DNA of 60,848 nucleotides, from IMG/VR virus record IMGVR_UViG_3300047320_000352. The stretch is one strand, 5' to 3'. Of this stretch, positions 1-60,848 are shown one piece after another; position 1 is the stretch's first letter, and the number at the start of each line of letters is the position of its first letter. The position numbers and the translations under genes are program-made. Under the pieces are notes generated by a model. It searched no databases. It was not told where the DNA came from and worked only from the letters and a program-made list of their open reading frames with translations. Source of the DNA: an uncultured virus (IMG/VR IMGVR_UViG_3300047320_000352) (lineage: Duplodnaviria; Heunggongvirae; Uroviricota; Caudoviricetes).

Positions 1-521
1 GCCGAAGTACATGCGCACCGGTTTTTCAGCGTCAGTCCGTCGCGAGCTTGTTGAGCAGGTTGCGAGCCAAAGTGCTGCTCCCGAGGACGGCAAGGGTGGC
101 CACTTCGACGCCGACGACCAGCCCGGTATCGGTCAATCACCGGGCACGCTCTCAGCTATAACGCTCGCGGTTCGGCTAGCGATGCAACCCCGAAAAATTT
201 TGAAGGGTGTCGAGAGTAATGCGCAACGAATACGCCAACAGACACTAACCGTAGCGCGAGGGCCAAAAGCGCGGCGTTATGCATGGCTTCACGGCCACGG
301 GAAGCGAGGCAAGGGGATTGCGCAGCAAGGCCGCTAAGACATCGACAGCCCCCTTGCGGGGCTGCGGCTCGAACACCGGCAGGTCGCCTTCCGTTCGACT
401 CAAAGTTACAGTTATCCCTTGAAATACGCCAACTTTCTGCCTATGTTCCAAACTTCGAACCGTAAGATGATTGGGTACTATCTCGATATATCCTCAACTC
501 GCACTACCAACAGGAGATTAA

Positions 522-1070
522 ATGGCGACTCTGGAAGCCATCCAGGCACGTATTCAGAAGCTTCAGGACCAGGCAGATGCTTTGCGCTCGAAGGCAAAGC
601 AGTCGGTAATCGGCAAGATTCATGACCTGATGCTCAAGAATGACTTAACGCCGGAAGACATTGGCAATCCCATCCGGCGCGCATCAAAAGTCATCAAGAC
701 GGTCAAGGCGAAGAATGCTTCGGCCGGCGCCCACGCCAAAGGCAAACTGCCCGCGAAATACCTGAACCCCAAGACGGGTGAAACGTGGAGTGGCCATGCC
801 CGTCCGCCGGCATGGATTAAGAACGTCAAGGACCGCTCGAAGTTTCTCATCAACCAGGAAGAACTTCCCGCGTCGGCTCCTGCCTCAAAGACGCACCTGA
901 AAGTCGTACCGAATGGCGCATCGAATGGTAAAGCGCGCAAGAAGGTGAGCGTCGCGCCGAAGTATCGCGACCCGGAAAGCGGTGTAACCTGGACGGGCCG
1001 GGGCCTGGCACCGGTCTGGATTCGCGACGCCGAAGACCGTACGCCGTTCTTGATTAAGGAAGCAGCCTGA
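522..1070 (+). CDS. hns: H-NS family nucleoid protein (BpH3/Bv3F type) with two C-terminal DNA-binding domains
   Basis: N-terminal coiled coil; two H-NS DBD motifs, KYLNPKTGETWSGHARPPAWI and KYRDPESGVTWTGRGLAPVWI; RBS AGGAG. Confidence 0.9.
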   Translation: MATLEAIQARIQKLQDQADALRSKAKQSVIGKIHDLMLKNDLTPEDIGNPIRRASKVIKTVKAKNASAGAHAKGKLPAKYLNPKTGETWSGHARPPAWIKNVKDRSKFLINQEELPASAPASKTHLKVVPNGASNGKARKKVSVAPKYRDPESGVTWTGRGLAPVWIRDAEDRTPFLIKEAA

Positions 1071-1157
1071 ACGGTGCGCGCTCTATGCCGCTCACTGCGC
1101 GCATAGCAGGCGACAGTCTTTGCGTAAGGTCGGAATGGCCTCGAGCTAGCGGCCATG

Positions 1158-1187
1158 AAAAAGGACTCCCGGAGAAGGGGAGTCCTT
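1158..1187 (-). terminator. Intrinsic terminator
   Basis: AAGGACTCCC/GGGAGTCCTT inverted repeat; T-run on the minus strand. Confidence 0.7.
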
Positions 1188-1203
1188 AGAGTTGCTACAG
1201 GAC

Positions 1204-1647
1204 TTACGCGGCTTGCGCGAACTCTTCGAACGAGCCGACCGTAAAACCCAATTGCACGAGTGTTTCGCGCAGGGTCCGCAGGCCCATCCCCGCATCCACG
1301 CTCTGAACAGACCCGCCGTTGAAGGCGACGTCCAGGCGATATTCCTCGAGCTGTTCGCTCCAGCGACGCGTGAGCGTGACGTCTCCCAACGACGGCATCG
1401 GGCGCAGATAGGTGACAGGCTTGCTCTTCAGCAAGTCCGACACCGTGTAGCGCGATTCACCGCCTGCCTCGTTGATAAGGCGAACGCTGTTGAAGCCGAG
1501 CAGAATAAGCGCCGGAAGAACAGGGCTTTCCTGGTCTTCGACAACACGAAGGTCGACTACGCCGAGAACCGAATTGTCCAGCAGTACGGTCATGCGGTCC
1601 GACATCGGCGTGATGTCGTTCAACAAAATGCTCACTACGTTCTTCAT
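1204..1647 (-). CDS. Hypothetical protein
   Basis: ORF with AAGGAGG RBS before ATG 1647 (MKNVV). Confidence 0.75.
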   Translation of the reverse strand: MKNVVSILLNDITPMSDRMTVLLDNSVLGVVDLRVVEDQESPVLPALILLGFNSVRLINEAGGESRYTVSDLLKSKPVTYLRPMPSLGDVTLTRRWSEQLEEYRLDVAFNGGSVQSVDAGMGLRTLRETLVQLGFTVGSFEEFAQAA

Positions 1648-1729
1648 GGCTGTGTCCTCCTTGGTTGATAAGCCCATAGCCGTATAGCGCGATGCGCCGG
1701 CCGGGCATCAACGAGAAGGTCGTTTTGCG

Positions 1730-2071
1730 TCAGTCTGGACTCTCGACCAGTGAGCGTTTTTTTGCGTTGTGTTCGTGCAGCCAGGCAATGGCGTCTTCCG
1801 GCCTGCCGAGCTCTCCCGTCTCTCGGCGCCGCGCGGTCATCGCGGAGGCCTGCTTCCAGGTAATCGGAATAGCGCCGGCCGCCACGGCAAGCGTTTTCTT
1901 TGACATGCAGATGTCGTAGTGCCTGCGGGGTTTGCCGGGTTTCTGGTGCCACTTGCGTGCGACACCGATGCGCGCCGCCATCGCGTGCAGCTCGTCATCA
2001 TCGTCGGAAATCATGTGACACATCTTCATGCGGCCGTACTGTGCCTGCATGTCATCGACGTAGACGGCCAT
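1730..2071 (-). CDS. DUF4031 family protein
   Basis: MAVYVDD...MCHM..D..ELHAMAARIG...WHQ...HYDI signature. Confidence 0.85.
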   Translation of the reverse strand: MAVYVDDMQAQYGRMKMCHMISDDDDELHAMAARIGVARKWHQKPGKPRRHYDICMSKKTLAVAAGAIPITWKQASAMTARRRETGELGRPEDAIAWLHEHNAKKRSLVESPD

Positions 2072-2073
2072 GC

Positions 2074-2904
2074 TTACCAGCGCCGCGCGTATTGGCCAAA
2101 CTTGCCCGTCCCTTCATCTGCGAAAAGGTCCACGAGCGGCAGAACTGTCGGCGCGCGCGCGTCAATCACGACCGTCTGGCACAACACGTTGGCCATCGTC
2201 AGCTTGCCAGGGGCGATGCCCTTTTCGCCGAATACCGCACCCGTGTCGATGAAATAGCAGTTGCCCAGGCGCATTGCGCCATCGAACTGCGGCGTGTGAC
2301 CGGCGAACACCCGGTCGATGCCCGCGACACCTGACGTGTCGTTTTGCGTCGTGCGCACGCGGCCCCACAGGGCGCTCTTAATCGTGTGACGGTCGCCGGC
2401 TTCGATGTTCGCGATGAACGTCTGCCAGTCCATGCCGATGGGCACTTCTGCGTGGATGATGCCGACCGAGCCGCGCACGGTATTCAACTCCATCACGATA
2501 GGTAGACGAGCAAACGCATCCAGGATGGCGGCCTGCTGCTCCGGCGGGGTTGAGAGCCACCAGGCCATGCCATTTCGCGCGACATTGTGGCGAAGCGCGT
2601 CCAGGTCCAGCGAACCGGCGGCATACAGGTCGAGCACCATCTGCTCGTGATTGCCGAGAGTGGCAAAAAACCACGGCTGGCCAAGCAGAGCGAGCGCCTC
2701 TGCCGAATAGTCACCGCGGTCAACCAGGTCACCGACCGAAAACAGGCGGTCTGCGGCCGGGTCGAAATTCACGGCGTCGAGCCCGCGCGCGATAGGATTT
2801 CGCACACCGTGCCGGTCACCGATAATGAAATCGCGGCCCTTGCCTTGGCCCACGTGAACGACTGCCGGTGCTGGTGTTGAGGGTTTGCGCCACGTTTGCA
2901 GCAT
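2074..2904 (-). CDS. Calcineurin-like metallophosphoesterase (PphA/lambda NinI-like)
   Basis: GDxHG, GDLVDRG, GNHE and GHTP motifs; AAGGAG RBS before ATG 2904. Confidence 0.9.
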   Translation of the reverse strand: MLQTWRKPSTPAPAVVHVGQGKGRDFIIGDRHGVRNPIARGLDAVNFDPAADRLFSVGDLVDRGDYSAEALALLGQPWFFATLGNHEQMVLDLYAAGSLDLDALRHNVARNGMAWWLSTPPEQQAAILDAFARLPIVMELNTVRGSVGIIHAEVPIGMDWQTFIANIEAGDRHTIKSALWGRVRTTQNDTSGVAGIDRVFAGHTPQFDGAMRLGNCYFIDTGAVFGEKGIAPGKLTMANVLCQTVVIDARAPTVLPLVDLFADEGTGKFGQYARRW

Positions 2905-3009
2905 GGGAGCTCCTTCTTTAATCGTGAAAGCGTTGGACGCCGCCCTGATGAGCGTCTGCGATAGTTCGCCGAGTCGTGCCCTGGCTGCCGTCAACACGGA
3001 TGGGGATAC

Positions 3010-3432
3010 TCAGTTCGTGGCCGCTGCGGCCTGCGTCGCTCTCGCGAGCGCGCGCGAAAGCCAACGGATGCGGTCTTTCACGGCCGTCATGTACACGATG
3101 GGCATAAAAGCAGTGCCCGCCATGAGCTTGTCCACCGGAGGGCGGCGGTCGTAGTTCAGGAACGCCTCGTTCGCGAGTTCGTCGTCGCTCAACTGGCCCA
3201 GCGTGAGTGCGGCGCGTTCGCGCTCGTAGAGCGTGCCATGTGGGTCGGGCTCACCATCGGCAAGCCAGCGAAGGCCCGGGGTCCCCTCAAGCGTTTCGTG
3301 TGCACCGTCTTCACCGGGCAACCCGAGGTACTCACGCAGTACCGCGCGCACGTGGTCCGGCTGCATCCCGGAATCTGTGCAGGCAGCCAGGAATGCACCG
3401 ATATGCTTGCGTGCGTCTTCGATGGTTTTCAT
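3010..3432 (-). CDS. Hypothetical phage-like protein
   Basis: ORF in a co-oriented operon. Confidence 0.7.
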   Translation of the reverse strand: MKTIEDARKHIGAFLAACTDSGMQPDHVRAVLREYLGLPGEDGAHETLEGTPGLRWLADGEPDPHGTLYERERAALTLGQLSDDELANEAFLNYDRRPPVDKLMAGTAFMPIVYMTAVKDRIRWLSRALARATQAAAATN

Positions 3433-3444
3433 TCGAATTGCGCC

Positions 3445-3663
3445 TTAGCTGAACGAGACGGTGAATGGCGCGTGCTTGACCACGACGAACCACCAGCCCG
3501 CGAGGAGGAGGAGCCCGAGGGCAATCACGAAGAGCTTCTTCTTCAGCGAATTCGGCACGCCGCCGATGCTGTACTGACCCAGGTTGAAAGCGGCGAGCCC
3601 GAGCCACGTCATGGACAGCGAAAAGAAGACTGCGACAACAAAAAGCCAGCCGATGACTGCCAC
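3445..3663 (-). CDS. Small membrane protein (2 TM)
   Basis: Two hydrophobic segments; GGAGG RBS, GTG start. Confidence 0.7.
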   Translation of the reverse strand: MAVIGWLFVVAVFFSLSMTWLGLAAFNLGQYSIGGVPNSLKKKLFVIALGLLLLAGWWFVVVKHAPFTVSFS

Positions 3664-3664
3664 G

Positions 3665-4033
3665 TTAAGCCTCCTCGGGCACGACTTCGACCTGCATGGT
3701 GTTCGCGTCCTCGAGCTTCACCCAGAAGCGCACCTGACGTTTCGTGGCCTTCGAGAAGGAGTATGTTTTCGCAAGTGCACTTACACCCTTGATGCGGAAG
3801 CTGATGCTATCGAAGTCGCTCATGCCGTGCTTGATGAAGTAACGGTCGATGATGAGTTCGGTGCCCGGCGGGAGCGTCGCGTGGGACGGTTGCGGGTCGT
3901 AGCTGATTTCCCGCGGGTCACCCAGCAGCGTCATCAGCGTTGCGTTTCTCCGCTCGTTAAAGAGCCGGAAATTCCACGGTTGGGTCAGCCTGAGGCGCGT
4001 GCCGAGCGCGGGCACGAACAGTTTGATGGACAT
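3665..4033 (-). CDS. Hypothetical phage-like protein
   Basis: AAGGAG RBS before ATG 4033; extended -10 TGGTATAAT upstream. Confidence 0.75.
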   Translation of the reverse strand: MSIKLFVPALGTRLRLTQPWNFRLFNERRNATLMTLLGDPREISYDPQPSHATLPPGTELIIDRYFIKHGMSDFDSISFRIKGVSALAKTYSFSKATKRQVRFWVKLEDANTMQVEVVPEEA

Positions 4034-4103
4034 TCGGAAAGCTCCTTGAATTAACGTCATTATACCATGAAATAACGTATAACGCAAAACGCTCCCCAAT
4101 GAC

Positions 4104-4138
4104 AAAAGGCGCGAAGCCTCGTGGGCCTCGCGCCTTTC
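4104..4138. terminator. Intrinsic terminator, possibly bidirectional
   Basis: AAAGGCGCGA..TCGCGCCTTT inverted repeat. Confidence 0.65.
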
Positions 4139-4157
4139 TTGCAGCAGCAGCGGGGGA

Positions 4158-4910
4158 TTACTTGCCGGTCAGGCGGCGCAGACGGTCGGCGGCCGACTCG
4201 GCCACCGGCGTTGCCGTGCCGGCGGCGATGCGGCGAGCTTCTTCGACTGCGTTCGAGCGGTCAATCGGCTTCTGGCCGATGTCCGCCTGGATGGCCGTAG
4301 CGTCGGCTGCGACTTGCAGCTTTTCGGCCTTGCGGTTCAGCGCGCCCAGTGCGGTCGAGGTCGAGCCGGTGCCGCTCTGGAGGTCACGCAGTTCCTGCTG
4401 GTTCTGCAGGCGCATGTTTTCGCGGTCCTGATTCGCCTGGGCTTGCGCGATGGCGCGCAGTGCCTTCTGGGCGTTCGCTTCGAACTCGTTCAGCTTCTTC
4501 TCGATGCTGTTCACGATGCCTTGCACCGTGTCGACCAGTTCCTTCGCGTCGGCGACGTCCTGCTGCGCGGCCGGCAGGCGGGCCTTCATGTCTTCGAGGT
4601 TGTTCGCGAACTCGTTGAGCGTCTGCTCGTCGATTTCCTTCGCGTCGAACTTCGCAATCAGGATTTCCGCGGCCTTCGTGTCTTGCGTAATCTGCGCTTC
4701 GAGCTTGTCGGCATTGGCTTTCACGCCGTTGTATTCGTTGCGAGCCGAGGCCAGCTTCGTTGCCGCGTCGTGCAGTTTCTGTTTCAGGTTGTCGCGGTCG
4801 ACTTCGGTGGCCGTCTCGGGGTCGAACGAGACGAGTGCCTGCGCGACGGTGTCACCGAATGCACCGATTTGCTTGACGATAAGTGCTGCGGAGAGCTTCC
4901 AGCCGGACAT
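4158..4910 (-). CDS. PspA/IM30 (YjfJ-like) coiled-coil protein
   Basis: All-helical heptad pattern; C-terminal SAADRLRRL; adjacent to DUF2491. Confidence 0.65.
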   Translation of the reverse strand: MSGWKLSAALIVKQIGAFGDTVAQALVSFDPETATEVDRDNLKQKLHDAATKLASARNEYNGVKANADKLEAQITQDTKAAEILIAKFDAKEIDEQTLNEFANNLEDMKARLPAAQQDVADAKELVDTVQGIVNSIEKKLNEFEANAQKALRAIAQAQANQDRENMRLQNQQELRDLQSGTGSTSTALGALNRKAEKLQVAADATAIQADIGQKPIDRSNAVEEARRIAAGTATPVAESAADRLRRLTGK

Positions 4911-5016
4911 GTAGATTCCTTTTGCGTGTGGTTCGGAGTGGAGTCGGCGCGGCGCGCCGCTCCAGGAATTAGGGGTGCAACAAAGCGTTTAGTATAACAC
5001 AAAACGCTACCTGAAG

Positions 5017-5805
5017 TTAGGGGACTTTCACCTTCAATGGTTCCAGCGTGAGCCCGACGAGGAAATCGACATGCACCGCGGGCTCGCGACTGCCGTCGAC
5101 CGAATCGACGATTTCGAACGAAATCAGCAGGTTTTCGCGATTGCCGTCCGGCAGAATCCGGACATAGGGCATGAAATGCATCTTCTGATGCATGCCTTTC
5201 ATGCCGGTCGGGTCATCCAGCCGGTTTTCGACCGCCGTGTACGGGTGGACGTATTCACTGGCCACCGGCGTATCGCGCTGATAGTCGAGCGATTCGGCCT
5301 CGCCGAGCAGCTTGGCAGTCTTCTCGGGCGTGAACCCCGCTAGCGCGAGCATGTCGTCGCCCAGGTTGTACCAGCTGTCGCCCAGTCCGTAGCCCTGGCC
5401 CAGATACGGTTCCTGTTCTTCAGCTGTAGTCGGCACGAGGCGGAAGAGTTGCTGGTAGTAGGTCGCCTCGGCCGGCTGGCCGTTTTTCATCAGCACCTGG
5501 AGGAACGACTGCCCCGCGTCCGTCTGGCGGTCACCCACGTCCGTGTACAGGCGGAAAATCTCCAGCGACGGGTCCGCATCCAGCCGCACGCGGCCGACCG
5601 CCTGCACCTGCATTTGCGCTGAGGCCGGAACCTTCAGCAGCGTGCCATCGAGGATGGCGAACGACGCACGCGGCACTTCCAGAAGACTGCCAATCCGCGC
5701 GCCGTACGGCAGGCCGACGTCGACGCGAGGCAGGGCATTGTGGTTTTCCTGCGCCTGGTCTACGCGCTTTTCGATGATGCGCTTGCCGAGTTGGAAAATG
5801 GACAT
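5017..5805 (-). CDS. DUF2491 (YjfK-like) protein
   Basis: GLPYGARIG, IFRLY, FLQV, MPYVR, ENLLIS, VDFLVG segments resemble YjfK. Confidence 0.7.
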   Translation of the reverse strand: MSIFQLGKRIIEKRVDQAQENHNALPRVDVGLPYGARIGSLLEVPRASFAILDGTLLKVPASAQMQVQAVGRVRLDADPSLEIFRLYTDVGDRQTDAGQSFLQVLMKNGQPAEATYYQQLFRLVPTTAEEQEPYLGQGYGLGDSWYNLGDDMLALAGFTPEKTAKLLGEAESLDYQRDTPVASEYVHPYTAVENRLDDPTGMKGMHQKMHFMPYVRILPDGNRENLLISFEIVDSVDGSREPAVHVDFLVGLTLEPLKVKVP

Positions 5806-5816
5806 CGCGTGAATCC

Positions 5817-6818
5817 TTAGAGGGTGTAATTCGCTTTCGTTGCGGCCTTGGCCTTGTTGTCGCGCAGCACGAGCCACACGATGAGCCCGATGGCGCCAAT
5901 CAGGAAGACAAACAGCAAAATCAGCGTGAACGACGTGTGGTGTTCCTTTTGGGCCTCAACCGCTTTCAGTTCGGCGGGGGTATGCGCAGCCGATGCGTAG
6001 GCGGCAGTCGGTGCCGGCGCCGTAGCAATAGCCGCGGGAGCGACGCTTGGCGCGACAGGCTGAACGCTCGGTGCGTAGCCCGCCTGCGCCTGCGCTGCTT
6101 GCGCTTGTGCGGCCTGGGCCTGCATTTGCGCGGCCTGCGCCTGCATCTGGGCGGCCTGTGCCTGCTGCATCTGGGCATACTGATAGTCACGCTCGCGTTC
6201 GTCACGGCGGGCAGCTGCTCGACCGCTTTCGTACCAGAACGCGTTGGTGAGCAACGAGCTATGCGAGTCGTGGTATTGCGGCGTGCCTTGCTGCACGACG
6301 ATGACCTGCGGCTGCTGCTGAGTGTGCGGCTGGTAGTTCGATGCGGTGGACTGCGCCATTACCGCCGGACCACGGCTCGAGGTGTCCTGTGTGACCTGCG
6401 GCGCGGCGGCCTTCTGCTTGGCCTGGTAGGCGTCGACGGCATCACGGTTAGCCGATGCGGAATACATGGCGCCGCCGAGCGCGCTTGCCGTGGCGACACC
6501 GGCAACCGCGGTGCCCGTTTTTGCCGCCGTGCTGAACCCCGACTTGGCCGGCGAGGGGGCAGCGGCCGGTGCAGCGGGGCGGGGCACAATCGTGGGCACG
6601 AACGTGGTGACGCGCGGCGTGTCTGCTTTCTTCGTGTTCGAGGAGCCAAAGCCCGAATAGCTACCGTAACTGGTCCGGGTATCCGACCGGGCGACGCTTG
6701 AAGTGCTCTTGCTTGACCCCGAGCTGCCACGGCTGAACCCGGAGGCAGCGTTAGCGAAAGGAGATGCCAGCAGCGCCGCAGTAAGCGCCGCGACGATAAA
6801 GTGCGTTTTCTTGTTCAC
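5817..6818 (-). CDS. Secreted, membrane-anchored low-complexity protein
   Basis: Signal peptide (…ANA); SGFSRG/Ser-Gly-rich N-terminus; QAQAA repeats; C-terminal TM; GTG start. Confidence 0.8.
   Translation of the reverse strand: MNKKTHFIVAALTAALLASPFANAASGFSRGSSGSSKSTSSVARSDTRTSYGSYSGFGSSNTKKADTPRVTTFVPTIVPRPAAPAAAPSPAKSGFSTAAKTGTAVAGVATASALGGAMYSASANRDAVDAYQAKQKAAAPQVTQDTSSRGPAVMAQSTASNYQPHTQQQPQVIVVQQGTPQYHDSHSSLLTNAFWYESGRAAARRDERERDYQYAQMQQAQAAQMQAQAAQMQAQAAQAQAAQAQAGYAPSVQPVAPSVAPAAIATAPAPTAAYASAAHTPAELKAVEAQKEHHTSFTLILLFVFLIGAIGLIVWLVLRDNKAKAATKANYTL
6081..6176 (-). repeat. Coding tandem repeat QAQAAQ(M/A)
   Basis: Degenerate ~21-nt units visible in the sequence. Confidence 0.7.
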
Positions 6819-6844
6819 GAGAAGCCTCGATAGGGAGTTTTTGT

Positions 6845-6872
6845 AGTATACCACCGCAATGGCATTTGTCAA
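6845..6872 (-). promoter_or_regulatory. Sigma70 promoter
   Basis: TTGACA-16 nt-TATACT with TG extension. Confidence 0.75.
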
Positions 6873-7113
6873 TGTCGCCAGGCGGATAGGGCCTATTTCG
6901 CAGCCAGCGGACTTTGGTTGGCGATAGATATACCAAAAAACATGAAATGCGCCGAGCCCTGCTGCTCAGTAGCCGCCGGCCACAGGCAACGCAATGGCCG
7001 ACCTCACCGGGCGGTCTGGTTTCCTTATGCGAGGCAGGCGCCTTGCCATGTGCGCACGCACGCGATAGGGCTGGGGATGTGCAACTGGTAAGGTCTTGAA
7101 AACCAGACGTCGC

Positions 7114-7605
7114 TTACGTCGGCCGACCTTCTTCGTTTTCCTGGATGCGTTCTGCTGCACAGCGCGCGACTTCCACCAGGTCGCCGACGAGATTCATCGG
7201 GTGGTCCTTGAGCCATGCGTTGATAGCTTCGTGGTCTTCCTCGGTTTTCGCGGCGACGTAGGCCTGCACGAGACGCGCATATTCCTGCCGCAGCCACAGT
7301 GGGTGGCGCTCGATGTCGAAGCTCGAGCGCTCATATAGCGGCAGGTCGCCAGATTTGCGCCTGGCCGAGCGCAGCGCCACGGCCATCCGGTCACACCAGA
7401 GCGCCATCTTCTCGCGCGCCGCCTCGACGGAGTCTGCCGTCAGTTCGGTCAGGCGAAACTCGCCCGTGACCTTGCCGGTGTCGGTGCTGACGTGCAGCGT
7501 GAGGTCCTGCTCAAGCATCGTACGCAGCCGGCCGACACTGTGCACGACGTTGTACGTCAACGATACCCGGTTGTCCGCGTATTTGAGGTCCTTGAGCTCA
7601 AGCAT
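7114..7605 (-). CDS. Hypothetical protein
   Basis: Start MLELK overlaps the stop of the upstream small ORF. Confidence 0.7.
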   Translation of the reverse strand: MLELKDLKYADNRVSLTYNVVHSVGRLRTMLEQDLTLHVSTDTGKVTGEFRLTELTADSVEAAREKMALWCDRMAVALRSARRKSGDLPLYERSSFDIERHPLWLRQEYARLVQAYVAAKTEEDHEAINAWLKDHPMNLVGDLVEVARCAAERIQENEEGRPT

Positions 7606-7690
7606 GGACGGCGCCGGCCTTCGCCAGTTGCTCGATGATGTGCGCAAAGCGTTGAGCTGCTGCATCCAGGACGAAGTTCGTGTCGTTCAT
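7598..7690 (-). CDS. 30-aa small protein MNDTNFVLDAAAQRFAHIIEQLAKAGAVHA
   Basis: AAAGGAG RBS; stop overlaps the next ATG (ATGCTTGA); below the ORF-track cutoff. Confidence 0.6.
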   Translation of the reverse strand: MNDTNFVLDAAAQRFAHIIEQLAKAGAVHA

Positions 7691-7726
7691 GGTGGTCTCC
7701 TTTGAGAATCGGTTTGTCGTATTCGG

Positions 7727-8332
7727 TTAGGCGGTGACTTCCACCGGGTAAGCTTCTTCAATCCGGGCGCCAAGCCGACGGACGCGCTCGAGCGGACTGC
7801 TGTGCAGCACCGACAGATGGACCCAGTCGGCCTCGTCCACTTCTTCGACCTGCGGCACCAGCGGCACGCTCGACGACGCGGTCGCTACAAACGTGAAGTC
7901 GTGGTGGAAGTGCGCGCCTTCGCCCTTCTTCGGATTGGCCGGAATCCGGTGCGTGTCGATGTCGATAGGAAGCATGGCGCTACCGACGCCGCGCCACTCC
8001 AGCGCTTCTGCGACAACACCCGTTTCCTCGAACAGCTCGCGCAGCGCGGACAGCCACAGTGAGATGTCCATTTCGAAATGGCCACCCGAAGGCATCCAGT
8101 CTTTATAGGTGCCGTGATAGATAAGCAGGACCTTGCGCGTAACCGGGTCGAATACCACGATGCTCGTGGTGATGTGGCCGGCCATGGTCGAGCGTACGAG
8201 AATGTCGGTCTTGCCCAGCTCCAGCTGGTCGCGCAACTGAACCAGCCGCGCGGCATCCTCCGGGTAGCAGGCGAGGTAGGCGGTGAGAAGGTCGCGCGTC
8301 GCGCGTACGACAGCAGCCATGGTCGGGTTCAT
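7727..8332 (-). CDS. NUDIX hydrolase
   Basis: Nudix box GGHFE…ALRELFEETG; GHIT and DIDxHxIP…HxHHD motifs. Confidence 0.9.
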   Translation of the reverse strand: MNPTMAAVVRATRDLLTAYLACYPEDAARLVQLRDQLELGKTDILVRSTMAGHITTSIVVFDPVTRKVLLIYHGTYKDWMPSGGHFEMDISLWLSALRELFEETGVVAEALEWRGVGSAMLPIDIDTHRIPANPKKGEGAHFHHDFTFVATASSSVPLVPQVEEVDEADWVHLSVLHSSPLERVRRLGARIEEAYPVEVTA

Positions 8333-9093
8333 TTGAGCTCAGCAATCGTCGTGGCGGGGTGGGTGGCGCTCGAGGGAGGCGCATCTTCCAGCATTGGCCT
8401 GAGGGCAGCAGTCCAGTCCTGTTCTTCCAGGTAGCCCAGTGAAAGCCGCGCGAATAGGGCTTTTTCCTTGAACCGGGCGTACTCGAGCGTGGACAGGCCT
8501 CGCAGGTGGTCGGTGGGCCAGCCGCTCATATCGAGTGCCAGCCGCTCCAGGCCGGTAACCTGCATGCCAATCGCGCGCGCCTCCTTCAGCACGGCGAGCC
8601 AGCCGTCATGCACAGCCTTGATGATGTCCTTGAATTCGACGTCGCGGCCGAGCTGGCTAAGGTTCGACACAGCCCGGTTGTTCATCGTCCTGTAGAGGAG
8701 GGACGGCAGGGTCGGGATAAGCTCCGCCCAGTAATGCGCACCCTTCGAGTCGCCGAACTGTTTCAGGCTCTGATACACGCGGTCACCGAAGGCGCGCTCC
8801 CAGCCGGCCTTCAGGCGATGACGAGTGCGCCCGTACATCTGGCGCAGCTCGGCCGCGGCATCCGAAGATGGGAAGCGGCGCATGACCTGCTCCTCAATCC
8901 AGCGCTCCGGCGTGCCCGTAGCACCCAGCAGCTTGAACACGGCCTCTTCGCCGCTCCGGATGTGTTGAAGCTTGATGTAAAGCACAGCTTCATCGTGCTC
9001 AACGCCGCGAGCAATCTCTCTTTTTTCTACGTCCGGAGCGAGCCCGATGTGAAATTCTCGATAAATACTGGTGTGCATGGCTGCAATTTTCAC
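8329..9093 (-). CDS. Hypothetical protein
   Basis: 254-aa ORF coupled to the NUDIX gene; start uncertain (9093 or 9078). Confidence 0.7.
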   Translation of the reverse strand: MKIAAMHTSIYREFHIGLAPDVEKREIARGVEHDEAVLYIKLQHIRSGEEAVFKLLGATGTPERWIEEQVMRRFPSSDAAAELRQMYGRTRHRLKAGWERAFGDRVYQSLKQFGDSKGAHYWAELIPTLPSLLYRTMNNRAVSNLSQLGRDVEFKDIIKAVHDGWLAVLKEARAIGMQVTGLERLALDMSGWPTDHLRGLSTLEYARFKEKALFARLSLGYLEEQDWTAALRPMLEDAPPSSATHPATTIAELK

Positions 9094-9202
9094 AAGGAAT
9101 TGCGTCTAGTATACCATGAAAACAGATTTTGCGGCAGTAGATTGCTTGACCTTAAAAAGCATTCGGGCACAATAGTCACGCCTATAACAAGGGAGAATTG
9201 AC

Positions 9203-10156
9203 GTGGCCCGAGCAGAAGTAGCGCATTTCACACAGAACAGCGACTTCTGGCCTGCCAACAGTCTGGCAGCCTGGCAAAGCGACCCCGAGAGAACCTTTCA
9301 GGATTGGCTCGCCCAGCAACGCGTCATCAGCACCCGGCAGTTTCGGGAGTCCTCGCAGGAAACCTATGCGTCCATGTTCGCATGGTGGCTGTCGTCCCTT
9401 GCTGCCAAGGGGTTGAAGCTGCTCGAAGCGACGCCGGAGGATGCGACCGAGTTTTTTGGCTCGAGCGAGTTTGAACCGGTGTCGCGCCGACGGTATCTCC
9501 AGCTGCTCGACCGGGTCTACCAGCACCTGCGCAGCGAGAAGGTGGGGTGGGATGGGGAAAATCCGCTGAAGGTAGAACTGAGGAAGGAGCGGGAACTTGA
9601 GATTCCCCTACCTCCGGGACTGGAGGAAGAATCCCTCGCTCAAGTTATTGCGGTCCTGACCGATATAACGGGATGGAAGGGTGCGCGCGACCGATGTGCG
9701 GCAGCGCTGCTCATGGGGGCCGGATTGCGGGCCAACGAATTGATTAACCTGCCTACGGACGGGGTGTCCGATGTTTTTCAGATTCACGTCAAACCGAATA
9801 CTGTCCACCGCGAACACACCACCCTGATTTTGCCGGATGGTCCGTGGCGAGAATGGTATCAGGCATGGCGGGCCGAGCGGCAGGACCTGGCAATCCCAGG
9901 TAACCTGCTGTGCCCAGCTACGCGAAAAGGCACGCCGTACTCCCCATCAGGGCTGTTTCGGCGGGTAAGCGCCTGGCTCAAGCCGCTGGGCGAATCGCTC
10001 CCACAAAATGGGCCCAACCTGCTGCGAAATTCGTTTGCGCGGATAGCGCTTACATGCGGCCGATATACGCCTTCTGAAGTCCAGAATTTTTTGGGTCACG
10101 AAGAACTTCGTGCGACATCCCGACATATTGTCGCCGTCGAGCTTCTGTCCGAGTGA
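9203..10156 (+). CDS. Tyrosine recombinase/integrase family protein, catalytically degenerate
   Basis: GLRANE; GPNLLRNSF (HxxR His replaced by Asn); LGHEELRATSRH (His at the nucleophilic Tyr position). Confidence 0.8.
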   Translation: MARAEVAHFTQNSDFWPANSLAAWQSDPERTFQDWLAQQRVISTRQFRESSQETYASMFAWWLSSLAAKGLKLLEATPEDATEFFGSSEFEPVSRRRYLQLLDRVYQHLRSEKVGWDGENPLKVELRKERELEIPLPPGLEEESLAQVIAVLTDITGWKGARDRCAAALLMGAGLRANELINLPTDGVSDVFQIHVKPNTVHREHTTLILPDGPWREWYQAWRAERQDLAIPGNLLCPATRKGTPYSPSGLFRRVSAWLKPLGESLPQNGPNLLRNSFARIALTCGRYTPSEVQNFLGHEELRATSRHIVAVELLSE

Positions 10157-10214
10157 CGAGCACCGGTGAATATGTTAGCTTACAACTATTTCAGTATATT
10201 TCTGCGTGTAGGGC

Positions 10215-11930
10215 ATGTTTAAGAATTCTGTGACCTTGCAACTGGCGCTTTTTCTGGCCGTTGTGGCCGCGATTACGGGCAGTTTGACCTTTTCGTACTC
10301 GGAGGCTATCCCCTACCTGCATAGCGAATTTCCATCAATAAGGCGAGTGCATGATGAGAGACCGTATGTCATTGAAAGTATCGTCAGTCTTGTCTCCCTG
10401 ATACTTTCGCTGTTTGCCATTTCGCAAATCAAGGCGGTCAAACAGGGATTTAAGAGCGGGTTCGGCGCATTTGACGCACTACATGGTGTACTGACTTCGG
10501 CTGAATTCAGTCTCGATTCGGGACTTTTCTTTATTGACGCCAACCGCAAGGTACTGTCTTCCACGCAATTGCCAATGCGCGTCGCGCAGGTGAAGTCAGT
10601 CGCCGACATGGTCGGCAAGCGCTATGAAGATGTTTTTCCGCCCAAGTTTTCCTGGCTACTCGAGGGGCTTGAGGCGAAATCACGCACTACGCGACAGCCG
10701 GCGGCCGTAGAAATTTCCGACTGGTCTCCGTACTGTCCCCATCCGATTGGCCCGGTGATTCTGATGGCGATGCCGGCGTTTCGTGACGGCCAATATGTGG
10801 GACATACCATCATTTTTCGAAGCGCTACCGAAATCCGGCTTGCGGAAGAATCTGCCATACTGCATCAGCAGAATTACGAGGTGCTGTTTGACAACCTGCA
10901 ATGCGGTGTGGCAGTTTGCCGGCTCGCCGTGAGCGGTGATGGCGGCCCGGACGCCTACGTCGTCGAAGCGAATCCAGGTTTCAAACGCATGATGGATGGA
11001 CTGCCCTTGCCGTACACGGAACCCTTTTCCGTCGCATGGCCGAGCTTTTCAATCCACGACAAGCTGCGCCAGGGCATTGCCCGGGTCACGTCTGGAGAGC
11101 AAAGCTACCAGTGTCAGATTTTTCTGCCGGAACTCGGCAAGCATTTCGACGTCACGCTCGCCGCGCTGTCTGCCGGACGCTTTCAACTCGTGTTCAGCGA
11201 CCAGACTGACGTTCGCAGTCACGAGCAACAGGTGCTGACGCTCAACGACCGGATGCAGCGCAACCTTGCTCACCAGAGCAAATATCTCGCGAGCATGCTC
11301 GAGGATATTGACCACTTCCATATGGCCGCGGGTGACATAGTCGAGGCGCACCTCGACCAGCTGTCCAAGGCTGTGCCCAATCTCGCGCCGCCATGGGGCG
11401 AAGTTGTGGCGCAGTCGTGCACCGAGCTTTACCGGGTGCGCAGCCAGTTCGGCAAGTATCACACGGCGCGTAGCCTTCCGTACCAGGCCACGACGCTCGT
11501 CCAGCCGGCGGACATCGTCAAGCGGCTACTTGAGACGATAGAAAATCGTTACCCCGACATCCGGTTCCAGGTCGGTGCACTGCCCGCGGTGGTGGCGAGC
11601 CCGGAAGTGCTGACCAGCATTATCGAGCGTATTCTCGTGACGCTCGCGAGCCAGCGGCGAGAAGAGGCAGCCAGGATAGTGGTCGACGGGGCCAGCGGGT
11701 TCCTGACGACTGGCGTATGTGTGGAGGCGATGGGCATCGACTGCACGTCACTGTTCCTCGAGATTCCACCAGACACACAGCCCCTGGACTGGACGCTCAC
11801 GAGCGACCTTGAGCTCGCCACTGTCCGTCGCATGGTGAACGAGCATGGCGGCGAGCTTCTTATCGGCCCGGCGGAGCAAGGTGAGGGGGTGCGAATAACC
11901 GTGACAGTCGGCTCTCCCGTGGCACACTGA
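10215..11930 (+). CDS. Membrane PAS-domain protein with degenerate histidine-kinase-like C-terminus
   Basis: 2 TM; two PAS-like segments; LELATVRRMVNEHGG resembles an HATPase G2 box; no clear H/N/G1 boxes. Confidence 0.65.
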   Translation: MFKNSVTLQLALFLAVVAAITGSLTFSYSEAIPYLHSEFPSIRRVHDERPYVIESIVSLVSLILSLFAISQIKAVKQGFKSGFGAFDALHGVLTSAEFSLDSGLFFIDANRKVLSSTQLPMRVAQVKSVADMVGKRYEDVFPPKFSWLLEGLEAKSRTTRQPAAVEISDWSPYCPHPIGPVILMAMPAFRDGQYVGHTIIFRSATEIRLAEESAILHQQNYEVLFDNLQCGVAVCRLAVSGDGGPDAYVVEANPGFKRMMDGLPLPYTEPFSVAWPSFSIHDKLRQGIARVTSGEQSYQCQIFLPELGKHFDVTLAALSAGRFQLVFSDQTDVRSHEQQVLTLNDRMQRNLAHQSKYLASMLEDIDHFHMAAGDIVEAHLDQLSKAVPNLAPPWGEVVAQSCTELYRVRSQFGKYHTARSLPYQATTLVQPADIVKRLLETIENRYPDIRFQVGALPAVVASPEVLTSIIERILVTLASQRREEAARIVVDGASGFLTTGVCVEAMGIDCTSLFLEIPPDTQPLDWTLTSDLELATVRRMVNEHGGELLIGPAEQGEGVRITVTVGSPVAH

Positions 11931-11950
11931 AGAGTCGCGACCCACTACGA

Positions 11951-11976
11951 AGCGCCCAGCTTGGCTGGGCGTTTTG
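11951..11976 (+). terminator. Intrinsic terminator
   Basis: CGCCCAGC-TTG-GCTGGGCG followed by TTTT. Confidence 0.7.
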
Positions 11977-12018
11977 CATTTTATGTGGTATAATGTCACC
12001 ATCCAATCAACGAGTTAA

Positions 12019-14061
<2,043 letters not shown>

Positions 14062-14101
14062 AAGCGCCTACGCGCCGCCGAACCACATCTCGGGACCGAC
14101 C

Positions 14102-14860
14102 ATGACACAGAAAAATACGGGCAAGAAGCACGAGGCTGCCGTTGACGCGTATCTCGCGAAGCTCAAGACCTTCCTGATGACGCCGGACCACGGCGACGGC
14201 AGCTGGCCGGACATCCCACGCGAAGAGCTGGATACGGGAAACGGGCTGGTCCACGAGATGATGGAATTGAAGTGGGGGACGGACGTAGACCGCGATTCGC
14301 CGGTGCGCGTGCGCATCTGGGAGCGCCGACAGGTCCACCTGCTGTGCGACTGGGCCTACATCCAGAACCCACCGCGCGATGAAGAGACGGAACCGGCGGA
14401 TGAGCGGCAAGCCCGGTTCCTCCGCAACATCCAGACGATTTCATCTGCGTCGGCCGCCTGCGCTGAAGAGCTTCGTCGCGTGCATCTCGAGATGGCGGAC
14501 ATTCACGCGCGAGAACTGCGCCGCAAGGCCGCATTCGACGTTCACGTGGTCGAGTACGCAGCTCCGCAGGACAATGCCTCCGGAAAGAAGCGTAGTTTCA
14601 AGGACGACGTCATCAGCGTTCACCCTACAGCCGAGGCAGCAGAGCAGTTCATCGTCGAGCAGGAGAAGCATGGCATGACCCTGACCCGGACAATCATCAT
14701 GTCCGCGACGCCCGGCTATCAGGACAGCCCGACGGACAAGTTCGCAGAGTACCGCGCCAAGGTCAATGCGCAGTTCGAGAAGGTGGTGCCCAGCTACGAG
14801 ACGCGTCAGGCGCTGAACCTTCAGTTTGTGCGCACCGTGCGCAAGGCCGAAAATGGGTGA
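14102..14860 (+). CDS. Hypothetical protein
   Basis: ORF after ligA; ATG 14102. Confidence 0.7.
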   Translation: MTQKNTGKKHEAAVDAYLAKLKTFLMTPDHGDGSWPDIPREELDTGNGLVHEMMELKWGTDVDRDSPVRVRIWERRQVHLLCDWAYIQNPPRDEETEPADERQARFLRNIQTISSASAACAEELRRVHLEMADIHARELRRKAAFDVHVVEYAAPQDNASGKKRSFKDDVISVHPTAEAAEQFIVEQEKHGMTLTRTIIMSATPGYQDSPTDKFAEYRAKVNAQFEKVVPSYETRQALNLQFVRTVRKAENG

Positions 14861-15101
14861 GGCACGGCGGCGCGGAACCCGCGAACAGCGCGTAGCAACC
14901 GCGGAGCCGCGCGCGCCGCGCATGGGCGCTGATGCGCGTCGACGGGTGATGGCTGAGGCGTTGGCCCAGGGCCTAGTCAAAGGCATGGCCGAGGTGCTCA
15001 CACCGATTTTTGGCCAAGGGTCGAACTCCGGTCTGACTGGCGGCGTTGAAACAGAAAACCCCGGCGCGGTGGCCGGGGGTGAGACGTCCGTGGACGGTTA
15101 A
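14853..15101 (+). CDS. Small phage-like protein (MGEARRRGTREQR N-terminus)
   Basis: Overlaps the upstream stop; N-terminus typical of small prophage proteins. Confidence 0.65.
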   Translation: MGEARRRGTREQRVATAEPRAPRMGADARRRVMAEALAQGLVKGMAEVLTPIFGQGSNSGLTGGVETENPGAVAGGETSVDG

Positions 15102-15379
15102 GCCTTTCCTTCCGGGCTGTAGTAGAGACTCTCCCCACACTGGCCGCAGAAGTGTTCCCGCATAAAAGTTCGCTGCATAACGTTGCGAACCTGGATGCGG
15201 TCGTGTCCGCAGCTGTGGCAGGCGACGCGCGTTCCTTTGACAGCGGCCGGGTAGGTCGCGCGATACCACTGATAGTTTTTCGCACGCATACGCTTCATGC
15301 GCTTTACGTTCGCCGTCACAATGACGACTGCGACGACTACGATAAACAGTGGTATGGCCAAAGCAAAGAGTGTGTCCAT
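15098..15379 (-). CDS. Membrane-anchored Zn-ribbon protein
   Basis: N-terminal TM; CHSC…CGQC; AGGAG RBS. Confidence 0.75.
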   Translation of the reverse strand: MDTLFALAIPLFIVVVAVVIVTANVKRMKRMRAKNYQWYRATYPAAVKGTRVACHSCGHDRIQVRNVMQRTFMREHFCGQCGESLYYSPEGKA

Positions 15380-15592
15380 CTGAAAAGCTCCTGATTAACG
15401 GTGATTTCCTTTTCGGCCTGAGCGGCCTGAGAGGCTAGGCATTTGCCTGGTTGCCCGATTTGTATAGCGTGTCGTGCGCTGGACGCTACCGTTGCGCGCA
15501 GCCCCTGGCTGTCCTGCACAAAGTAACGAAGTAGGCGGGTCGGTTTTCCCTATACGAGTTGAGTCATCAACTTTAAGAGGGAGGACATAGCG

Positions 15593-17773
15593 ATGGAAAT
15601 GCAAGCAGACCTGTTGGGTGAGCAGACTTTTGCGGCCGTACACCCAATCACGTTGTTTTCGCGGAAGAAGTCGGAGTTTCAGCCGGTTGTTTTGGCAGAA
15701 GCGCCGGCCGACATCCTGGGCATGCCTGAAGGGGAGCTGGACGAGAAGATTGCCAAAGCGATGGCCGTGATGAAATGGGCCATGCAGCGCTGGGAAATCT
15801 GCTACAGCTATTCCGGCGGCAAGGACAGTTCTACCGTCCTGTCGATGGCACTCGCGGCCGCGGCGCAGTTGAAGGCCGAGGGTCGCGAGGTGAAGCGCTT
15901 TCTCGTGCTCAATTCGGACACGAAGGTGGAGAACCCGGAAGTCAAGGGCGTCGCCACTCTCGAGCTGGAGCGGGTACGGGAGTGGATTGCGCGGCACGAG
16001 CTGCCGGGCGCGGTTGAGGTGACGAAGCCGAACGTGCTCGCCGAATGGGCGGTGCACATCATCGGCGGCCAGACACTCATCAGCACCCCGGTGACGAACC
16101 GCAACTGCACGACTGACCTGAAGACCGTGCCGCTGAATCGGGCTCGAATCCGCTTCTTCGGGGTCAACAAGGTCGCGCAGGGCAAATTCTCGGTCGGTAT
16201 GACGGGTGTTCGCTACAGCGAGAGTGCCGAGCGCGCCGCCAACATGGCCAAGCGCGCGGAGTCGCCCACGCAACTCGTGCAGACCAATGTCGAGCAGGAC
16301 GTGTATCTCGCGCCTATCGCCAACTGGTCGACCGACGACGTGATGGAGTACATCGGTCTCGCCGTCAACGACCTGTTGCCGCTCGACATCTACACCGACA
16401 TGAAGGACGTCTGGCGCATCTACAAGGATGCCGAGGGCGAGTGTACGGTGGGGCGCGGCGACAAGCCGAGCGATGCGTGCGGCGCGCGCCACGGTTGCTA
16501 TGTCTGCAACATGGTCCAGGAAGACAAGAGCATGCTGTCGTTTCTCATGCAGGAGCAGTATGCCTACATGGAACCGCTGTCGCGCTTTCGTGAGTACCTG
16601 AGCAACACGCTGTTCGACATGAGCAAGCGTGCGTGGATGGGCCGCAGCATCACCGATGGCTACATCCAGTTCGCACCAGGTTCGTACGCACCCGCGTACA
16701 CCCAGGACCTGTTGCGGTTTGCGCTGACCATCGACCGGAATGAGCAACTGAAGGCCGCGGAGCTGGGCGTTGAGCCCCGCTTCCAGATTGTTGGCCCTGA
16801 AGCGCTCATTGCAATCGACGCAATCTGGAGTCTCCAAGGATATGCCCGTCCGTATACTGCGTTGTTCATTTACAACGACGTGTTTGAGAAGGGGCTGAGC
16901 TTCGAGATTCCGAAGGTGCCGAAAGCCGAGAAGTGCCCGATGCCGGCGCCGCGCTACATTCCCGTGAAGGACTGGGATGAGTCGGCAATGGATGTCTACA
17001 CGGGGCTGCGCAGTTCGCTTCACGAGATGCACGGTGAAGCGGCTTGTGGCGCTACGCGGGAAATCAACAGCAAGGGCGGCGTGCGGACGGTCATGGACAT
17101 CGGCACCTCGGACCTCTTTGAGGTTCACGAGGAGTCGGTGGCCATGATTCTCGGGTTCGAACTGGAGCGGCTGGTCCAGCGCTATCACGATTCGGCTCGA
17201 GCGGGCGGTGTGCCTCTGTCGGGAGAGAGCTACAAGTTCTATCTCCAGTATGGGGTCATCAGCCTGGCGAAGTCGCAGGTCAGCGAGGCCGACCGTATTT
17301 TGCGTCGTTCATCCTGGCGCGAACGGCATGGTCTCGCAGGCTACAACTTCGATGTGGCGCGCGCTCTCTCGATGTCAGTCGAGAAGCCTGAGCCCCTGGT
17401 CGAACCGAGCCCGGATGTTATGCGGGCCCAGCGAGACCGGGCGGATGCGGCGGCGCGTGCAGCTGCGCGCGCGGCCGTGCGTCACCGGACGTTGTCACTG
17501 GATGAGCTGTATCGCCAGTGGTCCCCGGATGTGCCGTGGCGTCAGTTGATGAGGATGGGGCTTCCGAGCAGCAGGCTGTTGTCGCATTGCCTGCACAAGA
17601 AAGACCCGGCGTACAGCAACCGACGCCTGAAGGGATGGGCGATTCATCACTTCGTTCGTCTCGGCCCGCTGGTGGACTTCCTGAAGGCCAATCCTGACAT
17701 CGCCGAGAAGGTCAAAGAACATCGCAGCTCGCGTCGTCGTAAGGGCTCGCAGATGTTGCTGTTTGCGGCATAA
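15593..17773 (+). CDS. PAPS reductase family protein, DndC-like
   Basis: PP-loop YSGGKDSS; RNCTTDLK; GVRYSESAER; RHGCYVC. Confidence 0.85.
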   Translation: MEMQADLLGEQTFAAVHPITLFSRKKSEFQPVVLAEAPADILGMPEGELDEKIAKAMAVMKWAMQRWEICYSYSGGKDSSTVLSMALAAAAQLKAEGREVKRFLVLNSDTKVENPEVKGVATLELERVREWIARHELPGAVEVTKPNVLAEWAVHIIGGQTLISTPVTNRNCTTDLKTVPLNRARIRFFGVNKVAQGKFSVGMTGVRYSESAERAANMAKRAESPTQLVQTNVEQDVYLAPIANWSTDDVMEYIGLAVNDLLPLDIYTDMKDVWRIYKDAEGECTVGRGDKPSDACGARHGCYVCNMVQEDKSMLSFLMQEQYAYMEPLSRFREYLSNTLFDMSKRAWMGRSITDGYIQFAPGSYAPAYTQDLLRFALTIDRNEQLKAAELGVEPRFQIVGPEALIAIDAIWSLQGYARPYTALFIYNDVFEKGLSFEIPKVPKAEKCPMPAPRYIPVKDWDESAMDVYTGLRSSLHEMHGEAACGATREINSKGGVRTVMDIGTSDLFEVHEESVAMILGFELERLVQRYHDSARAGGVPLSGESYKFYLQYGVISLAKSQVSEADRILRRSSWRERHGLAGYNFDVARALSMSVEKPEPLVEPSPDVMRAQRDRADAAARAAARAAVRHRTLSLDELYRQWSPDVPWRQLMRMGLPSSRLLSHCLHKKDPAYSNRRLKGWAIHHFVRLGPLVDFLKANPDIAEKVKEHRSSRRRKGSQMLLFAA

Positions 17774-17780
17774 CCTCCAC

Positions 17781-17809
17781 GCCACGGGATTTCTCCGTGG
17801 CGTTTTTTT
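17781..17809 (+). terminator. Intrinsic terminator
   Basis: GCCACGG..CCGTGGC followed by a T8 run. Confidence 0.75.
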
Positions 17810-17884
17810 CATCCTCGGGCTGAAGATTTCCAAGCCTCCCGGTTGGCTATACGGACTGTGTGGTCAACTAACCTGGAGGTCAAT

Positions 17885-18166
17885 ATGTCGCGTTCCGCAA
17901 TTCAAAGCCTGCCGTCCCTGGATGTTTCCGCAAAGCCAATCAAGGTATTTCACGCTATAACCGATGTCGAGATGCAGTTCGACGCAACGGTAAGCGCTGA
18001 ATATGCCGTCGCATTCGCCTATTGCGAGGAGAATAACCGACTCTCCGAGCTGTACGCACACCGTGACGACGCACGGCTCCCGGCGATGTATGCCAAGCTT
18101 CCCATGATGCGCGGCAAGCAGTCGGTGGGCTGCGGCGACTGGATGGCAGCCTGTCCGCTGCACTGA
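17885..18166 (+). CDS. Hypothetical protein
   Basis: GGAGG RBS before ATG 17885. Confidence 0.7.
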   Translation: MSRSAIQSLPSLDVSAKPIKVFHAITDVEMQFDATVSAEYAVAFAYCEENNRLSELYAHRDDARLPAMYAKLPMMRGKQSVGCGDWMAACPLH

Positions 18167-18191
18167 TTCTTAACACAAGGAGGGTTTCACC

Positions 18192-18431
18192 ATGAAAACG
18201 TACGTGGTCACCGCAGACGACATCGAGAACGTTCTGAGCCAGTATTCACTGCGCGTCGCCGACACGCAGGGCAAATCGTTCGCAACGATGGCCGCCGAAC
18301 TGGTCGACGAACTGGACCTGACCACTGTCGAGGCTGCTGCTTCGACCGGGGATACGAAAGACGCTCAGGGCCAGGCCGTATTCAAGGCGCTACACCAGCT
18401 GCTCGTCAAGGAAGGCGTCCTGGAGTTTTAA
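18192..18431 (+). CDS. Hypothetical protein
   Basis: AAGGAGG RBS. Confidence 0.75.
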   Translation: MKTYVVTADDIENVLSQYSLRVADTQGKSFATMAAELVDELDLTTVEAAASTGDTKDAQGQAVFKALHQLLVKEGVLEF

Positions 18432-18620
18432 TCAGGCTGATTCGCCGACCCACTCAACGCCATGCTTTTTGCATGGCGTTTTTCATCCCGAAACATCGCT
18501 TTGCGGCGCGCACCGTGTTTCTACGAAATGCGCCTTTAATGCCTGCCTGTTTAAGGAATTAGTAAAAGCTCGCCGTGATACTGTGTCGGTCGTCGTTTTA
18601 AGTGGGCCTGAGCTTCCGCA

Positions 18621-19769
18621 ATGTCTATAAACCTCACAAAGATTGGCGTTTTTTTCGATGGCAGCTTCTTTCACGGCGTGTCGTCCTACTATTTGAACCA
18701 ACACCCGCGTCGCTCGCGCATCGCGCTGAGTGGTATTCGCGATTACGCAGCGCATCACATTGCGCTCGAAGAGGGCGTTCAGCCGCGGCATTGCCGGATT
18801 GTCGAGTCGCACTTTTTTGCGGGCCGGATGAACTCTTATGAAGCTCGCGAGCGTGACGGCACACTTTTTCGCGACCGGGTGTGGGATGAGATTCTCCAGA
18901 AGGAGGATGTCACTGCTCACTATATGCCCATGGGATTGCGCGGCGAGAAAGGCATTGACGTGTCTCTTGCGCTGGAATGCTATGAGTTGGTGACGCTTAA
19001 AGGCCTCGATGTCGTCGTGCTCGTGACCGGCGACGGTGACTTTGTACCGCTCGTGCGCAAACTCAATGCGCTTGGCGTCCGGGTAATGGTTTTTGGCTGC
19101 ACATATTCATTCCTCGACAATGCAGGCCGGGAACGTGGCGCCACGGTCTCTCGCTATCTGCTCAATGAGGCGACATACCCCGTGCTATTGCACGAGCTCA
19201 TAGACGGCTACGCAACGCTGCCTGATGCCGAGCGCGCGCTCATCGACGGCCTTTTCCTGAAGAAAGCGGCAGAGTCGGAAGAGGCATCCGAACTGGCCGC
19301 TACCCCGGCCGCCGAAGCGCCAGCCGCAGCCGTGCCAGCTCCCCAACCGGTGCCTGAGGCCTCTTTCGTACAAGTTGAGACACGGCCGGTGGCTCCAGCA
19401 GCACCCGACGTACATCCGCCGGCCATACGCCTGTCCGCCCGAGCAAGACAACCTGTTGTCGACGCAGGGCCGCCCGCGTCACGCGATTCGCTCGAACGGC
19501 TGGCTAAATCAGGATTCGCCAACGGCGCCGGGTCGAAAGAGCCGCCGGCGCGGGACCGGCGTATAACCGGTCGTGTGATACGTGTACTCGATGGCTATGG
19601 CTTCATTCAGTCCGACGTCACGGATGAAACGCCGTTCTTTCACCATTCCGAAGTGGCGAAACGCGGCTTCGACCATATTCAGCCTGGCACACCCGTGAGC
19701 TTCATTGAGACACAAGGCGACCGGGGAAAGGTCGCGAAGAGTGTCCAACTGCTTGACGAGGCCGCCTGA
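18621..19769 (+). CDS. NYN (LabA/DUF88, PIN-like) domain fused to a cold-shock domain
   Basis: FFDG, EKGIDVSLA, TGDGDF motifs; C-terminal GYGFI…FFHHS CSD. Confidence 0.9.
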   Translation: MSINLTKIGVFFDGSFFHGVSSYYLNQHPRRSRIALSGIRDYAAHHIALEEGVQPRHCRIVESHFFAGRMNSYEARERDGTLFRDRVWDEILQKEDVTAHYMPMGLRGEKGIDVSLALECYELVTLKGLDVVVLVTGDGDFVPLVRKLNALGVRVMVFGCTYSFLDNAGRERGATVSRYLLNEATYPVLLHELIDGYATLPDAERALIDGLFLKKAAESEEASELAATPAAEAPAAAVPAPQPVPEASFVQVETRPVAPAAPDVHPPAIRLSARARQPVVDAGPPASRDSLERLAKSGFANGAGSKEPPARDRRITGRVIRVLDGYGFIQSDVTDETPFFHHSEVAKRGFDHIQPGTPVSFIETQGDRGKVAKSVQLLDEAA

Positions 19770-19840
19770 TGCCCCCCCGGAAGGCTCAGCGAGCTATACC
19801 TCGTAGCAGCATGTGCGGTCTAACCAACGAGGAAAAGGCT

Positions 19841-20077
19841 ATGAGCCAGAAGAAGCTGAAGCAGGTCATCGCGGTTATCACGTTCGAGGACAACGGCGAC
19901 AATATCCTGGGGTTGAGCGACGCCGCAACATGGCTGGACGGCAAGCTGCGCTCCTCCGGTACTGCGGTCGAAACGCTCGAAGTGACGACATTCACAACCG
20001 CGGCGCACGCGGCGCAAGCCGAGACCGAGCGCTCCGGCGACTTTGCGCTCGACGCAGAACGCCTGCTCGGGCACTGA
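19841..20077 (+). CDS. Hypothetical protein
   Basis: GAGG RBS before ATG 19841. Confidence 0.65.
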   Translation: MSQKKLKQVIAVITFEDNGDNILGLSDAATWLDGKLRSSGTAVETLEVTTFTTAAHAAQAETERSGDFALDAERLLGH

Positions 20078-20144
20078 ACGTTACAGGAAAGTCCACACCT
20101 CTGAGCCACGGATACGCTCCGTGGCTTTTTTACGTCTGCTGCGC

Positions 20145-20390
20145 TCAGAAATCGAAGTTCGGCTTACCCGGCTTCGCCTTCCACGCCAGATGGACCCAGC
20201 CCGCCGGCACATAGTGGCTCATGCCGGCTGCATCAAGAATCCGGTGACCGCCACTCTCGCTTACCGCGAGATGCGTGGGAGCGTCGATACGTACCTTCAC
20301 CACGCCGCCTTTGGCCGAAACAGGAAACGTGTACTCGCGAAACTGTTCGCTCGTGAGGTCATTGAACTTGTGAGCAGACTTGTTTTTCAT
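20145..20390 (-). CDS. Small conserved phage-type protein
   Basis: SEQFREYTF…SGGHRILD…SHYVPAGW pattern; start uncertain. Confidence 0.7.
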   Translation of the reverse strand: MKNKSAHKFNDLTSEQFREYTFPVSAKGGVVKVRIDAPTHLAVSESGGHRILDAAGMSHYVPAGWVHLAWKAKPGKPNFDF

Positions 20391-20685
20391 CGTGTTTGAC
20401 AGGGTGTGCGTGCGGTCGCGACGCGAGGAATTCAAGGAAGTCGCAGGTTTAGGCTTCCCGGTCACAAGTATATCGTAAAAAGGCGTGTTGTCGAGTTTGA
20501 GCCTATCAAGGTCGGGCAGCCAGGGAGTGAGTTGTGCTGCCACGCACTTGCTACCTTCAGGTAATGGCGTCAGGTGCACGCTCACATCGGGCGGGCTGGT
20601 GAGCCTTAGTCGTTTGTTGTGTTTTACGTAAAATGTGCTATAATGCTAGTTAATTATTCAATTTCTGCCTTCCGAGGAAACGCCC

Positions 20686-21942
20686 ATGTTCTTCCACATC
20701 ATGCTGGAAATCTTCGAACTGCTGCCGGTGCTGCTCATCATCTGCACAGCAGTCAACTTCCTGCTGCGCCTGCTCACGAAGGCCGCGCAACCGATGCGCG
20801 ACTACACCTACCAGCCGAAGGTCAGCGTGCTCGTGCCGGTCTACAACGAGGGCGAGAACATTCTCAACACACTCAACAGCATCATCAACGCCGACTGGCC
20901 TCGCGACAAGCTGGAAATCATCGCGTATGACGACTTCAGCAAGGACGAGTCGATGATGTACGTGCAGCAGATTGCGGACGCGCATCCGGGCCTGGTTCGG
21001 GTCGGCCGCAACCCGGTGAACTCGGGTAAGCACCTGACCGTGCTGAACGCATCCAAGCACGCTACGGGCGAGATTTTCATCGTCATCGACAGCGACTGCA
21101 TCTTCCACAAGGACGTTATCAAGGAACTCGTGGCGTGCTTCGGCGATGAACGTGTCGGTGCGGTCGGCGGCGCGGTGGGCATCACCAACGTGAACGACAA
21201 CATCTACACGATGGCGCAGGCCGTGACCTACTTCCGCAGCTTCCAGTTGGGCAAGCTCACGCAGATTCTACAGGGTGGCGTCAGCTGCATCAGCGGGTGC
21301 CTGTTCTCGGTGCGCGCCTCCGTCTATCGCGACATCGAGGACGACATCAAGAATCTGAACTTCCTGGGTGTCAAGGTCCGCGCCGGCGAAGACCGGTACA
21401 TGACGCACACCATCATGCTGCGCGGCTGGCGTACCCTCATTAACCCGAACGCTATCTGCTGGACGTCGGTGCCCAACAAGTTCGACGTGCTGTTCAAGCA
21501 GCAACTTCGCTGGTCGCGCTCGGCGCTGCGTGATGCGATGTGGACGCTGGTGACGCTGCGCAAGAACTTCGAAGTCGTGGGTGTCAACCGGACCCTGACG
21601 TGGCTCATGCCTTATGTGCTGGCCATCCTCGTGACTTTCTTCGCACTGAGCTGCGTAAAGGTCTATGGCCCCGGCGTGTTCTGGAAGGGCGCCTGCTTCG
21701 GCCTGATTTACGGTGCCGTGACCTCCATCATGTCCGCGTTGGCCTACAACTACTATGCGCCGCGCCTGATGCCGGGCTCGAAGAAAATCAGTACCGTACT
21801 GGCGGTGGGTCTGTTCCAGGCCTGGGGCCTGATTTCTCTGATGCTGCACTTCATGGCACTGTTTTCGTTCGACCAGGACGCATGGGGCACGCGGGAGAAG
21901 GTAGCGACGCCCGAGCAGGAAGGTGCCACTTCTGCCAATTGA
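20686..21942 (+). CDS. Processive GT2 glycosyltransferase (hyaluronan/chitin synthase, NodC-like)
   Basis: DDFSKD, DSD, ISGC, GEDRYMT and QQLRW motifs; TM helices. Confidence 0.9.
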   Translation: MFFHIMLEIFELLPVLLIICTAVNFLLRLLTKAAQPMRDYTYQPKVSVLVPVYNEGENILNTLNSIINADWPRDKLEIIAYDDFSKDESMMYVQQIADAHPGLVRVGRNPVNSGKHLTVLNASKHATGEIFIVIDSDCIFHKDVIKELVACFGDERVGAVGGAVGITNVNDNIYTMAQAVTYFRSFQLGKLTQILQGGVSCISGCLFSVRASVYRDIEDDIKNLNFLGVKVRAGEDRYMTHTIMLRGWRTLINPNAICWTSVPNKFDVLFKQQLRWSRSALRDAMWTLVTLRKNFEVVGVNRTLTWLMPYVLAILVTFFALSCVKVYGPGVFWKGACFGLIYGAVTSIMSALAYNYYAPRLMPGSKKISTVLAVGLFQAWGLISLMLHFMALFSFDQDAWGTREKVATPEQEGATSAN

Positions 21943-22054
21943 AAAACGGGCTGTTAACTTACGCGTTATTTGCGATAAAGAACCTTTCTGTGGTATAATG
22001 CTACTCATCAGTTAAGGTTCAGCCGTTTCCACAACACTATTTGCCGAGAAAATC

Positions 22055-23164
22055 ATGAATACCCGTATCGCTTCTGCTGGTGGCTTTTTTGCCCGTTTTC
22101 AGATGTCAAATTATCAGAGCGGTCTGCTGAAGAGCTATCGCTGGTTCGCCGTCATCATCCTGACCACCATCCTCGTGTGTGCGGCGGGCTACGGTATCTC
22201 GATGCTCACGTTCGTGGTCAACTCGAGCTGGGTCGCGCCGGTTATCCTGAGCAAGTCCGACCCTCACGTCGCGCAGCTCGCAGCCCAGGTGTTCCAGGCC
22301 AAACAGAACTACGACCAGATGAAGGGCGAACTGGATAGCGCGGAACAGGCGCGCAACCTGCTGCAAACCCAGAAAGACTGGCTCTCGGGCATCATCGCCC
22401 GCTACGAGCACTCGCTGGGCGACGAGCAGAACGCCAATGCGCAGTTTAACGGCCAGCTGCAAAAGCTGGTCTCTGAGCGCAAGGCAATCAATGCCCGCTC
22501 GGCGCAACTGGTGGCGGCGAACCGTCAGGTGTCGGACGGCATCGACCAGTCGCTCAAGGCCGGTCTGGTGACTGCGGTGACGGCAACGCAGGCTCGGGCA
22601 GGGCTGGTGTCGGCCGAGCAGGCATTGGCGGACAGCAAGGTGGCCGTGGCGACGATTGACAACCAGATTTCACAGCTGACGCGGGGCGTGCAGTCCCTCG
22701 GCGGTGGCAATAGCTCGCCGGAAGCCATGCAAAGCCTCGCCCAGGTCAGTATCCTTAAGCAGGAACTGAATGAAACGAACCTGAAGCTCGTGCAACTGAA
22801 TGCCGACGTGAAGGTTAAGACCAAGGAAGCTATCGAACTGGAGTCGATGCTCAACGGCCTCAAGGCCAGCCCGTACTACATGGCAGCCTACGGCGACAAG
22901 GACATCCGTCGCTTCGCGTTCGTGCCGTACGACAACGAAGAATCTGCACATATCGGCGCTCCGGTGTACTCGTGCAAGGCTGAAATCGTGCTGTGCTTCA
23001 AGGTGGGCCGTGTGAAGGCGATTACGAAGGACGAAGAACACGCACAACACCCGCTGTTCAGCACGCAACTGCGCGGCGTCCTGGTTGAACTGGACCTCGA
23101 CGACAGCAAGGCAGCCAAGGACCAGGTTCTGTTCGTCGGTCACAGCCCCTTCTACATCCTCTGA
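22055..23164 (+). CDS. Membrane-anchored coiled-coil protein (membrane-fusion/adaptor-like)
   Basis: N-terminal TM, long coiled coil, C-terminal beta domain. Confidence 0.6.
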   Translation: MNTRIASAGGFFARFQMSNYQSGLLKSYRWFAVIILTTILVCAAGYGISMLTFVVNSSWVAPVILSKSDPHVAQLAAQVFQAKQNYDQMKGELDSAEQARNLLQTQKDWLSGIIARYEHSLGDEQNANAQFNGQLQKLVSERKAINARSAQLVAANRQVSDGIDQSLKAGLVTAVTATQARAGLVSAEQALADSKVAVATIDNQISQLTRGVQSLGGGNSSPEAMQSLAQVSILKQELNETNLKLVQLNADVKVKTKEAIELESMLNGLKASPYYMAAYGDKDIRRFAFVPYDNEESAHIGAPVYSCKAEIVLCFKVGRVKAITKDEEHAQHPLFSTQLRGVLVELDLDDSKAAKDQVLFVGHSPFYIL

Positions 23165-23356
23165 TTCTCCAAAGCCGGCCGGGGCCAACGCTCTGGCCGG
23201 TTTGTCTTTTTGGCCTATCGAAACAACAGGCCAAACGTATAACATAAAACACGTTTCAAGCACGCAAATGCGTTGCTGTGCAAGCTGTTTTCTGTTATAA
23301 TGAAGTCATTAGTAGTTCATCACGAATAACATTAAACGCCGATACGAGGTAGGACC

Positions 23357-24424
23357 ATGCAACCCAAGTACAAGACGCTCGCCGTCGCAGTGGCGCTCGC
23401 TGCCCTCTCGACCTCCAGTTTTGCCGATGAATCCGACGCCTTCTGCAATCTGACGCAGGCTCAGGCGGAAGTGCAGAAGCAGTTGCTGGGCTCGGCTCAG
23501 ATGTTTGCTACGACCGGCAACCCTGCAACGGGCAACAGCAGCACGGTTACAGTGGGCTTCAGCAAGTCCCTGTCGAAGCAGCTGCAGGCCAAGACGACGG
23601 GTGAACTGGCGGATGCAACCTGCGACTCGTATCGCGCGGACCGTAAGCTCGCAGAGCAGGCGCAAAACGTCGAGCAGCGCGGCAACCTCCATGCGTTCGA
23701 GGCGATGGAGCCTCTGCTGCGTCAGGCGCTCGATACAGCAAGCGCCAACGTGGCAACGGAAGAAGCCAAGCTGCGCGCCCATACGGCGACGCTTGCCGAC
23801 GTCAAGGCGGCCTATGACGCTCGTGACGTGGTGCGCAGCCTCCTGACGGCGCTCCAGCAAACCCGCAGCCGCATTGCAAACCAGTTGCCCGAAGCCGAAG
23901 TGCCGCTCGGCGGCCTGGTGCATGACGCAATCACGGCGCACGCTGCCGTGGCGAGCGAAACTGCCCATCTGGCCGCACAGTCGGCGTGGGATGTCTCCAT
24001 CGCGGCCGGCGCACAGACGGACCCAAGGAATGGCGGGACAACCAAGCCGTTTGTCGGCCTCACGGTCACGTACAGCTTCGGCGCGGGCGCTGCGAATCGC
24101 GCGGCGAACACGGTGGCCGGGCTGTCCGAGAAGTATGAAAACGAACAACGCGATGGTCCGCTGCAGCAGTACATCCGGGCCAAGGAAACGGCGCACGGCC
24201 TGATTCAGGCGGAAGAGGGCGTCCTCCAGGGGCTGTATGAGCGCAAGACGCTGGCCGACAACACGGTCGACCGGCTGAAGGGTATCCAGACCGATGATGC
24301 GCAGCGCGCACTGCGTCAGGCGAACCTGGAGCAACTCGGCGTCCAGGCTCAAATCGCCGGTTCCGAAGCGCGGCTGGACTATCTGCGGCTCTGGATTGCT
24401 CGTAACGCGGACCCGCGAGGCTGA
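23357..24424 (+). CDS. Secreted helical protein, possibly TolC-like outer-membrane channel
   Basis: Signal peptide SFA; two beta-hairpin + long-helix repeats. Confidence 0.5.
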   Translation: MQPKYKTLAVAVALAALSTSSFADESDAFCNLTQAQAEVQKQLLGSAQMFATTGNPATGNSSTVTVGFSKSLSKQLQAKTTGELADATCDSYRADRKLAEQAQNVEQRGNLHAFEAMEPLLRQALDTASANVATEEAKLRAHTATLADVKAAYDARDVVRSLLTALQQTRSRIANQLPEAEVPLGGLVHDAITAHAAVASETAHLAAQSAWDVSIAAGAQTDPRNGGTTKPFVGLTVTYSFGAGAANRAANTVAGLSEKYENEQRDGPLQQYIRAKETAHGLIQAEEGVLQGLYERKTLADNTVDRLKGIQTDDAQRALRQANLEQLGVQAQIAGSEARLDYLRLWIARNADPRG

Positions 24425-24639
24425 CCTGAAGCCTGTCGACTAGCCAGGCGCCAGTGCGAGTTCACGTATTGCGCATTTAACGATATACCATAGTAATTAG
24501 GCCTTCTTTCTGTTCCTGTTATGTTTGTTTTGTGCTATAATGGGAACCATGCACTGATTAGTTCTACTTGCCGGTAGCAGTGCTCGAAAACCACATCATT
24601 GCCAGCGCAGCTGGTACAAATTCTACGGGACGTTAGAAA

Positions 24640-25938
24640 ATGAACAAGACTTCGCAAATCGCTATCATCGGCCTCGGTTATGTCGGCGCACCGCTCGCGC
24701 TGGAGCTGGCCAAGCACAACAACGTTATCGGTTTCGACATCAACGTCGAACGCGTCACGGAACTGAGCCAGGGGCACGACCGTACTCGCGAAATGGCGAG
24801 CGACGAGCTCATGGGCCTGCTCGCAGACAAGCGCCTGATGCTGACGGCCGACGTCGAGAACCTGCGCGAAGCTGACATTTTCATCGTGACCGTCCCGACT
24901 CCGGTGAGCGATGCGAACGTGCCCGACATGGGCTGCGTGCTGGCGGCCACCCGCACGGTCGGCCAGGTGATGAAGAAGGGCGCCATCGTCGTCTACGAAA
25001 GCACGGTCTACCCTGGTGCGACGGAGGACGAATGCCTGCCGGTCCTGAAAAAGGTCTCGGGCTACGAATACCCGCAAGAATTTGCAATCGGCTACTCGCC
25101 GGAGCGTATCAATCCGGGTGACCAGGTGCACCGCCTGACGAACACGACCAAGATTGTCTCGGGCGACCGTCCGGAAGTGCTCGAAACCCTGGCTGCCCTG
25201 TACGGCTCGATTACGAACATCCACCGCGCGCCGGCCATCAAGGTCGCAGAAAGCGCGAAGGTGCTCGAAAACGTGCAGCGTGACGTCAATATCGCGCTCA
25301 TGAACGAGGCGTACCAGATTTTCAATCACTGCGGCGTGGATACGCACGACGTGCTGGCGGCAGCGGGCACGAAGTGGAACTTCTTGAAGTTCGAACCGGG
25401 TCTGGTGGGCGGCCACTGCATTTCGGTGGACCCGCACTACCTGAGCCACAAGGCCGCAACCGAAGGCTTCCAGGCCAAGCTCATCATGGCTTCGCGTGCA
25501 ACGAACGACGCAATGCCCGCGTTCATCGTCGACCAGCTGGTCAAGAAGATGGTCAAGACGGTCGGGCTGAACCGCGACACGGTCGTGACCGTGCTCGGCG
25601 CGACATTCAAGGAAAACGTGCCGGACGTGCGCAACTCGAAGGTCGCGGACATCTGCGAAGAACTCGGCAAGTACGGTGTGAAGGTGCAGGTCGTTGACCC
25701 GCTGGCCAACCAGACCGAGGTCGAGCACGAGCTGGGGCTGACGATGGTTTCGCTGGCAGATGCGCAAGCGAACCCGGCCGACGCGGTGATTCTCGCTGTG
25801 CCGCATCAGGACTTCATCGCCGACGGCGGCTGGTCGCTCATGGAAAGCCTCGCCAAGCCGGAACTGGCGCTGGTGATGGACTTCAAGGCGAAGCTGAACG
25901 CCGAAAACGCTCCGGCTCACCTGCACGTCTGCCGCTAA
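24640..25938 (+). CDS. UDP-N-acetylhexosamine 6-dehydrogenase (WbpO/TviB/CapL type)
   Basis: GLGYVG, YESTVYPG, YSPERINPGD, GGHCI, FKENVPDVRNS motifs. Confidence 0.95.
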   Translation: MNKTSQIAIIGLGYVGAPLALELAKHNNVIGFDINVERVTELSQGHDRTREMASDELMGLLADKRLMLTADVENLREADIFIVTVPTPVSDANVPDMGCVLAATRTVGQVMKKGAIVVYESTVYPGATEDECLPVLKKVSGYEYPQEFAIGYSPERINPGDQVHRLTNTTKIVSGDRPEVLETLAALYGSITNIHRAPAIKVAESAKVLENVQRDVNIALMNEAYQIFNHCGVDTHDVLAAAGTKWNFLKFEPGLVGGHCISVDPHYLSHKAATEGFQAKLIMASRATNDAMPAFIVDQLVKKMVKTVGLNRDTVVTVLGATFKENVPDVRNSKVADICEELGKYGVKVQVVDPLANQTEVEHELGLTMVSLADAQANPADAVILAVPHQDFIADGGWSLMESLAKPELALVMDFKAKLNAENAPAHLHVCR

Positions 25939-26080
25939 TCGCGCAGCCACAACCCCTTTCTATCGGCAGCTGGAGTGTCCCCTCCGGCATTTTATAGCCC
26001 GGCCAAGTGCCGGGCTTTTTTTGCGAACATGAAAAAAGCCGCAGCGAACTGCGGCTCGAGAGGTTTGAGACGGGTAGTGC

Positions 26081-26377
26081 TTAGACCGGCAAGGCATTCT
26101 CGACGGGGGAATCCTCAACGAGCCAGCCGGGAAGACCAGCACGCATGCAGGCAGCCGCGGACGCGCCACTTGGGCCATCGTCAGGCACCACTTCTACCAG
26201 TTTGACGTCGGCGGGGGCAGGAGTCGACCAGGTCTCCATGTAGTCACGCGCGTCAGCTTCGGAAGGGAAGGTGACTGCCGAGGGCTGACCCGCAGCATCC
26301 AGGTTCGTCCAGAAGCCCAGACCGAAACACTCACCCAGGAACACGCCATTCTCTTTGCTATAAATGACCACAGCCAT
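26081..26377 (-). CDS. Hypothetical protein
   Basis: GGAG RBS; ORF divergent from the prs-like gene. Confidence 0.7.
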   Translation of the reverse strand: MAVVIYSKENGVFLGECFGLGFWTNLDAAGQPSAVTFPSEADARDYMETWSTPAPADVKLVEVVPDDGPSGASAAACMRAGLPGWLVEDSPVENALPV

Positions 26378-26498
26378 TGCATTTCTCCAGTTTTGTCCAC
26401 GAATTTTACAAGGTACTCACGCAGTATAGGGTTCGCCTGGCGCAAACCCGGGCACCCAGAGAAAGTGTTCGCATCATCCGCTTGACCGGCGACTATAC

Positions 26499-26519
26499 TT
26501 AGATGTAAAATGCGATTAA
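26499..26519. promoter_or_regulatory. Putative NrtR operator (21-bp palindrome)
   Basis: TTAGATGTA-AAA-TGCGATTAA overlapping -10 TATACT. Confidence 0.75.
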
Positions 26520-26551
26520 CGATTAACAATCAACCAACAAAAACCATCACC

Positions 26552-27430
26552 ATGAACCACATTGCACTGCACTCGTTCACCGCCGAAGGCGACATGACCA
26601 GCTACCCGGACATCCAGTTCATGTCGTTCCCGGGTGGCGAGCGCCACGCCCGTCTGCCGGTTGACGACATCCTGCTCGCAGGCCCGGTGTCCTTCTGGAG
26701 CATCGAAGCGCGCGTATACACGCCGGCTGACATCATGGACCTGATGCTCGTCACGGACGCACTGCGCCGGGTGATTCCCGCAGGCAGCATACTGAAGCTC
26801 GTGATGCCCTACGTGCCGTACGCCCGCCAGGACCGTGTGGCCGTGGACGGCGAGCCGCTCTCGATTGCGGTCTTCTGCAACCTCATCAATGCCCTGGCCT
26901 TCGACCAGGTCGAAATCTGGGACCCGCACAGCGACGTGACGCCCGCGCTCATCAAGAATGTGCGCATCCGTCCGACGCGCGACCTGATGTTTGCTGCGTT
27001 CGGCATGAAGGGCGGGGCAAGCCTGCTGCGCGACTGCGCGTTCGTCGCCCCCGACGCTGGCGCCCGCAAGCGTGTCTCGACGCTCGCCAAGATGTTCAAC
27101 ACCGACGTTGTGTTCGCCGACAAGAAGCGCGACCCGGTAACGGGCAAGCTCTCGGGCGCGCAGGTACAGGGCGATGTGCCCGCGAAGCCGCTGCTCGTGG
27201 TCGATGACATCTGTGACGGTGGCGGCACCTTCATTGAACTGGCCCGCGTGCTGCGCGAAAAGACGGACCAGCCGCTGTACCTCTATGTCACGCACGGCCT
27301 GTTCACGAAAGGCCTGGAGCCGCTCAAGGCCGCCTACGCTGGCGTGTTCTCGGCGAACTGCCGTGATGCAGAAATCGCGAGCCAGCTCGGGATTTTCGAA
27401 TCGGCTGAACTCGAAGGCGTGAGTTCCTGA
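26552..27430 (+). CDS. Prs-like pyrophosphokinase, probable ADP-ribose pyrophosphokinase (Adps of NARP1)
   Basis: FPGGE, PYVPYARQDR, DPHS, APDAGA, VDDICDGGGTF motifs; short phage-type Prs next to Nampt. Confidence 0.88.
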   Translation: MNHIALHSFTAEGDMTSYPDIQFMSFPGGERHARLPVDDILLAGPVSFWSIEARVYTPADIMDLMLVTDALRRVIPAGSILKLVMPYVPYARQDRVAVDGEPLSIAVFCNLINALAFDQVEIWDPHSDVTPALIKNVRIRPTRDLMFAAFGMKGGASLLRDCAFVAPDAGARKRVSTLAKMFNTDVVFADKKRDPVTGKLSGAQVQGDVPAKPLLVVDDICDGGGTFIELARVLREKTDQPLYLYVTHGLFTKGLEPLKAAYAGVFSANCRDAEIASQLGIFESAELEGVSS

Positions 27431-27501
27431 CCAAAAGTCTTTGACAAAATCGCATAGTATGAAATACGATTTTCGACTTCACAAGTCACCCAATCATTAG
27501 C

Positions 27502-28428
27502 ATGCCCGAATCGGTGTTGTCCGGCCCCAGCTACGTTTACGCACTCTGTGACCCGCGCAAGCCACTTGATGACGCGAGAGGGTTGCCTTACGAGCCGTTC
27601 TACATTGGGAAAGGTTCTGAGCGGCGAGTGTTTGCTCACTTTCGGAACGGAGTCTACCAGAACACATACAACCCTCATAAGACGAGGAAGTTGAAGCGAA
27701 TCCGAGCAGAGTGTGGTCGAGATGCCTTGATAGTGTTTATTCGTGACGGCCTGACCGACGCTGCAGCATATGAACTGGAGGCTGTCCTCGTCGGCCAATG
27801 GGGCCGTCTGAACGATGGTACTGGCGTATTAACAAACGTGACAGCGGGCGGCACTGTTTTGAGCGAAAAGGCGTACGCGCCCGAAGTTATTCGAAAAGTT
27901 GCAGCGAGCCGGAAGGGAATACCGCTGACTGAGCAGCATAAGGAAAGCATCCGACGAAGGGCTATCGGTCGTCGGCCTTCTGATGAGACGAAAGAGAAGA
28001 TTCGCATGGCGCGCCTGACGCGCGCGGTACCGGTCTCCGACGAGACGCGGGAGAAATTGCGAGTGGTGCATTCGGGCAAGCCTAAGCCTGTGGGCTTCGG
28101 GCAACGAGTGAGTGAAGCAAAGCAAGGCAAGCCCAGGCCCGACAACGTAGGCAGGCTGAGTAAGCCGGTTTCGATGTATGGTGTCGATGGTTTGCTCCTT
28201 GCGACATATCCGAGTGCTCGCATTGCGTGGGATGTTACTGGCGTCGACTACAAGGCTATCAGTGCTTGTTGTACCGGAGCTCAAAAAACCTGCTGGAAGG
28301 CCGACAAGTTGGTCACCTTCAGATTCGGGGCGGCGGACGAAATTGAACAATTGAAATTGGCCAGCCGGGGTCGCCATGTTTGCCGGGCTCCAAGAATTGT
28401 CTCAAAGAAGAGGCTGGAGCCACTTTAG
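27502..28428 (+). CDS. Free-standing GIY-YIG homing endonuclease with NUMOD3-like repeats and C-terminal HTH
   Basis: YVYAL…PFYIGKG…R..H; repeated SDET(K/R)EK; lower GC. Confidence 0.85.
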   Translation: MPESVLSGPSYVYALCDPRKPLDDARGLPYEPFYIGKGSERRVFAHFRNGVYQNTYNPHKTRKLKRIRAECGRDALIVFIRDGLTDAAAYELEAVLVGQWGRLNDGTGVLTNVTAGGTVLSEKAYAPEVIRKVAASRKGIPLTEQHKESIRRRAIGRRPSDETKEKIRMARLTRAVPVSDETREKLRVVHSGKPKPVGFGQRVSEAKQGKPRPDNVGRLSKPVSMYGVDGLLLATYPSARIAWDVTGVDYKAISACCTGAQKTCWKADKLVTFRFGAADEIEQLKLASRGRHVCRAPRIVSKKRLEPL

Positions 28429-28521
28429 AGATTGAGCCCTAGCCGCCAAGGCTAGCTGTCCCGCATAACGCACGGCCGCAACCTTCGAATTGCGACGCAG
28501 AAGTCAAATGCACAAAACTGT

Positions 28522-28549
28522 TTGACATAGAAAGCTTTTGTGCTATACT
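28522..28549 (+). promoter_or_regulatory. Sigma70 promoter of the nadV-like gene
   Basis: TTGACA-16 nt-TATACT with TG extension. Confidence 0.8.
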
Positions 28550-28569
28550 TAATCGTAAGTCGCAACTAA
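28549..28569. promoter_or_regulatory. Putative NrtR operator
   Basis: TTAATCGTA-AGT-CGCAACTAA. Confidence 0.75.
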
Positions 28570-28607
28570 CACCTAATACCGCGTAAAACTCAAGAAGGAT
28601 TTTAACC

Positions 28608-30329
28608 ATGAATGCACCGCACGCACCCGCCGCAATCCCCGCCGCCCTCAAGAACGGCACCATCCCCATGAATCTCGCGGATTTTTATAAAACCGGGCAC
28701 CCTGGCATGTACCCGACGGAAACGAAGACGCTGGTGGCAACGTTCACGCCGCGCGGCGACAAGTACGCGCCGGTGCGCAACTCGCCGTTCTACGACAAAA
28801 AGGTGGTGTGGCACGGCCTGAAGGGCTTCATCAAGGAGTTCCTCATCGACAAGTTCAACGCCGACTTCTTCACGATGTCGAAGGAGCAGGCGGTCCGCAA
28901 GTTCAAGCGCCGCGTGGACTCGGCCCTGGGCGCGGGCAAGGTCGCGATGACGCAAATCGGAAAGCTGCACGACCTGGGCTATCTGCCGCTGGAAATCCGT
29001 TCGCTGCCCGAGGGCAGTCGTGTGAATATCAAAGTTCCTCCGGTGGTCTTTATCAATACAAATGATGCCTTTGCTTGGGTCTCGACCTACTTCGAAACCC
29101 TTTTCAGCACGGAAATGTGGAAGCCTTCGACGGTCGCCACCATCGCATTCGAATTCCGCAAAATTCTCACGTATTTCGCCAAGCTGACGGGCTCGCCGCT
29201 GGACTTCGTCAGCTGGCAGGGCCACGACTTCTCGATGCGCGGCATGAGCGGCGTACACGACGCAGCACGCAGCGGCAGCGGCCACCTGCTTTCGTTCTGG
29301 GGCACGGATACCATTCCGGCCATCGACTACATCGAAGACTACTACGGCGCCGACTCAGACGCGGAGCTCATCGGCGGCTCGGTGCCGGCGACCGAACACA
29401 GCGTCATGACGCTGCGCATCCTGCTCGTCACGCAACGCCTGCAGCGCGACCCGGCGAATGCGGGTATGGACGGAAAGGCACTGCGCAAGATGGCCGAATT
29501 TGAGGTCGTCCGTGAACTCATCGCCGACCTGGTCCCCACGGGCATCATCAGCATCGTAGCGGACAGCTTCGACTACTGGAACGTCATCACGGACATCCTG
29601 CCGCGCCTGAAGGACGTTATCAAGGCACGCAAGCCGGACGAGCTGGGCAATGCCAAGGTCGTCGCGCGTCCGGATAGTGGCGACCCGGTCAAGATTCTGA
29701 CGGGCTACCTCAACAAGGAACTGGTCTGCGATGCTGCGGGTACGCCGGTGTTCAGCGAAGGCCGCTACACGGCGCTGGACGGCACGCGTATCACCGAAGC
29801 AGAGCGCAAGGGTTCGGTGGCATGCCTGTGGGATTCGTTCGGCGGCACCATCACGAGCACCGGCCACAAGCTGCTCGACCCGCACATCGGCCTCATCTAC
29901 GGCGACTCGATTACGCTGGACCGCGCAATCGCCATCCTGTCGCGCCTGGCTGCCAATGGTTTCGCCTCGGGCAACGTCGTGTTCGGCATCGGCTCATTTA
30001 CGTACCAGATGCTGTCGCGGGACTCGTTCGCCTGGGCAATGAAGGCGCAATACGCAGAAGTCGGCGACGAAGTTGTCGAAATCTACAAGGACCCGGCAAC
30101 GGACGACGGCACCAAGAAGTCGGCGGTCGGTCTGCTGCGTGTCGAGAAGGAAGGTGATGACTTCGTGCTCTACGACCGTCAGACGCGCGAACAGTCCGAC
30201 CAGGGCGAACTGAAGCCGGTCTTCCGCAACAGCCAGCTGCTCGTCGATGAAAAGTGGGCTGTCATCCGCGAACGTCTGCTGTCCTCGTGGGTCTGCCCGG
30301 AACCGGGTACCGTCCAGTTCGCAGTCTGA
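28608..30329 (+). CDS. nadV: Nicotinamide phosphoribosyltransferase family (NadV; probable Namat of NARP1)
   Basis: DFYKTGH, HDFSMRG, GTDT, VPATEHS, RPDSGDP, IYGDSI, KDP.TD.GTKKS motifs. Confidence 0.92.
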   Translation: MNAPHAPAAIPAALKNGTIPMNLADFYKTGHPGMYPTETKTLVATFTPRGDKYAPVRNSPFYDKKVVWHGLKGFIKEFLIDKFNADFFTMSKEQAVRKFKRRVDSALGAGKVAMTQIGKLHDLGYLPLEIRSLPEGSRVNIKVPPVVFINTNDAFAWVSTYFETLFSTEMWKPSTVATIAFEFRKILTYFAKLTGSPLDFVSWQGHDFSMRGMSGVHDAARSGSGHLLSFWGTDTIPAIDYIEDYYGADSDAELIGGSVPATEHSVMTLRILLVTQRLQRDPANAGMDGKALRKMAEFEVVRELIADLVPTGIISIVADSFDYWNVITDILPRLKDVIKARKPDELGNAKVVARPDSGDPVKILTGYLNKELVCDAAGTPVFSEGRYTALDGTRITEAERKGSVACLWDSFGGTITSTGHKLLDPHIGLIYGDSITLDRAIAILSRLAANGFASGNVVFGIGSFTYQMLSRDSFAWAMKAQYAEVGDEVVEIYKDPATDDGTKKSAVGLLRVEKEGDDFVLYDRQTREQSDQGELKPVFRNSQLLVDEKWAVIRERLLSSWVCPEPGTVQFAV

Positions 30330-30337
30330 GCGGCGAG

Positions 30338-30362
30338 CCCCCGCCCAGCGGGGGTTTTCTTT
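30338..30362 (+). terminator. Intrinsic terminator
   Basis: CCCCGC-CCA-GCGGGG followed by TTTTCTTT. Confidence 0.7.
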
Positions 30363-30398
30363 GCGCAATAACTCACGGCACGAGCCATGTCGCAATCG

Positions 30399-30419
30399 TT
30401 AATCGCAATTTACGACAAA
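30399..30419. promoter_or_regulatory. Putative NrtR operator (autoregulatory)
   Basis: TTAATCGCA-ATT-TACGACAAA just upstream of TGATATACT. Confidence 0.7.
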
Positions 30420-30457
30420 GTATGATATACTGTGTAAACAGTATTCGAGAGGTCTCC

Positions 30458-31132
30458 ATGCAATACGAACGCCCAGATTTGTTTGTCGACATCGCCTTGC
30501 TGACGATGATTGACGGTCGCCTGAAGGTCGCGTTGTATCCGCGCGAGAAGGCGCCGGACGCGGGTATGTGGTGTCTGGTGGGCGGGCAAATCCACACGAA
30601 CGAAGACGCGGACATCCGCGCGGCCGCGCTGCGCACACTGCGCGCCAAGCTTGATTTCGAGCCGCGATACATCGAGCAGGTGTCCACGGAAGGCAATGCG
30701 CTGCGTGACCCGCGCCGCTGGTCTGCCACCGTCGTGCACCTGGCGGTGAATTCGCCAGACGTGCTGTGGGACCTGGTTGACCGCCGCGGCATGCAGCTCT
30801 TTGACCTCGAGGACGACGGGGCTCACCTGCCCGAGAACATGGCGCTGGACCACCGCAAGCTCCTCATGATGGCGGTCGAGCGGCTGCGCAACAAGGCCGC
30901 GTATTCGACGATTGTGGCGCACTTCCTGCCCGAAGAATTCTCGCTGCCGGATTTGTTGTCCGTTTACGAGTCGGTGCGGCAGAAGCCGTGTAACGCGGCG
31001 AATTTCCGGACGAAAATCATGAAGGAAGACGTGCTCGAAGAATCGCCGACCACGTTGTTCAGCGGAGGACGGCCGGCTACGGGCTACCGGCTCAAGGAAA
31101 ACATCGCCTATTTCAACCGCGAACTGTACTGA
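30458..31132 (+). CDS. nrtR: NrtR-type Nudix-wHTH transcription regulator
   Basis: Degenerate Nudix box; RDPR; LDH; FLPEEFSL…NFR…GGRPA wHTH. Confidence 0.9.
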   Translation: MQYERPDLFVDIALLTMIDGRLKVALYPREKAPDAGMWCLVGGQIHTNEDADIRAAALRTLRAKLDFEPRYIEQVSTEGNALRDPRRWSATVVHLAVNSPDVLWDLVDRRGMQLFDLEDDGAHLPENMALDHRKLLMMAVERLRNKAAYSTIVAHFLPEEFSLPDLLSVYESVRQKPCNAANFRTKIMKEDVLEESPTTLFSGGRPATGYRLKENIAYFNRELY

Positions 31133-31149
31133 CCACCCGGGTTGCTACC

Positions 31150-31374
31150 ATGAACCAGGACCAGGCGCAGCGCGACAGGCCCCTCCCGCCGAGCTATTGG
31201 GCAATCCTGGCGACCATTCGCCAGACGCCGCGATACCGGTTTGTGGCCAGTGAGTACCGGCTCGCAGAGCGAATGACGAAGGCGGGCATGCTGGAGCGCA
31301 AGGACGACCGGCGCTACGCAGTCACCCAGTACGGACAACGCTGCTATAGCGCCAACAAGGTGCTGGCGGCCTGA
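31150..31374 (+). CDS. Small protein, possibly winged helix
   Basis: …GML…YAVTQYG pattern. Confidence 0.6.
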   Translation: MNQDQAQRDRPLPPSYWAILATIRQTPRYRFVASEYRLAERMTKAGMLERKDDRRYAVTQYGQRCYSANKVLAA

Positions 31375-31410
31375 AGAGCGGTCAACGACCGCGGATACAT
31401 CGAAAGGACA

Positions 31411-32445
31411 ATGATGAAAAAAGAAACACTCGATACCGCTATCCGGGTCGGCCAGATGCTCAAGCTGATGGCGCCCCTGGCCGCGGCCAGCAAGGCGTTC
31501 AGCAAGCGCCTGTCGAAGCTGCGCTCGGGGCTGGATGAACAGCTCGTGCTGTGCCTGCTCGCCGGCGAGTCGGCGCAGGGCATCCTCGCGCCAGGCGTCA
31601 TCGCCGAGCTCGACAAGGCGCTTCGCGACTCGATGGTGGAACGGCTCAACGTCAAGGGACTGCTCGATAACAGCGGGCTCTCGCATCACGTAGCGTTCAA
31701 CGCCGCGCGAAAGGACCGGGTTTCCGACGTCTACCAGGTGCTCGCCCCCGCGGAAGCGGTGTCCTACGAAACGACTCAGCACCTGAAGGTGGACCAGGCC
31801 GAGCGTTCGAAAATCATTCGTGATTTCACGAGTGCGGTTCACAACTCCAACTGGCTCAGCACACTCATGCACGTCGGTATGACCGCCGGCGTCGCTACGA
31901 CGCAGAGCGCAAGTCTGGCGCGTAAGCACAGCAGCGAACAGGGGCGTGACCTCCTGATGACGAAGCTGCTCCGGCTGTGCCCGACATACGTCGAAGCCGT
32001 CGCTCCGGCTCGCAAGCGCTCGACCAAGGCGGCCACGGCGGCCACGCGCTCGAGCCGCCCGCCGGCCGTCGCGGCTGCGGGGCTGTACGTGACGCAGGTC
32101 GTGATGTCTGCAGAGGCCCTGCTCAAGCAGCCCGACATCGCAGCGCTCGCCGATACGTCGTTCCTGAGCTCCGAGAATCAGAGTCTTGCGACGCTGCTCG
32201 AAAAAGCGTCAAAGCCGGTCGTGGTGGGTGAGGGCGAAACACCCGATACGGTGGCGCAGCGCATCGTTGACGAGCTGCTGGTGGGCCTCGTCGCGCGCAA
32301 CAAGGCCATCGCCGCTGAAAAGCAGGCGGTGCGCCAGCGGGCACAGGACGCCGCGAAGGCGACCGCGCTTGACGCGCTAAAGCAGCTCAATCCGAAGGTG
32401 CTCAAGCTGCTCAAGGACAATCCGGACCTGCTGAAGAACGTTTAA
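31411..32445 (+). CDS. Hypothetical helical protein
   Basis: AAAGGA RBS; 344 aa. Confidence 0.75.
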   Translation: MMKKETLDTAIRVGQMLKLMAPLAAASKAFSKRLSKLRSGLDEQLVLCLLAGESAQGILAPGVIAELDKALRDSMVERLNVKGLLDNSGLSHHVAFNAARKDRVSDVYQVLAPAEAVSYETTQHLKVDQAERSKIIRDFTSAVHNSNWLSTLMHVGMTAGVATTQSASLARKHSSEQGRDLLMTKLLRLCPTYVEAVAPARKRSTKAATAATRSSRPPAVAAAGLYVTQVVMSAEALLKQPDIAALADTSFLSSENQSLATLLEKASKPVVVGEGETPDTVAQRIVDELLVGLVARNKAIAAEKQAVRQRAQDAAKATALDALKQLNPKVLKLLKDNPDLLKNV

Positions 32446-32476
32446 GCCAGGTAGGCCGGCAAGAAAAACGGGGTAT

Positions 32477-32920
32477 GTGATGACAACTACTATTCAAGTG
32501 AGTGCCGCGCAGCAGCGCATTGTCGACCGCTTCATTGAAGCGCAGGGTAGCAAGCCGTTTCGCCGGCAGGATGTCGCCGACGCGCTCTATCCGCACATTA
32601 GACCGCGCCTCATGGGTAATGCGCGGGCACTCGCTGACAAGGTGATGCAGCAGCTGCAGCGCGAGCGACGCCTGGTCAAGGCAGGTCACGTGCACTGGAG
32701 TCTGGTTGTGCCGACCTCGCGCACGCTCAAGGGCGGCCGGGTGGTTCCCGAGCACAAGGAAGCGCAGCAGCTGACGCTTTCGACGCACTGCCCGCAAAAG
32801 TGGGTGGCTGTCGACCTCGAAACGGGTGACGTGTGGGCGGGAAGTGACGAAGGCTGGAAGCGCGCAGCTGGCACTGTAGCCGGCGAAGTGACCCAGATAC
32901 TCTCGAAAGCAGCGACATGA
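32477..32920 (+). CDS. Hypothetical protein
   Basis: ORF coupled to the next gene (ATGA). Confidence 0.7.
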   Translation: MMTTTIQVSAAQQRIVDRFIEAQGSKPFRRQDVADALYPHIRPRLMGNARALADKVMQQLQRERRLVKAGHVHWSLVVPTSRTLKGGRVVPEHKEAQQLTLSTHCPQKWVAVDLETGDVWAGSDEGWKRAAGTVAGEVTQILSKAAT

Positions 32921-33249
32921 CACAGGATTCCAGGAAATTTCCAGCCGTACGCCGCTTTGTCGAGACGTACGCCCATACGAAGGGCCTCGATTACGAGGCC
33001 TACTATCGGGAGCTCCTGGAGCGGACGCGCGCGCACCTCGAACAGGAACTGACCCGGCTCAAGCAAGGTGAGCTGTTTCGCAAGGAGACCCAGTTCCTCG
33101 TCGCCGAGAAAACGGTCCCTCCTGAGGTCGCATTGAGCGCCTATCGCGTTGTCAGCGAATTGCGGGACGAGGGGTATGCCGCCGACGTTCTTGCAGACTC
33201 GTCCTACGTACCGGGGCAACGCCTCTGGCTATCCATCCGGCTCTTCTGA
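32917..33249 (+). CDS. Hypothetical protein
   Basis: ATGA overlap. Confidence 0.7.
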   Translation: MTQDSRKFPAVRRFVETYAHTKGLDYEAYYRELLERTRAHLEQELTRLKQGELFRKETQFLVAEKTVPPEVALSAYRVVSELRDEGYAADVLADSSYVPGQRLWLSIRLF

Positions 33250-33271
33250 GTCACTCGTTGAGGTCTGGTTG

Positions 33272-33700
33272 ATGCAGCACATCCGTTTTCTTCCCCGCGT
33301 GGTGGCCGCCGCCTACCGGCCGGCGCCCGGTTCGGTGCTCATCTCCATTCATGACGTCAGCGAACCGCCGTTGACCCCGCGAAATGGCTGGGACGCGACG
33401 CTTGTGCAGCGTTTCCATGACACGGACGGCGAGCAGATGGGGCTGGAGGTGTTCAGCGAAGCGCAGGCGCGCGAACTTCTGGCGTTCGTCGCGCGCCACG
33501 CAGACTGCACCGAGCTCGTTGTGCACTGTTCGCTTGGCCAGAGCCGTTCCGCCGCGGTGGCGCTCTACCTGTCCGAAAAGTATGGCGTGCCTTGCTTCAA
33601 GGAACAGGTCCGCGTGACCTGGGAGAACTGGCGCATCTACAACCGGTTAGTCTATCGGCGACTGCACAACGCAGACTTCGGCGGCTCGCCAGGCGCCTGA
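33272..33700 (+). CDS. Cys-dependent (PTP/DSP-like) phosphatase
   Basis: HCSLGQSRS (CX5R) and FHD motifs. Confidence 0.85.
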   Translation: MQHIRFLPRVVAAAYRPAPGSVLISIHDVSEPPLTPRNGWDATLVQRFHDTDGEQMGLEVFSEAQARELLAFVARHADCTELVVHCSLGQSRSAAVALYLSEKYGVPCFKEQVRVTWENWRIYNRLVYRRLHNADFGGSPGA

Positions 33701-33724
33701 ACGGCTCCAGCGCGCGGCCGTTCA

Positions 33725-34855
33725 TCAGCGACGCGCCATGGTTCGCTCCATCGTTCGTTCAGCGTCTGCGGCCTTGTCGGTCGAGGTTTTCGGCGGCGCG
33801 GTCGCGCTTTTCCGGTCATCCGCCAACGACAAAATCGTTTCCTTGTCGTAAGTGAACACTTCAGGCTGGTGCGGCGAGGCGGAGACGGCGTGCCCGCTCT
33901 GGCCCGCCTTCATGGAGGCCTCATTGCCGCTGTAGGTGGCGTTGACCCAGTTGGCAATCGACTGCGCCTGATACTGGGCGGCGCCGTGGTCCTGGGCCCA
34001 TTTCTGCACGTTGAGCGTCGAAAACTTCAGCGCGGCATGGTGCACTGCATCGGCGCGTGCGCCCTGGCTTTCGGCTCGGCTCGCCAGCGTATTCACCAGC
34101 TTTTTGCCCGACTCCGACTTCAGGTAGTCACCGAGCCACTTCAATCCGCGCGTCGAATCGTGGATGTCCACGCTCCGTCCGTTCTGCGCGAGGCCTTCGG
34201 CTCTGTGTTCCCGTAAAGAGTCGGCCACTGCGCTGCCTTTCCCGGCTCCGTCTTTCGCCGCGATGCTGAGAACCGCAAAACTGTCGCCATAGGCCTCATG
34301 GACCAGCCCGTGAAGTGCTGCGACAGCCATGTGCTTCGATTCCTGCCCCGTCGCGGTCCGGACTGCGTCAAGGACGTTATCGGGAATGGAGCGCTCCCAG
34401 CCATTGACCGCGTGGCCATCAGTCGGGTCGGGCTTGAAGTCGCGAGCGCCATTAGGTTGCACATCGAGCCGGCTGAGATTGGCGTGTCCTTCCTCGTGCA
34501 CGGTCAGAACCGCCATCGCAGTCTCGGCGTCGAAGCCCTTCAGCGAGGCGCTCGTCAGCTCTTTCGCCGACAGGGTCACCACGCCACTATCCAGGTCCGT
34601 ATGACTGCGCTTGCCGTTGGGCAGTGCGATGTCGTCCATCGCTTCCAGCACAGGCGAAGGAGGAGCGCCGGCCGCGCTTCGTTCCTTGAGCGTATCCTTC
34701 ACCAGCTGGATTTTCTCCTGTATCGACGCAGAACTATCGTCGGCCGGGACGACAACAAACTCTTTGGGGTTGTTTGATAGAGCGGTGTCACTGTACCGGG
34801 TTGCAACCTGCGCAATGCGGGTGACGATGTCGGCGGTGGAGGCTACGTAAGGCAT
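33725..34855 (-). CDS. Zincin-like metallopeptidase-domain protein
   Basis: HEEGH plus downstream HEAYGDSF; basic C-terminal tail. Confidence 0.65.
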   Translation of the reverse strand: MPYVASTADIVTRIAQVATRYSDTALSNNPKEFVVVPADDSSASIQEKIQLVKDTLKERSAAGAPPSPVLEAMDDIALPNGKRSHTDLDSGVVTLSAKELTSASLKGFDAETAMAVLTVHEEGHANLSRLDVQPNGARDFKPDPTDGHAVNGWERSIPDNVLDAVRTATGQESKHMAVAALHGLVHEAYGDSFAVLSIAAKDGAGKGSAVADSLREHRAEGLAQNGRSVDIHDSTRGLKWLGDYLKSESGKKLVNTLASRAESQGARADAVHHAALKFSTLNVQKWAQDHGAAQYQAQSIANWVNATYSGNEASMKAGQSGHAVSASPHQPEVFTYDKETILSLADDRKSATAPPKTSTDKAADAERTMERTMARR

Positions 34856-34966
34856 TGATGGGATTAAACCATTGAGTTATCCCGTATAGGTAGCGCGCGC
34901 TCACGCCGGCCGGTATCTGGCGTGGCCTATACCGGTCAGATACCCAACTGAACAGAGGACAATTCA

Positions 34967-35254
34967 ATGGCTCACACCAAGGTGAAACGCGACGCGCACG
35001 GGCTCTATGTGCGCACGGACGGAAATCTGTATCGGCCAGTCAGGACAGTCCACTCGTATCCGCTCAGCCTCGCCGCCAATTCGCGCGACGACGGCACCAG
35101 TGCCTACGTGGAGGGCAGCCAGGTACAGGCTCGGCATCTCAGCGGCACGCCATTCTGTGTCGTGAAGGATGGTGCTGGCGCCGAAGAGCACTGGCACAGC
35201 CATGGCATGTATCTGGGCGTGACGTCCACCGCCTGCTGGCACCCTGTGACGTAA
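34967..35254 (+). CDS. Hypothetical protein
   Basis: GAGGA RBS; terminator downstream. Confidence 0.7.
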   Translation: MAHTKVKRDAHGLYVRTDGNLYRPVRTVHSYPLSLAANSRDDGTSAYVEGSQVQARHLSGTPFCVVKDGAGAEEHWHSHGMYLGVTSTACWHPVT

Positions 35255-35411
35255 CCGCCTGACCAAGCAGTCTCCAGCCGGTCCTCGACAGAGCGACCGG
35301 CTTTTTTACACCATGCCCGAGCGGTCCAGACGTAGACTTATTGCTTTTTCACGCTATACTAAAGGCGCAGCAACCGGCTGCGCTTGTGCTTTCTGCGTGA
35401 GACAAATTGCG

Positions 35412-36383
35412 ATGAGTTCACTGGCTATCGGGTCGTCGATGACCCTGTTCGATGTTTCTGAAGTTGAGAAGGCAATGGCGGACCTGGGTGACGGCCCGCA
35501 GGCCTCGTCCGATTCACTGCGCCGCGTCTACAAGAAGATGCTCACCCGCGGTCCCGACCGCTTCGTTACCAAGCCGGCGAGCGCCGCGCCGCTAGCGCAG
35601 GTCATGGAGACCTGCCCAAACTTCCGCGGTGTGCTGGAAGACCTCACCAATCACATCGAGCTGGCGACCGTGAACAAGCGCGGGCTCAAGCTGATTCCTA
35701 TCATCCTTGCGGGCGACCCAGGAGTCGGAAAAACGCATTTCGCAAAGCAGCTCGCCGGCGCGCTGGGACTCTCCTTCCAGTTTCTCTCGATGGGCACCAT
35801 GAGCGCTGGCTGGGTTCTGGGCGGCTCCGCGCCAACCTGGCAGGGCGCGCGCCACGGCAAGATTGCCGCAACGCTCATCGAAGGCGAATTCGGCAATCCC
35901 CTCTACGTGCTCGACGAATTGGACAAGACGGGCGGCGATAGCCGGTATGACCCGTTTGGCGCGCTGCTGCAGTTGCTCGAGCGCGATACCGCGCAGCACT
36001 TCAAGGACGAGTATCTGGACGTCGCCATGGACGCGTCGGCCATCGTCTGGGTGGCGACGGCCAACGACCCGTCGCTCATTCCGCAGTACATCCTCTCGCG
36101 CATGACCGTCTACGACGTGCCCGCGCCCACTGAGGATGAGGCGTTCTTCATCGCGCAGCGCATCTACGACAATCTGCGTGCAGACCTCGACTGGGCATTC
36201 GAGCCTGACCTGCCGGCCGAGCTTCACGACCTGTTCTCGGAAATTGCACCGCGCGACATGCGCAAAAAGCTGACCGACGCGATGGCGAGTGCCGTGCACG
36301 CGAAACGCACCCGCTTGCGGCCGGACGACATCAGGGCGACGCACGCGAAGCAGGCGCGCAGCATAGGATTCATGAGCGCCTGA
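35412..36383 (+). CDS. Stand-alone Lon-like AAA+ ATPase without protease domain
   Basis: Walker A GDPGVGKT; Walker B VLDELDK; ATAN; C-terminal IGF. Confidence 0.88.
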   Translation: MSSLAIGSSMTLFDVSEVEKAMADLGDGPQASSDSLRRVYKKMLTRGPDRFVTKPASAAPLAQVMETCPNFRGVLEDLTNHIELATVNKRGLKLIPIILAGDPGVGKTHFAKQLAGALGLSFQFLSMGTMSAGWVLGGSAPTWQGARHGKIAATLIEGEFGNPLYVLDELDKTGGDSRYDPFGALLQLLERDTAQHFKDEYLDVAMDASAIVWVATANDPSLIPQYILSRMTVYDVPAPTEDEAFFIAQRIYDNLRADLDWAFEPDLPAELHDLFSEIAPRDMRKKLTDAMASAVHAKRTRLRPDDIRATHAKQARSIGFMSA

Positions 36384-36452
36384 CCGAGACGCCTAGGCGC
36401 AAAGAGGTCGCCTGGCTACAATCCCGGAGGTCCAATCCTCCGGAGTTGCGTC

Positions 36453-37118
36453 GTGGAAAAGAAAATCATCGTTGATTCGCGGGAAAGTCGCAGCGGCCTG
36501 AGCGAGCTGCTGCGCTCGCGGGGCATCACGGTGCAGAGCGAAGAGCTCGAGTGCGCCGACTACATCCTTGCGGATGGGCTGGCGGTCGAGCGCAAGACCG
36601 CCGTTGATTTCGTTGCCTCGATTCTCGACAAACGAATTTTCAGCCAGATAGAAATCTGCAAGCGGACCTTCGCGAAGGTCGTGGTGGTTGTGGAAGGAAA
36701 CCCGTACAAGACACGGTCGGCCATCACACCGGCGGCCATCACCGGCGCGCTGTCGTGGCTCATCGTCATTGAATCGGTGTCGGTGATTCGGACGGAGAAC
36801 GTCGAGGAGACGGCTGACGCCCTGCAGGTCCTCCAGAGGCACGCGATAGACGGCCTTGGGTATGAGATTGCACTCCAGGGTGCGAAACCCAAGGACCGCT
36901 TCCCGCAGGCGCAGCTGCTCGTGGAGTCGCTGCCGGGTATCGGACCGGGTGCGGCCAAGAAGCTGCTCGCGCACTTCGGCTCGGCCGGCGCTGTGGTCAA
37001 CGCCACGCCGGAAGAACTGAAAAAGGTGCCCGGCATTGGTCCGAAGACCATCGCGTCAATCCGCGAAGTCATTGAATTCGACACGCGACCGCATCTGGCC
37101 AAAGTCGGTGAACTCTGA
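36453..37118 (+). CDS. ERCC4 (XPF/Mus81-like) nuclease with tandem HhH
   Basis: VDSRE, DY, VERKT..DF, VVEG motifs; two PGIGP HhH. Confidence 0.9.
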   Translation: MEKKIIVDSRESRSGLSELLRSRGITVQSEELECADYILADGLAVERKTAVDFVASILDKRIFSQIEICKRTFAKVVVVVEGNPYKTRSAITPAAITGALSWLIVIESVSVIRTENVEETADALQVLQRHAIDGLGYEIALQGAKPKDRFPQAQLLVESLPGIGPGAAKKLLAHFGSAGAVVNATPEELKKVPGIGPKTIASIREVIEFDTRPHLAKVGEL

Positions 37119-37222
37119 TAATTGATATGAATGCATGATTAATGCTATACTATGCTCATGAAACGTAAAACTTCATCCATGCAGGAGGGCTTTCCCTAGT
37201 GACCATTCACTAGGAGCCTCAA

Positions 37223-37792
37223 TTGCATCAAATCCCCGAGTATCAAACCGCTGTCACCCTGTTTTCCCGTGACGGCGAAGTCCAGGTGTACCGGACGATG
37301 AAGGAAGCGCTCAAGGCGCTCGGCACTCGCTGGATTGCCGCCAACGTTGGCGCGCACTTCCGGGTGTTCGACCACAATGCGCGCCACTTTGACACCGACC
37401 GACGCACCTGGGTGAGTGAGCCGCAGTACGTCGAGCGCAATTACATCATGCGCAATGACGCTGGCGAGGTGGTGACCGCTGCGGACTTCTATCCGCTGGC
37501 CGAACGCCGTCGCTGGCGCGGCTGGTATCGCTGGGGCCGCGCGCTCGAGAACTGGAACGGCGTTGGTCCGGTCCCGTGCATCGGTCGCCCGCGCGGTGGC
37601 CACTATTACCGCCGGCCGGAAACCATGATGGAGCGTCGTCAAGCCGCCATGGTGCTGAAGGAAGAGGGCGAAGTGGCGCCGCGCGGCAAGCGCAGCCTCA
37701 AGCACCTGCCCAACGCCTGGGACGACTACCGCGTGGCGGCGCGTGACGAACGCGGCTGGAAGCGCCATCGTCGCACCCAGTACCGTGGCTGA
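37223..37792 (+). CDS. Basic conserved phage-type protein
   Basis: R..R…LPNAWDD…WKRHRRTQY C-terminus; start uncertain. Confidence 0.7.
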   Translation: MHQIPEYQTAVTLFSRDGEVQVYRTMKEALKALGTRWIAANVGAHFRVFDHNARHFDTDRRTWVSEPQYVERNYIMRNDAGEVVTAADFYPLAERRRWRGWYRWGRALENWNGVGPVPCIGRPRGGHYYRRPETMMERRQAAMVLKEEGEVAPRGKRSLKHLPNAWDDYRVAARDERGWKRHRRTQYRG

Positions 37793-37794
37793 AC

Positions 37795-37829
37795 AAAAAA
37801 GGCCGGCAAGCATCGCTTGCCGGCCTTTT
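37795..37829. terminator. Bidirectional terminator
   Basis: AAAAGGCCGGCAAG..CTTGCCGGCCTTTT. Confidence 0.8.
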
Positions 37830-37915
37830 CCTTTTGGGCCACCGCTCTCTTTGCGTGACTCATACGTTAATTCATAGTATACTGTTGGCTCTTTTTCAAC
37901 TTCAAGAGCGCCGCA

Positions 37916-38113
37916 ATGGTTGACACTAGCGAGCAGCGAATCCTCGAAAACGGGCACGAGTTCGTGACCGGCAAGGCGGTCGGTTTCCGGTCGGGGAGCG
38001 TTCTGCACGACAAGCATGTCTGCCTGAATTGCGGTGTTGTGCGCCGCATCGACGGCAAGAACAGCCAGTGCAAAGGCAAGGTGCACGTCACGACGCGCGG
38101 CACCACCCGATAG
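37916..38113 (+). CDS. Small Zn-finger-like protein
   Basis: H…CLNC…C. Confidence 0.6.
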   Translation: MVDTSEQRILENGHEFVTGKAVGFRSGSVLHDKHVCLNCGVVRRIDGKNSQCKGKVHVTTRGTTR

Positions 38114-38133
38114 CCGGCTCTTCAGGACATACC

Positions 38134-38652
38134 ATGACTGCAACTGCTGCAAAACTTCCCGCAAAGCCTCTCGTTACGCCGCTGCGCGCATATTTCTTCG
38201 TTACCCTCATGCTGGTGCTGGTGGTCACGGCACCATTCACAGTCGGCGTAGGCGTGGGGCGGCTGTGCGATGCGATTAACAGTTGGGACGCGGCAAACAG
38301 GGCGTGGGCAATTGCTTCGCCGCTCGCAAGCTGGCTCGTGACAGGCGGTCTCGGTTTCCTCGGAGCCAGCTATGTGCTGGCACTGTGCCTGAACGAAAAG
38401 GTCGTATTCAAGACTGTACGCAGGGGAACCGCGGCTATTCTAGGCGTGGTGCTTATCGGCGTGGTGCTGGAATATCTGTTCACTTGCCTGCCGGCTATGG
38501 AAGCGCTGTACGACGCATTCGGTGCTGCTGGCGGAACCCCTGTCTGGCTGAACGGTATCGCCAGTTTTGTTGTGGTGGCCTTTGCCAATATCTTGCATGT
38601 TGCTGTCGTGGTGGGTATTCTCGCCGCGTTTGCCTGCGCTGATTTCAGCTAA
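38134..38652 (+). CDS. Membrane protein (4 TM)
   Basis: Hydrophobic segments; AGGA RBS before ATG 38134. Confidence 0.7.
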   Translation: MTATAAKLPAKPLVTPLRAYFFVTLMLVLVVTAPFTVGVGVGRLCDAINSWDAANRAWAIASPLASWLVTGGLGFLGASYVLALCLNEKVVFKTVRRGTAAILGVVLIGVVLEYLFTCLPAMEALYDAFGAAGGTPVWLNGIASFVVVAFANILHVAVVVGILAAFACADFS

Positions 38653-38666
38653 GTTCAGGGACCCAT

Positions 38667-39209
38667 ATGACCTGGCTTTCACCCATTCCGCTTGCACTCG
38701 TTCCGACTACGGATAGCGAGTCCTTTGCCGCGATGAAAGCCGGTGAGACAGGCCTGCCGCTCGCCCCGCACCCCGGTGCGTTCGGAGTGAAGCGCAAGTA
38801 CCACACGCACGAAGGCGTTGACCTTTACGCGCCTGAGGGTACCGTCGTGTTCGCAGTCGAGACGGGTACGGTCGTGGCGGTCAAGCCATTCACCGGGCCG
38901 CACGCTGGGCCGACGCTTGCGCACTGGCTGGACACGTGGGCGGTCTTCGTCGAGGGTCCGTCGGGCGTCGTGGTGTACGGCGAAATCAAGCCCTGGTGCG
39001 AAGTCGGCGCGCAAGTCGACGCCGGGATGCCGCTGGGCCACGTCATCCCGGTGCTTCGCAAGGACAAAGGCCGGCCGCGCGCGATGCTGCACATCGAGCT
39101 GCGCGAACCCGGCAACACCGTCGACATCGAGTGGCTCGACGAGCACCACCCCGCTGGCCTGCTCGACCCCACACCCTTCCTGCTGGCGAGCGTTCCCCGG
39201 AGCGCATAG
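38667..39209 (+). CDS. M23 family peptidase-like protein
   Basis: HEGVDLY; GTVVFAVETGTV; MLHIE (first His of HxH absent). Confidence 0.8.
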   Translation: MTWLSPIPLALVPTTDSESFAAMKAGETGLPLAPHPGAFGVKRKYHTHEGVDLYAPEGTVVFAVETGTVVAVKPFTGPHAGPTLAHWLDTWAVFVEGPSGVVVYGEIKPWCEVGAQVDAGMPLGHVIPVLRKDKGRPRAMLHIELREPGNTVDIEWLDEHHPAGLLDPTPFLLASVPRSA

Positions 39210-39262
39210 CGCTCTATACCTAGTAGGCATTTTTGATTTGACACCTACTGGAGAGGCCACAC

Positions 39263-39595
39263 ATGAAAGACCGCCATACCGAAGGACCTTGGGAAGTATT
39301 CATTGCTGACGACGGAGGCGAGTGGACAGGCTGGCCCCTGTCCATCGAAGCAGCCAATGAGGTCGACAAAACTGTCGTCCGCCCTGGTGGCTTCTATCCG
39401 TACACGTGGGACGCATCGGTAAGCCAGACAGAAGCCGTGGCGAACGCCCATCTGATGGCCGCGTCGCCCGACATGCTGACAGCACTTCGCGCGGCATTGC
39501 CAGCTCTCGAGCTGGCGGCCAAGGCTGGAGACGCCGCAGCAATCGACGCGCTCGCGCTGACTCGCGCCGCCATCGACAAAGCAATCAAACACTGA
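39263..39595 (+). CDS. Phage-type hypothetical protein
   Basis: HTEGPW…ANAHLMAASPDML pattern. Confidence 0.8.
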   Translation: MKDRHTEGPWEVFIADDGGEWTGWPLSIEAANEVDKTVVRPGGFYPYTWDASVSQTEAVANAHLMAASPDMLTALRAALPALELAAKAGDAAAIDALALTRAAIDKAIKH

Positions 39596-39617
39596 CCCGC
39601 AGAAGGAGCGAACCGTC

Positions 39618-39926
39618 ATGGATTTACGTCAACTGTGGGAGCAGGACCTGGTGTTTGGCTTCAGCCGGCTGCTCGAAATTCATGAGCTCGGGCTGACCGC
39701 GGACAACACCGACTTCGTCTATGTCGACGGCGAAGAAGGGGACTTCGGCACCATCCGTTACAAGGATGCCTCCGGCCAGGTCGTGGTTATCCGCGAAATC
39801 GAAGGCGGAGATGTGGAAAGCCTCGAGCTGACCGACTACGGTCGGCCAATCGTGGCAAAAGTGATGTTGGACATCTTCAAGCAGAGCCTCGCCGAAAAGC
39901 TGCAGGTGCCGCTGGATTCGCTGTAA
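39618..39926 (+). CDS. Acidic hypothetical protein
   Basis: AAGGAG RBS. Confidence 0.7.
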   Translation: MDLRQLWEQDLVFGFSRLLEIHELGLTADNTDFVYVDGEEGDFGTIRYKDASGQVVVIREIEGGDVESLELTDYGRPIVAKVMLDIFKQSLAEKLQVPLDSL

Positions 39927-40030
39927 CCCTCCGCTGCACGATTCTCTCAAGCCCCGCGCGTCATGCCGGGGCTTTTTCATGCCCGAACTCTATACGGAGA
40001 CAGGCCACAACACTTTTTAAGGAGATTACC

Positions 40031-41197
40031 GTGCCCGATTTGAATCAATTCCTCTCGCTGTCGGACCTGCAACCGTTCTTCGATAACGCCAAGCCCGACG
40101 ACACCGTTACCGACGCCTGGCGCACGCAGAATTCCAAGAACCTCAAGCTCATCGTGGTACCGCCGCTGATGTCGTTTTTCAAGGCGCTGAAGGCCGAGGG
40201 TCGTATGGCCTCCATCCCGAACGGTGAGGGCTATTCCACGCGGTTCTGGAATGCCTGGAATAACGTCGCGGGGCTAGACCTCGCCACCGCCGAGCAAGCC
40301 GATGCGGATGAAAAGCTGACAAGGCTGGCAGACAAGTTCGCAAGCTACATCACTTTCCGCATAGTCAGGCCGTATGAGCGCGTCCTGAAGGCTGAGGGTG
40401 CTACCGCGGCCGCTGCGTTCGACAAAAGTGTCGCATTCGTCGACATTGTGGGTACATTCAGCAAGGGCAGCTATGAGCCCTATGAGTTCTCGCACGAAAC
40501 CTGCCAGAACACCGGGTTGCCGCTCTCTCTGGGCTTTACGGAGTGGGTGCCGCAAGGCTGCTATATCGACTCGGAGAAAGGCGGCTTTGTCCCGATTGCC
40601 CCCGCAGCGCCGGCGACCCTGCAGGAAACCGTTGTGGAACTGAAAACGGGAAATCTGCTCTGCTCGGACTGGTTCCGGATTAAGGAATTCACGGACGCCA
40701 CGAAGGAGAAGTACATCTCGCTGGAGTCACGCCAGGGCATCGAGGAGAGCGCCCGCTACCTCGCTCAGCAGTTTGGCGTGGTCAGCGTGTATGTCGGCAA
40801 TACGAGCCCGGACGTGTTTCAGGATGGTAACCAGCTCATCATCGGTCACCACTACGAAGATGACGGCGATATTCCGGCACGGTTTTCGAAGGTAGGCAGC
40901 GTTTGCACGGACCTGTGGGCAGCCTCTTTCGTCGAGTATGAAACCCTCGTCGAGATGGTCGGCCGCACGCTTCCCGATACGGCAAAAGACGTGGTCGACA
41001 CGTATCTTGCCGAACGTGTAGTCGCCCGGCATACACATCGGATTACGGTGGAACCAGGCACCTACTACCTGTATCACTTCGGTGACTTTCAGGACTTCCC
41101 GGAAATGGCAAAGAAGGCAGGCATCGAGCTCGATACCGGCGTCATCGAGCCATTCTTTGTGCTGACTCGCACCCGGCTATTGCAGCCGAGCGCCTAA
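40031..41197 (+). CDS. Hypothetical protein
   Basis: AAGGAG RBS; GTG start; terminator downstream. Confidence 0.8.
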   Translation: MPDLNQFLSLSDLQPFFDNAKPDDTVTDAWRTQNSKNLKLIVVPPLMSFFKALKAEGRMASIPNGEGYSTRFWNAWNNVAGLDLATAEQADADEKLTRLADKFASYITFRIVRPYERVLKAEGATAAAAFDKSVAFVDIVGTFSKGSYEPYEFSHETCQNTGLPLSLGFTEWVPQGCYIDSEKGGFVPIAPAAPATLQETVVELKTGNLLCSDWFRIKEFTDATKEKYISLESRQGIEESARYLAQQFGVVSVYVGNTSPDVFQDGNQLIIGHHYEDDGDIPARFSKVGSVCTDLWAASFVEYETLVEMVGRTLPDTAKDVVDTYLAERVVARHTHRITVEPGTYYLYHFGDFQDFPEMAKKAGIELDTGVIEPFFVLTRTRLLQPSA

Positions 41198-41329
41198 AAG
41201 TTGTTCCCTCAAAAGAGCCTTTTCTAAAGGCTCTTTTTCTATTGCACCGCGATTTCCCATGCTGCGCGCCGCGAGTGATGGCACCTGCTTCGACCTATAC
41301 GGAGCAGGGCAAACCATCGGAGAAGCGCA

Positions 41330-41578
41330 ATGGAGGTGAACCGTATCACCAAGAAGCTTGATACGTCGGCAGTCGAGCCGGTCGGACCATCAGCAAACAT
41401 GCAGAGCTTCTCGGACTTTCTGTCCGGGTATCTCCCGCCGGAGCTGCGTGGCATCAAGTCGGAGCGGGCGAGCGTGCAGCGCAAACCCACCCAGCAACAA
41501 GAGTCGGTCGTGCGGCCGCAGTCCCTGGCTGCCGATGAACCGTACCGTCCGGGCGCATTGCTCAACATCGAAGCATGA
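41330..41578 (+). CDS. Hypothetical protein
   Basis: GGAG RBS. Confidence 0.55.
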   Translation: MEVNRITKKLDTSAVEPVGPSANMQSFSDFLSGYLPPELRGIKSERASVQRKPTQQQESVVRPQSLAADEPYRPGALLNIEA

Positions 41579-41589
41579 GGAGACAAATC

Positions 41590-42174
41590 ATGAAGAGTTC
41601 CAAATCGACGTGTGAGATGTATCGTATCAGCGCCAACGGCGAGTATGCGACGGTCTGCCTGAGTGATTGGTCCCGCGATGTGGTGGGCCATCCGTCAGAA
41701 CAGCGGTACGGCGGCGAGATTCTGGTGCATTCGAGCTTCGGGGTCTTCTGCCATCAATGGAGTAACTGCGGCTTGCCGTTCAAGGCGTTTCTGCTCGAAA
41801 TCGAATTCGAGAGCTTCATGTCGAAGTGCCTGGGCAATGATTTCTTGCAGTTTGATGGACGCGCATCGGTGGACCGGGTGAAGAAGGCGATTCTGGAGAC
41901 CCGTCACGCAGAAGGCCTATCCGCCGAGGAAGCGCGCGAGCTCTGGGATGATGTCAGCTTCGCAAGCGATACGGCCGAGGGCTCTGAGCCCGCGTTCTAT
42001 GTCGCGTTAGAAGACATCTGCTCCGAAGAAAACATTGGTTCGACATCTGAGTTTGTCGTGCGCAAACCGAGCAGCCAGGCCCAGAGCTTCTGGAACGAAC
42101 TGTGGCCGCATTTCTTGGCCATGCTCGAGGCAGAGTTCAACTCGAAGACTGAAACAGCCGTTCAAGCTGCTTGA
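41590..42174 (+). CDS. Hypothetical phage/plasmid protein
   Basis: AGGAG RBS before ATG 41590. Confidence 0.75.
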   Translation: MKSSKSTCEMYRISANGEYATVCLSDWSRDVVGHPSEQRYGGEILVHSSFGVFCHQWSNCGLPFKAFLLEIEFESFMSKCLGNDFLQFDGRASVDRVKKAILETRHAEGLSAEEARELWDDVSFASDTAEGSEPAFYVALEDICSEENIGSTSEFVVRKPSSQAQSFWNELWPHFLAMLEAEFNSKTETAVQAA

Positions 42175-42261
42175 CGCTGTTCTCCTGGCCCCGACTTGTT
42201 CGGGGCTTTTCTTTTTGTCGCGGCTATACCCAACATCGAATGTTTCAACCAGAACCGCATC

Positions 42262-42741
42262 GTGAAAATCCTACCCATATTCTTGATTGCTGCAGCATTT
42301 AATTGCCACGTCGCATTCGGCGCCGTTTCCAACACGACGAAAACTCATTGCACCAAAGATGAGACGACGCTGTTCAGTTGTCGGATTGGCCAGAAGATAG
42401 TTAGCGTTTGTGCGGTGGGCAAACAACTGCGCCCTCAATACCGTTTTGGAAAGCTTGGGCATCCGCTCGAGCTACAGTATCCGGTGGACATTGCTAGTTC
42501 GGAACGCATTTCTATCGAGGAGCAGACTGATTCATTCCCTCGAGCGCATTATTCCGAGTGGTCGATTGAATTCGCAAACGGTGGCTTCAGCTACACAGTC
42601 CAGGCTTTAGAATCAAGAGCGGCTGCTGATTTAGGTTCTTCTTATATTGAGATTTCCAGCAGGCCAGGCCAACTGGAGTGTGCGAGAGGTAGTGAGATGG
42701 TCAATGAGGCTGCATTGCATCAACTCGCGAAGCCTTTTTGA
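42262..42741 (+). CDS. Secreted Cys-containing protein, low GC
   Basis: Signal peptide; C…E.TLFSC…K.VSVC…YRFG. Confidence 0.7.
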   Translation: MKILPIFLIAAAFNCHVAFGAVSNTTKTHCTKDETTLFSCRIGQKIVSVCAVGKQLRPQYRFGKLGHPLELQYPVDIASSERISIEEQTDSFPRAHYSEWSIEFANGGFSYTVQALESRAAADLGSSYIEISSRPGQLECARGSEMVNEAALHQLAKPF

Positions 42742-42766
42742 CTAATCGACGCGACCTCATCGCCGG

Positions 42767-43147
42767 TCACGCGGTCACGATTTCGTGACCTTGGCAGAGC
42801 GCTTCCTTGCCGTCCTCATACACGTACACGTACCACTCCGGCCAGTCGGGCGCGGTGACAACCTTGAGCCCCGGGCCAAGGTCTTCGCCGGCTTCCGCGC
42901 GCGCAATGAGGCTAGGCAGCGTGCGCATCTTTGCGCTGAACAGCGTCAGAAAGTGGAGCACGCCGTCCCGCTCGACCGCCCAGTCAAAGGAGTCGAGCAG
43001 CGTGCGTCCAGGCACGGCCATTCCGTCGAACTCGGAAGCGGGCAGGCCTTCTGCATCAAAAAGCTCAGGATTTGATTCCCAAAGCGCCTCGAGCACCGGG
43101 CGGTGCAGACGAAACGCATAGCTCGACGCGTTTATCAGAACTTTCAT
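42767..43147 (-). CDS. Phage-type hypothetical protein
   Basis: MKVLIN…LKVV..PD…W.V…DG.E; AAGGAAG RBS. Confidence 0.7.
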   Translation of the reverse strand: MKVLINASSYAFRLHRPVLEALWESNPELFDAEGLPASEFDGMAVPGRTLLDSFDWAVERDGVLHFLTLFSAKMRTLPSLIARAEAGEDLGPGLKVVTAPDWPEWYVYVYEDGKEALCQGHEIVTA

Positions 43148-43164
43148 TGAACTTCCTTTCTTGT

Positions 43165-44415
43165 TCAGGCCGCGACGGCAACAGGCCTCACCGACGATTT
43201 GCGACAAGGCACAATCGTGTCGCGTGTTGGTCCCCACGAGCAAAACGCAACGGGCAACACCCGGTGGCTGGCCATGAAGACCAGTTCGTCCGGCGAGACT
43301 ACGTGCGTTTCGGCATCCAGTCGCACGCGCGCCGCCGCGCCAACCTGGTCCAGACATGTCACAGCCGTCTGTGCGGTGATGTCGATGCGCGCGCCGAACG
43401 CTTCGGCTAGGTCAGACCCGATGGCAACTGCAAGCTGGTCCAGGTCCAGGTCGGCGAAGCGCAGGGACCCTTGGTACTCGTTCGGTTGATTCGTGAGGTC
43501 GACAACGCCTTCATAGGGCCGACCAGGCAACTCGTTTGCCAGCGGCCCGGCACCATGCCGCGTTAGGTACGCGCGGGTCACGTAGGTGACATCCAAGGCC
43601 TCGATGCCGGCTTCGCTTGCTACGTCGAGAACGTTGCGAAGCCCCGTGTTCGACCGGGTCACATAGGGGAATGCACCCTGATGCTGGTCGAGCAGCAGCC
43701 CCTGCGCGCCTTCGAACACGACATTGTCCGAGAGCAGGATAGGCGCCGCGGCACCCGACAACAACGTGACATCACCCAGGAATTCCTGCGCGGCCTCGAT
43801 AAAGGCGTCCACCAGCACGTCCGTTGTGCACAGCTTATGATGCTTGCCAAAATCCGGCAGCCCCAGTTCCTTGATGCGGACGGGCAGGTGGAAATCGCGA
43901 ATCTCGATGAGTTTTGCGCGCAACGCGTCAACGTCTTGCAGGTCACCAGCCGTCAGCGCAAACGTGCCGGCTTCCATGCGCCCGATGGTCTCGCCAAAAC
44001 CCATGCCGCAGCTGCCGTGTCGCTTCGCACCGCGAAAATCCTCGACGAGCTGGTTCACCAGCATGTCGAAGAAGGTGGTCACTGGCGCGCGCTCGTCCAC
44101 GTAGAGCGTCGTAAGCTTGCCGAGGAGAGGCAGGAGTTTCGCGCGCTCCTTGAGATAAAGCATGGGATTGACCGCAAAGTGCCGCGACAGGTACGTCTTC
44201 GCGCCCGCGAACGTGCCGGCGCCGAAATGGCTGAAAGCATGTCGCGTGCCGTCCGGCGTGGTGACGGTGTGACTCGCCTGGCAGCCACCGTTGAAACGCA
44301 CGACGAGGCTGTTATCGCTCTGTGACGCGAAGTAATCGGTCATGAGACCCTTTCCTTCATCCCCGTAGTTCGCGCCGATGACCACTTTTGCCGAGCGCTT
44401 GCGAAGCTGTGTCAT
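43165..44415 (-). CDS. purA: Adenylosuccinate synthetase-like protein (divergent PurA)
   Basis: GDEGKG, RFNGG.QASHT, EGAQGLLLD, PYVTRSNT, YLTRHGAGP; lacks the TTGR aspartate loop. Confidence 0.88.
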   Translation of the reverse strand: MTQLRKRSAKVVIGANYGDEGKGLMTDYFASQSDNSLVVRFNGGCQASHTVTTPDGTRHAFSHFGAGTFAGAKTYLSRHFAVNPMLYLKERAKLLPLLGKLTTLYVDERAPVTTFFDMLVNQLVEDFRGAKRHGSCGMGFGETIGRMEAGTFALTAGDLQDVDALRAKLIEIRDFHLPVRIKELGLPDFGKHHKLCTTDVLVDAFIEAAQEFLGDVTLLSGAAAPILLSDNVVFEGAQGLLLDQHQGAFPYVTRSNTGLRNVLDVASEAGIEALDVTYVTRAYLTRHGAGPLANELPGRPYEGVVDLTNQPNEYQGSLRFADLDLDQLAVAIGSDLAEAFGARIDITAQTAVTCLDQVGAAARVRLDAETHVVSPDELVFMASHRVLPVAFCSWGPTRDTIVPCRKSSVRPVAVAA

Positions 44416-44428
44416 GCTGGGTCTCCAG

Positions 44429-44719
44429 TTACAGAATTTCGCAGCCGTATTTCTGGCGGAACTGGATAGCCAGCTCCTGAAATTCGGGCATATTGCCCAT
44501 ATTGGTTTTCACTTCAGCGAGTAACCCGGGCCGACCGTACGGAAGGTCGGCGTGCAACTCGAAGCAGAATCCTTCTGCCGGTGTTGGGTATTCGCTGTAA
44601 AGCTCGGCTGAAATGCCCTTGTCCAGCGCACCTCGCACCTGGCGAATTATGTTGGCCGCCCACGGCTTCCACTCTTCGGCGTCGCGTGGCCCAGCTCCCA
44701 CCTTGTCATTCGTGTCCAT
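44429..44719 (-). CDS. Hypothetical protein
   Basis: GGAG RBS before ATG 44719. Confidence 0.65.
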   Translation of the reverse strand: MDTNDKVGAGPRDAEEWKPWAANIIRQVRGALDKGISAELYSEYPTPAEGFCFELHADLPYGRPGLLAEVKTNMGNMPEFQELAIQFRQKYGCEIL

Positions 44720-44748
44720 CACTCGCTCCACTTCGAATTTTGGTGCGC

Positions 44749-45219
44749 TTAATCTGCGTAAGCGATGATTCCGACTTCCCAAAATGCCTCGACGCCGAAA
44801 TCCTTCTTCAACATGTCGACGAATTCACCGTATTCGCGCTGGGCCTTTTCGAGCATCGCCGTGCCGTCAAGGGAAGAAAAGAGCACCGGCTTGAACCCGT
44901 CTTCCGTGTCCTGCTCGAGCGTGAGGCCGTGCTCGTTGTGGTTCGGCAGCCAGATGTCGCCCTTCGGATGATTCTTTCCATATTCCGGGCAGTGCATGAA
45001 GTCCTCCCACGGGCCGGTGAGCTTGTGGATGGGAAACGGCTTCACCACTTCCGTGGGCACGTCCCGCTCAAGCACGGTACCGCCGCAGTTTCCGCAAAAC
45101 TTCGCGGGCTTGCTGACCGCCGGCGCGTTGCAGTTGTTCGAGCAGCTGCGCTCAGACTTGGTCCCCTTCACGGGTGAAGGGGGAATGACCAGGTATGGGC
45201 CGATGAAAAACGACGTCAT
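44749..45219 (-). CDS. Zn-ribbon hypothetical protein
   Basis: CSNNC…FCGNCG. Confidence 0.75.
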   Translation of the reverse strand: MTSFFIGPYLVIPPSPVKGTKSERSCSNNCNAPAVSKPAKFCGNCGGTVLERDVPTEVVKPFPIHKLTGPWEDFMHCPEYGKNHPKGDIWLPNHNEHGLTLEQDTEDGFKPVLFSSLDGTAMLEKAQREYGEFVDMLKKDFGVEAFWEVGIIAYAD

Positions 45220-45233
45220 AAAAATCCTGTTGA

Positions 45234-47507
45234 TTAAGCGAGGTAGTCAGCGATGAGCACTTCTGCGTCGTAGGCCGTGACCACTTTCTGGTCAGCCTTC
45301 ACCGGCACGATGGCGGTCGGCAGCTTGCTTGTGAAAACGATGTCCGCTTCCAGCGCGGTGGCCACCCGCTCGCCACGCGCGTTGACGTGGTCAGCGAGCA
45401 GGGCGCCTAGCGTCGGTCGAACCGGATTGACGATGCCGCGCGCCATCTGCGTCGTCAGGATGGTCGCCGTCTCCACAGCATTGAAGCCGCTGCAGCGTGC
45501 CGGCAGCACCAGGTCCGCCCATACGAACTGACGTCGCGCGATGTCCACATAGCCAACCAGGATGCGCTCGCCTGCCGCCGTCAGGTCGACCTTCTGGCGC
45601 ACGGTGCGTGCGTCATAGATGGCGCCGCTCTGTTCGTCGACGCGCGACATCCAGCCCAGATACGCTTCGGGCATATCGCCGAAGTTCTGCTTGGTGTACG
45701 AAAATGCGACCAGCGCGATGTACGCGGCGTCAACAGGGAGTTTGCGGAAGTCGATGTCGATGAACTCGCACGCGCCCTCCGGCGCCGACGTAATGTCGCC
45801 GCTGTGCGTCATGCCTTCCGCGCGCAACTGCGTGAAGCTGCAGTGCGTCACATAGTTGAAGCTTTCGTCGAGCACCGAGCAGGACAGGTCCAGGTCGGTA
45901 CGGCCGATGGAGTAGGGCTCGCCACTCTTATCGAGGCCTTGCTCATTCCACCACAGGAACGCGCGCATGATGGAATCGGGGCCCAGGTCGATACGCGAGC
46001 CGCGACCTACCGTCAGCAGCGACTTCTGCGCGGTACGCTGCGCAAACGGAACGCTGATGCCGTCCAGTGCAGGGTCGATATACACCTTGCCCATCGCCGG
46101 CAGCTTGGCGAAGCGCGCCGCCAGCACGTCGGACACCGTTTTGACGACGAATTCGTTGGCGCTCTCGGTCAGCCGCGGCGAACCGTTCTGCGGCACCCAC
46201 ATGCGGGCAGCGCCGCCCTTCGGCGAGAACGCGCGCACACCATCCTGGTCCACCGCCATGCGGTGACGCAGTTGCACGAGGACCGGCGTCGAGACCTTGT
46301 CGGCCACAGTTGCGAAGGCCTTGAGCACCGCTTCCTTGTTCGCGCCCGTCGCCTTGCGTACGGTTTCATGCAGCTTGCGAGCGAACACACCCGGACGCTG
46401 CACGAGAAGGTCGATGGCAGCCAGGGTGTTGCGCGATGCAAGGCGCGATTCCACCGTACCGGCCCAGCTCACGGGCATGTCGTTCTTGCGCAGCGCCGTG
46501 AAGTGCTCGTAGGCACGCTTGAAGCGGGCTTGATACTCGCCCGGATGCAGCGCTTCCCCCAGGCGTACCCATTGCTCGCGTCGCTGGAACATCTCCGAGC
46601 GCACCGACTCAGCGCTGAGGCTGTCGAGGAGGCCCAGCAACAGGCGGCGCAGGCCACGAGAGACCTTGCCAAAGCGCGGCGGCTTGGACAGCGTCAGGTC
46701 TGCATCCTTGAGGTTGGCCGCGCCGACAGCGGCGGCCAGGCGCAGCACGTCGGTTGGTGTCTGGAAGAAGCGCGCGAACTCAGCGGCTTCGAACGTCGCC
46801 GGCGTGTGCGTCAGCAGCCAGCCGCCGACCAGCGCGCGGTGTTCTTTTTGCGGGATGGTTGCCTGTTCCTTGAGCATTTCGAGCAGGCGGCCAGGATAGA
46901 CTTCGCTGAAATACGAGAGCAGCTCGAGCGTCACTTCCTTGTTGGCCACCGACATCGAGGCATTGCCGTTGATAAGGCGCAGCAACTGGTCATAGACGGC
47001 CGTGCGCGGTGCAAGCGCCAGGGTGGTCGGCTTCATGTGCTCGAGCATCTTGAGCGCCGGTCGCTTTGACGCCGTGTACCGAGGCAGCACACGCACCCCC
47101 ATCCAGTCGCCACGATAGTGCGCCCAGGCGTTAGAGAGCAATTCCGCGTCGGAAGCTTCGAGCACCTGTTCCGGAAAATCCGGGTACATCGGGGAATACA
47201 CGCGATGCGCGCCCAGAGCGTGGCTCAGGATGTGTACGAGGTTGGTGTGGACGTGAACGAGGTCGACTTCGGGCATCCACGACAGCGTCAGGATAGCGTC
47301 CTGGCCGTAGACGAAGCCGAGATACTCGAGAGTCAGCTCGCTGTGAAGAGCGCGGTCCATGCTGGGACCGGGATTGCCGAGTGCGCTTTCGCGCTGCGAA
47401 GCAGCGTCAACGGCGGGCAGTGCCAGCTTGCCGTTGCGAACGAGAGCCGCGAGAATGTTGAATTCACGGGTGTTAACTCGAAATCCTGCGTCAGCGAGCG
47501 TGAGCAT
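45234..47507 (-). CDS. Large helical protein with C-terminal TerD-like domain (SCO0854/MXAN_6230-like)
   Basis: TPTDVLRLA, W.RLGE.LHPGEY, RPGVFARKL; TerD motifs DLDLS, HSGDITSAP, EFIDID; GAGGA RBS before ATG 47507. Confidence 0.8.
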   Translation of the reverse strand: MLTLADAGFRVNTREFNILAALVRNGKLALPAVDAASQRESALGNPGPSMDRALHSELTLEYLGFVYGQDAILTLSWMPEVDLVHVHTNLVHILSHALGAHRVYSPMYPDFPEQVLEASDAELLSNAWAHYRGDWMGVRVLPRYTASKRPALKMLEHMKPTTLALAPRTAVYDQLLRLINGNASMSVANKEVTLELLSYFSEVYPGRLLEMLKEQATIPQKEHRALVGGWLLTHTPATFEAAEFARFFQTPTDVLRLAAAVGAANLKDADLTLSKPPRFGKVSRGLRRLLLGLLDSLSAESVRSEMFQRREQWVRLGEALHPGEYQARFKRAYEHFTALRKNDMPVSWAGTVESRLASRNTLAAIDLLVQRPGVFARKLHETVRKATGANKEAVLKAFATVADKVSTPVLVQLRHRMAVDQDGVRAFSPKGGAARMWVPQNGSPRLTESANEFVVKTVSDVLAARFAKLPAMGKVYIDPALDGISVPFAQRTAQKSLLTVGRGSRIDLGPDSIMRAFLWWNEQGLDKSGEPYSIGRTDLDLSCSVLDESFNYVTHCSFTQLRAEGMTHSGDITSAPEGACEFIDIDFRKLPVDAAYIALVAFSYTKQNFGDMPEAYLGWMSRVDEQSGAIYDARTVRQKVDLTAAGERILVGYVDIARRQFVWADLVLPARCSGFNAVETATILTTQMARGIVNPVRPTLGALLADHVNARGERVATALEADIVFTSKLPTAIVPVKADQKVVTAYDAEVLIADYLA

Positions 47508-47554
47508 GTATGTCCTCGGATAGCGTATAAATAACGAACAGGCTACCCGCAGGA

Positions 47555-47710
47555 AAGCAATACGGGATGCCGTCTGGCATCCCGTATCACCACTTCTGGA
47601 GCAGGAGAGCAGCGCCGCTAGTTTCCAATGTGAGTTGAGTAGAAGGAAGCCGCGCAATAGCCTGCAAAACCTGTCAGCTGCCGAATACTTTCGTTCAACA
47701 ACCGACTTGA
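47555..47710 (-). ncRNA. Putative structured leader/ncRNA upstream of the TerD-domain gene
   Basis: Lies between a consensus promoter and a 12-bp hairpin; GCAGG/CCUGC stem encloses CUUCCUUCUA…GAAACUAGCG. Confidence 0.55.
47560..47587 (-). terminator. Perfect 12-bp hairpin (terminator/attenuator)
   Basis: ATACGGGATGCC-N4-GGCATCCCGTAT; weak U-tract. Confidence 0.6.
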
Positions 47711-47716
47711 GAGCAC

Positions 47717-47745
47717 AGTATATACCGATAACGCGCTCGCGTCAA
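47717..47745 (-). promoter_or_regulatory. Sigma70 promoter
   Basis: TTGACG-17 nt-TATACT. Confidence 0.8.
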
Positions 47746-47763
47746 CCGCGATTTTAGTATATC

Positions 47764-48669
47764 TCAGAATCGCGTCAATGCCGTTCCTGCGGCGCGTCCC
47801 GGCTGCAGCGCATTCAGTCCGCGTGCGACGACCATCGACGTGCTGCCCGACCACGACTTCACCGTGGCGTCGACACTGGTGCCTTCGATAACCTGAATGG
47901 TCGACACGATGAGCTCAGCCATCTTCGTGTGGTCCGACAGCGGCAGTGCGCGCTCGCCGAGCAGTGCCTTCCAGTTCGCCTTGACTGACGAATCGCACGA
48001 GTTGCTTTCTTCGACGAGCAGATGGAAGACGTGATAGCTGCGGCTGGCCATGGTCAGCAGCTCTTCCGAAGTCAGGTCGCGCTCGATGTCGTCACCAAAC
48101 ACACGCTGGACCTGCGCGCGAGTGAGCACGTTGTGCGGATTCTCGTCGCCGACCGTGAAAAGATAGCCCTTCTTCTTGCGCTTTTCGAAACAGTCGATGG
48201 ACGTATGACGCGCGGCGAAGTACCACGGCAGGTGGTAGCTCTCGCCGCCGTTGCCCCCGCCATGGCCTTCCAGCCAGATTTGCGACAGCTGCGTAGCGAT
48301 GCGGATGTCGGCCTCGAACTGCGTCACCTGCAGCGGCGCCTTGTCCGAGTACGCGTCACCTACACCCATGCACGCGATATGCGGGTCGGCGACCGGCTTG
48401 CGCGCAATCAGTTCTTCGACGAGGACGCCCATACCCGTTCTCACCAGGACGTCCGCGAGTTTGCCCATTGAACCCGTTACGTCGCCAGCGACGATGATGG
48501 CAGTCGAATTCGGATTGGCCGCTGAGTCGCGCGATTCACGCATCGCGACACCGTGCGGATTGAGGTCCGGGTGCATGTGGTTTTGGCTGAACACCTGTGC
48601 GGTCGACTTCGTGCTTGTGCTCGACGAGAACGAATCCCAGTCGGTGGAACTCCAGTTGCTTGAACCCAT
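47764..48669 (-). CDS. vWA domain protein
   Basis: MIDAS DVTGSM; GGGNGGESY; VGDE. Confidence 0.85.
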   Translation of the reverse strand: MGSSNWSSTDWDSFSSSTSTKSTAQVFSQNHMHPDLNPHGVAMRESRDSAANPNSTAIIVAGDVTGSMGKLADVLVRTGMGVLVEELIARKPVADPHIACMGVGDAYSDKAPLQVTQFEADIRIATQLSQIWLEGHGGGNGGESYHLPWYFAARHTSIDCFEKRKKKGYLFTVGDENPHNVLTRAQVQRVFGDDIERDLTSEELLTMASRSYHVFHLLVEESNSCDSSVKANWKALLGERALPLSDHTKMAELIVSTIQVIEGTSVDATVKSWSGSTSMVVARGLNALQPGRAAGTALTRF

Positions 48670-48717
48670 GATTTACTCCTGTGCGTTGTGCGGTTAGTGC
48701 GTTGTTTTGCTGTTTGT

Positions 48718-49143
48718 TTAAGCTTCCGTCTTCCGGGATGTATCGCCAGCGAGCCGGCGCAGCGACTGCTCGAAGTGACAGAGCCACTTGAATTTGTCGG
48801 ACACCCACGAAAAGCTTTGGTTGGCGTCGCTCTGCGCCCGGTTAATCCATGACCCGTACTCAGTCGTGCCGGGTTGCGGCAACTGCAGCGGGATGTGCTG
48901 TGCGGCGCTCCAGCACCCGCGCATTGAATACGCAGAGAACGAGGCGCGCTCGTATCGCTTGCCGTATTCGCCCGTCATGTAGGCGTCGAAGTCGGCGGCG
49001 GCCGGTTCATCCTTCGGCGCCAACGCCGTGTTCACGATGCGCGAGATGCGGTCACGCAGCTGCTGTGTGTCGCGGTACTGAACCGCCGTGTCGCGCAACT
49101 CGTTCACGAGCGCGGTGATTTCGTGGTCTTTGAGGTCTTTCAC
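48718..49143 (-). CDS. Hypothetical protein
   Basis: GTGA overlap with the upstream gene. Confidence 0.7.
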   Translation of the reverse strand: MKDLKDHEITALVNELRDTAVQYRDTQQLRDRISRIVNTALAPKDEPAAADFDAYMTGEYGKRYERASFSAYSMRGCWSAAQHIPLQLPQPGTTEYGSWINRAQSDANQSFSWVSDKFKWLCHFEQSLRRLAGDTSRKTEA

Positions 49144-50210
49144 AGCGCAATTCCTTGTCGCGGGTCGTACAGCCTGTCATGGGACAGGTCCATCGGGACG
49201 AACTTGCGCGGGCCGAACGCCTCGATGAGAACGCGCGACTGCCAGTCCTTGTAAGTGGCCACCGCGCTCTGATGCGTGCTCAGCTGAAGCCAGTCGACCA
49301 GGGCGGCCGGAACAGACGCGTCCTTGGCCAGCCGAACACCGGTTGAGTCGCCGAGCAGCTCACGCCCGAGCGCCTGAATCATTTCCATGTCCGTGCGGGT
49401 GTCGCCGACCTTCTTCTGGAGCACGGCTGGCGGCGCGCACAGCATCATTCGTTGCGAGGCCGCCTTCATCGGAGCGCCCAGCGGCGTGGCAAACCACCAG
49501 CCACCAAAGAGGTGAGCGGTGTGCTCCTCCGGCGAAATGAAGACCGTGTCCGGGCCGATAGCGTTGTGCGAGACCTTGCCTTGAATCTCGAGGTAGCAGG
49601 CGATGTTCAGCAAGCGGCTGAGGACCCACGCGACATGCGCGGCAGGCATCTTTCCCTTGTAGAACTCGAGCACGTCCTGAAGGAGCATCTCCTTGGCCGT
49701 TTTCTTGAGGACCAGCATGGCGCCGGTCGCCGTTTCGACCTTCTTCACCACTTCCGGGAAGTAGCGCGAGAACTCCTTGCGCATCGGGTCGTTGGCGTAG
49801 GACAGGCGCGCGATGCTGCGTTGCGCGTCGTCGAGCAGGTCCAGGTTGTCGGTGGAGATGTCGAACGCCACTACGGTGCGGCCGACGTACATCGTTCCAA
49901 CCTCGAGCGCCACCTTGCGTGAGAAGCGCAGCTCAAACTGCGTTCCGTCCGTGCCGCGGATGGCGAGCAGTCCCGGTGTCTCCCACGTGCCTTCGGCGGC
50001 CTTGCGCTTGGCCGCTTTGTTCAGCTTCTTGAGCCGGTCGAACACGTCCCATCCGCGTGGACCGGAGCCGTGGTCAGGATGCCACCTCATGAAAAGCTTG
50101 CGAGCTTCCTTCTCCGCCGCCGCCGCGCTCGAAAACAGACGCTCGGGCGCATCTTCAGGGATGGCCAGGATTTCGTCAGCAGTGAGGGCGGTTTGGTCGG
50201 CTTCGGTCAT
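49140..50210 (-). CDS. J-domain (HPD) fused to a degenerate protein-kinase-like domain
   Basis: ARKLFMRWHPDH; catalytic-loop equivalent SHNAIGPDTVFI; LFGGW in place of DFG. Confidence 0.75.
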   Translation of the reverse strand: MTEADQTALTADEILAIPEDAPERLFSSAAAAEKEARKLFMRWHPDHGSGPRGWDVFDRLKKLNKAAKRKAAEGTWETPGLLAIRGTDGTQFELRFSRKVALEVGTMYVGRTVVAFDISTDNLDLLDDAQRSIARLSYANDPMRKEFSRYFPEVVKKVETATGAMLVLKKTAKEMLLQDVLEFYKGKMPAAHVAWVLSRLLNIACYLEIQGKVSHNAIGPDTVFISPEEHTAHLFGGWWFATPLGAPMKAASQRMMLCAPPAVLQKKVGDTRTDMEMIQALGRELLGDSTGVRLAKDASVPAALVDWLQLSTHQSAVATYKDWQSRVLIEAFGPRKFVPMDLSHDRLYDPRQGIAL

Positions 50211-50223
50211 GTCCAGTTAGTTC

Positions 50224-50244
50224 TTAGTTGCGATTTACGAATAA
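50224..50244. promoter_or_regulatory. Putative NrtR operator
   Basis: Minus strand TTATTCGTA-AAT-CGCAACTAA; 19/21 identical to the nadV site, same position relative to TATACT. Confidence 0.75.
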
Positions 50245-50370
50245 GTATAGGTGAGCCATTGGGTGGAATGCAAGACCTTTCGTTCCTCCGGAATACCGGA
50301 TGTCAAATCGAGCGCATGGTTGGCCAAATACGTAAATAACAGTATACTATATAACGATGGAGAGAAGCGA

Positions 50371-50871
50371 ATGTTTGAACCAATGGCGGCCGCGACTCGC
50401 GCGATTCAGTTGGCGCGCGCCGGCACACCCCTATATTTCGAAGATGGACCAGTCGGAGACATCGAACGCGATGCGCTCGCCGAAGGTCTGCCGCTTTGGC
50501 TCGAGGCCAAGGCAGGGCATCTGTATCTCGCTGCAAATGCTTCGTGGCCCGGCCTGTTCAAACTCGGATGCACCCGTCGGAGCATTGCGTCACGCATGCG
50601 TAGCTTGAGCGGCGCCGGAGTTCCGACACCATGGGTGGCGGCACATACCTGGACTGTGCACGACGCCCATGGGCTGGAAGCGCTGGTGCATCGGGAGTGC
50701 GAGCAGTGGCGCGTCGAAAAGGAACTGTTTCATGCGCCGGTGACAACTCTAATTGCGACTGTTGATTCAGTTGTCGCTCGAGAACGCGAAGCCCTCACAA
50801 AAGAGCTGTCGTTATACCTTCCTCAGAAATTCATGGGGAGCCTGCAGCCGCTTACGGATGAGCAAATATAG
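50371..50871 (+). CDS. T5orf172/GIY-YIG-like domain protein
   Basis: GHLYL…PGLFKLGCT…R…L…LE..VH…ELF. Confidence 0.8.
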   Translation: MFEPMAAATRAIQLARAGTPLYFEDGPVGDIERDALAEGLPLWLEAKAGHLYLAANASWPGLFKLGCTRRSIASRMRSLSGAGVPTPWVAAHTWTVHDAHGLEALVHRECEQWRVEKELFHAPVTTLIATVDSVVAREREALTKELSLYLPQKFMGSLQPLTDEQI

Positions 50872-50876
50872 CCGAT

Positions 50877-51365
50877 ATGAACAAGTCGATGTTTTGGCCG
50901 CCCCTGGTGATGTTGGCCATTATGGCCGCGATTTTTGCCTTTGCTGAATGGCATCCGACATATCGGGTGCCACCTGCGGAAAACTTAAAAACAGTGCAGG
51001 GTGTGCTGTCGCAGAAGTTGGGAAACTGTGGCCGCGGCGGGGGCTGTATGCAATATTTTGTGGTGGAGCCTGACGGAGGTCAGCTCACGTTTCGATGCAA
51101 TTTCCGCTTGTGCGTCAGCTCAGATATAGACGCCTATTTCGGAAAGAATGTTCGTGCCACCGTGGATGTGAAACATCCGGACCGTCTTGTTAAGCTATCC
51201 GGCGCTACTGACAACCGTGATATTTTCTCGTACGCCGACGCGGAGAAAGTGTATTCCGACAACAAGGTCGGGACTCGGTGGTTAAACATCAGCCTTATCT
51301 CGCTGTTGCTTTTGCTCTTGACTCTGCCGCCGAAGCGGCTGCCCAGAAGAGTTAGCCGACGGTGA
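50877..51365 (+). CDS. Membrane protein, low GC
   Basis: TM segments at both ends. Confidence 0.65.
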   Translation: MNKSMFWPPLVMLAIMAAIFAFAEWHPTYRVPPAENLKTVQGVLSQKLGNCGRGGGCMQYFVVEPDGGQLTFRCNFRLCVSSDIDAYFGKNVRATVDVKHPDRLVKLSGATDNRDIFSYADAEKVYSDNKVGTRWLNISLISLLLLLLTLPPKRLPRRVSRR

Positions 51366-51423
51366 TTAGCCATTGAAAAAGCCCAGCAAACTGCCGGGCT
51401 TTTGAGGGTACTGATAGGCTAAA

Positions 51424-52074
51424 TCAGTTGAGTACTGTATGCGCCAGAACCATTGCAGCGGGGGCCGCAAGCTTCACACCGAAAATCCCGAGCATGCCAC
51501 CAGAAACGGTCTCCATCTTTCTACGCTGGGTTGCATAGAACTGCATCACGAGCTTGGTCGTGAATACTGCCACGATACCGCTACGCATACCGGCGCTTAC
51601 GATTGCGACGCCGACAACGCGGCAGATAGCTTCACGAAGGTCGGGCGAAGAGGACGCGGAACCGATGAATAAAGTTGAAAAAAATAGTATCGCTTGGGCA
51701 TTGAAAGCACCCGCAGTGAAGCCCAGCCGGTAGGCTAGGCTCAACGAGAGGTTGCCGGACGTTTTCTTGGCTTCCTGCGGCAGTTGAACCGCTTTCTGCT
51801 TAAGAACGAGACGCAGACCGCTATAGATGAACCACATCCCACCGAAGAGCGAAATCGCTTTTACGAGCAGAACGTTTTGCGATACCAGGGCAGCGAGCCC
51901 AGCGGTTGCCATCGCGGCGAACATGGTGTCGGCACTGGCCAGTCCGAGTGCGATGAAGAGGCCAGAACGGCGGCCGTGGGACATCGCGTTCGAGACGGTG
52001 AGCACAAAAGATGCGCCCGGCGTCATCACGTTTACTGCGAACAAACCAAGCATCACAAAAAATGCAAACGACAT
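51424..52074 (-). CDS. LysE/RhtB family translocator
   Basis: TPGASF…GRRSG…ALG; multiple TM. Confidence 0.88.
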   Translation of the reverse strand: MSFAFFVMLGLFAVNVMTPGASFVLTVSNAMSHGRRSGLFIALGLASADTMFAAMATAGLAALVSQNVLLVKAISLFGGMWFIYSGLRLVLKQKAVQLPQEAKKTSGNLSLSLAYRLGFTAGAFNAQAILFFSTLFIGSASSSPDLREAICRVVGVAIVSAGMRSGIVAVFTTKLVMQFYATQRRKMETVSGGMLGIFGVKLAAPAAMVLAHTVLN

Positions 52075-52314
52075 TGCTGTATTTCCTTATCCAGATATTT
52101 GGCCACATAGCCGAGTTGTGTCAAATCGACATATCGGTATAGGCCGAGACCCGCGCCCAGATTGGGTCTCCAGGCAATACGCGCGGAAAAGTCGGAAAGT
52201 CAGGAGTGGGCGGCCGCGGTCACTCGCACGGCCCCACCGGTTCGGACAGGTTTCCGGGTATGCGCCGACGGATTGCTCCTATACGACTACAGGAAATAAC
52301 AACAGGAGCATTCC

Positions 52315-54078
52315 ATGAACAATTTAAATTCGACCAACATGCACGCACTCACGCTTCAGGCGCACTTTGATTACAGTTACGTGCCGCGCACGGGAGACAA
52401 CGCTGAAGGCGCCGATGTCACGGTGGCCTTCGCGACGGACTTCAACACGGCCGGCGAAAAGCTCACGAAGCGTAAAGCAGGACCTCGCTATATCGGTATT
52501 CCCTTCGGGATTGATGTTTCCGAGGCGGCGGCGCGGCTTGTGGCGTTCATTGTCGGACGCAATGGCAGCACGCTGAACGTGGCGGGCAACGGCATCTACA
52601 CGCTCACGGAGCACGGTGTCAATCAGGAGCGGGCCAATGCGTGGGTGCACAGCGTTCTCGCGGCGGTATCGCGAGGCGTGAAGCTCACGCTCGTTCGCTC
52701 AGGCGGGCAGACGGGCATCGACCAGGCTGGCCTGGTGGCGGCCCTCGCGCTTGGCATTCCTGCACTGGGCTACTACCCGGCGCGCTTTCGTCGACGCAAC
52801 GCGCAAGGCACGGAAGTGACGGCTACAGCCGCCGCGATTCGTGCCGAGCTCGAGGTGCAGGCTGACGCGCTGAAGAAGAGCAAAGGCTGGGACTTTCACC
52901 AGGACGGGTCACTGCCGACCGAACTCGAGAAGCAGGTCTTCGTGTTCGGCTCTAACCTGGCCGGACGTCACGGCAAGGGTGCTGCGGCTGTCGCCAAGGA
53001 GCAGTTTGGCGCGCAGCCAGGTGTTGGTCCGGGGCGTCAGGGTCAAAGCTACGGCATCCCCACAAAGGATGGTCGGCCGCTGCCGGGAATGGAGCGTCCA
53101 TCGTTCAACGACCCGAAGCAGACCCTCTCCCTGGCTGCCATCAAGCCCTTCGTCGACGATTTCATCGAGTATGCGAAAGCACATCCCGATGAGCAGTTCT
53201 TCGTCACGCGTGTCGGTTGCGGTCTGGCCGGCTACGAAGACAAGGAGGTCGCGCCGATGTTCGCCGCGGCACCTTCGAACTGCAGCTTTCCGGAAGACTG
53301 GAAGCCGTGGCTCTCGGAGGCTCAGGACGCGCCGAAGGTCGCGCAAGCCATCAACATCTGGAGCGGTGCTTCGGGGTTGGGCGGCGCGCTGACCAACATG
53401 TCGGAGCGGGCGCGGGAGAAGGGCGGCATCAAGCACTCGTATCCCGTGAAGGTCAATGGTGTGACTTACCCTGATTCCGAGGCGGCCTATCAGGCGCTGA
53501 AGGCTCCGGGTGAGGACGATTACAACGACGGCCTGATGATTGACCTCATCGCGCTGAAGTTCGTCCAGAACACCAAGCTGTATGACCTCGTGACGAAAAA
53601 CGGTGGTGTGGCATGGCTGGAAAAATGCAGTCATTTCACGCAGGCTAAATCGGAGCGGTTCCAGGCCTGGGAAGGTCAGGGACACGGGTCCCGGTTCATC
53701 CGGAACCTGATTCACGGCTACGTGAAGGCAAAGACCGGCCGCGGTCCCGTTACCCGGGTCGTGCATGTGAAGGAGGCTCCGTTTGACGTCTATATTGGGC
53801 GCCAGATGGGTTCGGACTACCCGCACTCCCCGTGGCATAACCCGCACAAGGTCGACAGCTCTCGCTCGCGCAATACGGCCGTCGCAGACTTCGCCGAAGA
53901 CTTTTCGGGCAACCAGGAGTTACAGGCTGACGTGTACCTGCTTAAGGGCAAAACCCTGGGCTGCTGGTGCAAGGACCGCTCTGATGTCAACCGGCTATGT
54001 CACGGCGATGTGCTTGCCGCGCGCGCAGACGGGCGAGAATGGGTCGCTCCGCAAGAAGCTCAAGGCTGTCTGTTCTGA
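52315..54078 (+). CDS. Four-domain fusion: YpsA/SLOG-like + phage macro-like + truncated NADAR-like + DUF4326
   Basis: SGGQTGID; FVFGSNLAGRHGKGAA…TRVGCGLAG; YPDSEAAYQALK; DVYIGR…WHNP…LGCWC…CHGDVL. Confidence 0.75.
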   Translation: MNNLNSTNMHALTLQAHFDYSYVPRTGDNAEGADVTVAFATDFNTAGEKLTKRKAGPRYIGIPFGIDVSEAAARLVAFIVGRNGSTLNVAGNGIYTLTEHGVNQERANAWVHSVLAAVSRGVKLTLVRSGGQTGIDQAGLVAALALGIPALGYYPARFRRRNAQGTEVTATAAAIRAELEVQADALKKSKGWDFHQDGSLPTELEKQVFVFGSNLAGRHGKGAAAVAKEQFGAQPGVGPGRQGQSYGIPTKDGRPLPGMERPSFNDPKQTLSLAAIKPFVDDFIEYAKAHPDEQFFVTRVGCGLAGYEDKEVAPMFAAAPSNCSFPEDWKPWLSEAQDAPKVAQAINIWSGASGLGGALTNMSERAREKGGIKHSYPVKVNGVTYPDSEAAYQALKAPGEDDYNDGLMIDLIALKFVQNTKLYDLVTKNGGVAWLEKCSHFTQAKSERFQAWEGQGHGSRFIRNLIHGYVKAKTGRGPVTRVVHVKEAPFDVYIGRQMGSDYPHSPWHNPHKVDSSRSRNTAVADFAEDFSGNQELQADVYLLKGKTLGCWCKDRSDVNRLCHGDVLAARADGREWVAPQEAQGCLF

Positions 54079-54212
54079 TTTAACCCGAGCTCACGCTCTC
54101 TCAAGCCCTCTGCTACCCAGCGGAGGGCTTTTTCATTTGTAACAGCACCTCCTCCGTAGTTGCGTAATGACCATTTCATGGTATATTAATTCATCATCTA
54201 TGAAGGAATGCC

Positions 54213-54692
54213 ATGGAACTGTCGTCGCCCATCGACGCGGTAGCCAGTGCGGTGCATCACGCCGCGCACCTGGGTTTGCCGGACGTCCAGTATCTCACAC
54301 GCGATTTCGACGCCGCCCGTAACTGGACCGCGGCGCAGCTCGCTGAAGCAACACGAAACAACACCTATCCGCAGAAAAAGACGGCCCGTCGCCCGGCAGT
54401 GCACGAATGCGAAGTGCACGCGATGTTCGCCCAGACCTGGGGCTCCACGGCCCTGGGCTTCGGTGGTATCGGCGGCGCGGCCATGACACCGGCCTACACC
54501 GTGATTATCCGCGGTCCTGATGGCCATCTAGCCGTCTACTTTGGCACGCGGCTCGCGTATGTCGTCGACTGGAACACGCAAACCGATGCGCAGCGCAAGG
54601 CGTTCGATGAAGACCTGGCCAAACGCTGGGTGGTCAACGTCATAGAAGCCGCCAGCCGCTATGGGGCGGTCGAGGCGCGCCGCCGTGGCTGA
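54213..54692 (+). CDS. Hypothetical phage-type protein
   Basis: FAQTWGSTALGFGGIGGAAMTPAYT; AAGGA RBS. Confidence 0.75.
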   Translation: MELSSPIDAVASAVHHAAHLGLPDVQYLTRDFDAARNWTAAQLAEATRNNTYPQKKTARRPAVHECEVHAMFAQTWGSTALGFGGIGGAAMTPAYTVIIRGPDGHLAVYFGTRLAYVVDWNTQTDAQRKAFDEDLAKRWVVNVIEAASRYGAVEARRRG

Positions 54693-54987
54693 GCTGCCGC
54701 TTGTCATCTGCGTAGCGCCGGATGCCGACGCTGCCGCGGTAGCAGCAATGCTGGCTGAGCGCTTCAAGGACGTGGCGCGCGTACAGGTCGTGACGCACAT
54801 CGCCGAGATACCAGCGGACCTCCGCGCGCAGTCGGATGTTTTTCCGACTCTGCCGTCGGACGTGTTCGAACTCGTGCCTCAGTGGCCACAGGACTGTCCG
54901 GAACTCGTAACGCTCGAGCGACCGGCCACAACCGCGGGCTACGGTCCGCCGCGCCGCGGCAGGAAGGGCAAGCCGCTGCGCTGGTAA
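54685..54987 (+). CDS. Hypothetical protein
   Basis: GTG overlapping the upstream stop. Confidence 0.55.
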   Translation: MAELPLVICVAPDADAAAVAAMLAERFKDVARVQVVTHIAEIPADLRAQSDVFPTLPSDVFELVPQWPQDCPELVTLERPATTAGYGPPRRGRKGKPLRW

Positions 54988-55041
54988 CGGCACCGAAGAG
55001 CATTTTTTCATATACCAGTTTCAACCCCCTCAAGAACAACC

Positions 55042-55524
55042 GTGATTGACTTCAACGCGATAAGTGACCGGCACCACGCCTGGGTCGAGCGCATGGGCTG
55101 GCACAACAAGACTGTGCTGGAGAGCCTTTCGCTCATTGCCTCCGAAATCGGAGAAGCCGCCGGCGAATGCCTCGGCGTAATCAATGTCTCGAAGTTCGGC
55201 GAAGAGCTGGCCGACATCATCCTGCGCTGCACGGACCTCGCCAAGACCGAGGGCGTGAACCTCAGCGTCGAGGTCGCCAAGGCCCGCTTCGAATGGGTGG
55301 GGCTCACGGCGCTCGAGCGCCTTTCCGAGGTTCTCGTCGACTACGCCAAATGGAGCAACACCGCGCGCAAGCCACAGCTTGGCCCGGACTTCGGTGAAGC
55401 CATGGGCCGCGTAGTCGCGCGCGTCATCGACATCGCCGAGACCTACGGCATCGACCTGCACAAAGAAGTGCAACTCAAGTTGGCAAAGAACGAAGTAAAC
55501 GGCACGCGTGGCCGCCCCATCTGA
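55042..55524 (+). CDS. MazG-like nucleotide pyrophosphohydrolase
   Basis: SEIGEAA…EELADIILR; second degenerate repeat. Confidence 0.8.
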   Translation: MIDFNAISDRHHAWVERMGWHNKTVLESLSLIASEIGEAAGECLGVINVSKFGEELADIILRCTDLAKTEGVNLSVEVAKARFEWVGLTALERLSEVLVDYAKWSNTARKPQLGPDFGEAMGRVVARVIDIAETYGIDLHKEVQLKLAKNEVNGTRGRPI

Positions 55525-55535
55525 AGGAGTCTCAC

Positions 55536-56186
55536 ATGCAAAAAGTAGTTGGATTGGTGGGCCTTCGCGGCTCGGGCAAGGACACGGCTGCCGGGTTTCT
55601 TGTCGCGCAGGGCTGGCATCGCATCGCGTTCGCAGATGCCCTCTACCTCGAAGTCGCCAACACGTTCGGCGTAACGCTCGAGTTTCTGTCGCGCCGGGAA
55701 ACGAAGGAAACGCCGCTGCCAGAGCTGGCGCTTGTGAACTGCAAGGACCAGCTCTTCATCGCGGTCATGCTGTCGATTGCAGGCCTGCGCCTTGGCCACG
55801 ACACCCGCAAAATTACGGCCTTCCTGCGCAAGCCGCGTAGCCCGCGGCAAATCATGCAGTACTGGGGCACGGAGTACCGTCGCCAGACATTGCGCGACGA
55901 TTACTGGCGCGCGCAGGTCGCAGACTTCATTCACGCCCATCCGACGTGGAACTTCGTCATCACCGACGTGCGCTTCCCGGACGAGGGTAAGCTGGTCGAA
56001 GGCGAGCTCAAGGGCGAGCTTGGCCGTATCAATCGCCCGGAGCTACCCGGCTCGAACGACAAGGCGCTGATGCACTCGTCCGAAGTCGCCATGCTCTCGT
56101 ACCCCATCAAGAAGGAATTCACCAACGAAGAGGGCGTCGCGGGACTGGCCCGCTTCCGCCGCGAAGTGCTTCGCGCCTTCCACTAA
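55536..56186 (+). CDS. Phage-type deoxynucleoside monophosphate kinase
   Basis: GLRGSGKDT, FADAL, SPRQIMQYWGTE, ITDVRFPDE, HSSE motifs. Confidence 0.9.
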   Translation: MQKVVGLVGLRGSGKDTAAGFLVAQGWHRIAFADALYLEVANTFGVTLEFLSRRETKETPLPELALVNCKDQLFIAVMLSIAGLRLGHDTRKITAFLRKPRSPRQIMQYWGTEYRRQTLRDDYWRAQVADFIHAHPTWNFVITDVRFPDEGKLVEGELKGELGRINRPELPGSNDKALMHSSEVAMLSYPIKKEFTNEEGVAGLARFRREVLRAFH

Positions 56187-56297
56187 CGCAGGTTCCCGAG
56201 CCCACCCGCGCGGTGGGCTTCTTTTTGATGTAAGCAAGTTGTCACTTACGGGCCTAATCAGTATACTAAGCCTTACAGCACTACCCTTGGTCCATCC

Positions 56298-56705
56298 ATG
56301 TTCAACCTCAATCAACCGAATACCGGCAGGCCGGCGCACATCTCAGGCGCGAACCAGTCATCCCAGTTTCTACAGGCCGCAAAGGCCTTGCCGTGCTGGC
56401 GCACCATGCCTTACCGGTCCGTCGAAGTGTCGTTCCCGGAAGGCAGTTGCTTCCAGCTGCGCGCCTCGGACCTTGCCATCAAAGCCACCAGCCGCATCCT
56501 GATTCCCGGCGGCGAGCCCATGATGCATCTCCTGGTGCAGGTGGTACCCCTGCTACGCGAGCGCCCCGAGTTCCTCATCGAAGTCGCATCCGGGCTGAGC
56601 TGGCCGGAGCTGAGCGAGCTGGCCTGCGATGCATTCTGGCGCTCCCCTTGCACCGTGCTGGCACAGCAGTTCGGCAGGAAAGCGAAGCTTAGCCTGCACG
56701 CTTGA
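56298..56705 (+). CDS. Hypothetical protein
   Basis: ORF downstream of TTGTCA…TATACT. Confidence 0.55.
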   Translation: MFNLNQPNTGRPAHISGANQSSQFLQAAKALPCWRTMPYRSVEVSFPEGSCFQLRASDLAIKATSRILIPGGEPMMHLLVQVVPLLRERPEFLIEVASGLSWPELSELACDAFWRSPCTVLAQQFGRKAKLSLHA

Positions 56706-56723
56706 CACGTATTGCAAGAACGC

Positions 56724-56752
56724 TTGACAGTTAACTATTAAATCCATATAAT
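56724..56752 (+). promoter_or_regulatory. Perfect sigma70 promoter
   Basis: TTGACA-17 nt-TATAAT. Confidence 0.85.
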
Positions 56753-56757
56753 GTGAA

Positions 56758-56882
56758 ACATGAATTCGGTAAGTTAACTGGTTTTCCTCCGTGGTCGGCA
56801 ACGACTAGGTCAACAGGATTGAGCAGGGTGCTCTCCTTGCGACTTTCGCCCGATGAGTGTTGAGCTCATCGGGCTTTTTTTT
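56758..56882 (+). ncRNA. Putative small RNA (~125 nt)
   Basis: ORF-less span between promoter and terminator; GCAA-tetraloop hairpin; anti-SD motifs. Confidence 0.7.
56848..56882 (+). terminator. Intrinsic terminator
   Basis: GCCCGATGAG-N7-CTCATCGGGC followed by T8. Confidence 0.85.
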
Positions 56883-56884
56883 GC

Positions 56885-57172
56885 CTAGACCGCCTTGCCG
56901 TTCTTCACCTTTGCCTTGAATGCGCTGCCCGCGGTGAACTTCGGCGCCGTCGAGGCTGGAATCACCAAAGCCTCGCCGCTGTTGGGATTGCGCCCGGTGC
57001 GCGCGGCGCGACTCGTGCGCGAAAACGCACCGAACCCCACGACGTTGACCTGCCCGCCGGCGGCGACCGTGTCGCTGATGGACTCGAACACTGCGTCGAC
57101 GACTGCCGCGACGACCTTGGTGGATTGACCGGTCTTCTCCGCGACCTGCGCGACCAATTCAGATTTGTGCAT
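56885..57172 (-). CDS. hup: HU family DNA-binding protein
   Basis: MHKSEL…GFGAF…RAARTGRNP…PKF. Confidence 0.95.
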   Translation of the reverse strand: MHKSELVAQVAEKTGQSTKVVAAVVDAVFESISDTVAAGGQVNVVGFGAFSRTSRAARTGRNPNSGEALVIPASTAPKFTAGSAFKAKVKNGKAV

Positions 57173-57293
57173 GAAAATCTCCTTGCATCACTTGGACTGT
57201 TAACGATGTTAGTCGTTGACGCATATGTATCACGAGACCACGCGCTATACAAGAATGCAGTGGTTTTCGCTGCTTCTACGAGAGGAAACAGTT

Positions 57294-57419
57294 ATGTTCA
57301 ATGATGATTACGGTGTGGATGTGAACGCTTTCGTTGCAACGCTCGACCGCCGTGAAGCGGCCCAAGCAGCGTTCGAGGATGCGGACACCGACAATAATCA
57401 CGAAGACGACGACGAATAA
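57294..57419 (+). CDS. Small, highly acidic protein (41 aa)
   Basis: GAGGA RBS; terminator downstream. Confidence 0.55.
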   Translation: MFNDDYGVDVNAFVATLDRREAAQAAFEDADTDNNHEDDDE

Positions 57420-57486
57420 CGTCTCCAGTCGCCAAACTCTCCCAGAACCCTCCCGATTTTCGGAGGGTTCTTTTTTTGTCCGTGCG

Positions 57487-57936
57487 TCAGACGTTGAACC
57501 GTTCTCGGCAGGCCTGGACCGCTGTCACAGCCTCATCCGGAAGGCCGGCTGGCAGCTTGGCCACCCGTGCCGAGAACGCCGCCAGCGACCGCGGAGCACA
57601 GCCCTCTTCGAGCAGCGCCGCGAATCCTGCGCTTTCGCCATGCAGGTGCAGCTCGTCAAAGTTGCCATCGGAGTCCAGCTCGAACCACGCCAGGTCTACA
57701 AGGGTGCACTCGAGCGCGCGACATACGGCTTCCGCGTAGTCCAGCGCGCCATTGGTAACGCTGACACCCGGGTTTTGCGGGTGGTCGGCCAGCAGACACC
57801 AGCCCAGGCCACCGCTACGAGCGATGACAGCCGTCACGCCTGGTCGCCCGCTGTGCGCGCCGTCGAGTCGCACGTTGTGCCGTATCGGCGCCGCAATGTT
57901 TTGTCGCAAAAAGTGCTGTATCGAAACTGTCGGCAT
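57487..57936 (-). CDS. Hypothetical protein
   Basis: AAGGAGG RBS; GVSVTN motif. Confidence 0.75.
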   Translation of the reverse strand: MPTVSIQHFLRQNIAAPIRHNVRLDGAHSGRPGVTAVIARSGGLGWCLLADHPQNPGVSVTNGALDYAEAVCRALECTLVDLAWFELDSDGNFDELHLHGESAGFAALLEEGCAPRSLAAFSARVAKLPAGLPDEAVTAVQACRERFNV

Positions 57937-58081
57937 GAAGCCCTCCTTAACGGAAAGTCTATCACGATGGTGGGCCAGTTGAGCCTATACAAAGAGCAGG
58001 CAATATATATCGTGAAATGCGCGTTTACATAGATGGCAGTCGCTGTCGATGTCTGCACGCGCGAAAAATACGGAGTGAATC

Positions 58082-58903
58082 ATGGAAAACGCAGAACGTG
58101 TTGAGAAAGTCACCACCCCCGACTGGTACGACCTGCTGGTGGATGCTGTGCACGAGCCGGGTCAACTGGCGGCGGCACATCAGTTTTTCCATCAATACAG
58201 TCTGGCCAATCGCTGGCTGGCGAGCACGCAGCTCCGCGCTGCCGGCTTGCCGCTGATTCCCATCAATACCTTCAAGGGCTGGCTCAACGCCAAGCGTCCG
58301 GTACAGAAGGGGCAGAAGGCGAGCATCGCTCTCATCATGCCGGTGCCCATTCGGGCCAAGAAGGACGAGGACGACGGTGATGAGAAGGGCAAGGGCGCGG
58401 TGAAGTTTACCAAGTTCATGCTCCGCAGCAACTGGTTCCACCTTAACCAGACCGCCGGCGAGGAGTACAAGCCGGAAGAAGTCACACGTGGCGACTGGAA
58501 TCTGGCGTCGGCTTACGATTTCCTGGAAATCAAGGAGTCGCCGTTCGAGTTCACGAGCGTTTCGGACATGCGTCTGGGCTGGGCGAAGGGGAAGGAAATC
58601 GCAGTATCCCCGCTCGAAGTCCATCAAACGTATGGCCGTCTGCGGGAAATGGCGCGCGTTCTTCTCGGTCATACCGCGGAGGAGCCTGCCAAGTCGGTTC
58701 CGCAGGAGCAGGCAATGCGAGACATCGAGGCTGACACCGCAGCATACCTGTGCGCGGCGACTCTCGGTATCTCGGGTCTGGAAGAAGCTCGCTCGCGCCT
58801 GCAGGTGAATCTCGCCGACGGCGCCAAGCTTCGTATTCCGGACAAGTGCGCACATCGTGCGTTCTCGGCCGCGGACAAGCTCATCAACGCCGGCTACTGC
58901 TGA
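58082..58903 (+). CDS. ArdC-like ssDNA-binding/antirestriction protein with degenerate zincin domain
   Basis: FHQYSLAN…TFKGW…V.KGQKA…FHLNQT.GE; REMAR where HExxH is expected. Confidence 0.8.
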   Translation: MENAERVEKVTTPDWYDLLVDAVHEPGQLAAAHQFFHQYSLANRWLASTQLRAAGLPLIPINTFKGWLNAKRPVQKGQKASIALIMPVPIRAKKDEDDGDEKGKGAVKFTKFMLRSNWFHLNQTAGEEYKPEEVTRGDWNLASAYDFLEIKESPFEFTSVSDMRLGWAKGKEIAVSPLEVHQTYGRLREMARVLLGHTAEEPAKSVPQEQAMRDIEADTAAYLCAATLGISGLEEARSRLQVNLADGAKLRIPDKCAHRAFSAADKLINAGYC

Positions 58904-58975
58904 TAGGTCCATCAAAGCAATCCACTCGACAACCCGATTCGTTCGGGTTGTTTTTTGAATACACGGAGATGACCT

Positions 58976-59416
58976 ATGAATGAAGGAATCAATTTCGGCT
59001 CAGGCGAGGGTGCATTCGACGCAGATGAGGCATCGTTCTGCCGCGCCGCGGCGCTTGAGCTGCGTGAGCTGCTAGCGCAGCCCAAGTCGTCACAGTTCAC
59101 CCGCGCACGCTATCCGAAGGAGCCGCTCTATGCGTTGCATCAAAACGCATTGATGGTTGACGGTATGTCCCCTTCCGGGCGGAAGGAACTTGCGATGGGC
59201 CGATTCGCGCATGCGAAGAAGGCCAGCGTTGGCGAACAAATCACCTGTCCTGGCTGCGGCACGCTGCAGACGAAGTCGAGCTATCAGCACGTCTTCTGCA
59301 AGGACAAGGTGAAGGGCCGCTCGACCTGCAAGGACTTCATCAACAACTGGCTCGACCCGGTCCGACTCGCGCGCACGCTCGAGAGGCTGGAGCGAGAAGA
59401 ACGCAAAGCAGCCTAA
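58976..59416 (+). CDS. Hypothetical protein with C-terminal Cys cluster
   Basis: CPGC…FC…C. Confidence 0.7.
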   Translation: MNEGINFGSGEGAFDADEASFCRAAALELRELLAQPKSSQFTRARYPKEPLYALHQNALMVDGMSPSGRKELAMGRFAHAKKASVGEQITCPGCGTLQTKSSYQHVFCKDKVKGRSTCKDFINNWLDPVRLARTLERLEREERKAA

Positions 59417-59427
59417 AGGAGATGACC

Positions 59428-59682
59428 ATGAAAGGTATCACGGGCTTTCGCCTGAGGCCGCTATCGCACGCGCTTGCACCGGTGGCGCCGCATGACTGGC
59501 GGACCTGTACCCAGGCCGAGTGTGAGGTTTGCGACGCGCTGGTGCGTGACGGCACGGTCATCAGTTGCGATGGCTGCGGGAATCCGGGCCACACCGAAGC
59601 ACCCGGCGGGTGGGTTCGCGCCGAAGACGGTCAGATTTTCTGTGAACCGTGTGCTGTAGAGCTGGCGGTTGTGGCTACCTGA
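59428..59682 (+). CDS. Small Zn-finger protein
   Basis: Three CxxC pairs. Confidence 0.65.
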   Translation: MKGITGFRLRPLSHALAPVAPHDWRTCTQAECEVCDALVRDGTVISCDGCGNPGHTEAPGGWVRAEDGQIFCEPCAVELAVVAT

Positions 59683-59769
59683 GAGGGAGCGTCGCAAGAC
59701 GCGTTTTGGATAGTCAGACAGCATCATTTAACCACTGCGGCACGCCGCATCGCTACGTAGGAAGCTCAC

Positions 59770-60039
59770 ATGACCACAACCGTTTACATCGTTCCCGCCA
59801 TGACGGACCAGGCTGGCCAGTGCCGTATCGTATCTCGCGAAGGCGAGTTCGATTCGGCTCGCGACGACTACCGTCTGAATCCCGACGCCTGGAAGGAAAT
59901 CGGCATCATGAATTCGCGCGGCAAGCTCGTCTGCCTCGAGGCGGGAAACCTCGACATCGTTGACGAGCTCAAGGCCAGCGAACCCCTGATGGCCGGATTG
60001 GTGTTCGAGGTAGAAGACGTTCAAGCGCTCGTCGCTTGA
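59770..60039 (+). CDS. Hypothetical protein
   Basis: AGGA RBS; terminator downstream. Confidence 0.75.
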   Translation: MTTTVYIVPAMTDQAGQCRIVSREGEFDSARDDYRLNPDAWKEIGIMNSRGKLVCLEAGNLDIVDELKASEPLMAGLVFEVEDVQALVA

Positions 60040-60308
60040 TTTGCAGTCGAACTCCGGGCCGTCTTTGACGGCCTTTTTTTCGAGATTAGAAATTTCAACG
60101 GTACTCGGCGTCAGCACATCTTTTTGATGAAACACGCCTACAGAGCCTTGATGATTTTAAAACGTCGCAAATAGCACAGTCAAAAGCACGCCTGATTTCA
60201 TAGTCATTTCCTAAACGCTCACATTTGGGTATCCACAAATGCCGATTTTGCCGTCGCCAGCCGTTCTATACGAATTAGGTCAAATTGGTTTTGAGTGAGA
60301 AGGCAAAC

Positions 60309-60848
60309 ATGAAAGAGCGAAAAACTGCAAGTCGTGCTGAGTTTGAGCTTTTGGCCGACATGCTGACAGACCTGGCGAAAGCTGAGTATCTGTCTTGTGT
60401 TGAGCTGATGCCCAAGCTTGTGGTGATGGGGCTGGACCCGTTGGTTTCGGGGCAACCCGGATACCGTTTTGGACAGGTTCCCATTGCGGAGTTGATGACG
60501 AGCACCGCCGGTATTCCCGGGGAGGTTGTCATCGCGGCGCTCATCGAGCGGCTGGCCCAGGACCCGGAAATACTGGTCGTGGGACATGTCGCCGAAGCGT
60601 GGCGCGCGCAATACACGAAGGAAGCCCGAGAGAAGCTGGGCCCCGTCGTGAATCCGGAAGATGCGCCGAATCGGGAAGAGGTGCTGCTGTTGAATCTGCA
60701 TTCGACCAGCTGCACCGCGCTGATGACGTGCAAGCTGGTTCGGGAGGGCCTTACGACCTTGGTTCAGAAGGGCGATTTGCTTTTCCATCCACGGCCAACT
60801 GACGGTCATCTGGGCCGGTACACTAACACGACAGGAGAAAACACATGA
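60309..60848 (+). CDS. Hypothetical protein
   Basis: AAGG RBS before ATG 60309; stop at the window end. Confidence 0.65.
   Translation: MKERKTASRAEFELLADMLTDLAKAEYLSCVELMPKLVVMGLDPLVSGQPGYRFGQVPIAELMTSTAGIPGEVVIAALIERLAQDPEILVVGHVAEAWRAQYTKEAREKLGPVVNPEDAPNREEVLLLNLHSTSCTALMTCKLVREGLTTLVQKGDLLFHPRPTDGHLGRYTNTTGENT

What the first reader, a model, noticed from the sequence alone, without database searches (positions are those of the whole stretch)
26499..50244. A shared 21-bp operator links the NAD-reconstitution genes to a distant J-pseudokinase/vWA(/AdSS) operon: candidate ADP-ribose-triggered system
Seen: four copies of a palindrome with consensus TTAATCGYA-N3-TRCGATTAA, at 26499 (prs-like), 28549 (nadV-like), 30399 (nrtR) and 50224 (pseudokinase). 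The 28549 and 50224 sites differ at 2 of 21 positions. Three copies start on the last T of a CTATACT -10 box, a repressor position. Known: NrtR repressors bind ~21-bp palindromes and release DNA on binding ADP-ribose, the product of NADases. Inference: NAD+ breakdown (e.g. by TIR/SIR2 defence effectors) de-represses NAD rebuilding and also a J-domain pseudokinase + vWA module, possibly reading through to the divergent adenylosuccinate synthetase. That would be a wider, inducible counter-defence regulon than NARP1 alone.
Basis: partly seen in the sequence, partly recalled or inferred. Interest (0 to 1): 0.9.

Follow-up and report, generated by a model that had tools for sequence, protein, structure and literature searches.

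The report
NrtR operators link NAD repair to kinase-vWA-PurA operon
One repressor-binding DNA box sits on the promoters of the NAD-rebuilding genes and of a distant operon of unknown function, and the same pairing recurs in many bacteria, so this operon probably belongs to the cell's response to NAD breakdown.

Summary
Four related 21-bp boxes lie at 26499, 28549, 30399 and 50224. Three start on the last T of a CTATACT -10 box. The 28549 and 50224 sites plus their -10 boxes agree at 25 of 27 bases. A matrix built from the three NAD-gene sites alone ranks the distant site next in the window: 29.6 bits against 17.4 for the best unrelated site, and 0 of 50 shuffles reach it.

New evidence backs the regulatory link. 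J-domain pseudokinase, vWA protein and PurA-like enzyme form a conserved three-gene bacterial operon. An nrtR homologue lies in 34 of 80 species loci, directly upstream in 28, across at least five phyla. NrtR-type palindromes sit on those promoters. The Massilia box matches the window matrix at 29.7 bits. Some loci add the NARP1-like prs and nadV genes. Two 82%-identical relatives keep the box while the promoter spacer has diverged.

ADP-ribose induction is inferred from the family only. What the triad does, and whether it acts in counter-defence, is unknown. I rate this a new variant of a known kind, interest about 0.75.

The parts
26493..26526 (+). adps (prs-like) promoter: -10 box CTATACT at 26493-26499 and operator 26499-26519. 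A second register shifted by 7 bp runs to 26526.
26510..27430 (+). Prs-like gene, candidate Adps of NARP1. An in-frame ATG at 26552 is an alternative start.
   Evidence: Prs-family hits, all below the equivalog cut-offs
27502..28428 (+). GIY-YIG/NUMOD3 homing-endonuclease-like gene that splits the adps-namat pair.
28522..28569 (+). namat promoter: TTGACA 28522-28527, 16-nt spacer, CTATACT 28543-28549, operator 28549-28569.
28608..30329 (+). NadV-like gene of the Namat type (NARP1 second enzyme).
   Evidence: solved Namat chains 9W5W/9W5X at E about 1e-126, against about 1e-41 for Nampt. One search identifies those entries as Namat.
30399..30431 (+). nrtR promoter: operator 30399-30419 (best read on the minus strand) over the -35/spacer region, and TATACT at 30426-30431.
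30458..31132 (+). NrtR-family repressor: Nudix-like domain plus NrtR winged helix.
   Evidence: PF21906 E 5.9e-13; S. oneidensis NrtR 3GZ5, E 4e-29, full length; NF050029, E 9e-37, below cut-off.
50224..50273 (-). Promoter of the J-pseudokinase operon: TTGCAT 50273-50268, 18-nt spacer, CTATACT 50250-50244, operator 50244-50224.
   Evidence: Conserved in L082 and L083.
49140..50210 (-). J-domain plus protein-kinase-fold protein. HNA replaces HRD and GGW replaces DFG, so it reads as a pseudokinase.
   Evidence: pLDDT 91; best fold match is the J-PKAc chimera.
48718..49143 (-). 141-aa protein of unknown function, overlapping the end of the upstream gene by 4 bases (translational coupling inferred). 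Absent from the bacterial triads.
47764..48669 (-). vWA-fold protein with a MIDAS-like DVTGS motif. Member of a very large unannotated family.
   Evidence: 5267 homologues with E <= 0.001; pLDDT 84.7; integrin I-domain fold.
47717..47778 (-). Two promoter-like sites inside the operon, upstream of the 807-aa gene. Neither carries the box.
45234..47657 (-). 807-aa protein of the MXAN_6230/SCO0854 RING family with a TerD-like stretch. An insertion relative to the bacterial triads.
   Evidence: NF041916, E 6.5e-109, below cut-off; TerD E 1e-3.
44749..45219 (-). 156-aa protein with a weak zinc-ribbon signal.
43165..44415 (-). PurA-like adenylosuccinate-synthetase paralogue, the third member of the conserved triad. 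It is not PurZ.

Best explanation
The four boxes are operators of the element's own NrtR-family repressor. Three cover the -10/+1 region of sigma-70-type promoters, those of adps, namat and the J-pseudokinase operon. One covers the -35/spacer of nrtR's own promoter. Bound NrtR would therefore keep RNA polymerase off all four.

By analogy with characterised NrtR proteins, ADP-ribose from NAD+ cleavage binds the Nudix-like domain and releases the DNA. That would switch on NAD+ reconstitution (NARP1: Adps plus Namat), nrtR itself, and the operon J-pseudokinase, p141, vWA, RING/TerD protein, p156 and PurA-like enzyme.

The link is ancestral rather than peculiar to this element. Kinase-fold, vWA and PurA-like proteins form a conserved bacterial operon that is a recurrent member of NrtR regulons, sometimes in one cluster with adps and namat. 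An example is Nevskia L056, arranged nrtR-prs-nadV <> Jkin-vWA-AdSS. Here the regulon is spread over 24 kb but keeps one operator type.

Shown: the sites, their positions, their conservation, the gene neighbourhoods and the protein folds. Inferred: NrtR binding, ADP-ribose as inducer, and any function of the triad. My guess for the triad is a PurA-type ligase working on a substrate other than IMP and aspartate, assisted by the vWA/J-pseudokinase pair and host DnaK.
For: Rarity of the sites. A leave-one-out matrix built from the three NAD-gene sites scores the Jkin site at 29.6 bits, rank 4 after the three training sites. The next unrelated site scores 17.4 bits, and 0 of 50 shuffles reach 29.6. 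The -10 box plus operator agree at 25 of 27 between namat and Jkin, with 0 such matches expected.

Footprint in relatives. In two contigs whose Jkin is 82% identical (L082, L083), the -35, the CCTATACT and the box core TCGTAAATCGCAA are kept while the 18-nt spacer is unalignable. The two variable box positions, 4 and 18, are symmetric about the centre.

Neighbourhood. Jkin-vWA-AdSS are collinear wherever the locus is long enough. An nrtR homologue occurs in 34 of 80 loci. It is directly upstream in 28 (19 divergent, 9 co-directional), about 620 nt upstream in 2, at the head of an nrtR-prs-pncA-like-nadV-Jkin cluster in 3, and downstream of AdSS in 1. Nine of the 80 loci have less than 1 kb upstream and cannot be judged. 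The lineages include Competibacteraceae, Massilia, Alphaproteobacteria, Nevskia, Geomonas, Desulforapulum, Pyrinomonadaceae, Clostridium and Lachnospiraceae. Two plasmids, from Rhodovulum and R. leguminosarum, also carry nrtR <> Jkin.

Boxes in bacteria. The window matrix finds its best hit 26-60 nt upstream of Jkin in Massilia (29.7 bits against 3.9 in the rest of the locus). Across 23 Massilia and Competibacteraceae loci the upstream hit beats the rest of the locus in 22, including most of the 7 loci without an adjacent nrtR. Pyrinomonadaceae operons carry tandem 21-bp palindromes of the published GT-N7-AC type (the motif is from PMC2330246, passages seen).

Proteins. NrtR aligns over its full length to S. 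oneidensis NrtR (E 4e-29), and its Nudix box lacks the glutamates. The nadV-like gene is of the Namat type. PMC2330246 (abstract and passages) reports that NrtR regulates prs-nadV and that ADP-ribose suppresses DNA binding in vitro for two family members.
Against: No binding or expression data exist, and no RNA run was listed. The sites are imperfect palindromes.

The whole short 5' leader of Jkin is conserved in L082 and L083, so part of the footprint could serve translation rather than repression. Only two close relatives could be fetched.

Forty-six of 80 triad loci show no nrtR within the DNA held. None of the 218 phage records with the vWA homologue appears among the 10 phage records with an NrtR homologue. 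Massilia has the box only at the triad and no Namat was found there, so the triad is not tied to NARP1.

Promoter-like sites at 47717-47778 and a 333-nt gap before the AdSS gene may uncouple the distal genes from NrtR. The ADP-ribose-binding residues of this NrtR could not be checked because the structure paper is not held.
Confidence: 0.7

Rival explanations
1. NrtR does bind the four boxes, but its effector is not free ADP-ribose. It could be ADPR-PP, a phosphorylated or cyclic ADPR derivative, ribose 5-phosphate or NAD+ itself. The regulon would then answer to a different signal than simple NADase activity.
For: PMC2330246 (passages) itself proposes other effectors for some NrtR subgroups. 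This NrtR scores far below NCBIfam's equivalog cut-off for the ADPR-responsive repressor (126.8 against 400 bits). It is only 24-40% identical to the other triad-linked NrtRs.
Against: It aligns over its full length with the S. oneidensis protein, which PMC2330246 reports as ADPR-responsive. Its targets include Adps and Namat, whose published substrate chain starts from ADPR (10.1101/2024.02.11.579819, passages).
Confidence: 0.15
2. The similarity comes from a duplicated promoter-leader cassette. Either it has no repressor role, or it is read by another factor such as a dedicated sigma or anti-terminator, and NrtR is irrelevant to the Jkin operon.
For: The namat and Jkin sites share the -10 box and 25 of 27 bases, as a recent copy would. 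The whole Jkin leader is conserved in relatives. TATACT promoters are common in the window.
Against: The -35 and spacer differ between the two promoters. The prs and nrtR sites share the box but not the cassette. The nrtR site is inverted and sits upstream of its -10. Unrelated bacteria place an nrtR gene and a like box at the same operon.
Confidence: 0.08
3. The regulation is as proposed, but the triad is not counter-defence. It would be a host-type response to ADP-ribose or NAD+ loss, such as stress handling, nucleotide salvage or an immune effector. The large element carries it for its own maintenance or to exclude other phages.
For: Most triads are chromosomal, in free-living bacteria of many phyla. 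Massilia has NrtR plus triad with no Namat found. PMC9503650 (passages) predicts host immune systems under Nudix-HTH regulators that include vWA chaperones. The window shows no virion genes: 43 proteins were scanned against PHROGs, with one weak tape-measure hit.
Against: vWA-PurA-like pairs with a kinase gene also occur in lytic-type large phages. Bixzunavirus Pio has gp268-gp271 and Vibrio phage phiKT1024 has the pair. In this window the triad shares its operator with NARP1, a published counter-defence pathway.
Confidence: 0.3
4. The four sites resemble each other by chance.
For: They lie in AT-rich promoter DNA within a genome of about 60% G+C, which raises local similarity.
Against: 0 of 50 shuffles reach the Jkin score. 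0 of 100 shuffles give a second 27-mer match. The box is conserved in relatives.
Confidence: 0.01

Closest known systems
NrtR regulons of NAD metabolism (Rodionov et al. 2008, PMC2330246; abstract, Table 1 text and passages seen)
   Same: A Nudix-like plus winged-helix repressor, roughly 21-bp palindromic operators on promoters, autoregulation, and prs-nadV as a classic target. ADP-ribose is the in vitro anti-repressor.
   Different: The operator core here is GT-N5-GC/AC rather than GT-N7-AC. The regulator is carried by a very large phage-like element. The regulon includes a kinase-fold/vWA/PurA-like operon that is not named in that paper. Its unknown targets nrtX-nrtY could not be identified because its supplements are not readable here.
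[quoted passage not shown]
   Same: A Prs-like gene paired with a Nampt-like gene. The latter is far closer to solved Namat than to Nampt.
   Different: The pair is split by a homing-endonuclease gene. Each gene has its own NrtR-boxed promoter, and the pathway is repressor-controlled. Neither paper's text held here mentions NrtR (0 occurrences).
Nudix- or WYL-regulated ADP-ribosylglycohydrolase systems with vWA chaperones (Iyer et al. 2022, PMC9503650, passages seen)
   Same: A predicted ADPr-sensing Nudix-HTH repressor controls a conflict-type operon that contains a vWA protein.
   Different: There is no ARG or phosphatase here. The enzyme is PurA-like and the partner is a J-domain pseudokinase. 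That paper has 0 occurrences of adenylosuccinate, PurA or DnaJ.
PurA and PurZ adenylosuccinate-synthetase enzymes
   Same: The P-loop GDEGKG, the catalytic histidine and the FEGAQG motif are kept and are invariant across 20 triad members.
   Different: It scores below every equivalog cut-off: purA 123.7 against 402 bits, PurZ 50 against 300. Residues aligned to the GGHNAGH and GTTGRG segments of the E. coli chain are changed to GGAQAGH and GSCGxG. The C-terminal third does not align. The substrates are therefore probably different.
TerY-P type vWA + kinase + phosphatase triads (recalled from Anantharaman et al. 2012; not read here)
   Same: A vWA protein encoded next to a eukaryote-like kinase-fold protein.
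   Different: No PP2C phosphatase is present. The kinase lacks the catalytic Asp residues and carries a J domain. The third gene is PurA-like.

Membership tests
NrtR (Nudix-related transcriptional regulator) | N-terminal Nudix-like domain fused to the C-terminal NrtR winged-helix domain | tested here: met
   PF21906 E 5.9e-13 and PF00293 E 5.5e-4; full-length alignment to S. oneidensis NrtR 3GZ5, E 4e-29.
NrtR (Nudix-related transcriptional regulator) | Roughly 21-bp palindromic operators on the promoters of NAD genes and of its own gene | tested here: met
   The palindromes are imperfect and the core spacing differs from the published GT-N7-AC.
NrtR (Nudix-related transcriptional regulator) | ADP-ribose binding that releases the DNA | not testable with these tools
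   The structure paper is not held. The NCBIfam ADPR-repressor model hits at 126.8 bits, below its cut-off of 400.
NARP1 (Adps + Namat) | A Nampt-like enzyme of the Namat clade | tested here: met
   9W5W/9W5X at E about 1e-126 against about 1e-41 for Nampt. One search shows those entries are Namat. The clamp residues were not checked.
NARP1 (Adps + Namat) | A Prs-like enzyme that pyrophosphorylates ADPR (Adps) | tested here: inconclusive
   The fold is Prs-like, but hits are weak and below the equivalog cut-offs. No chain labelled Adps appeared in the PDB search.
NARP1 (Adps + Namat) | A contiguous two-gene operon | tested here: not met
   A GIY-YIG gene (27502-28428) separates the pair, and namat has its own promoter.
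PurZ (2-aminoadenine pathway) | Scores as PurZ rather than PurA | tested here: not met
   NF038379 at 50 bits against a cut-off of 300. PurZ 7ODX at E 1.5e-4 against PurA at 4e-24.
Canonical PurA | Equivalog-level similarity over the whole length, including the IMP and aspartate pockets | tested here: not met
   123.7 bits against 402; only residues 11-314 align; the changed motifs are invariant within the triad family.
vWA domain | Rossmann-like vWA fold with a MIDAS-type Dx[ST]xS motif | tested here: met
   DVTGS; pLDDT 84.7; integrin I-domains, E about 1e-5. No Pfam hit.
J-domain co-chaperone | Helical J domain with an HPD motif | tested here: met
   WHPD conserved; DnaJ chains, E 9.5e-6 and weaker. 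DnaK stimulation was not tested.
Active eukaryote-like protein kinase | Catalytic Asp in the HRD motif and Asp in the DFG motif | tested here: not met
   HNA and GGW in the window protein and most relatives; a few distant relatives have HGD. The fold is kinase-like.

The most novel reading that the evidence does not exclude
The kinase-fold/vWA/PurA-like triad is a previously unrecognised ADP-ribose-responsive pathway of the NAD+ conflict, used by bacteria and by large phages alike. Its PurA-type ligase keeps the GTP-dependent carbonyl-activation chemistry but has rebuilt nucleotide and amine pockets. It would make or repair an adenine-type nucleotide linked to NAD+/ADPR turnover, for example by re-aminating a deaminated adenine dinucleotide or by producing a new signal. 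The vWA protein and the J-pseudokinase would couple it to host Hsp70. On this reading NrtR makes NARP1 and the triad one inducible counter-measure regulon.
Probability: 0.25. Interest if true: 0.9.

Novelty: new variant of a known kind. Interest (0 to 1): 0.75.

Why it matters
NAD+ depletion is a major theme in phage defence, and NARP1 is a recently found answer to it. This work indicates three things.

- NARP1-type genes can be placed under an ADP-ribose-type repressor on a mobile element.
- A very large, unannotated protein family belongs to the same regulatory circuit in many phyla and in large phages. It comprises the vWA partner (5267 homologues with E <= 0.001 among the 8000 candidates scored), its PurA-like enzyme and a kinase-fold protein.
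- An orphan three-gene module therefore gains a testable physiological context, NAD+ cleavage. The NrtR regulon also gains a member that the searched literature does not mention.

Tried and rejected
**Close relatives**
- None were found in the phage records by blastn, or by tblastn for Jkin.
- None were found in IMG/VR.
- The metagenome scan gave only two relatives, and the rest of their contigs cannot be reached.
- No whole genome is held for the window, so the rest of the roughly 0.6-0.7 Mb replicon could not be scanned for further boxes.

**Family and defence libraries**
- PADLOC gave no hit for any triad protein.
- The PurZ reading of the AdSS gene is rejected, although a MazG-like pyrophosphatase and a dNMP kinase lie nearby.

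**Expression and binding**
- No RNA holder was listed for the operon.
- Complex prediction of Jkin with vWA gave weak support only. The median score was 0.36 (runs 0.80, 0.36, 0.10) against a best control of 0.00. The partner pLDDT was at least 82 and the runs agreed in at least 2% of contacts. In the tool's calibration the mark was reached by 116 of 157 solved complexes and 2 of 215 mismatches, but scores of 0.60 or less came from only 18 of those solved complexes and from both mismatches. I do not rest on this result.

**Literature**
- NrtR plus adenylosuccinate synthetase returned 0 papers.
- Combinations of TerD, vWA, RING, kinase, adenylosuccinate, J domain and NadV returned nothing relevant.
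- The supplements of PMC2330246, which would name nrtX-nrtY, are not readable. The NrtR structure paper is not held.

**Other box candidates**
- A fifth candidate at 20613-20633 scores 17.4 bits with 3 mismatches. That lies within the shuffle range (maximum 20.6), so I do not claim it.
- In the Massilia genome, box-like hits other than the triad site are no more frequent than the reversed-pattern control.

Full report
**Observation**

- 26499(+) TTAGATGTAAAATGCGATTAA
- 28549(+) TTAATCGTAAGTCGCAACTAA
- 30399(+) TTAATCGCAATTTACGACAAA
- 50244..50224(-) TTATTCGTAAATCGCAACTAA

Three of them begin on the last T of a CTATACT -10 box, at 26493-26499, 28543-28549 and 50250-50244 on the minus strand. 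The nrtR site lies upstream of its TATACT (30426-30431), over the -35 and spacer. Taken with their -10 boxes, the namat and Jkin sites agree at 25 of 27 bases. Nothing else in the window comes within 3 mismatches, and no such match is expected in 100 shuffles.

Only three sites fit it at 2-3 mismatches, and by my reading the 50224 site has 4. Reading the nrtR site on the minus strand gives a better common form, TTWnTCGTAAAWYGCRAnTAA. TATACT is a frequent -10 hexamer here, with 25 copies over both strands, but only these promoters carry the box.

**Is the distant site more than chance?**

A matrix made from the three NAD-gene sites alone scores the Jkin site at 29.6 bits. That is rank 4, after the three training sites. 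The best unrelated site scores 17.4 bits, and the best of 50 shuffled windows reaches 20.6.

**What the genes are**

- The window is about 60% G+C. It is part of a very large element: identical or near-identical proteins lie on contigs of 0.58-0.72 Mb, and named relatives come from Burkholderia and Paraburkholderia assemblies.
- It has many phage-type genes: GIY-YIG and T5orf172 nucleases, an NAD-dependent ligase, a dNMP kinase and many PHROG families. I found no virion gene in the window, so the replicon type stays open.
- 26510-27430 is Prs-like.
- 28608-30329 matches the solved Namat of phage SpbetaL1 at E about 1e-126, against about 1e-41 for Nampt. The PDB codes were confirmed in PMC12774641.
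- 30458-31132 is an NrtR: it has the NrtR winged helix and aligns over its full length to S. oneidensis NrtR at E 4e-29.
- The minus-strand operon starts with a protein that has an HPD J domain (profile hits to DnaJ chains). It also has a confident kinase fold (pLDDT 91), and its best structural match is the DnaJ-PKA chimera. HNA and GGW stand where HRD and DFG should be, so it is a pseudokinase.
- 47764-48669 has no Pfam hit. It folds as a vWA/integrin I-domain (pLDDT 84.7) with a DVTGS MIDAS-like motif.
- 43165-44415 is PurA-like, not PurZ.
- Between these genes lie a 141-aa protein, an 807-aa protein of the SCO0854 RING family with a TerD-like stretch, and a 156-aa protein.

**The key new evidence: neighbourhoods**

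A tblastn search of plasmids showed an nrtR homologue divergently next to a Jkin homologue in Rhodovulum and in Rhizobium leguminosarum. A profile scan of one genome per species then returned 80 Jkin loci from many phyla.

In these loci Jkin, the vWA gene and the PurA-like gene are collinear wherever the locus is long enough. An iterated HMM finds an NrtR-family gene in 34 of the 80, distributed as follows.
- Directly upstream in 28: 19 divergent and 9 as the first gene of the same operon.
- About 620 nt upstream in 2.
- At the head of an nrtR-prs-isochorismatase-like-nadV-Jkin-vWA-AdSS cluster in 3 Clostridia.
- Just downstream of AdSS in 1.

Nine loci have less than 1 kb upstream and cannot be judged. 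Fifteen of the 34 are Competibacteraceae, so the count is not made of independent events. Even so, the association recurs in Massilia, Alphaproteobacteria, Nevskia, Geomonas, Desulforapulum, Pyrinomonadaceae, Clostridium and Lachnospiraceae.

Prs- and NadV-like genes lie in the same locus in L036, L037, L055, L056, L065 and L076. L040 has nadV only, and L080 has a weak nadV hit. In Nevskia (L056) the whole set sits around one divergent region: nrtR-prs-nadV <> Jkin-vWA-AdSS. Clustering of all flanking ORFs found no other widely shared neighbour.

**Operators in those bacteria**

- The window's matrix finds its best hit 26-60 nt upstream of Jkin in Massilia: TTTATCGTAAAATGCAACTAA, 29.7 bits, against 3.9 for the rest of the locus.
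- The same holds in Competibacteraceae, for example the perfect 21-bp palindrome TTATTTGTAAAATACAAATAA. The upstream hit beats the rest of the locus in 22 of 23 such loci, including most of the 7 without an adjacent nrtR.
- Alphaproteobacterial loci show related TTGCAA-centred repeats.
- Pyrinomonadaceae operons carry two tandem boxes of the form TTAATGT-N7-ACATTAA. This is the GT-N7-AC signature described for NrtR sites (PMC2330246, passage).
- In other phyla the window matrix finds nothing, as expected for a motif that varies between lineages.

**Close relatives**

Only two close relatives could be fetched, L082 and L083, with Jkin 82% identical. Gene order from Jkin to AdSS is the same in L082. 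In both, the -35, CCTATACT and the box core are kept while the 18-nt spacer has diverged. The two variable box positions (4 and 18) mirror each other. The short leader down to the ATG is also conserved, so not all of this footprint need be operator.

**Mechanism**

The best reading is that NrtR binds all four boxes and blocks RNA polymerase, at -10/+1 for adps, namat and Jkin and at -35/spacer for nrtR. A product of NAD+ cleavage then releases it.

ADP-ribose as that product rests on published work with two other NrtR proteins (PMC2330246, abstract), and on the fact that Adps and Namat start from ADPR (bioRxiv 10.1101/2024.02.11.579819, passages). The Nudix box of this NrtR lacks the catalytic glutamates in the alignment, as expected of a sensor. 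Its ligand pocket could not be checked.

For a resident element, this would keep the genes off until NAD+ is being broken down. For an infecting genome, it would give an early burst that is shut off unless ADPR persists. Both points are inference.

**What the triad does is not known**

- The PurA-like enzyme keeps the P-loop, the catalytic histidine and the FEGAQG motif. These are invariant in 20 family members.
- The segments aligned to the GGHNAGH and GTTGRG parts of the E. coli chain are changed to GGAQAGH and GSCGxG in all members. The last third does not align to PurA. From recall, those segments contact the IMP phosphate. I therefore expect the same chemistry on other substrates.
- The vWA family is huge and unannotated: 5267 homologues with E <= 0.001 among the 8000 candidates scored, all called hypothetical.
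- vWA-PurA-like pairs also occur in 218 phage records, of which 200 are Mycobacterium phages. In Bixzunavirus Pio a kinase-domain gene stands directly upstream. In Vibrio phage phiKT1024 the pair lies near a NADAR gene.
- These phage kinases are not detectably similar to Jkin. None of these phage records is among the 10 with an NrtR homologue.
- Phabba, a relative of the Bixzunaviruses, has prs-AAA-nadV downstream of its polynucleotide kinase, where Pio has the triad. This may or may not mean the two are functionally alike.
- Massilia has NrtR plus triad with the box only there, and no Namat was found. The triad is therefore a self-standing NrtR target, not an appendage of NARP1.

**Against, and limits**

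- There are no binding or expression data.
- The palindromes are imperfect and their core spacing is unlike the published one.
- 46 of 80 loci have no nrtR in the DNA held.
- Promoter-like sites without a box lie at 47717-47778, and a 333-nt gap precedes AdSS. NrtR control of the distal genes is therefore uncertain.
- The rest of the replicon could not be scanned.

**Novelty**

NrtR control of prs-nadV is known, and so is NARP1. Three things appear to be new:
- NrtR-boxed NARP1 on a giant mobile element;
- the recognition that the kinase-fold/vWA/PurA-like module is a conserved NrtR-regulon member across phyla;
- the structural assignment of its two Pfam-less proteins.

Searches for NrtR with adenylosuccinate synthetase (0 papers) and for related term sets found nothing. 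The texts of the NARP1, Namat and NAD-ADPr survey papers held here do not mention it. The unreadable supplements of PMC2330246 (the nrtX-nrtY genes) could bear on this claim.

Noticed in passing
window 26499-26526, 28549-28576, 50244-50217: Each operator reads as four 7-bp units, for example TTATTCG TAAATCG CAACTAA GAACTAA. Registers shifted by 7 bp also score with the matrix. The Competibacter box is a 28-bp even palindrome built the same way. This may mean two overlapping NrtR dimers.
   Followed up: partly
window 27502-28428: A GIY-YIG/NUMOD3 homing-endonuclease-like gene sits between adps and namat. Namat has acquired its own boxed promoter.
   Followed up: partly
window 20613-20644: A weak fifth box-like site (3 mismatches, 17.4 bits) lies just upstream of an extended -10 TGTGCTATAAT. 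It precedes a GT2 glycosyltransferase gene, which is followed by a UDP-glucose dehydrogenase gene. The score is within the chance range.
   Followed up: partly
window 52315-54078; 7727-8332; 12025-14061: Further NAD/ADPr-linked genes are present: a 587-aa protein with a circularly permuted YpsA SLOG domain plus DUF4326, a NUDIX hydrolase, and an NAD-dependent DNA ligase.
   Followed up: no
window 45234-47657: An 807-aa protein of the MXAN_6230/SCO0854 RING family with a TerD-like stretch is inserted into the triad. It is found only in this element and its close relative L082.
   Followed up: partly
window 50251-50871 and 50320-50348: A divergent T5orf172 gene has a TATAGTATACT promoter that is conserved in L082 and L083. 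It lies back to back with the Jkin promoter.
   Followed up: no
L086 (phage Pio) and L088 (phage Phabba): Downstream of polynucleotide kinase, Bixzunavirus Pio carries kinase-vWA-PurA-like. The related Myrnavirus Phabba carries prs-AAA ATPase-nadV in the corresponding place.
   Followed up: partly
L085 (Variovorax sp. WDL1 plasmid 2, 816 kb linear): An NrtR homologue (40% identity) lies beside cysteine hydrolase, NAD kinase, nucleoside 2-deoxyribosyltransferase-like, Nudix and macro-domain genes. This is another very large replicon with an NAD/ADPr island.
   Followed up: no
window 55042-56186: MazG-like pyrophosphatase and dNMP kinase genes lie 11 kb from the PurA-like gene. Together they could be mistaken for a Z-genome (PurZ) set, and the PurZ test failed.
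   Followed up: yes
window 522-1070 and 51424-52074: An H-NS-like protein and a LysE-type exporter are present. These are more plasmid- or chromid-like than phage-like.
   Followed up: no
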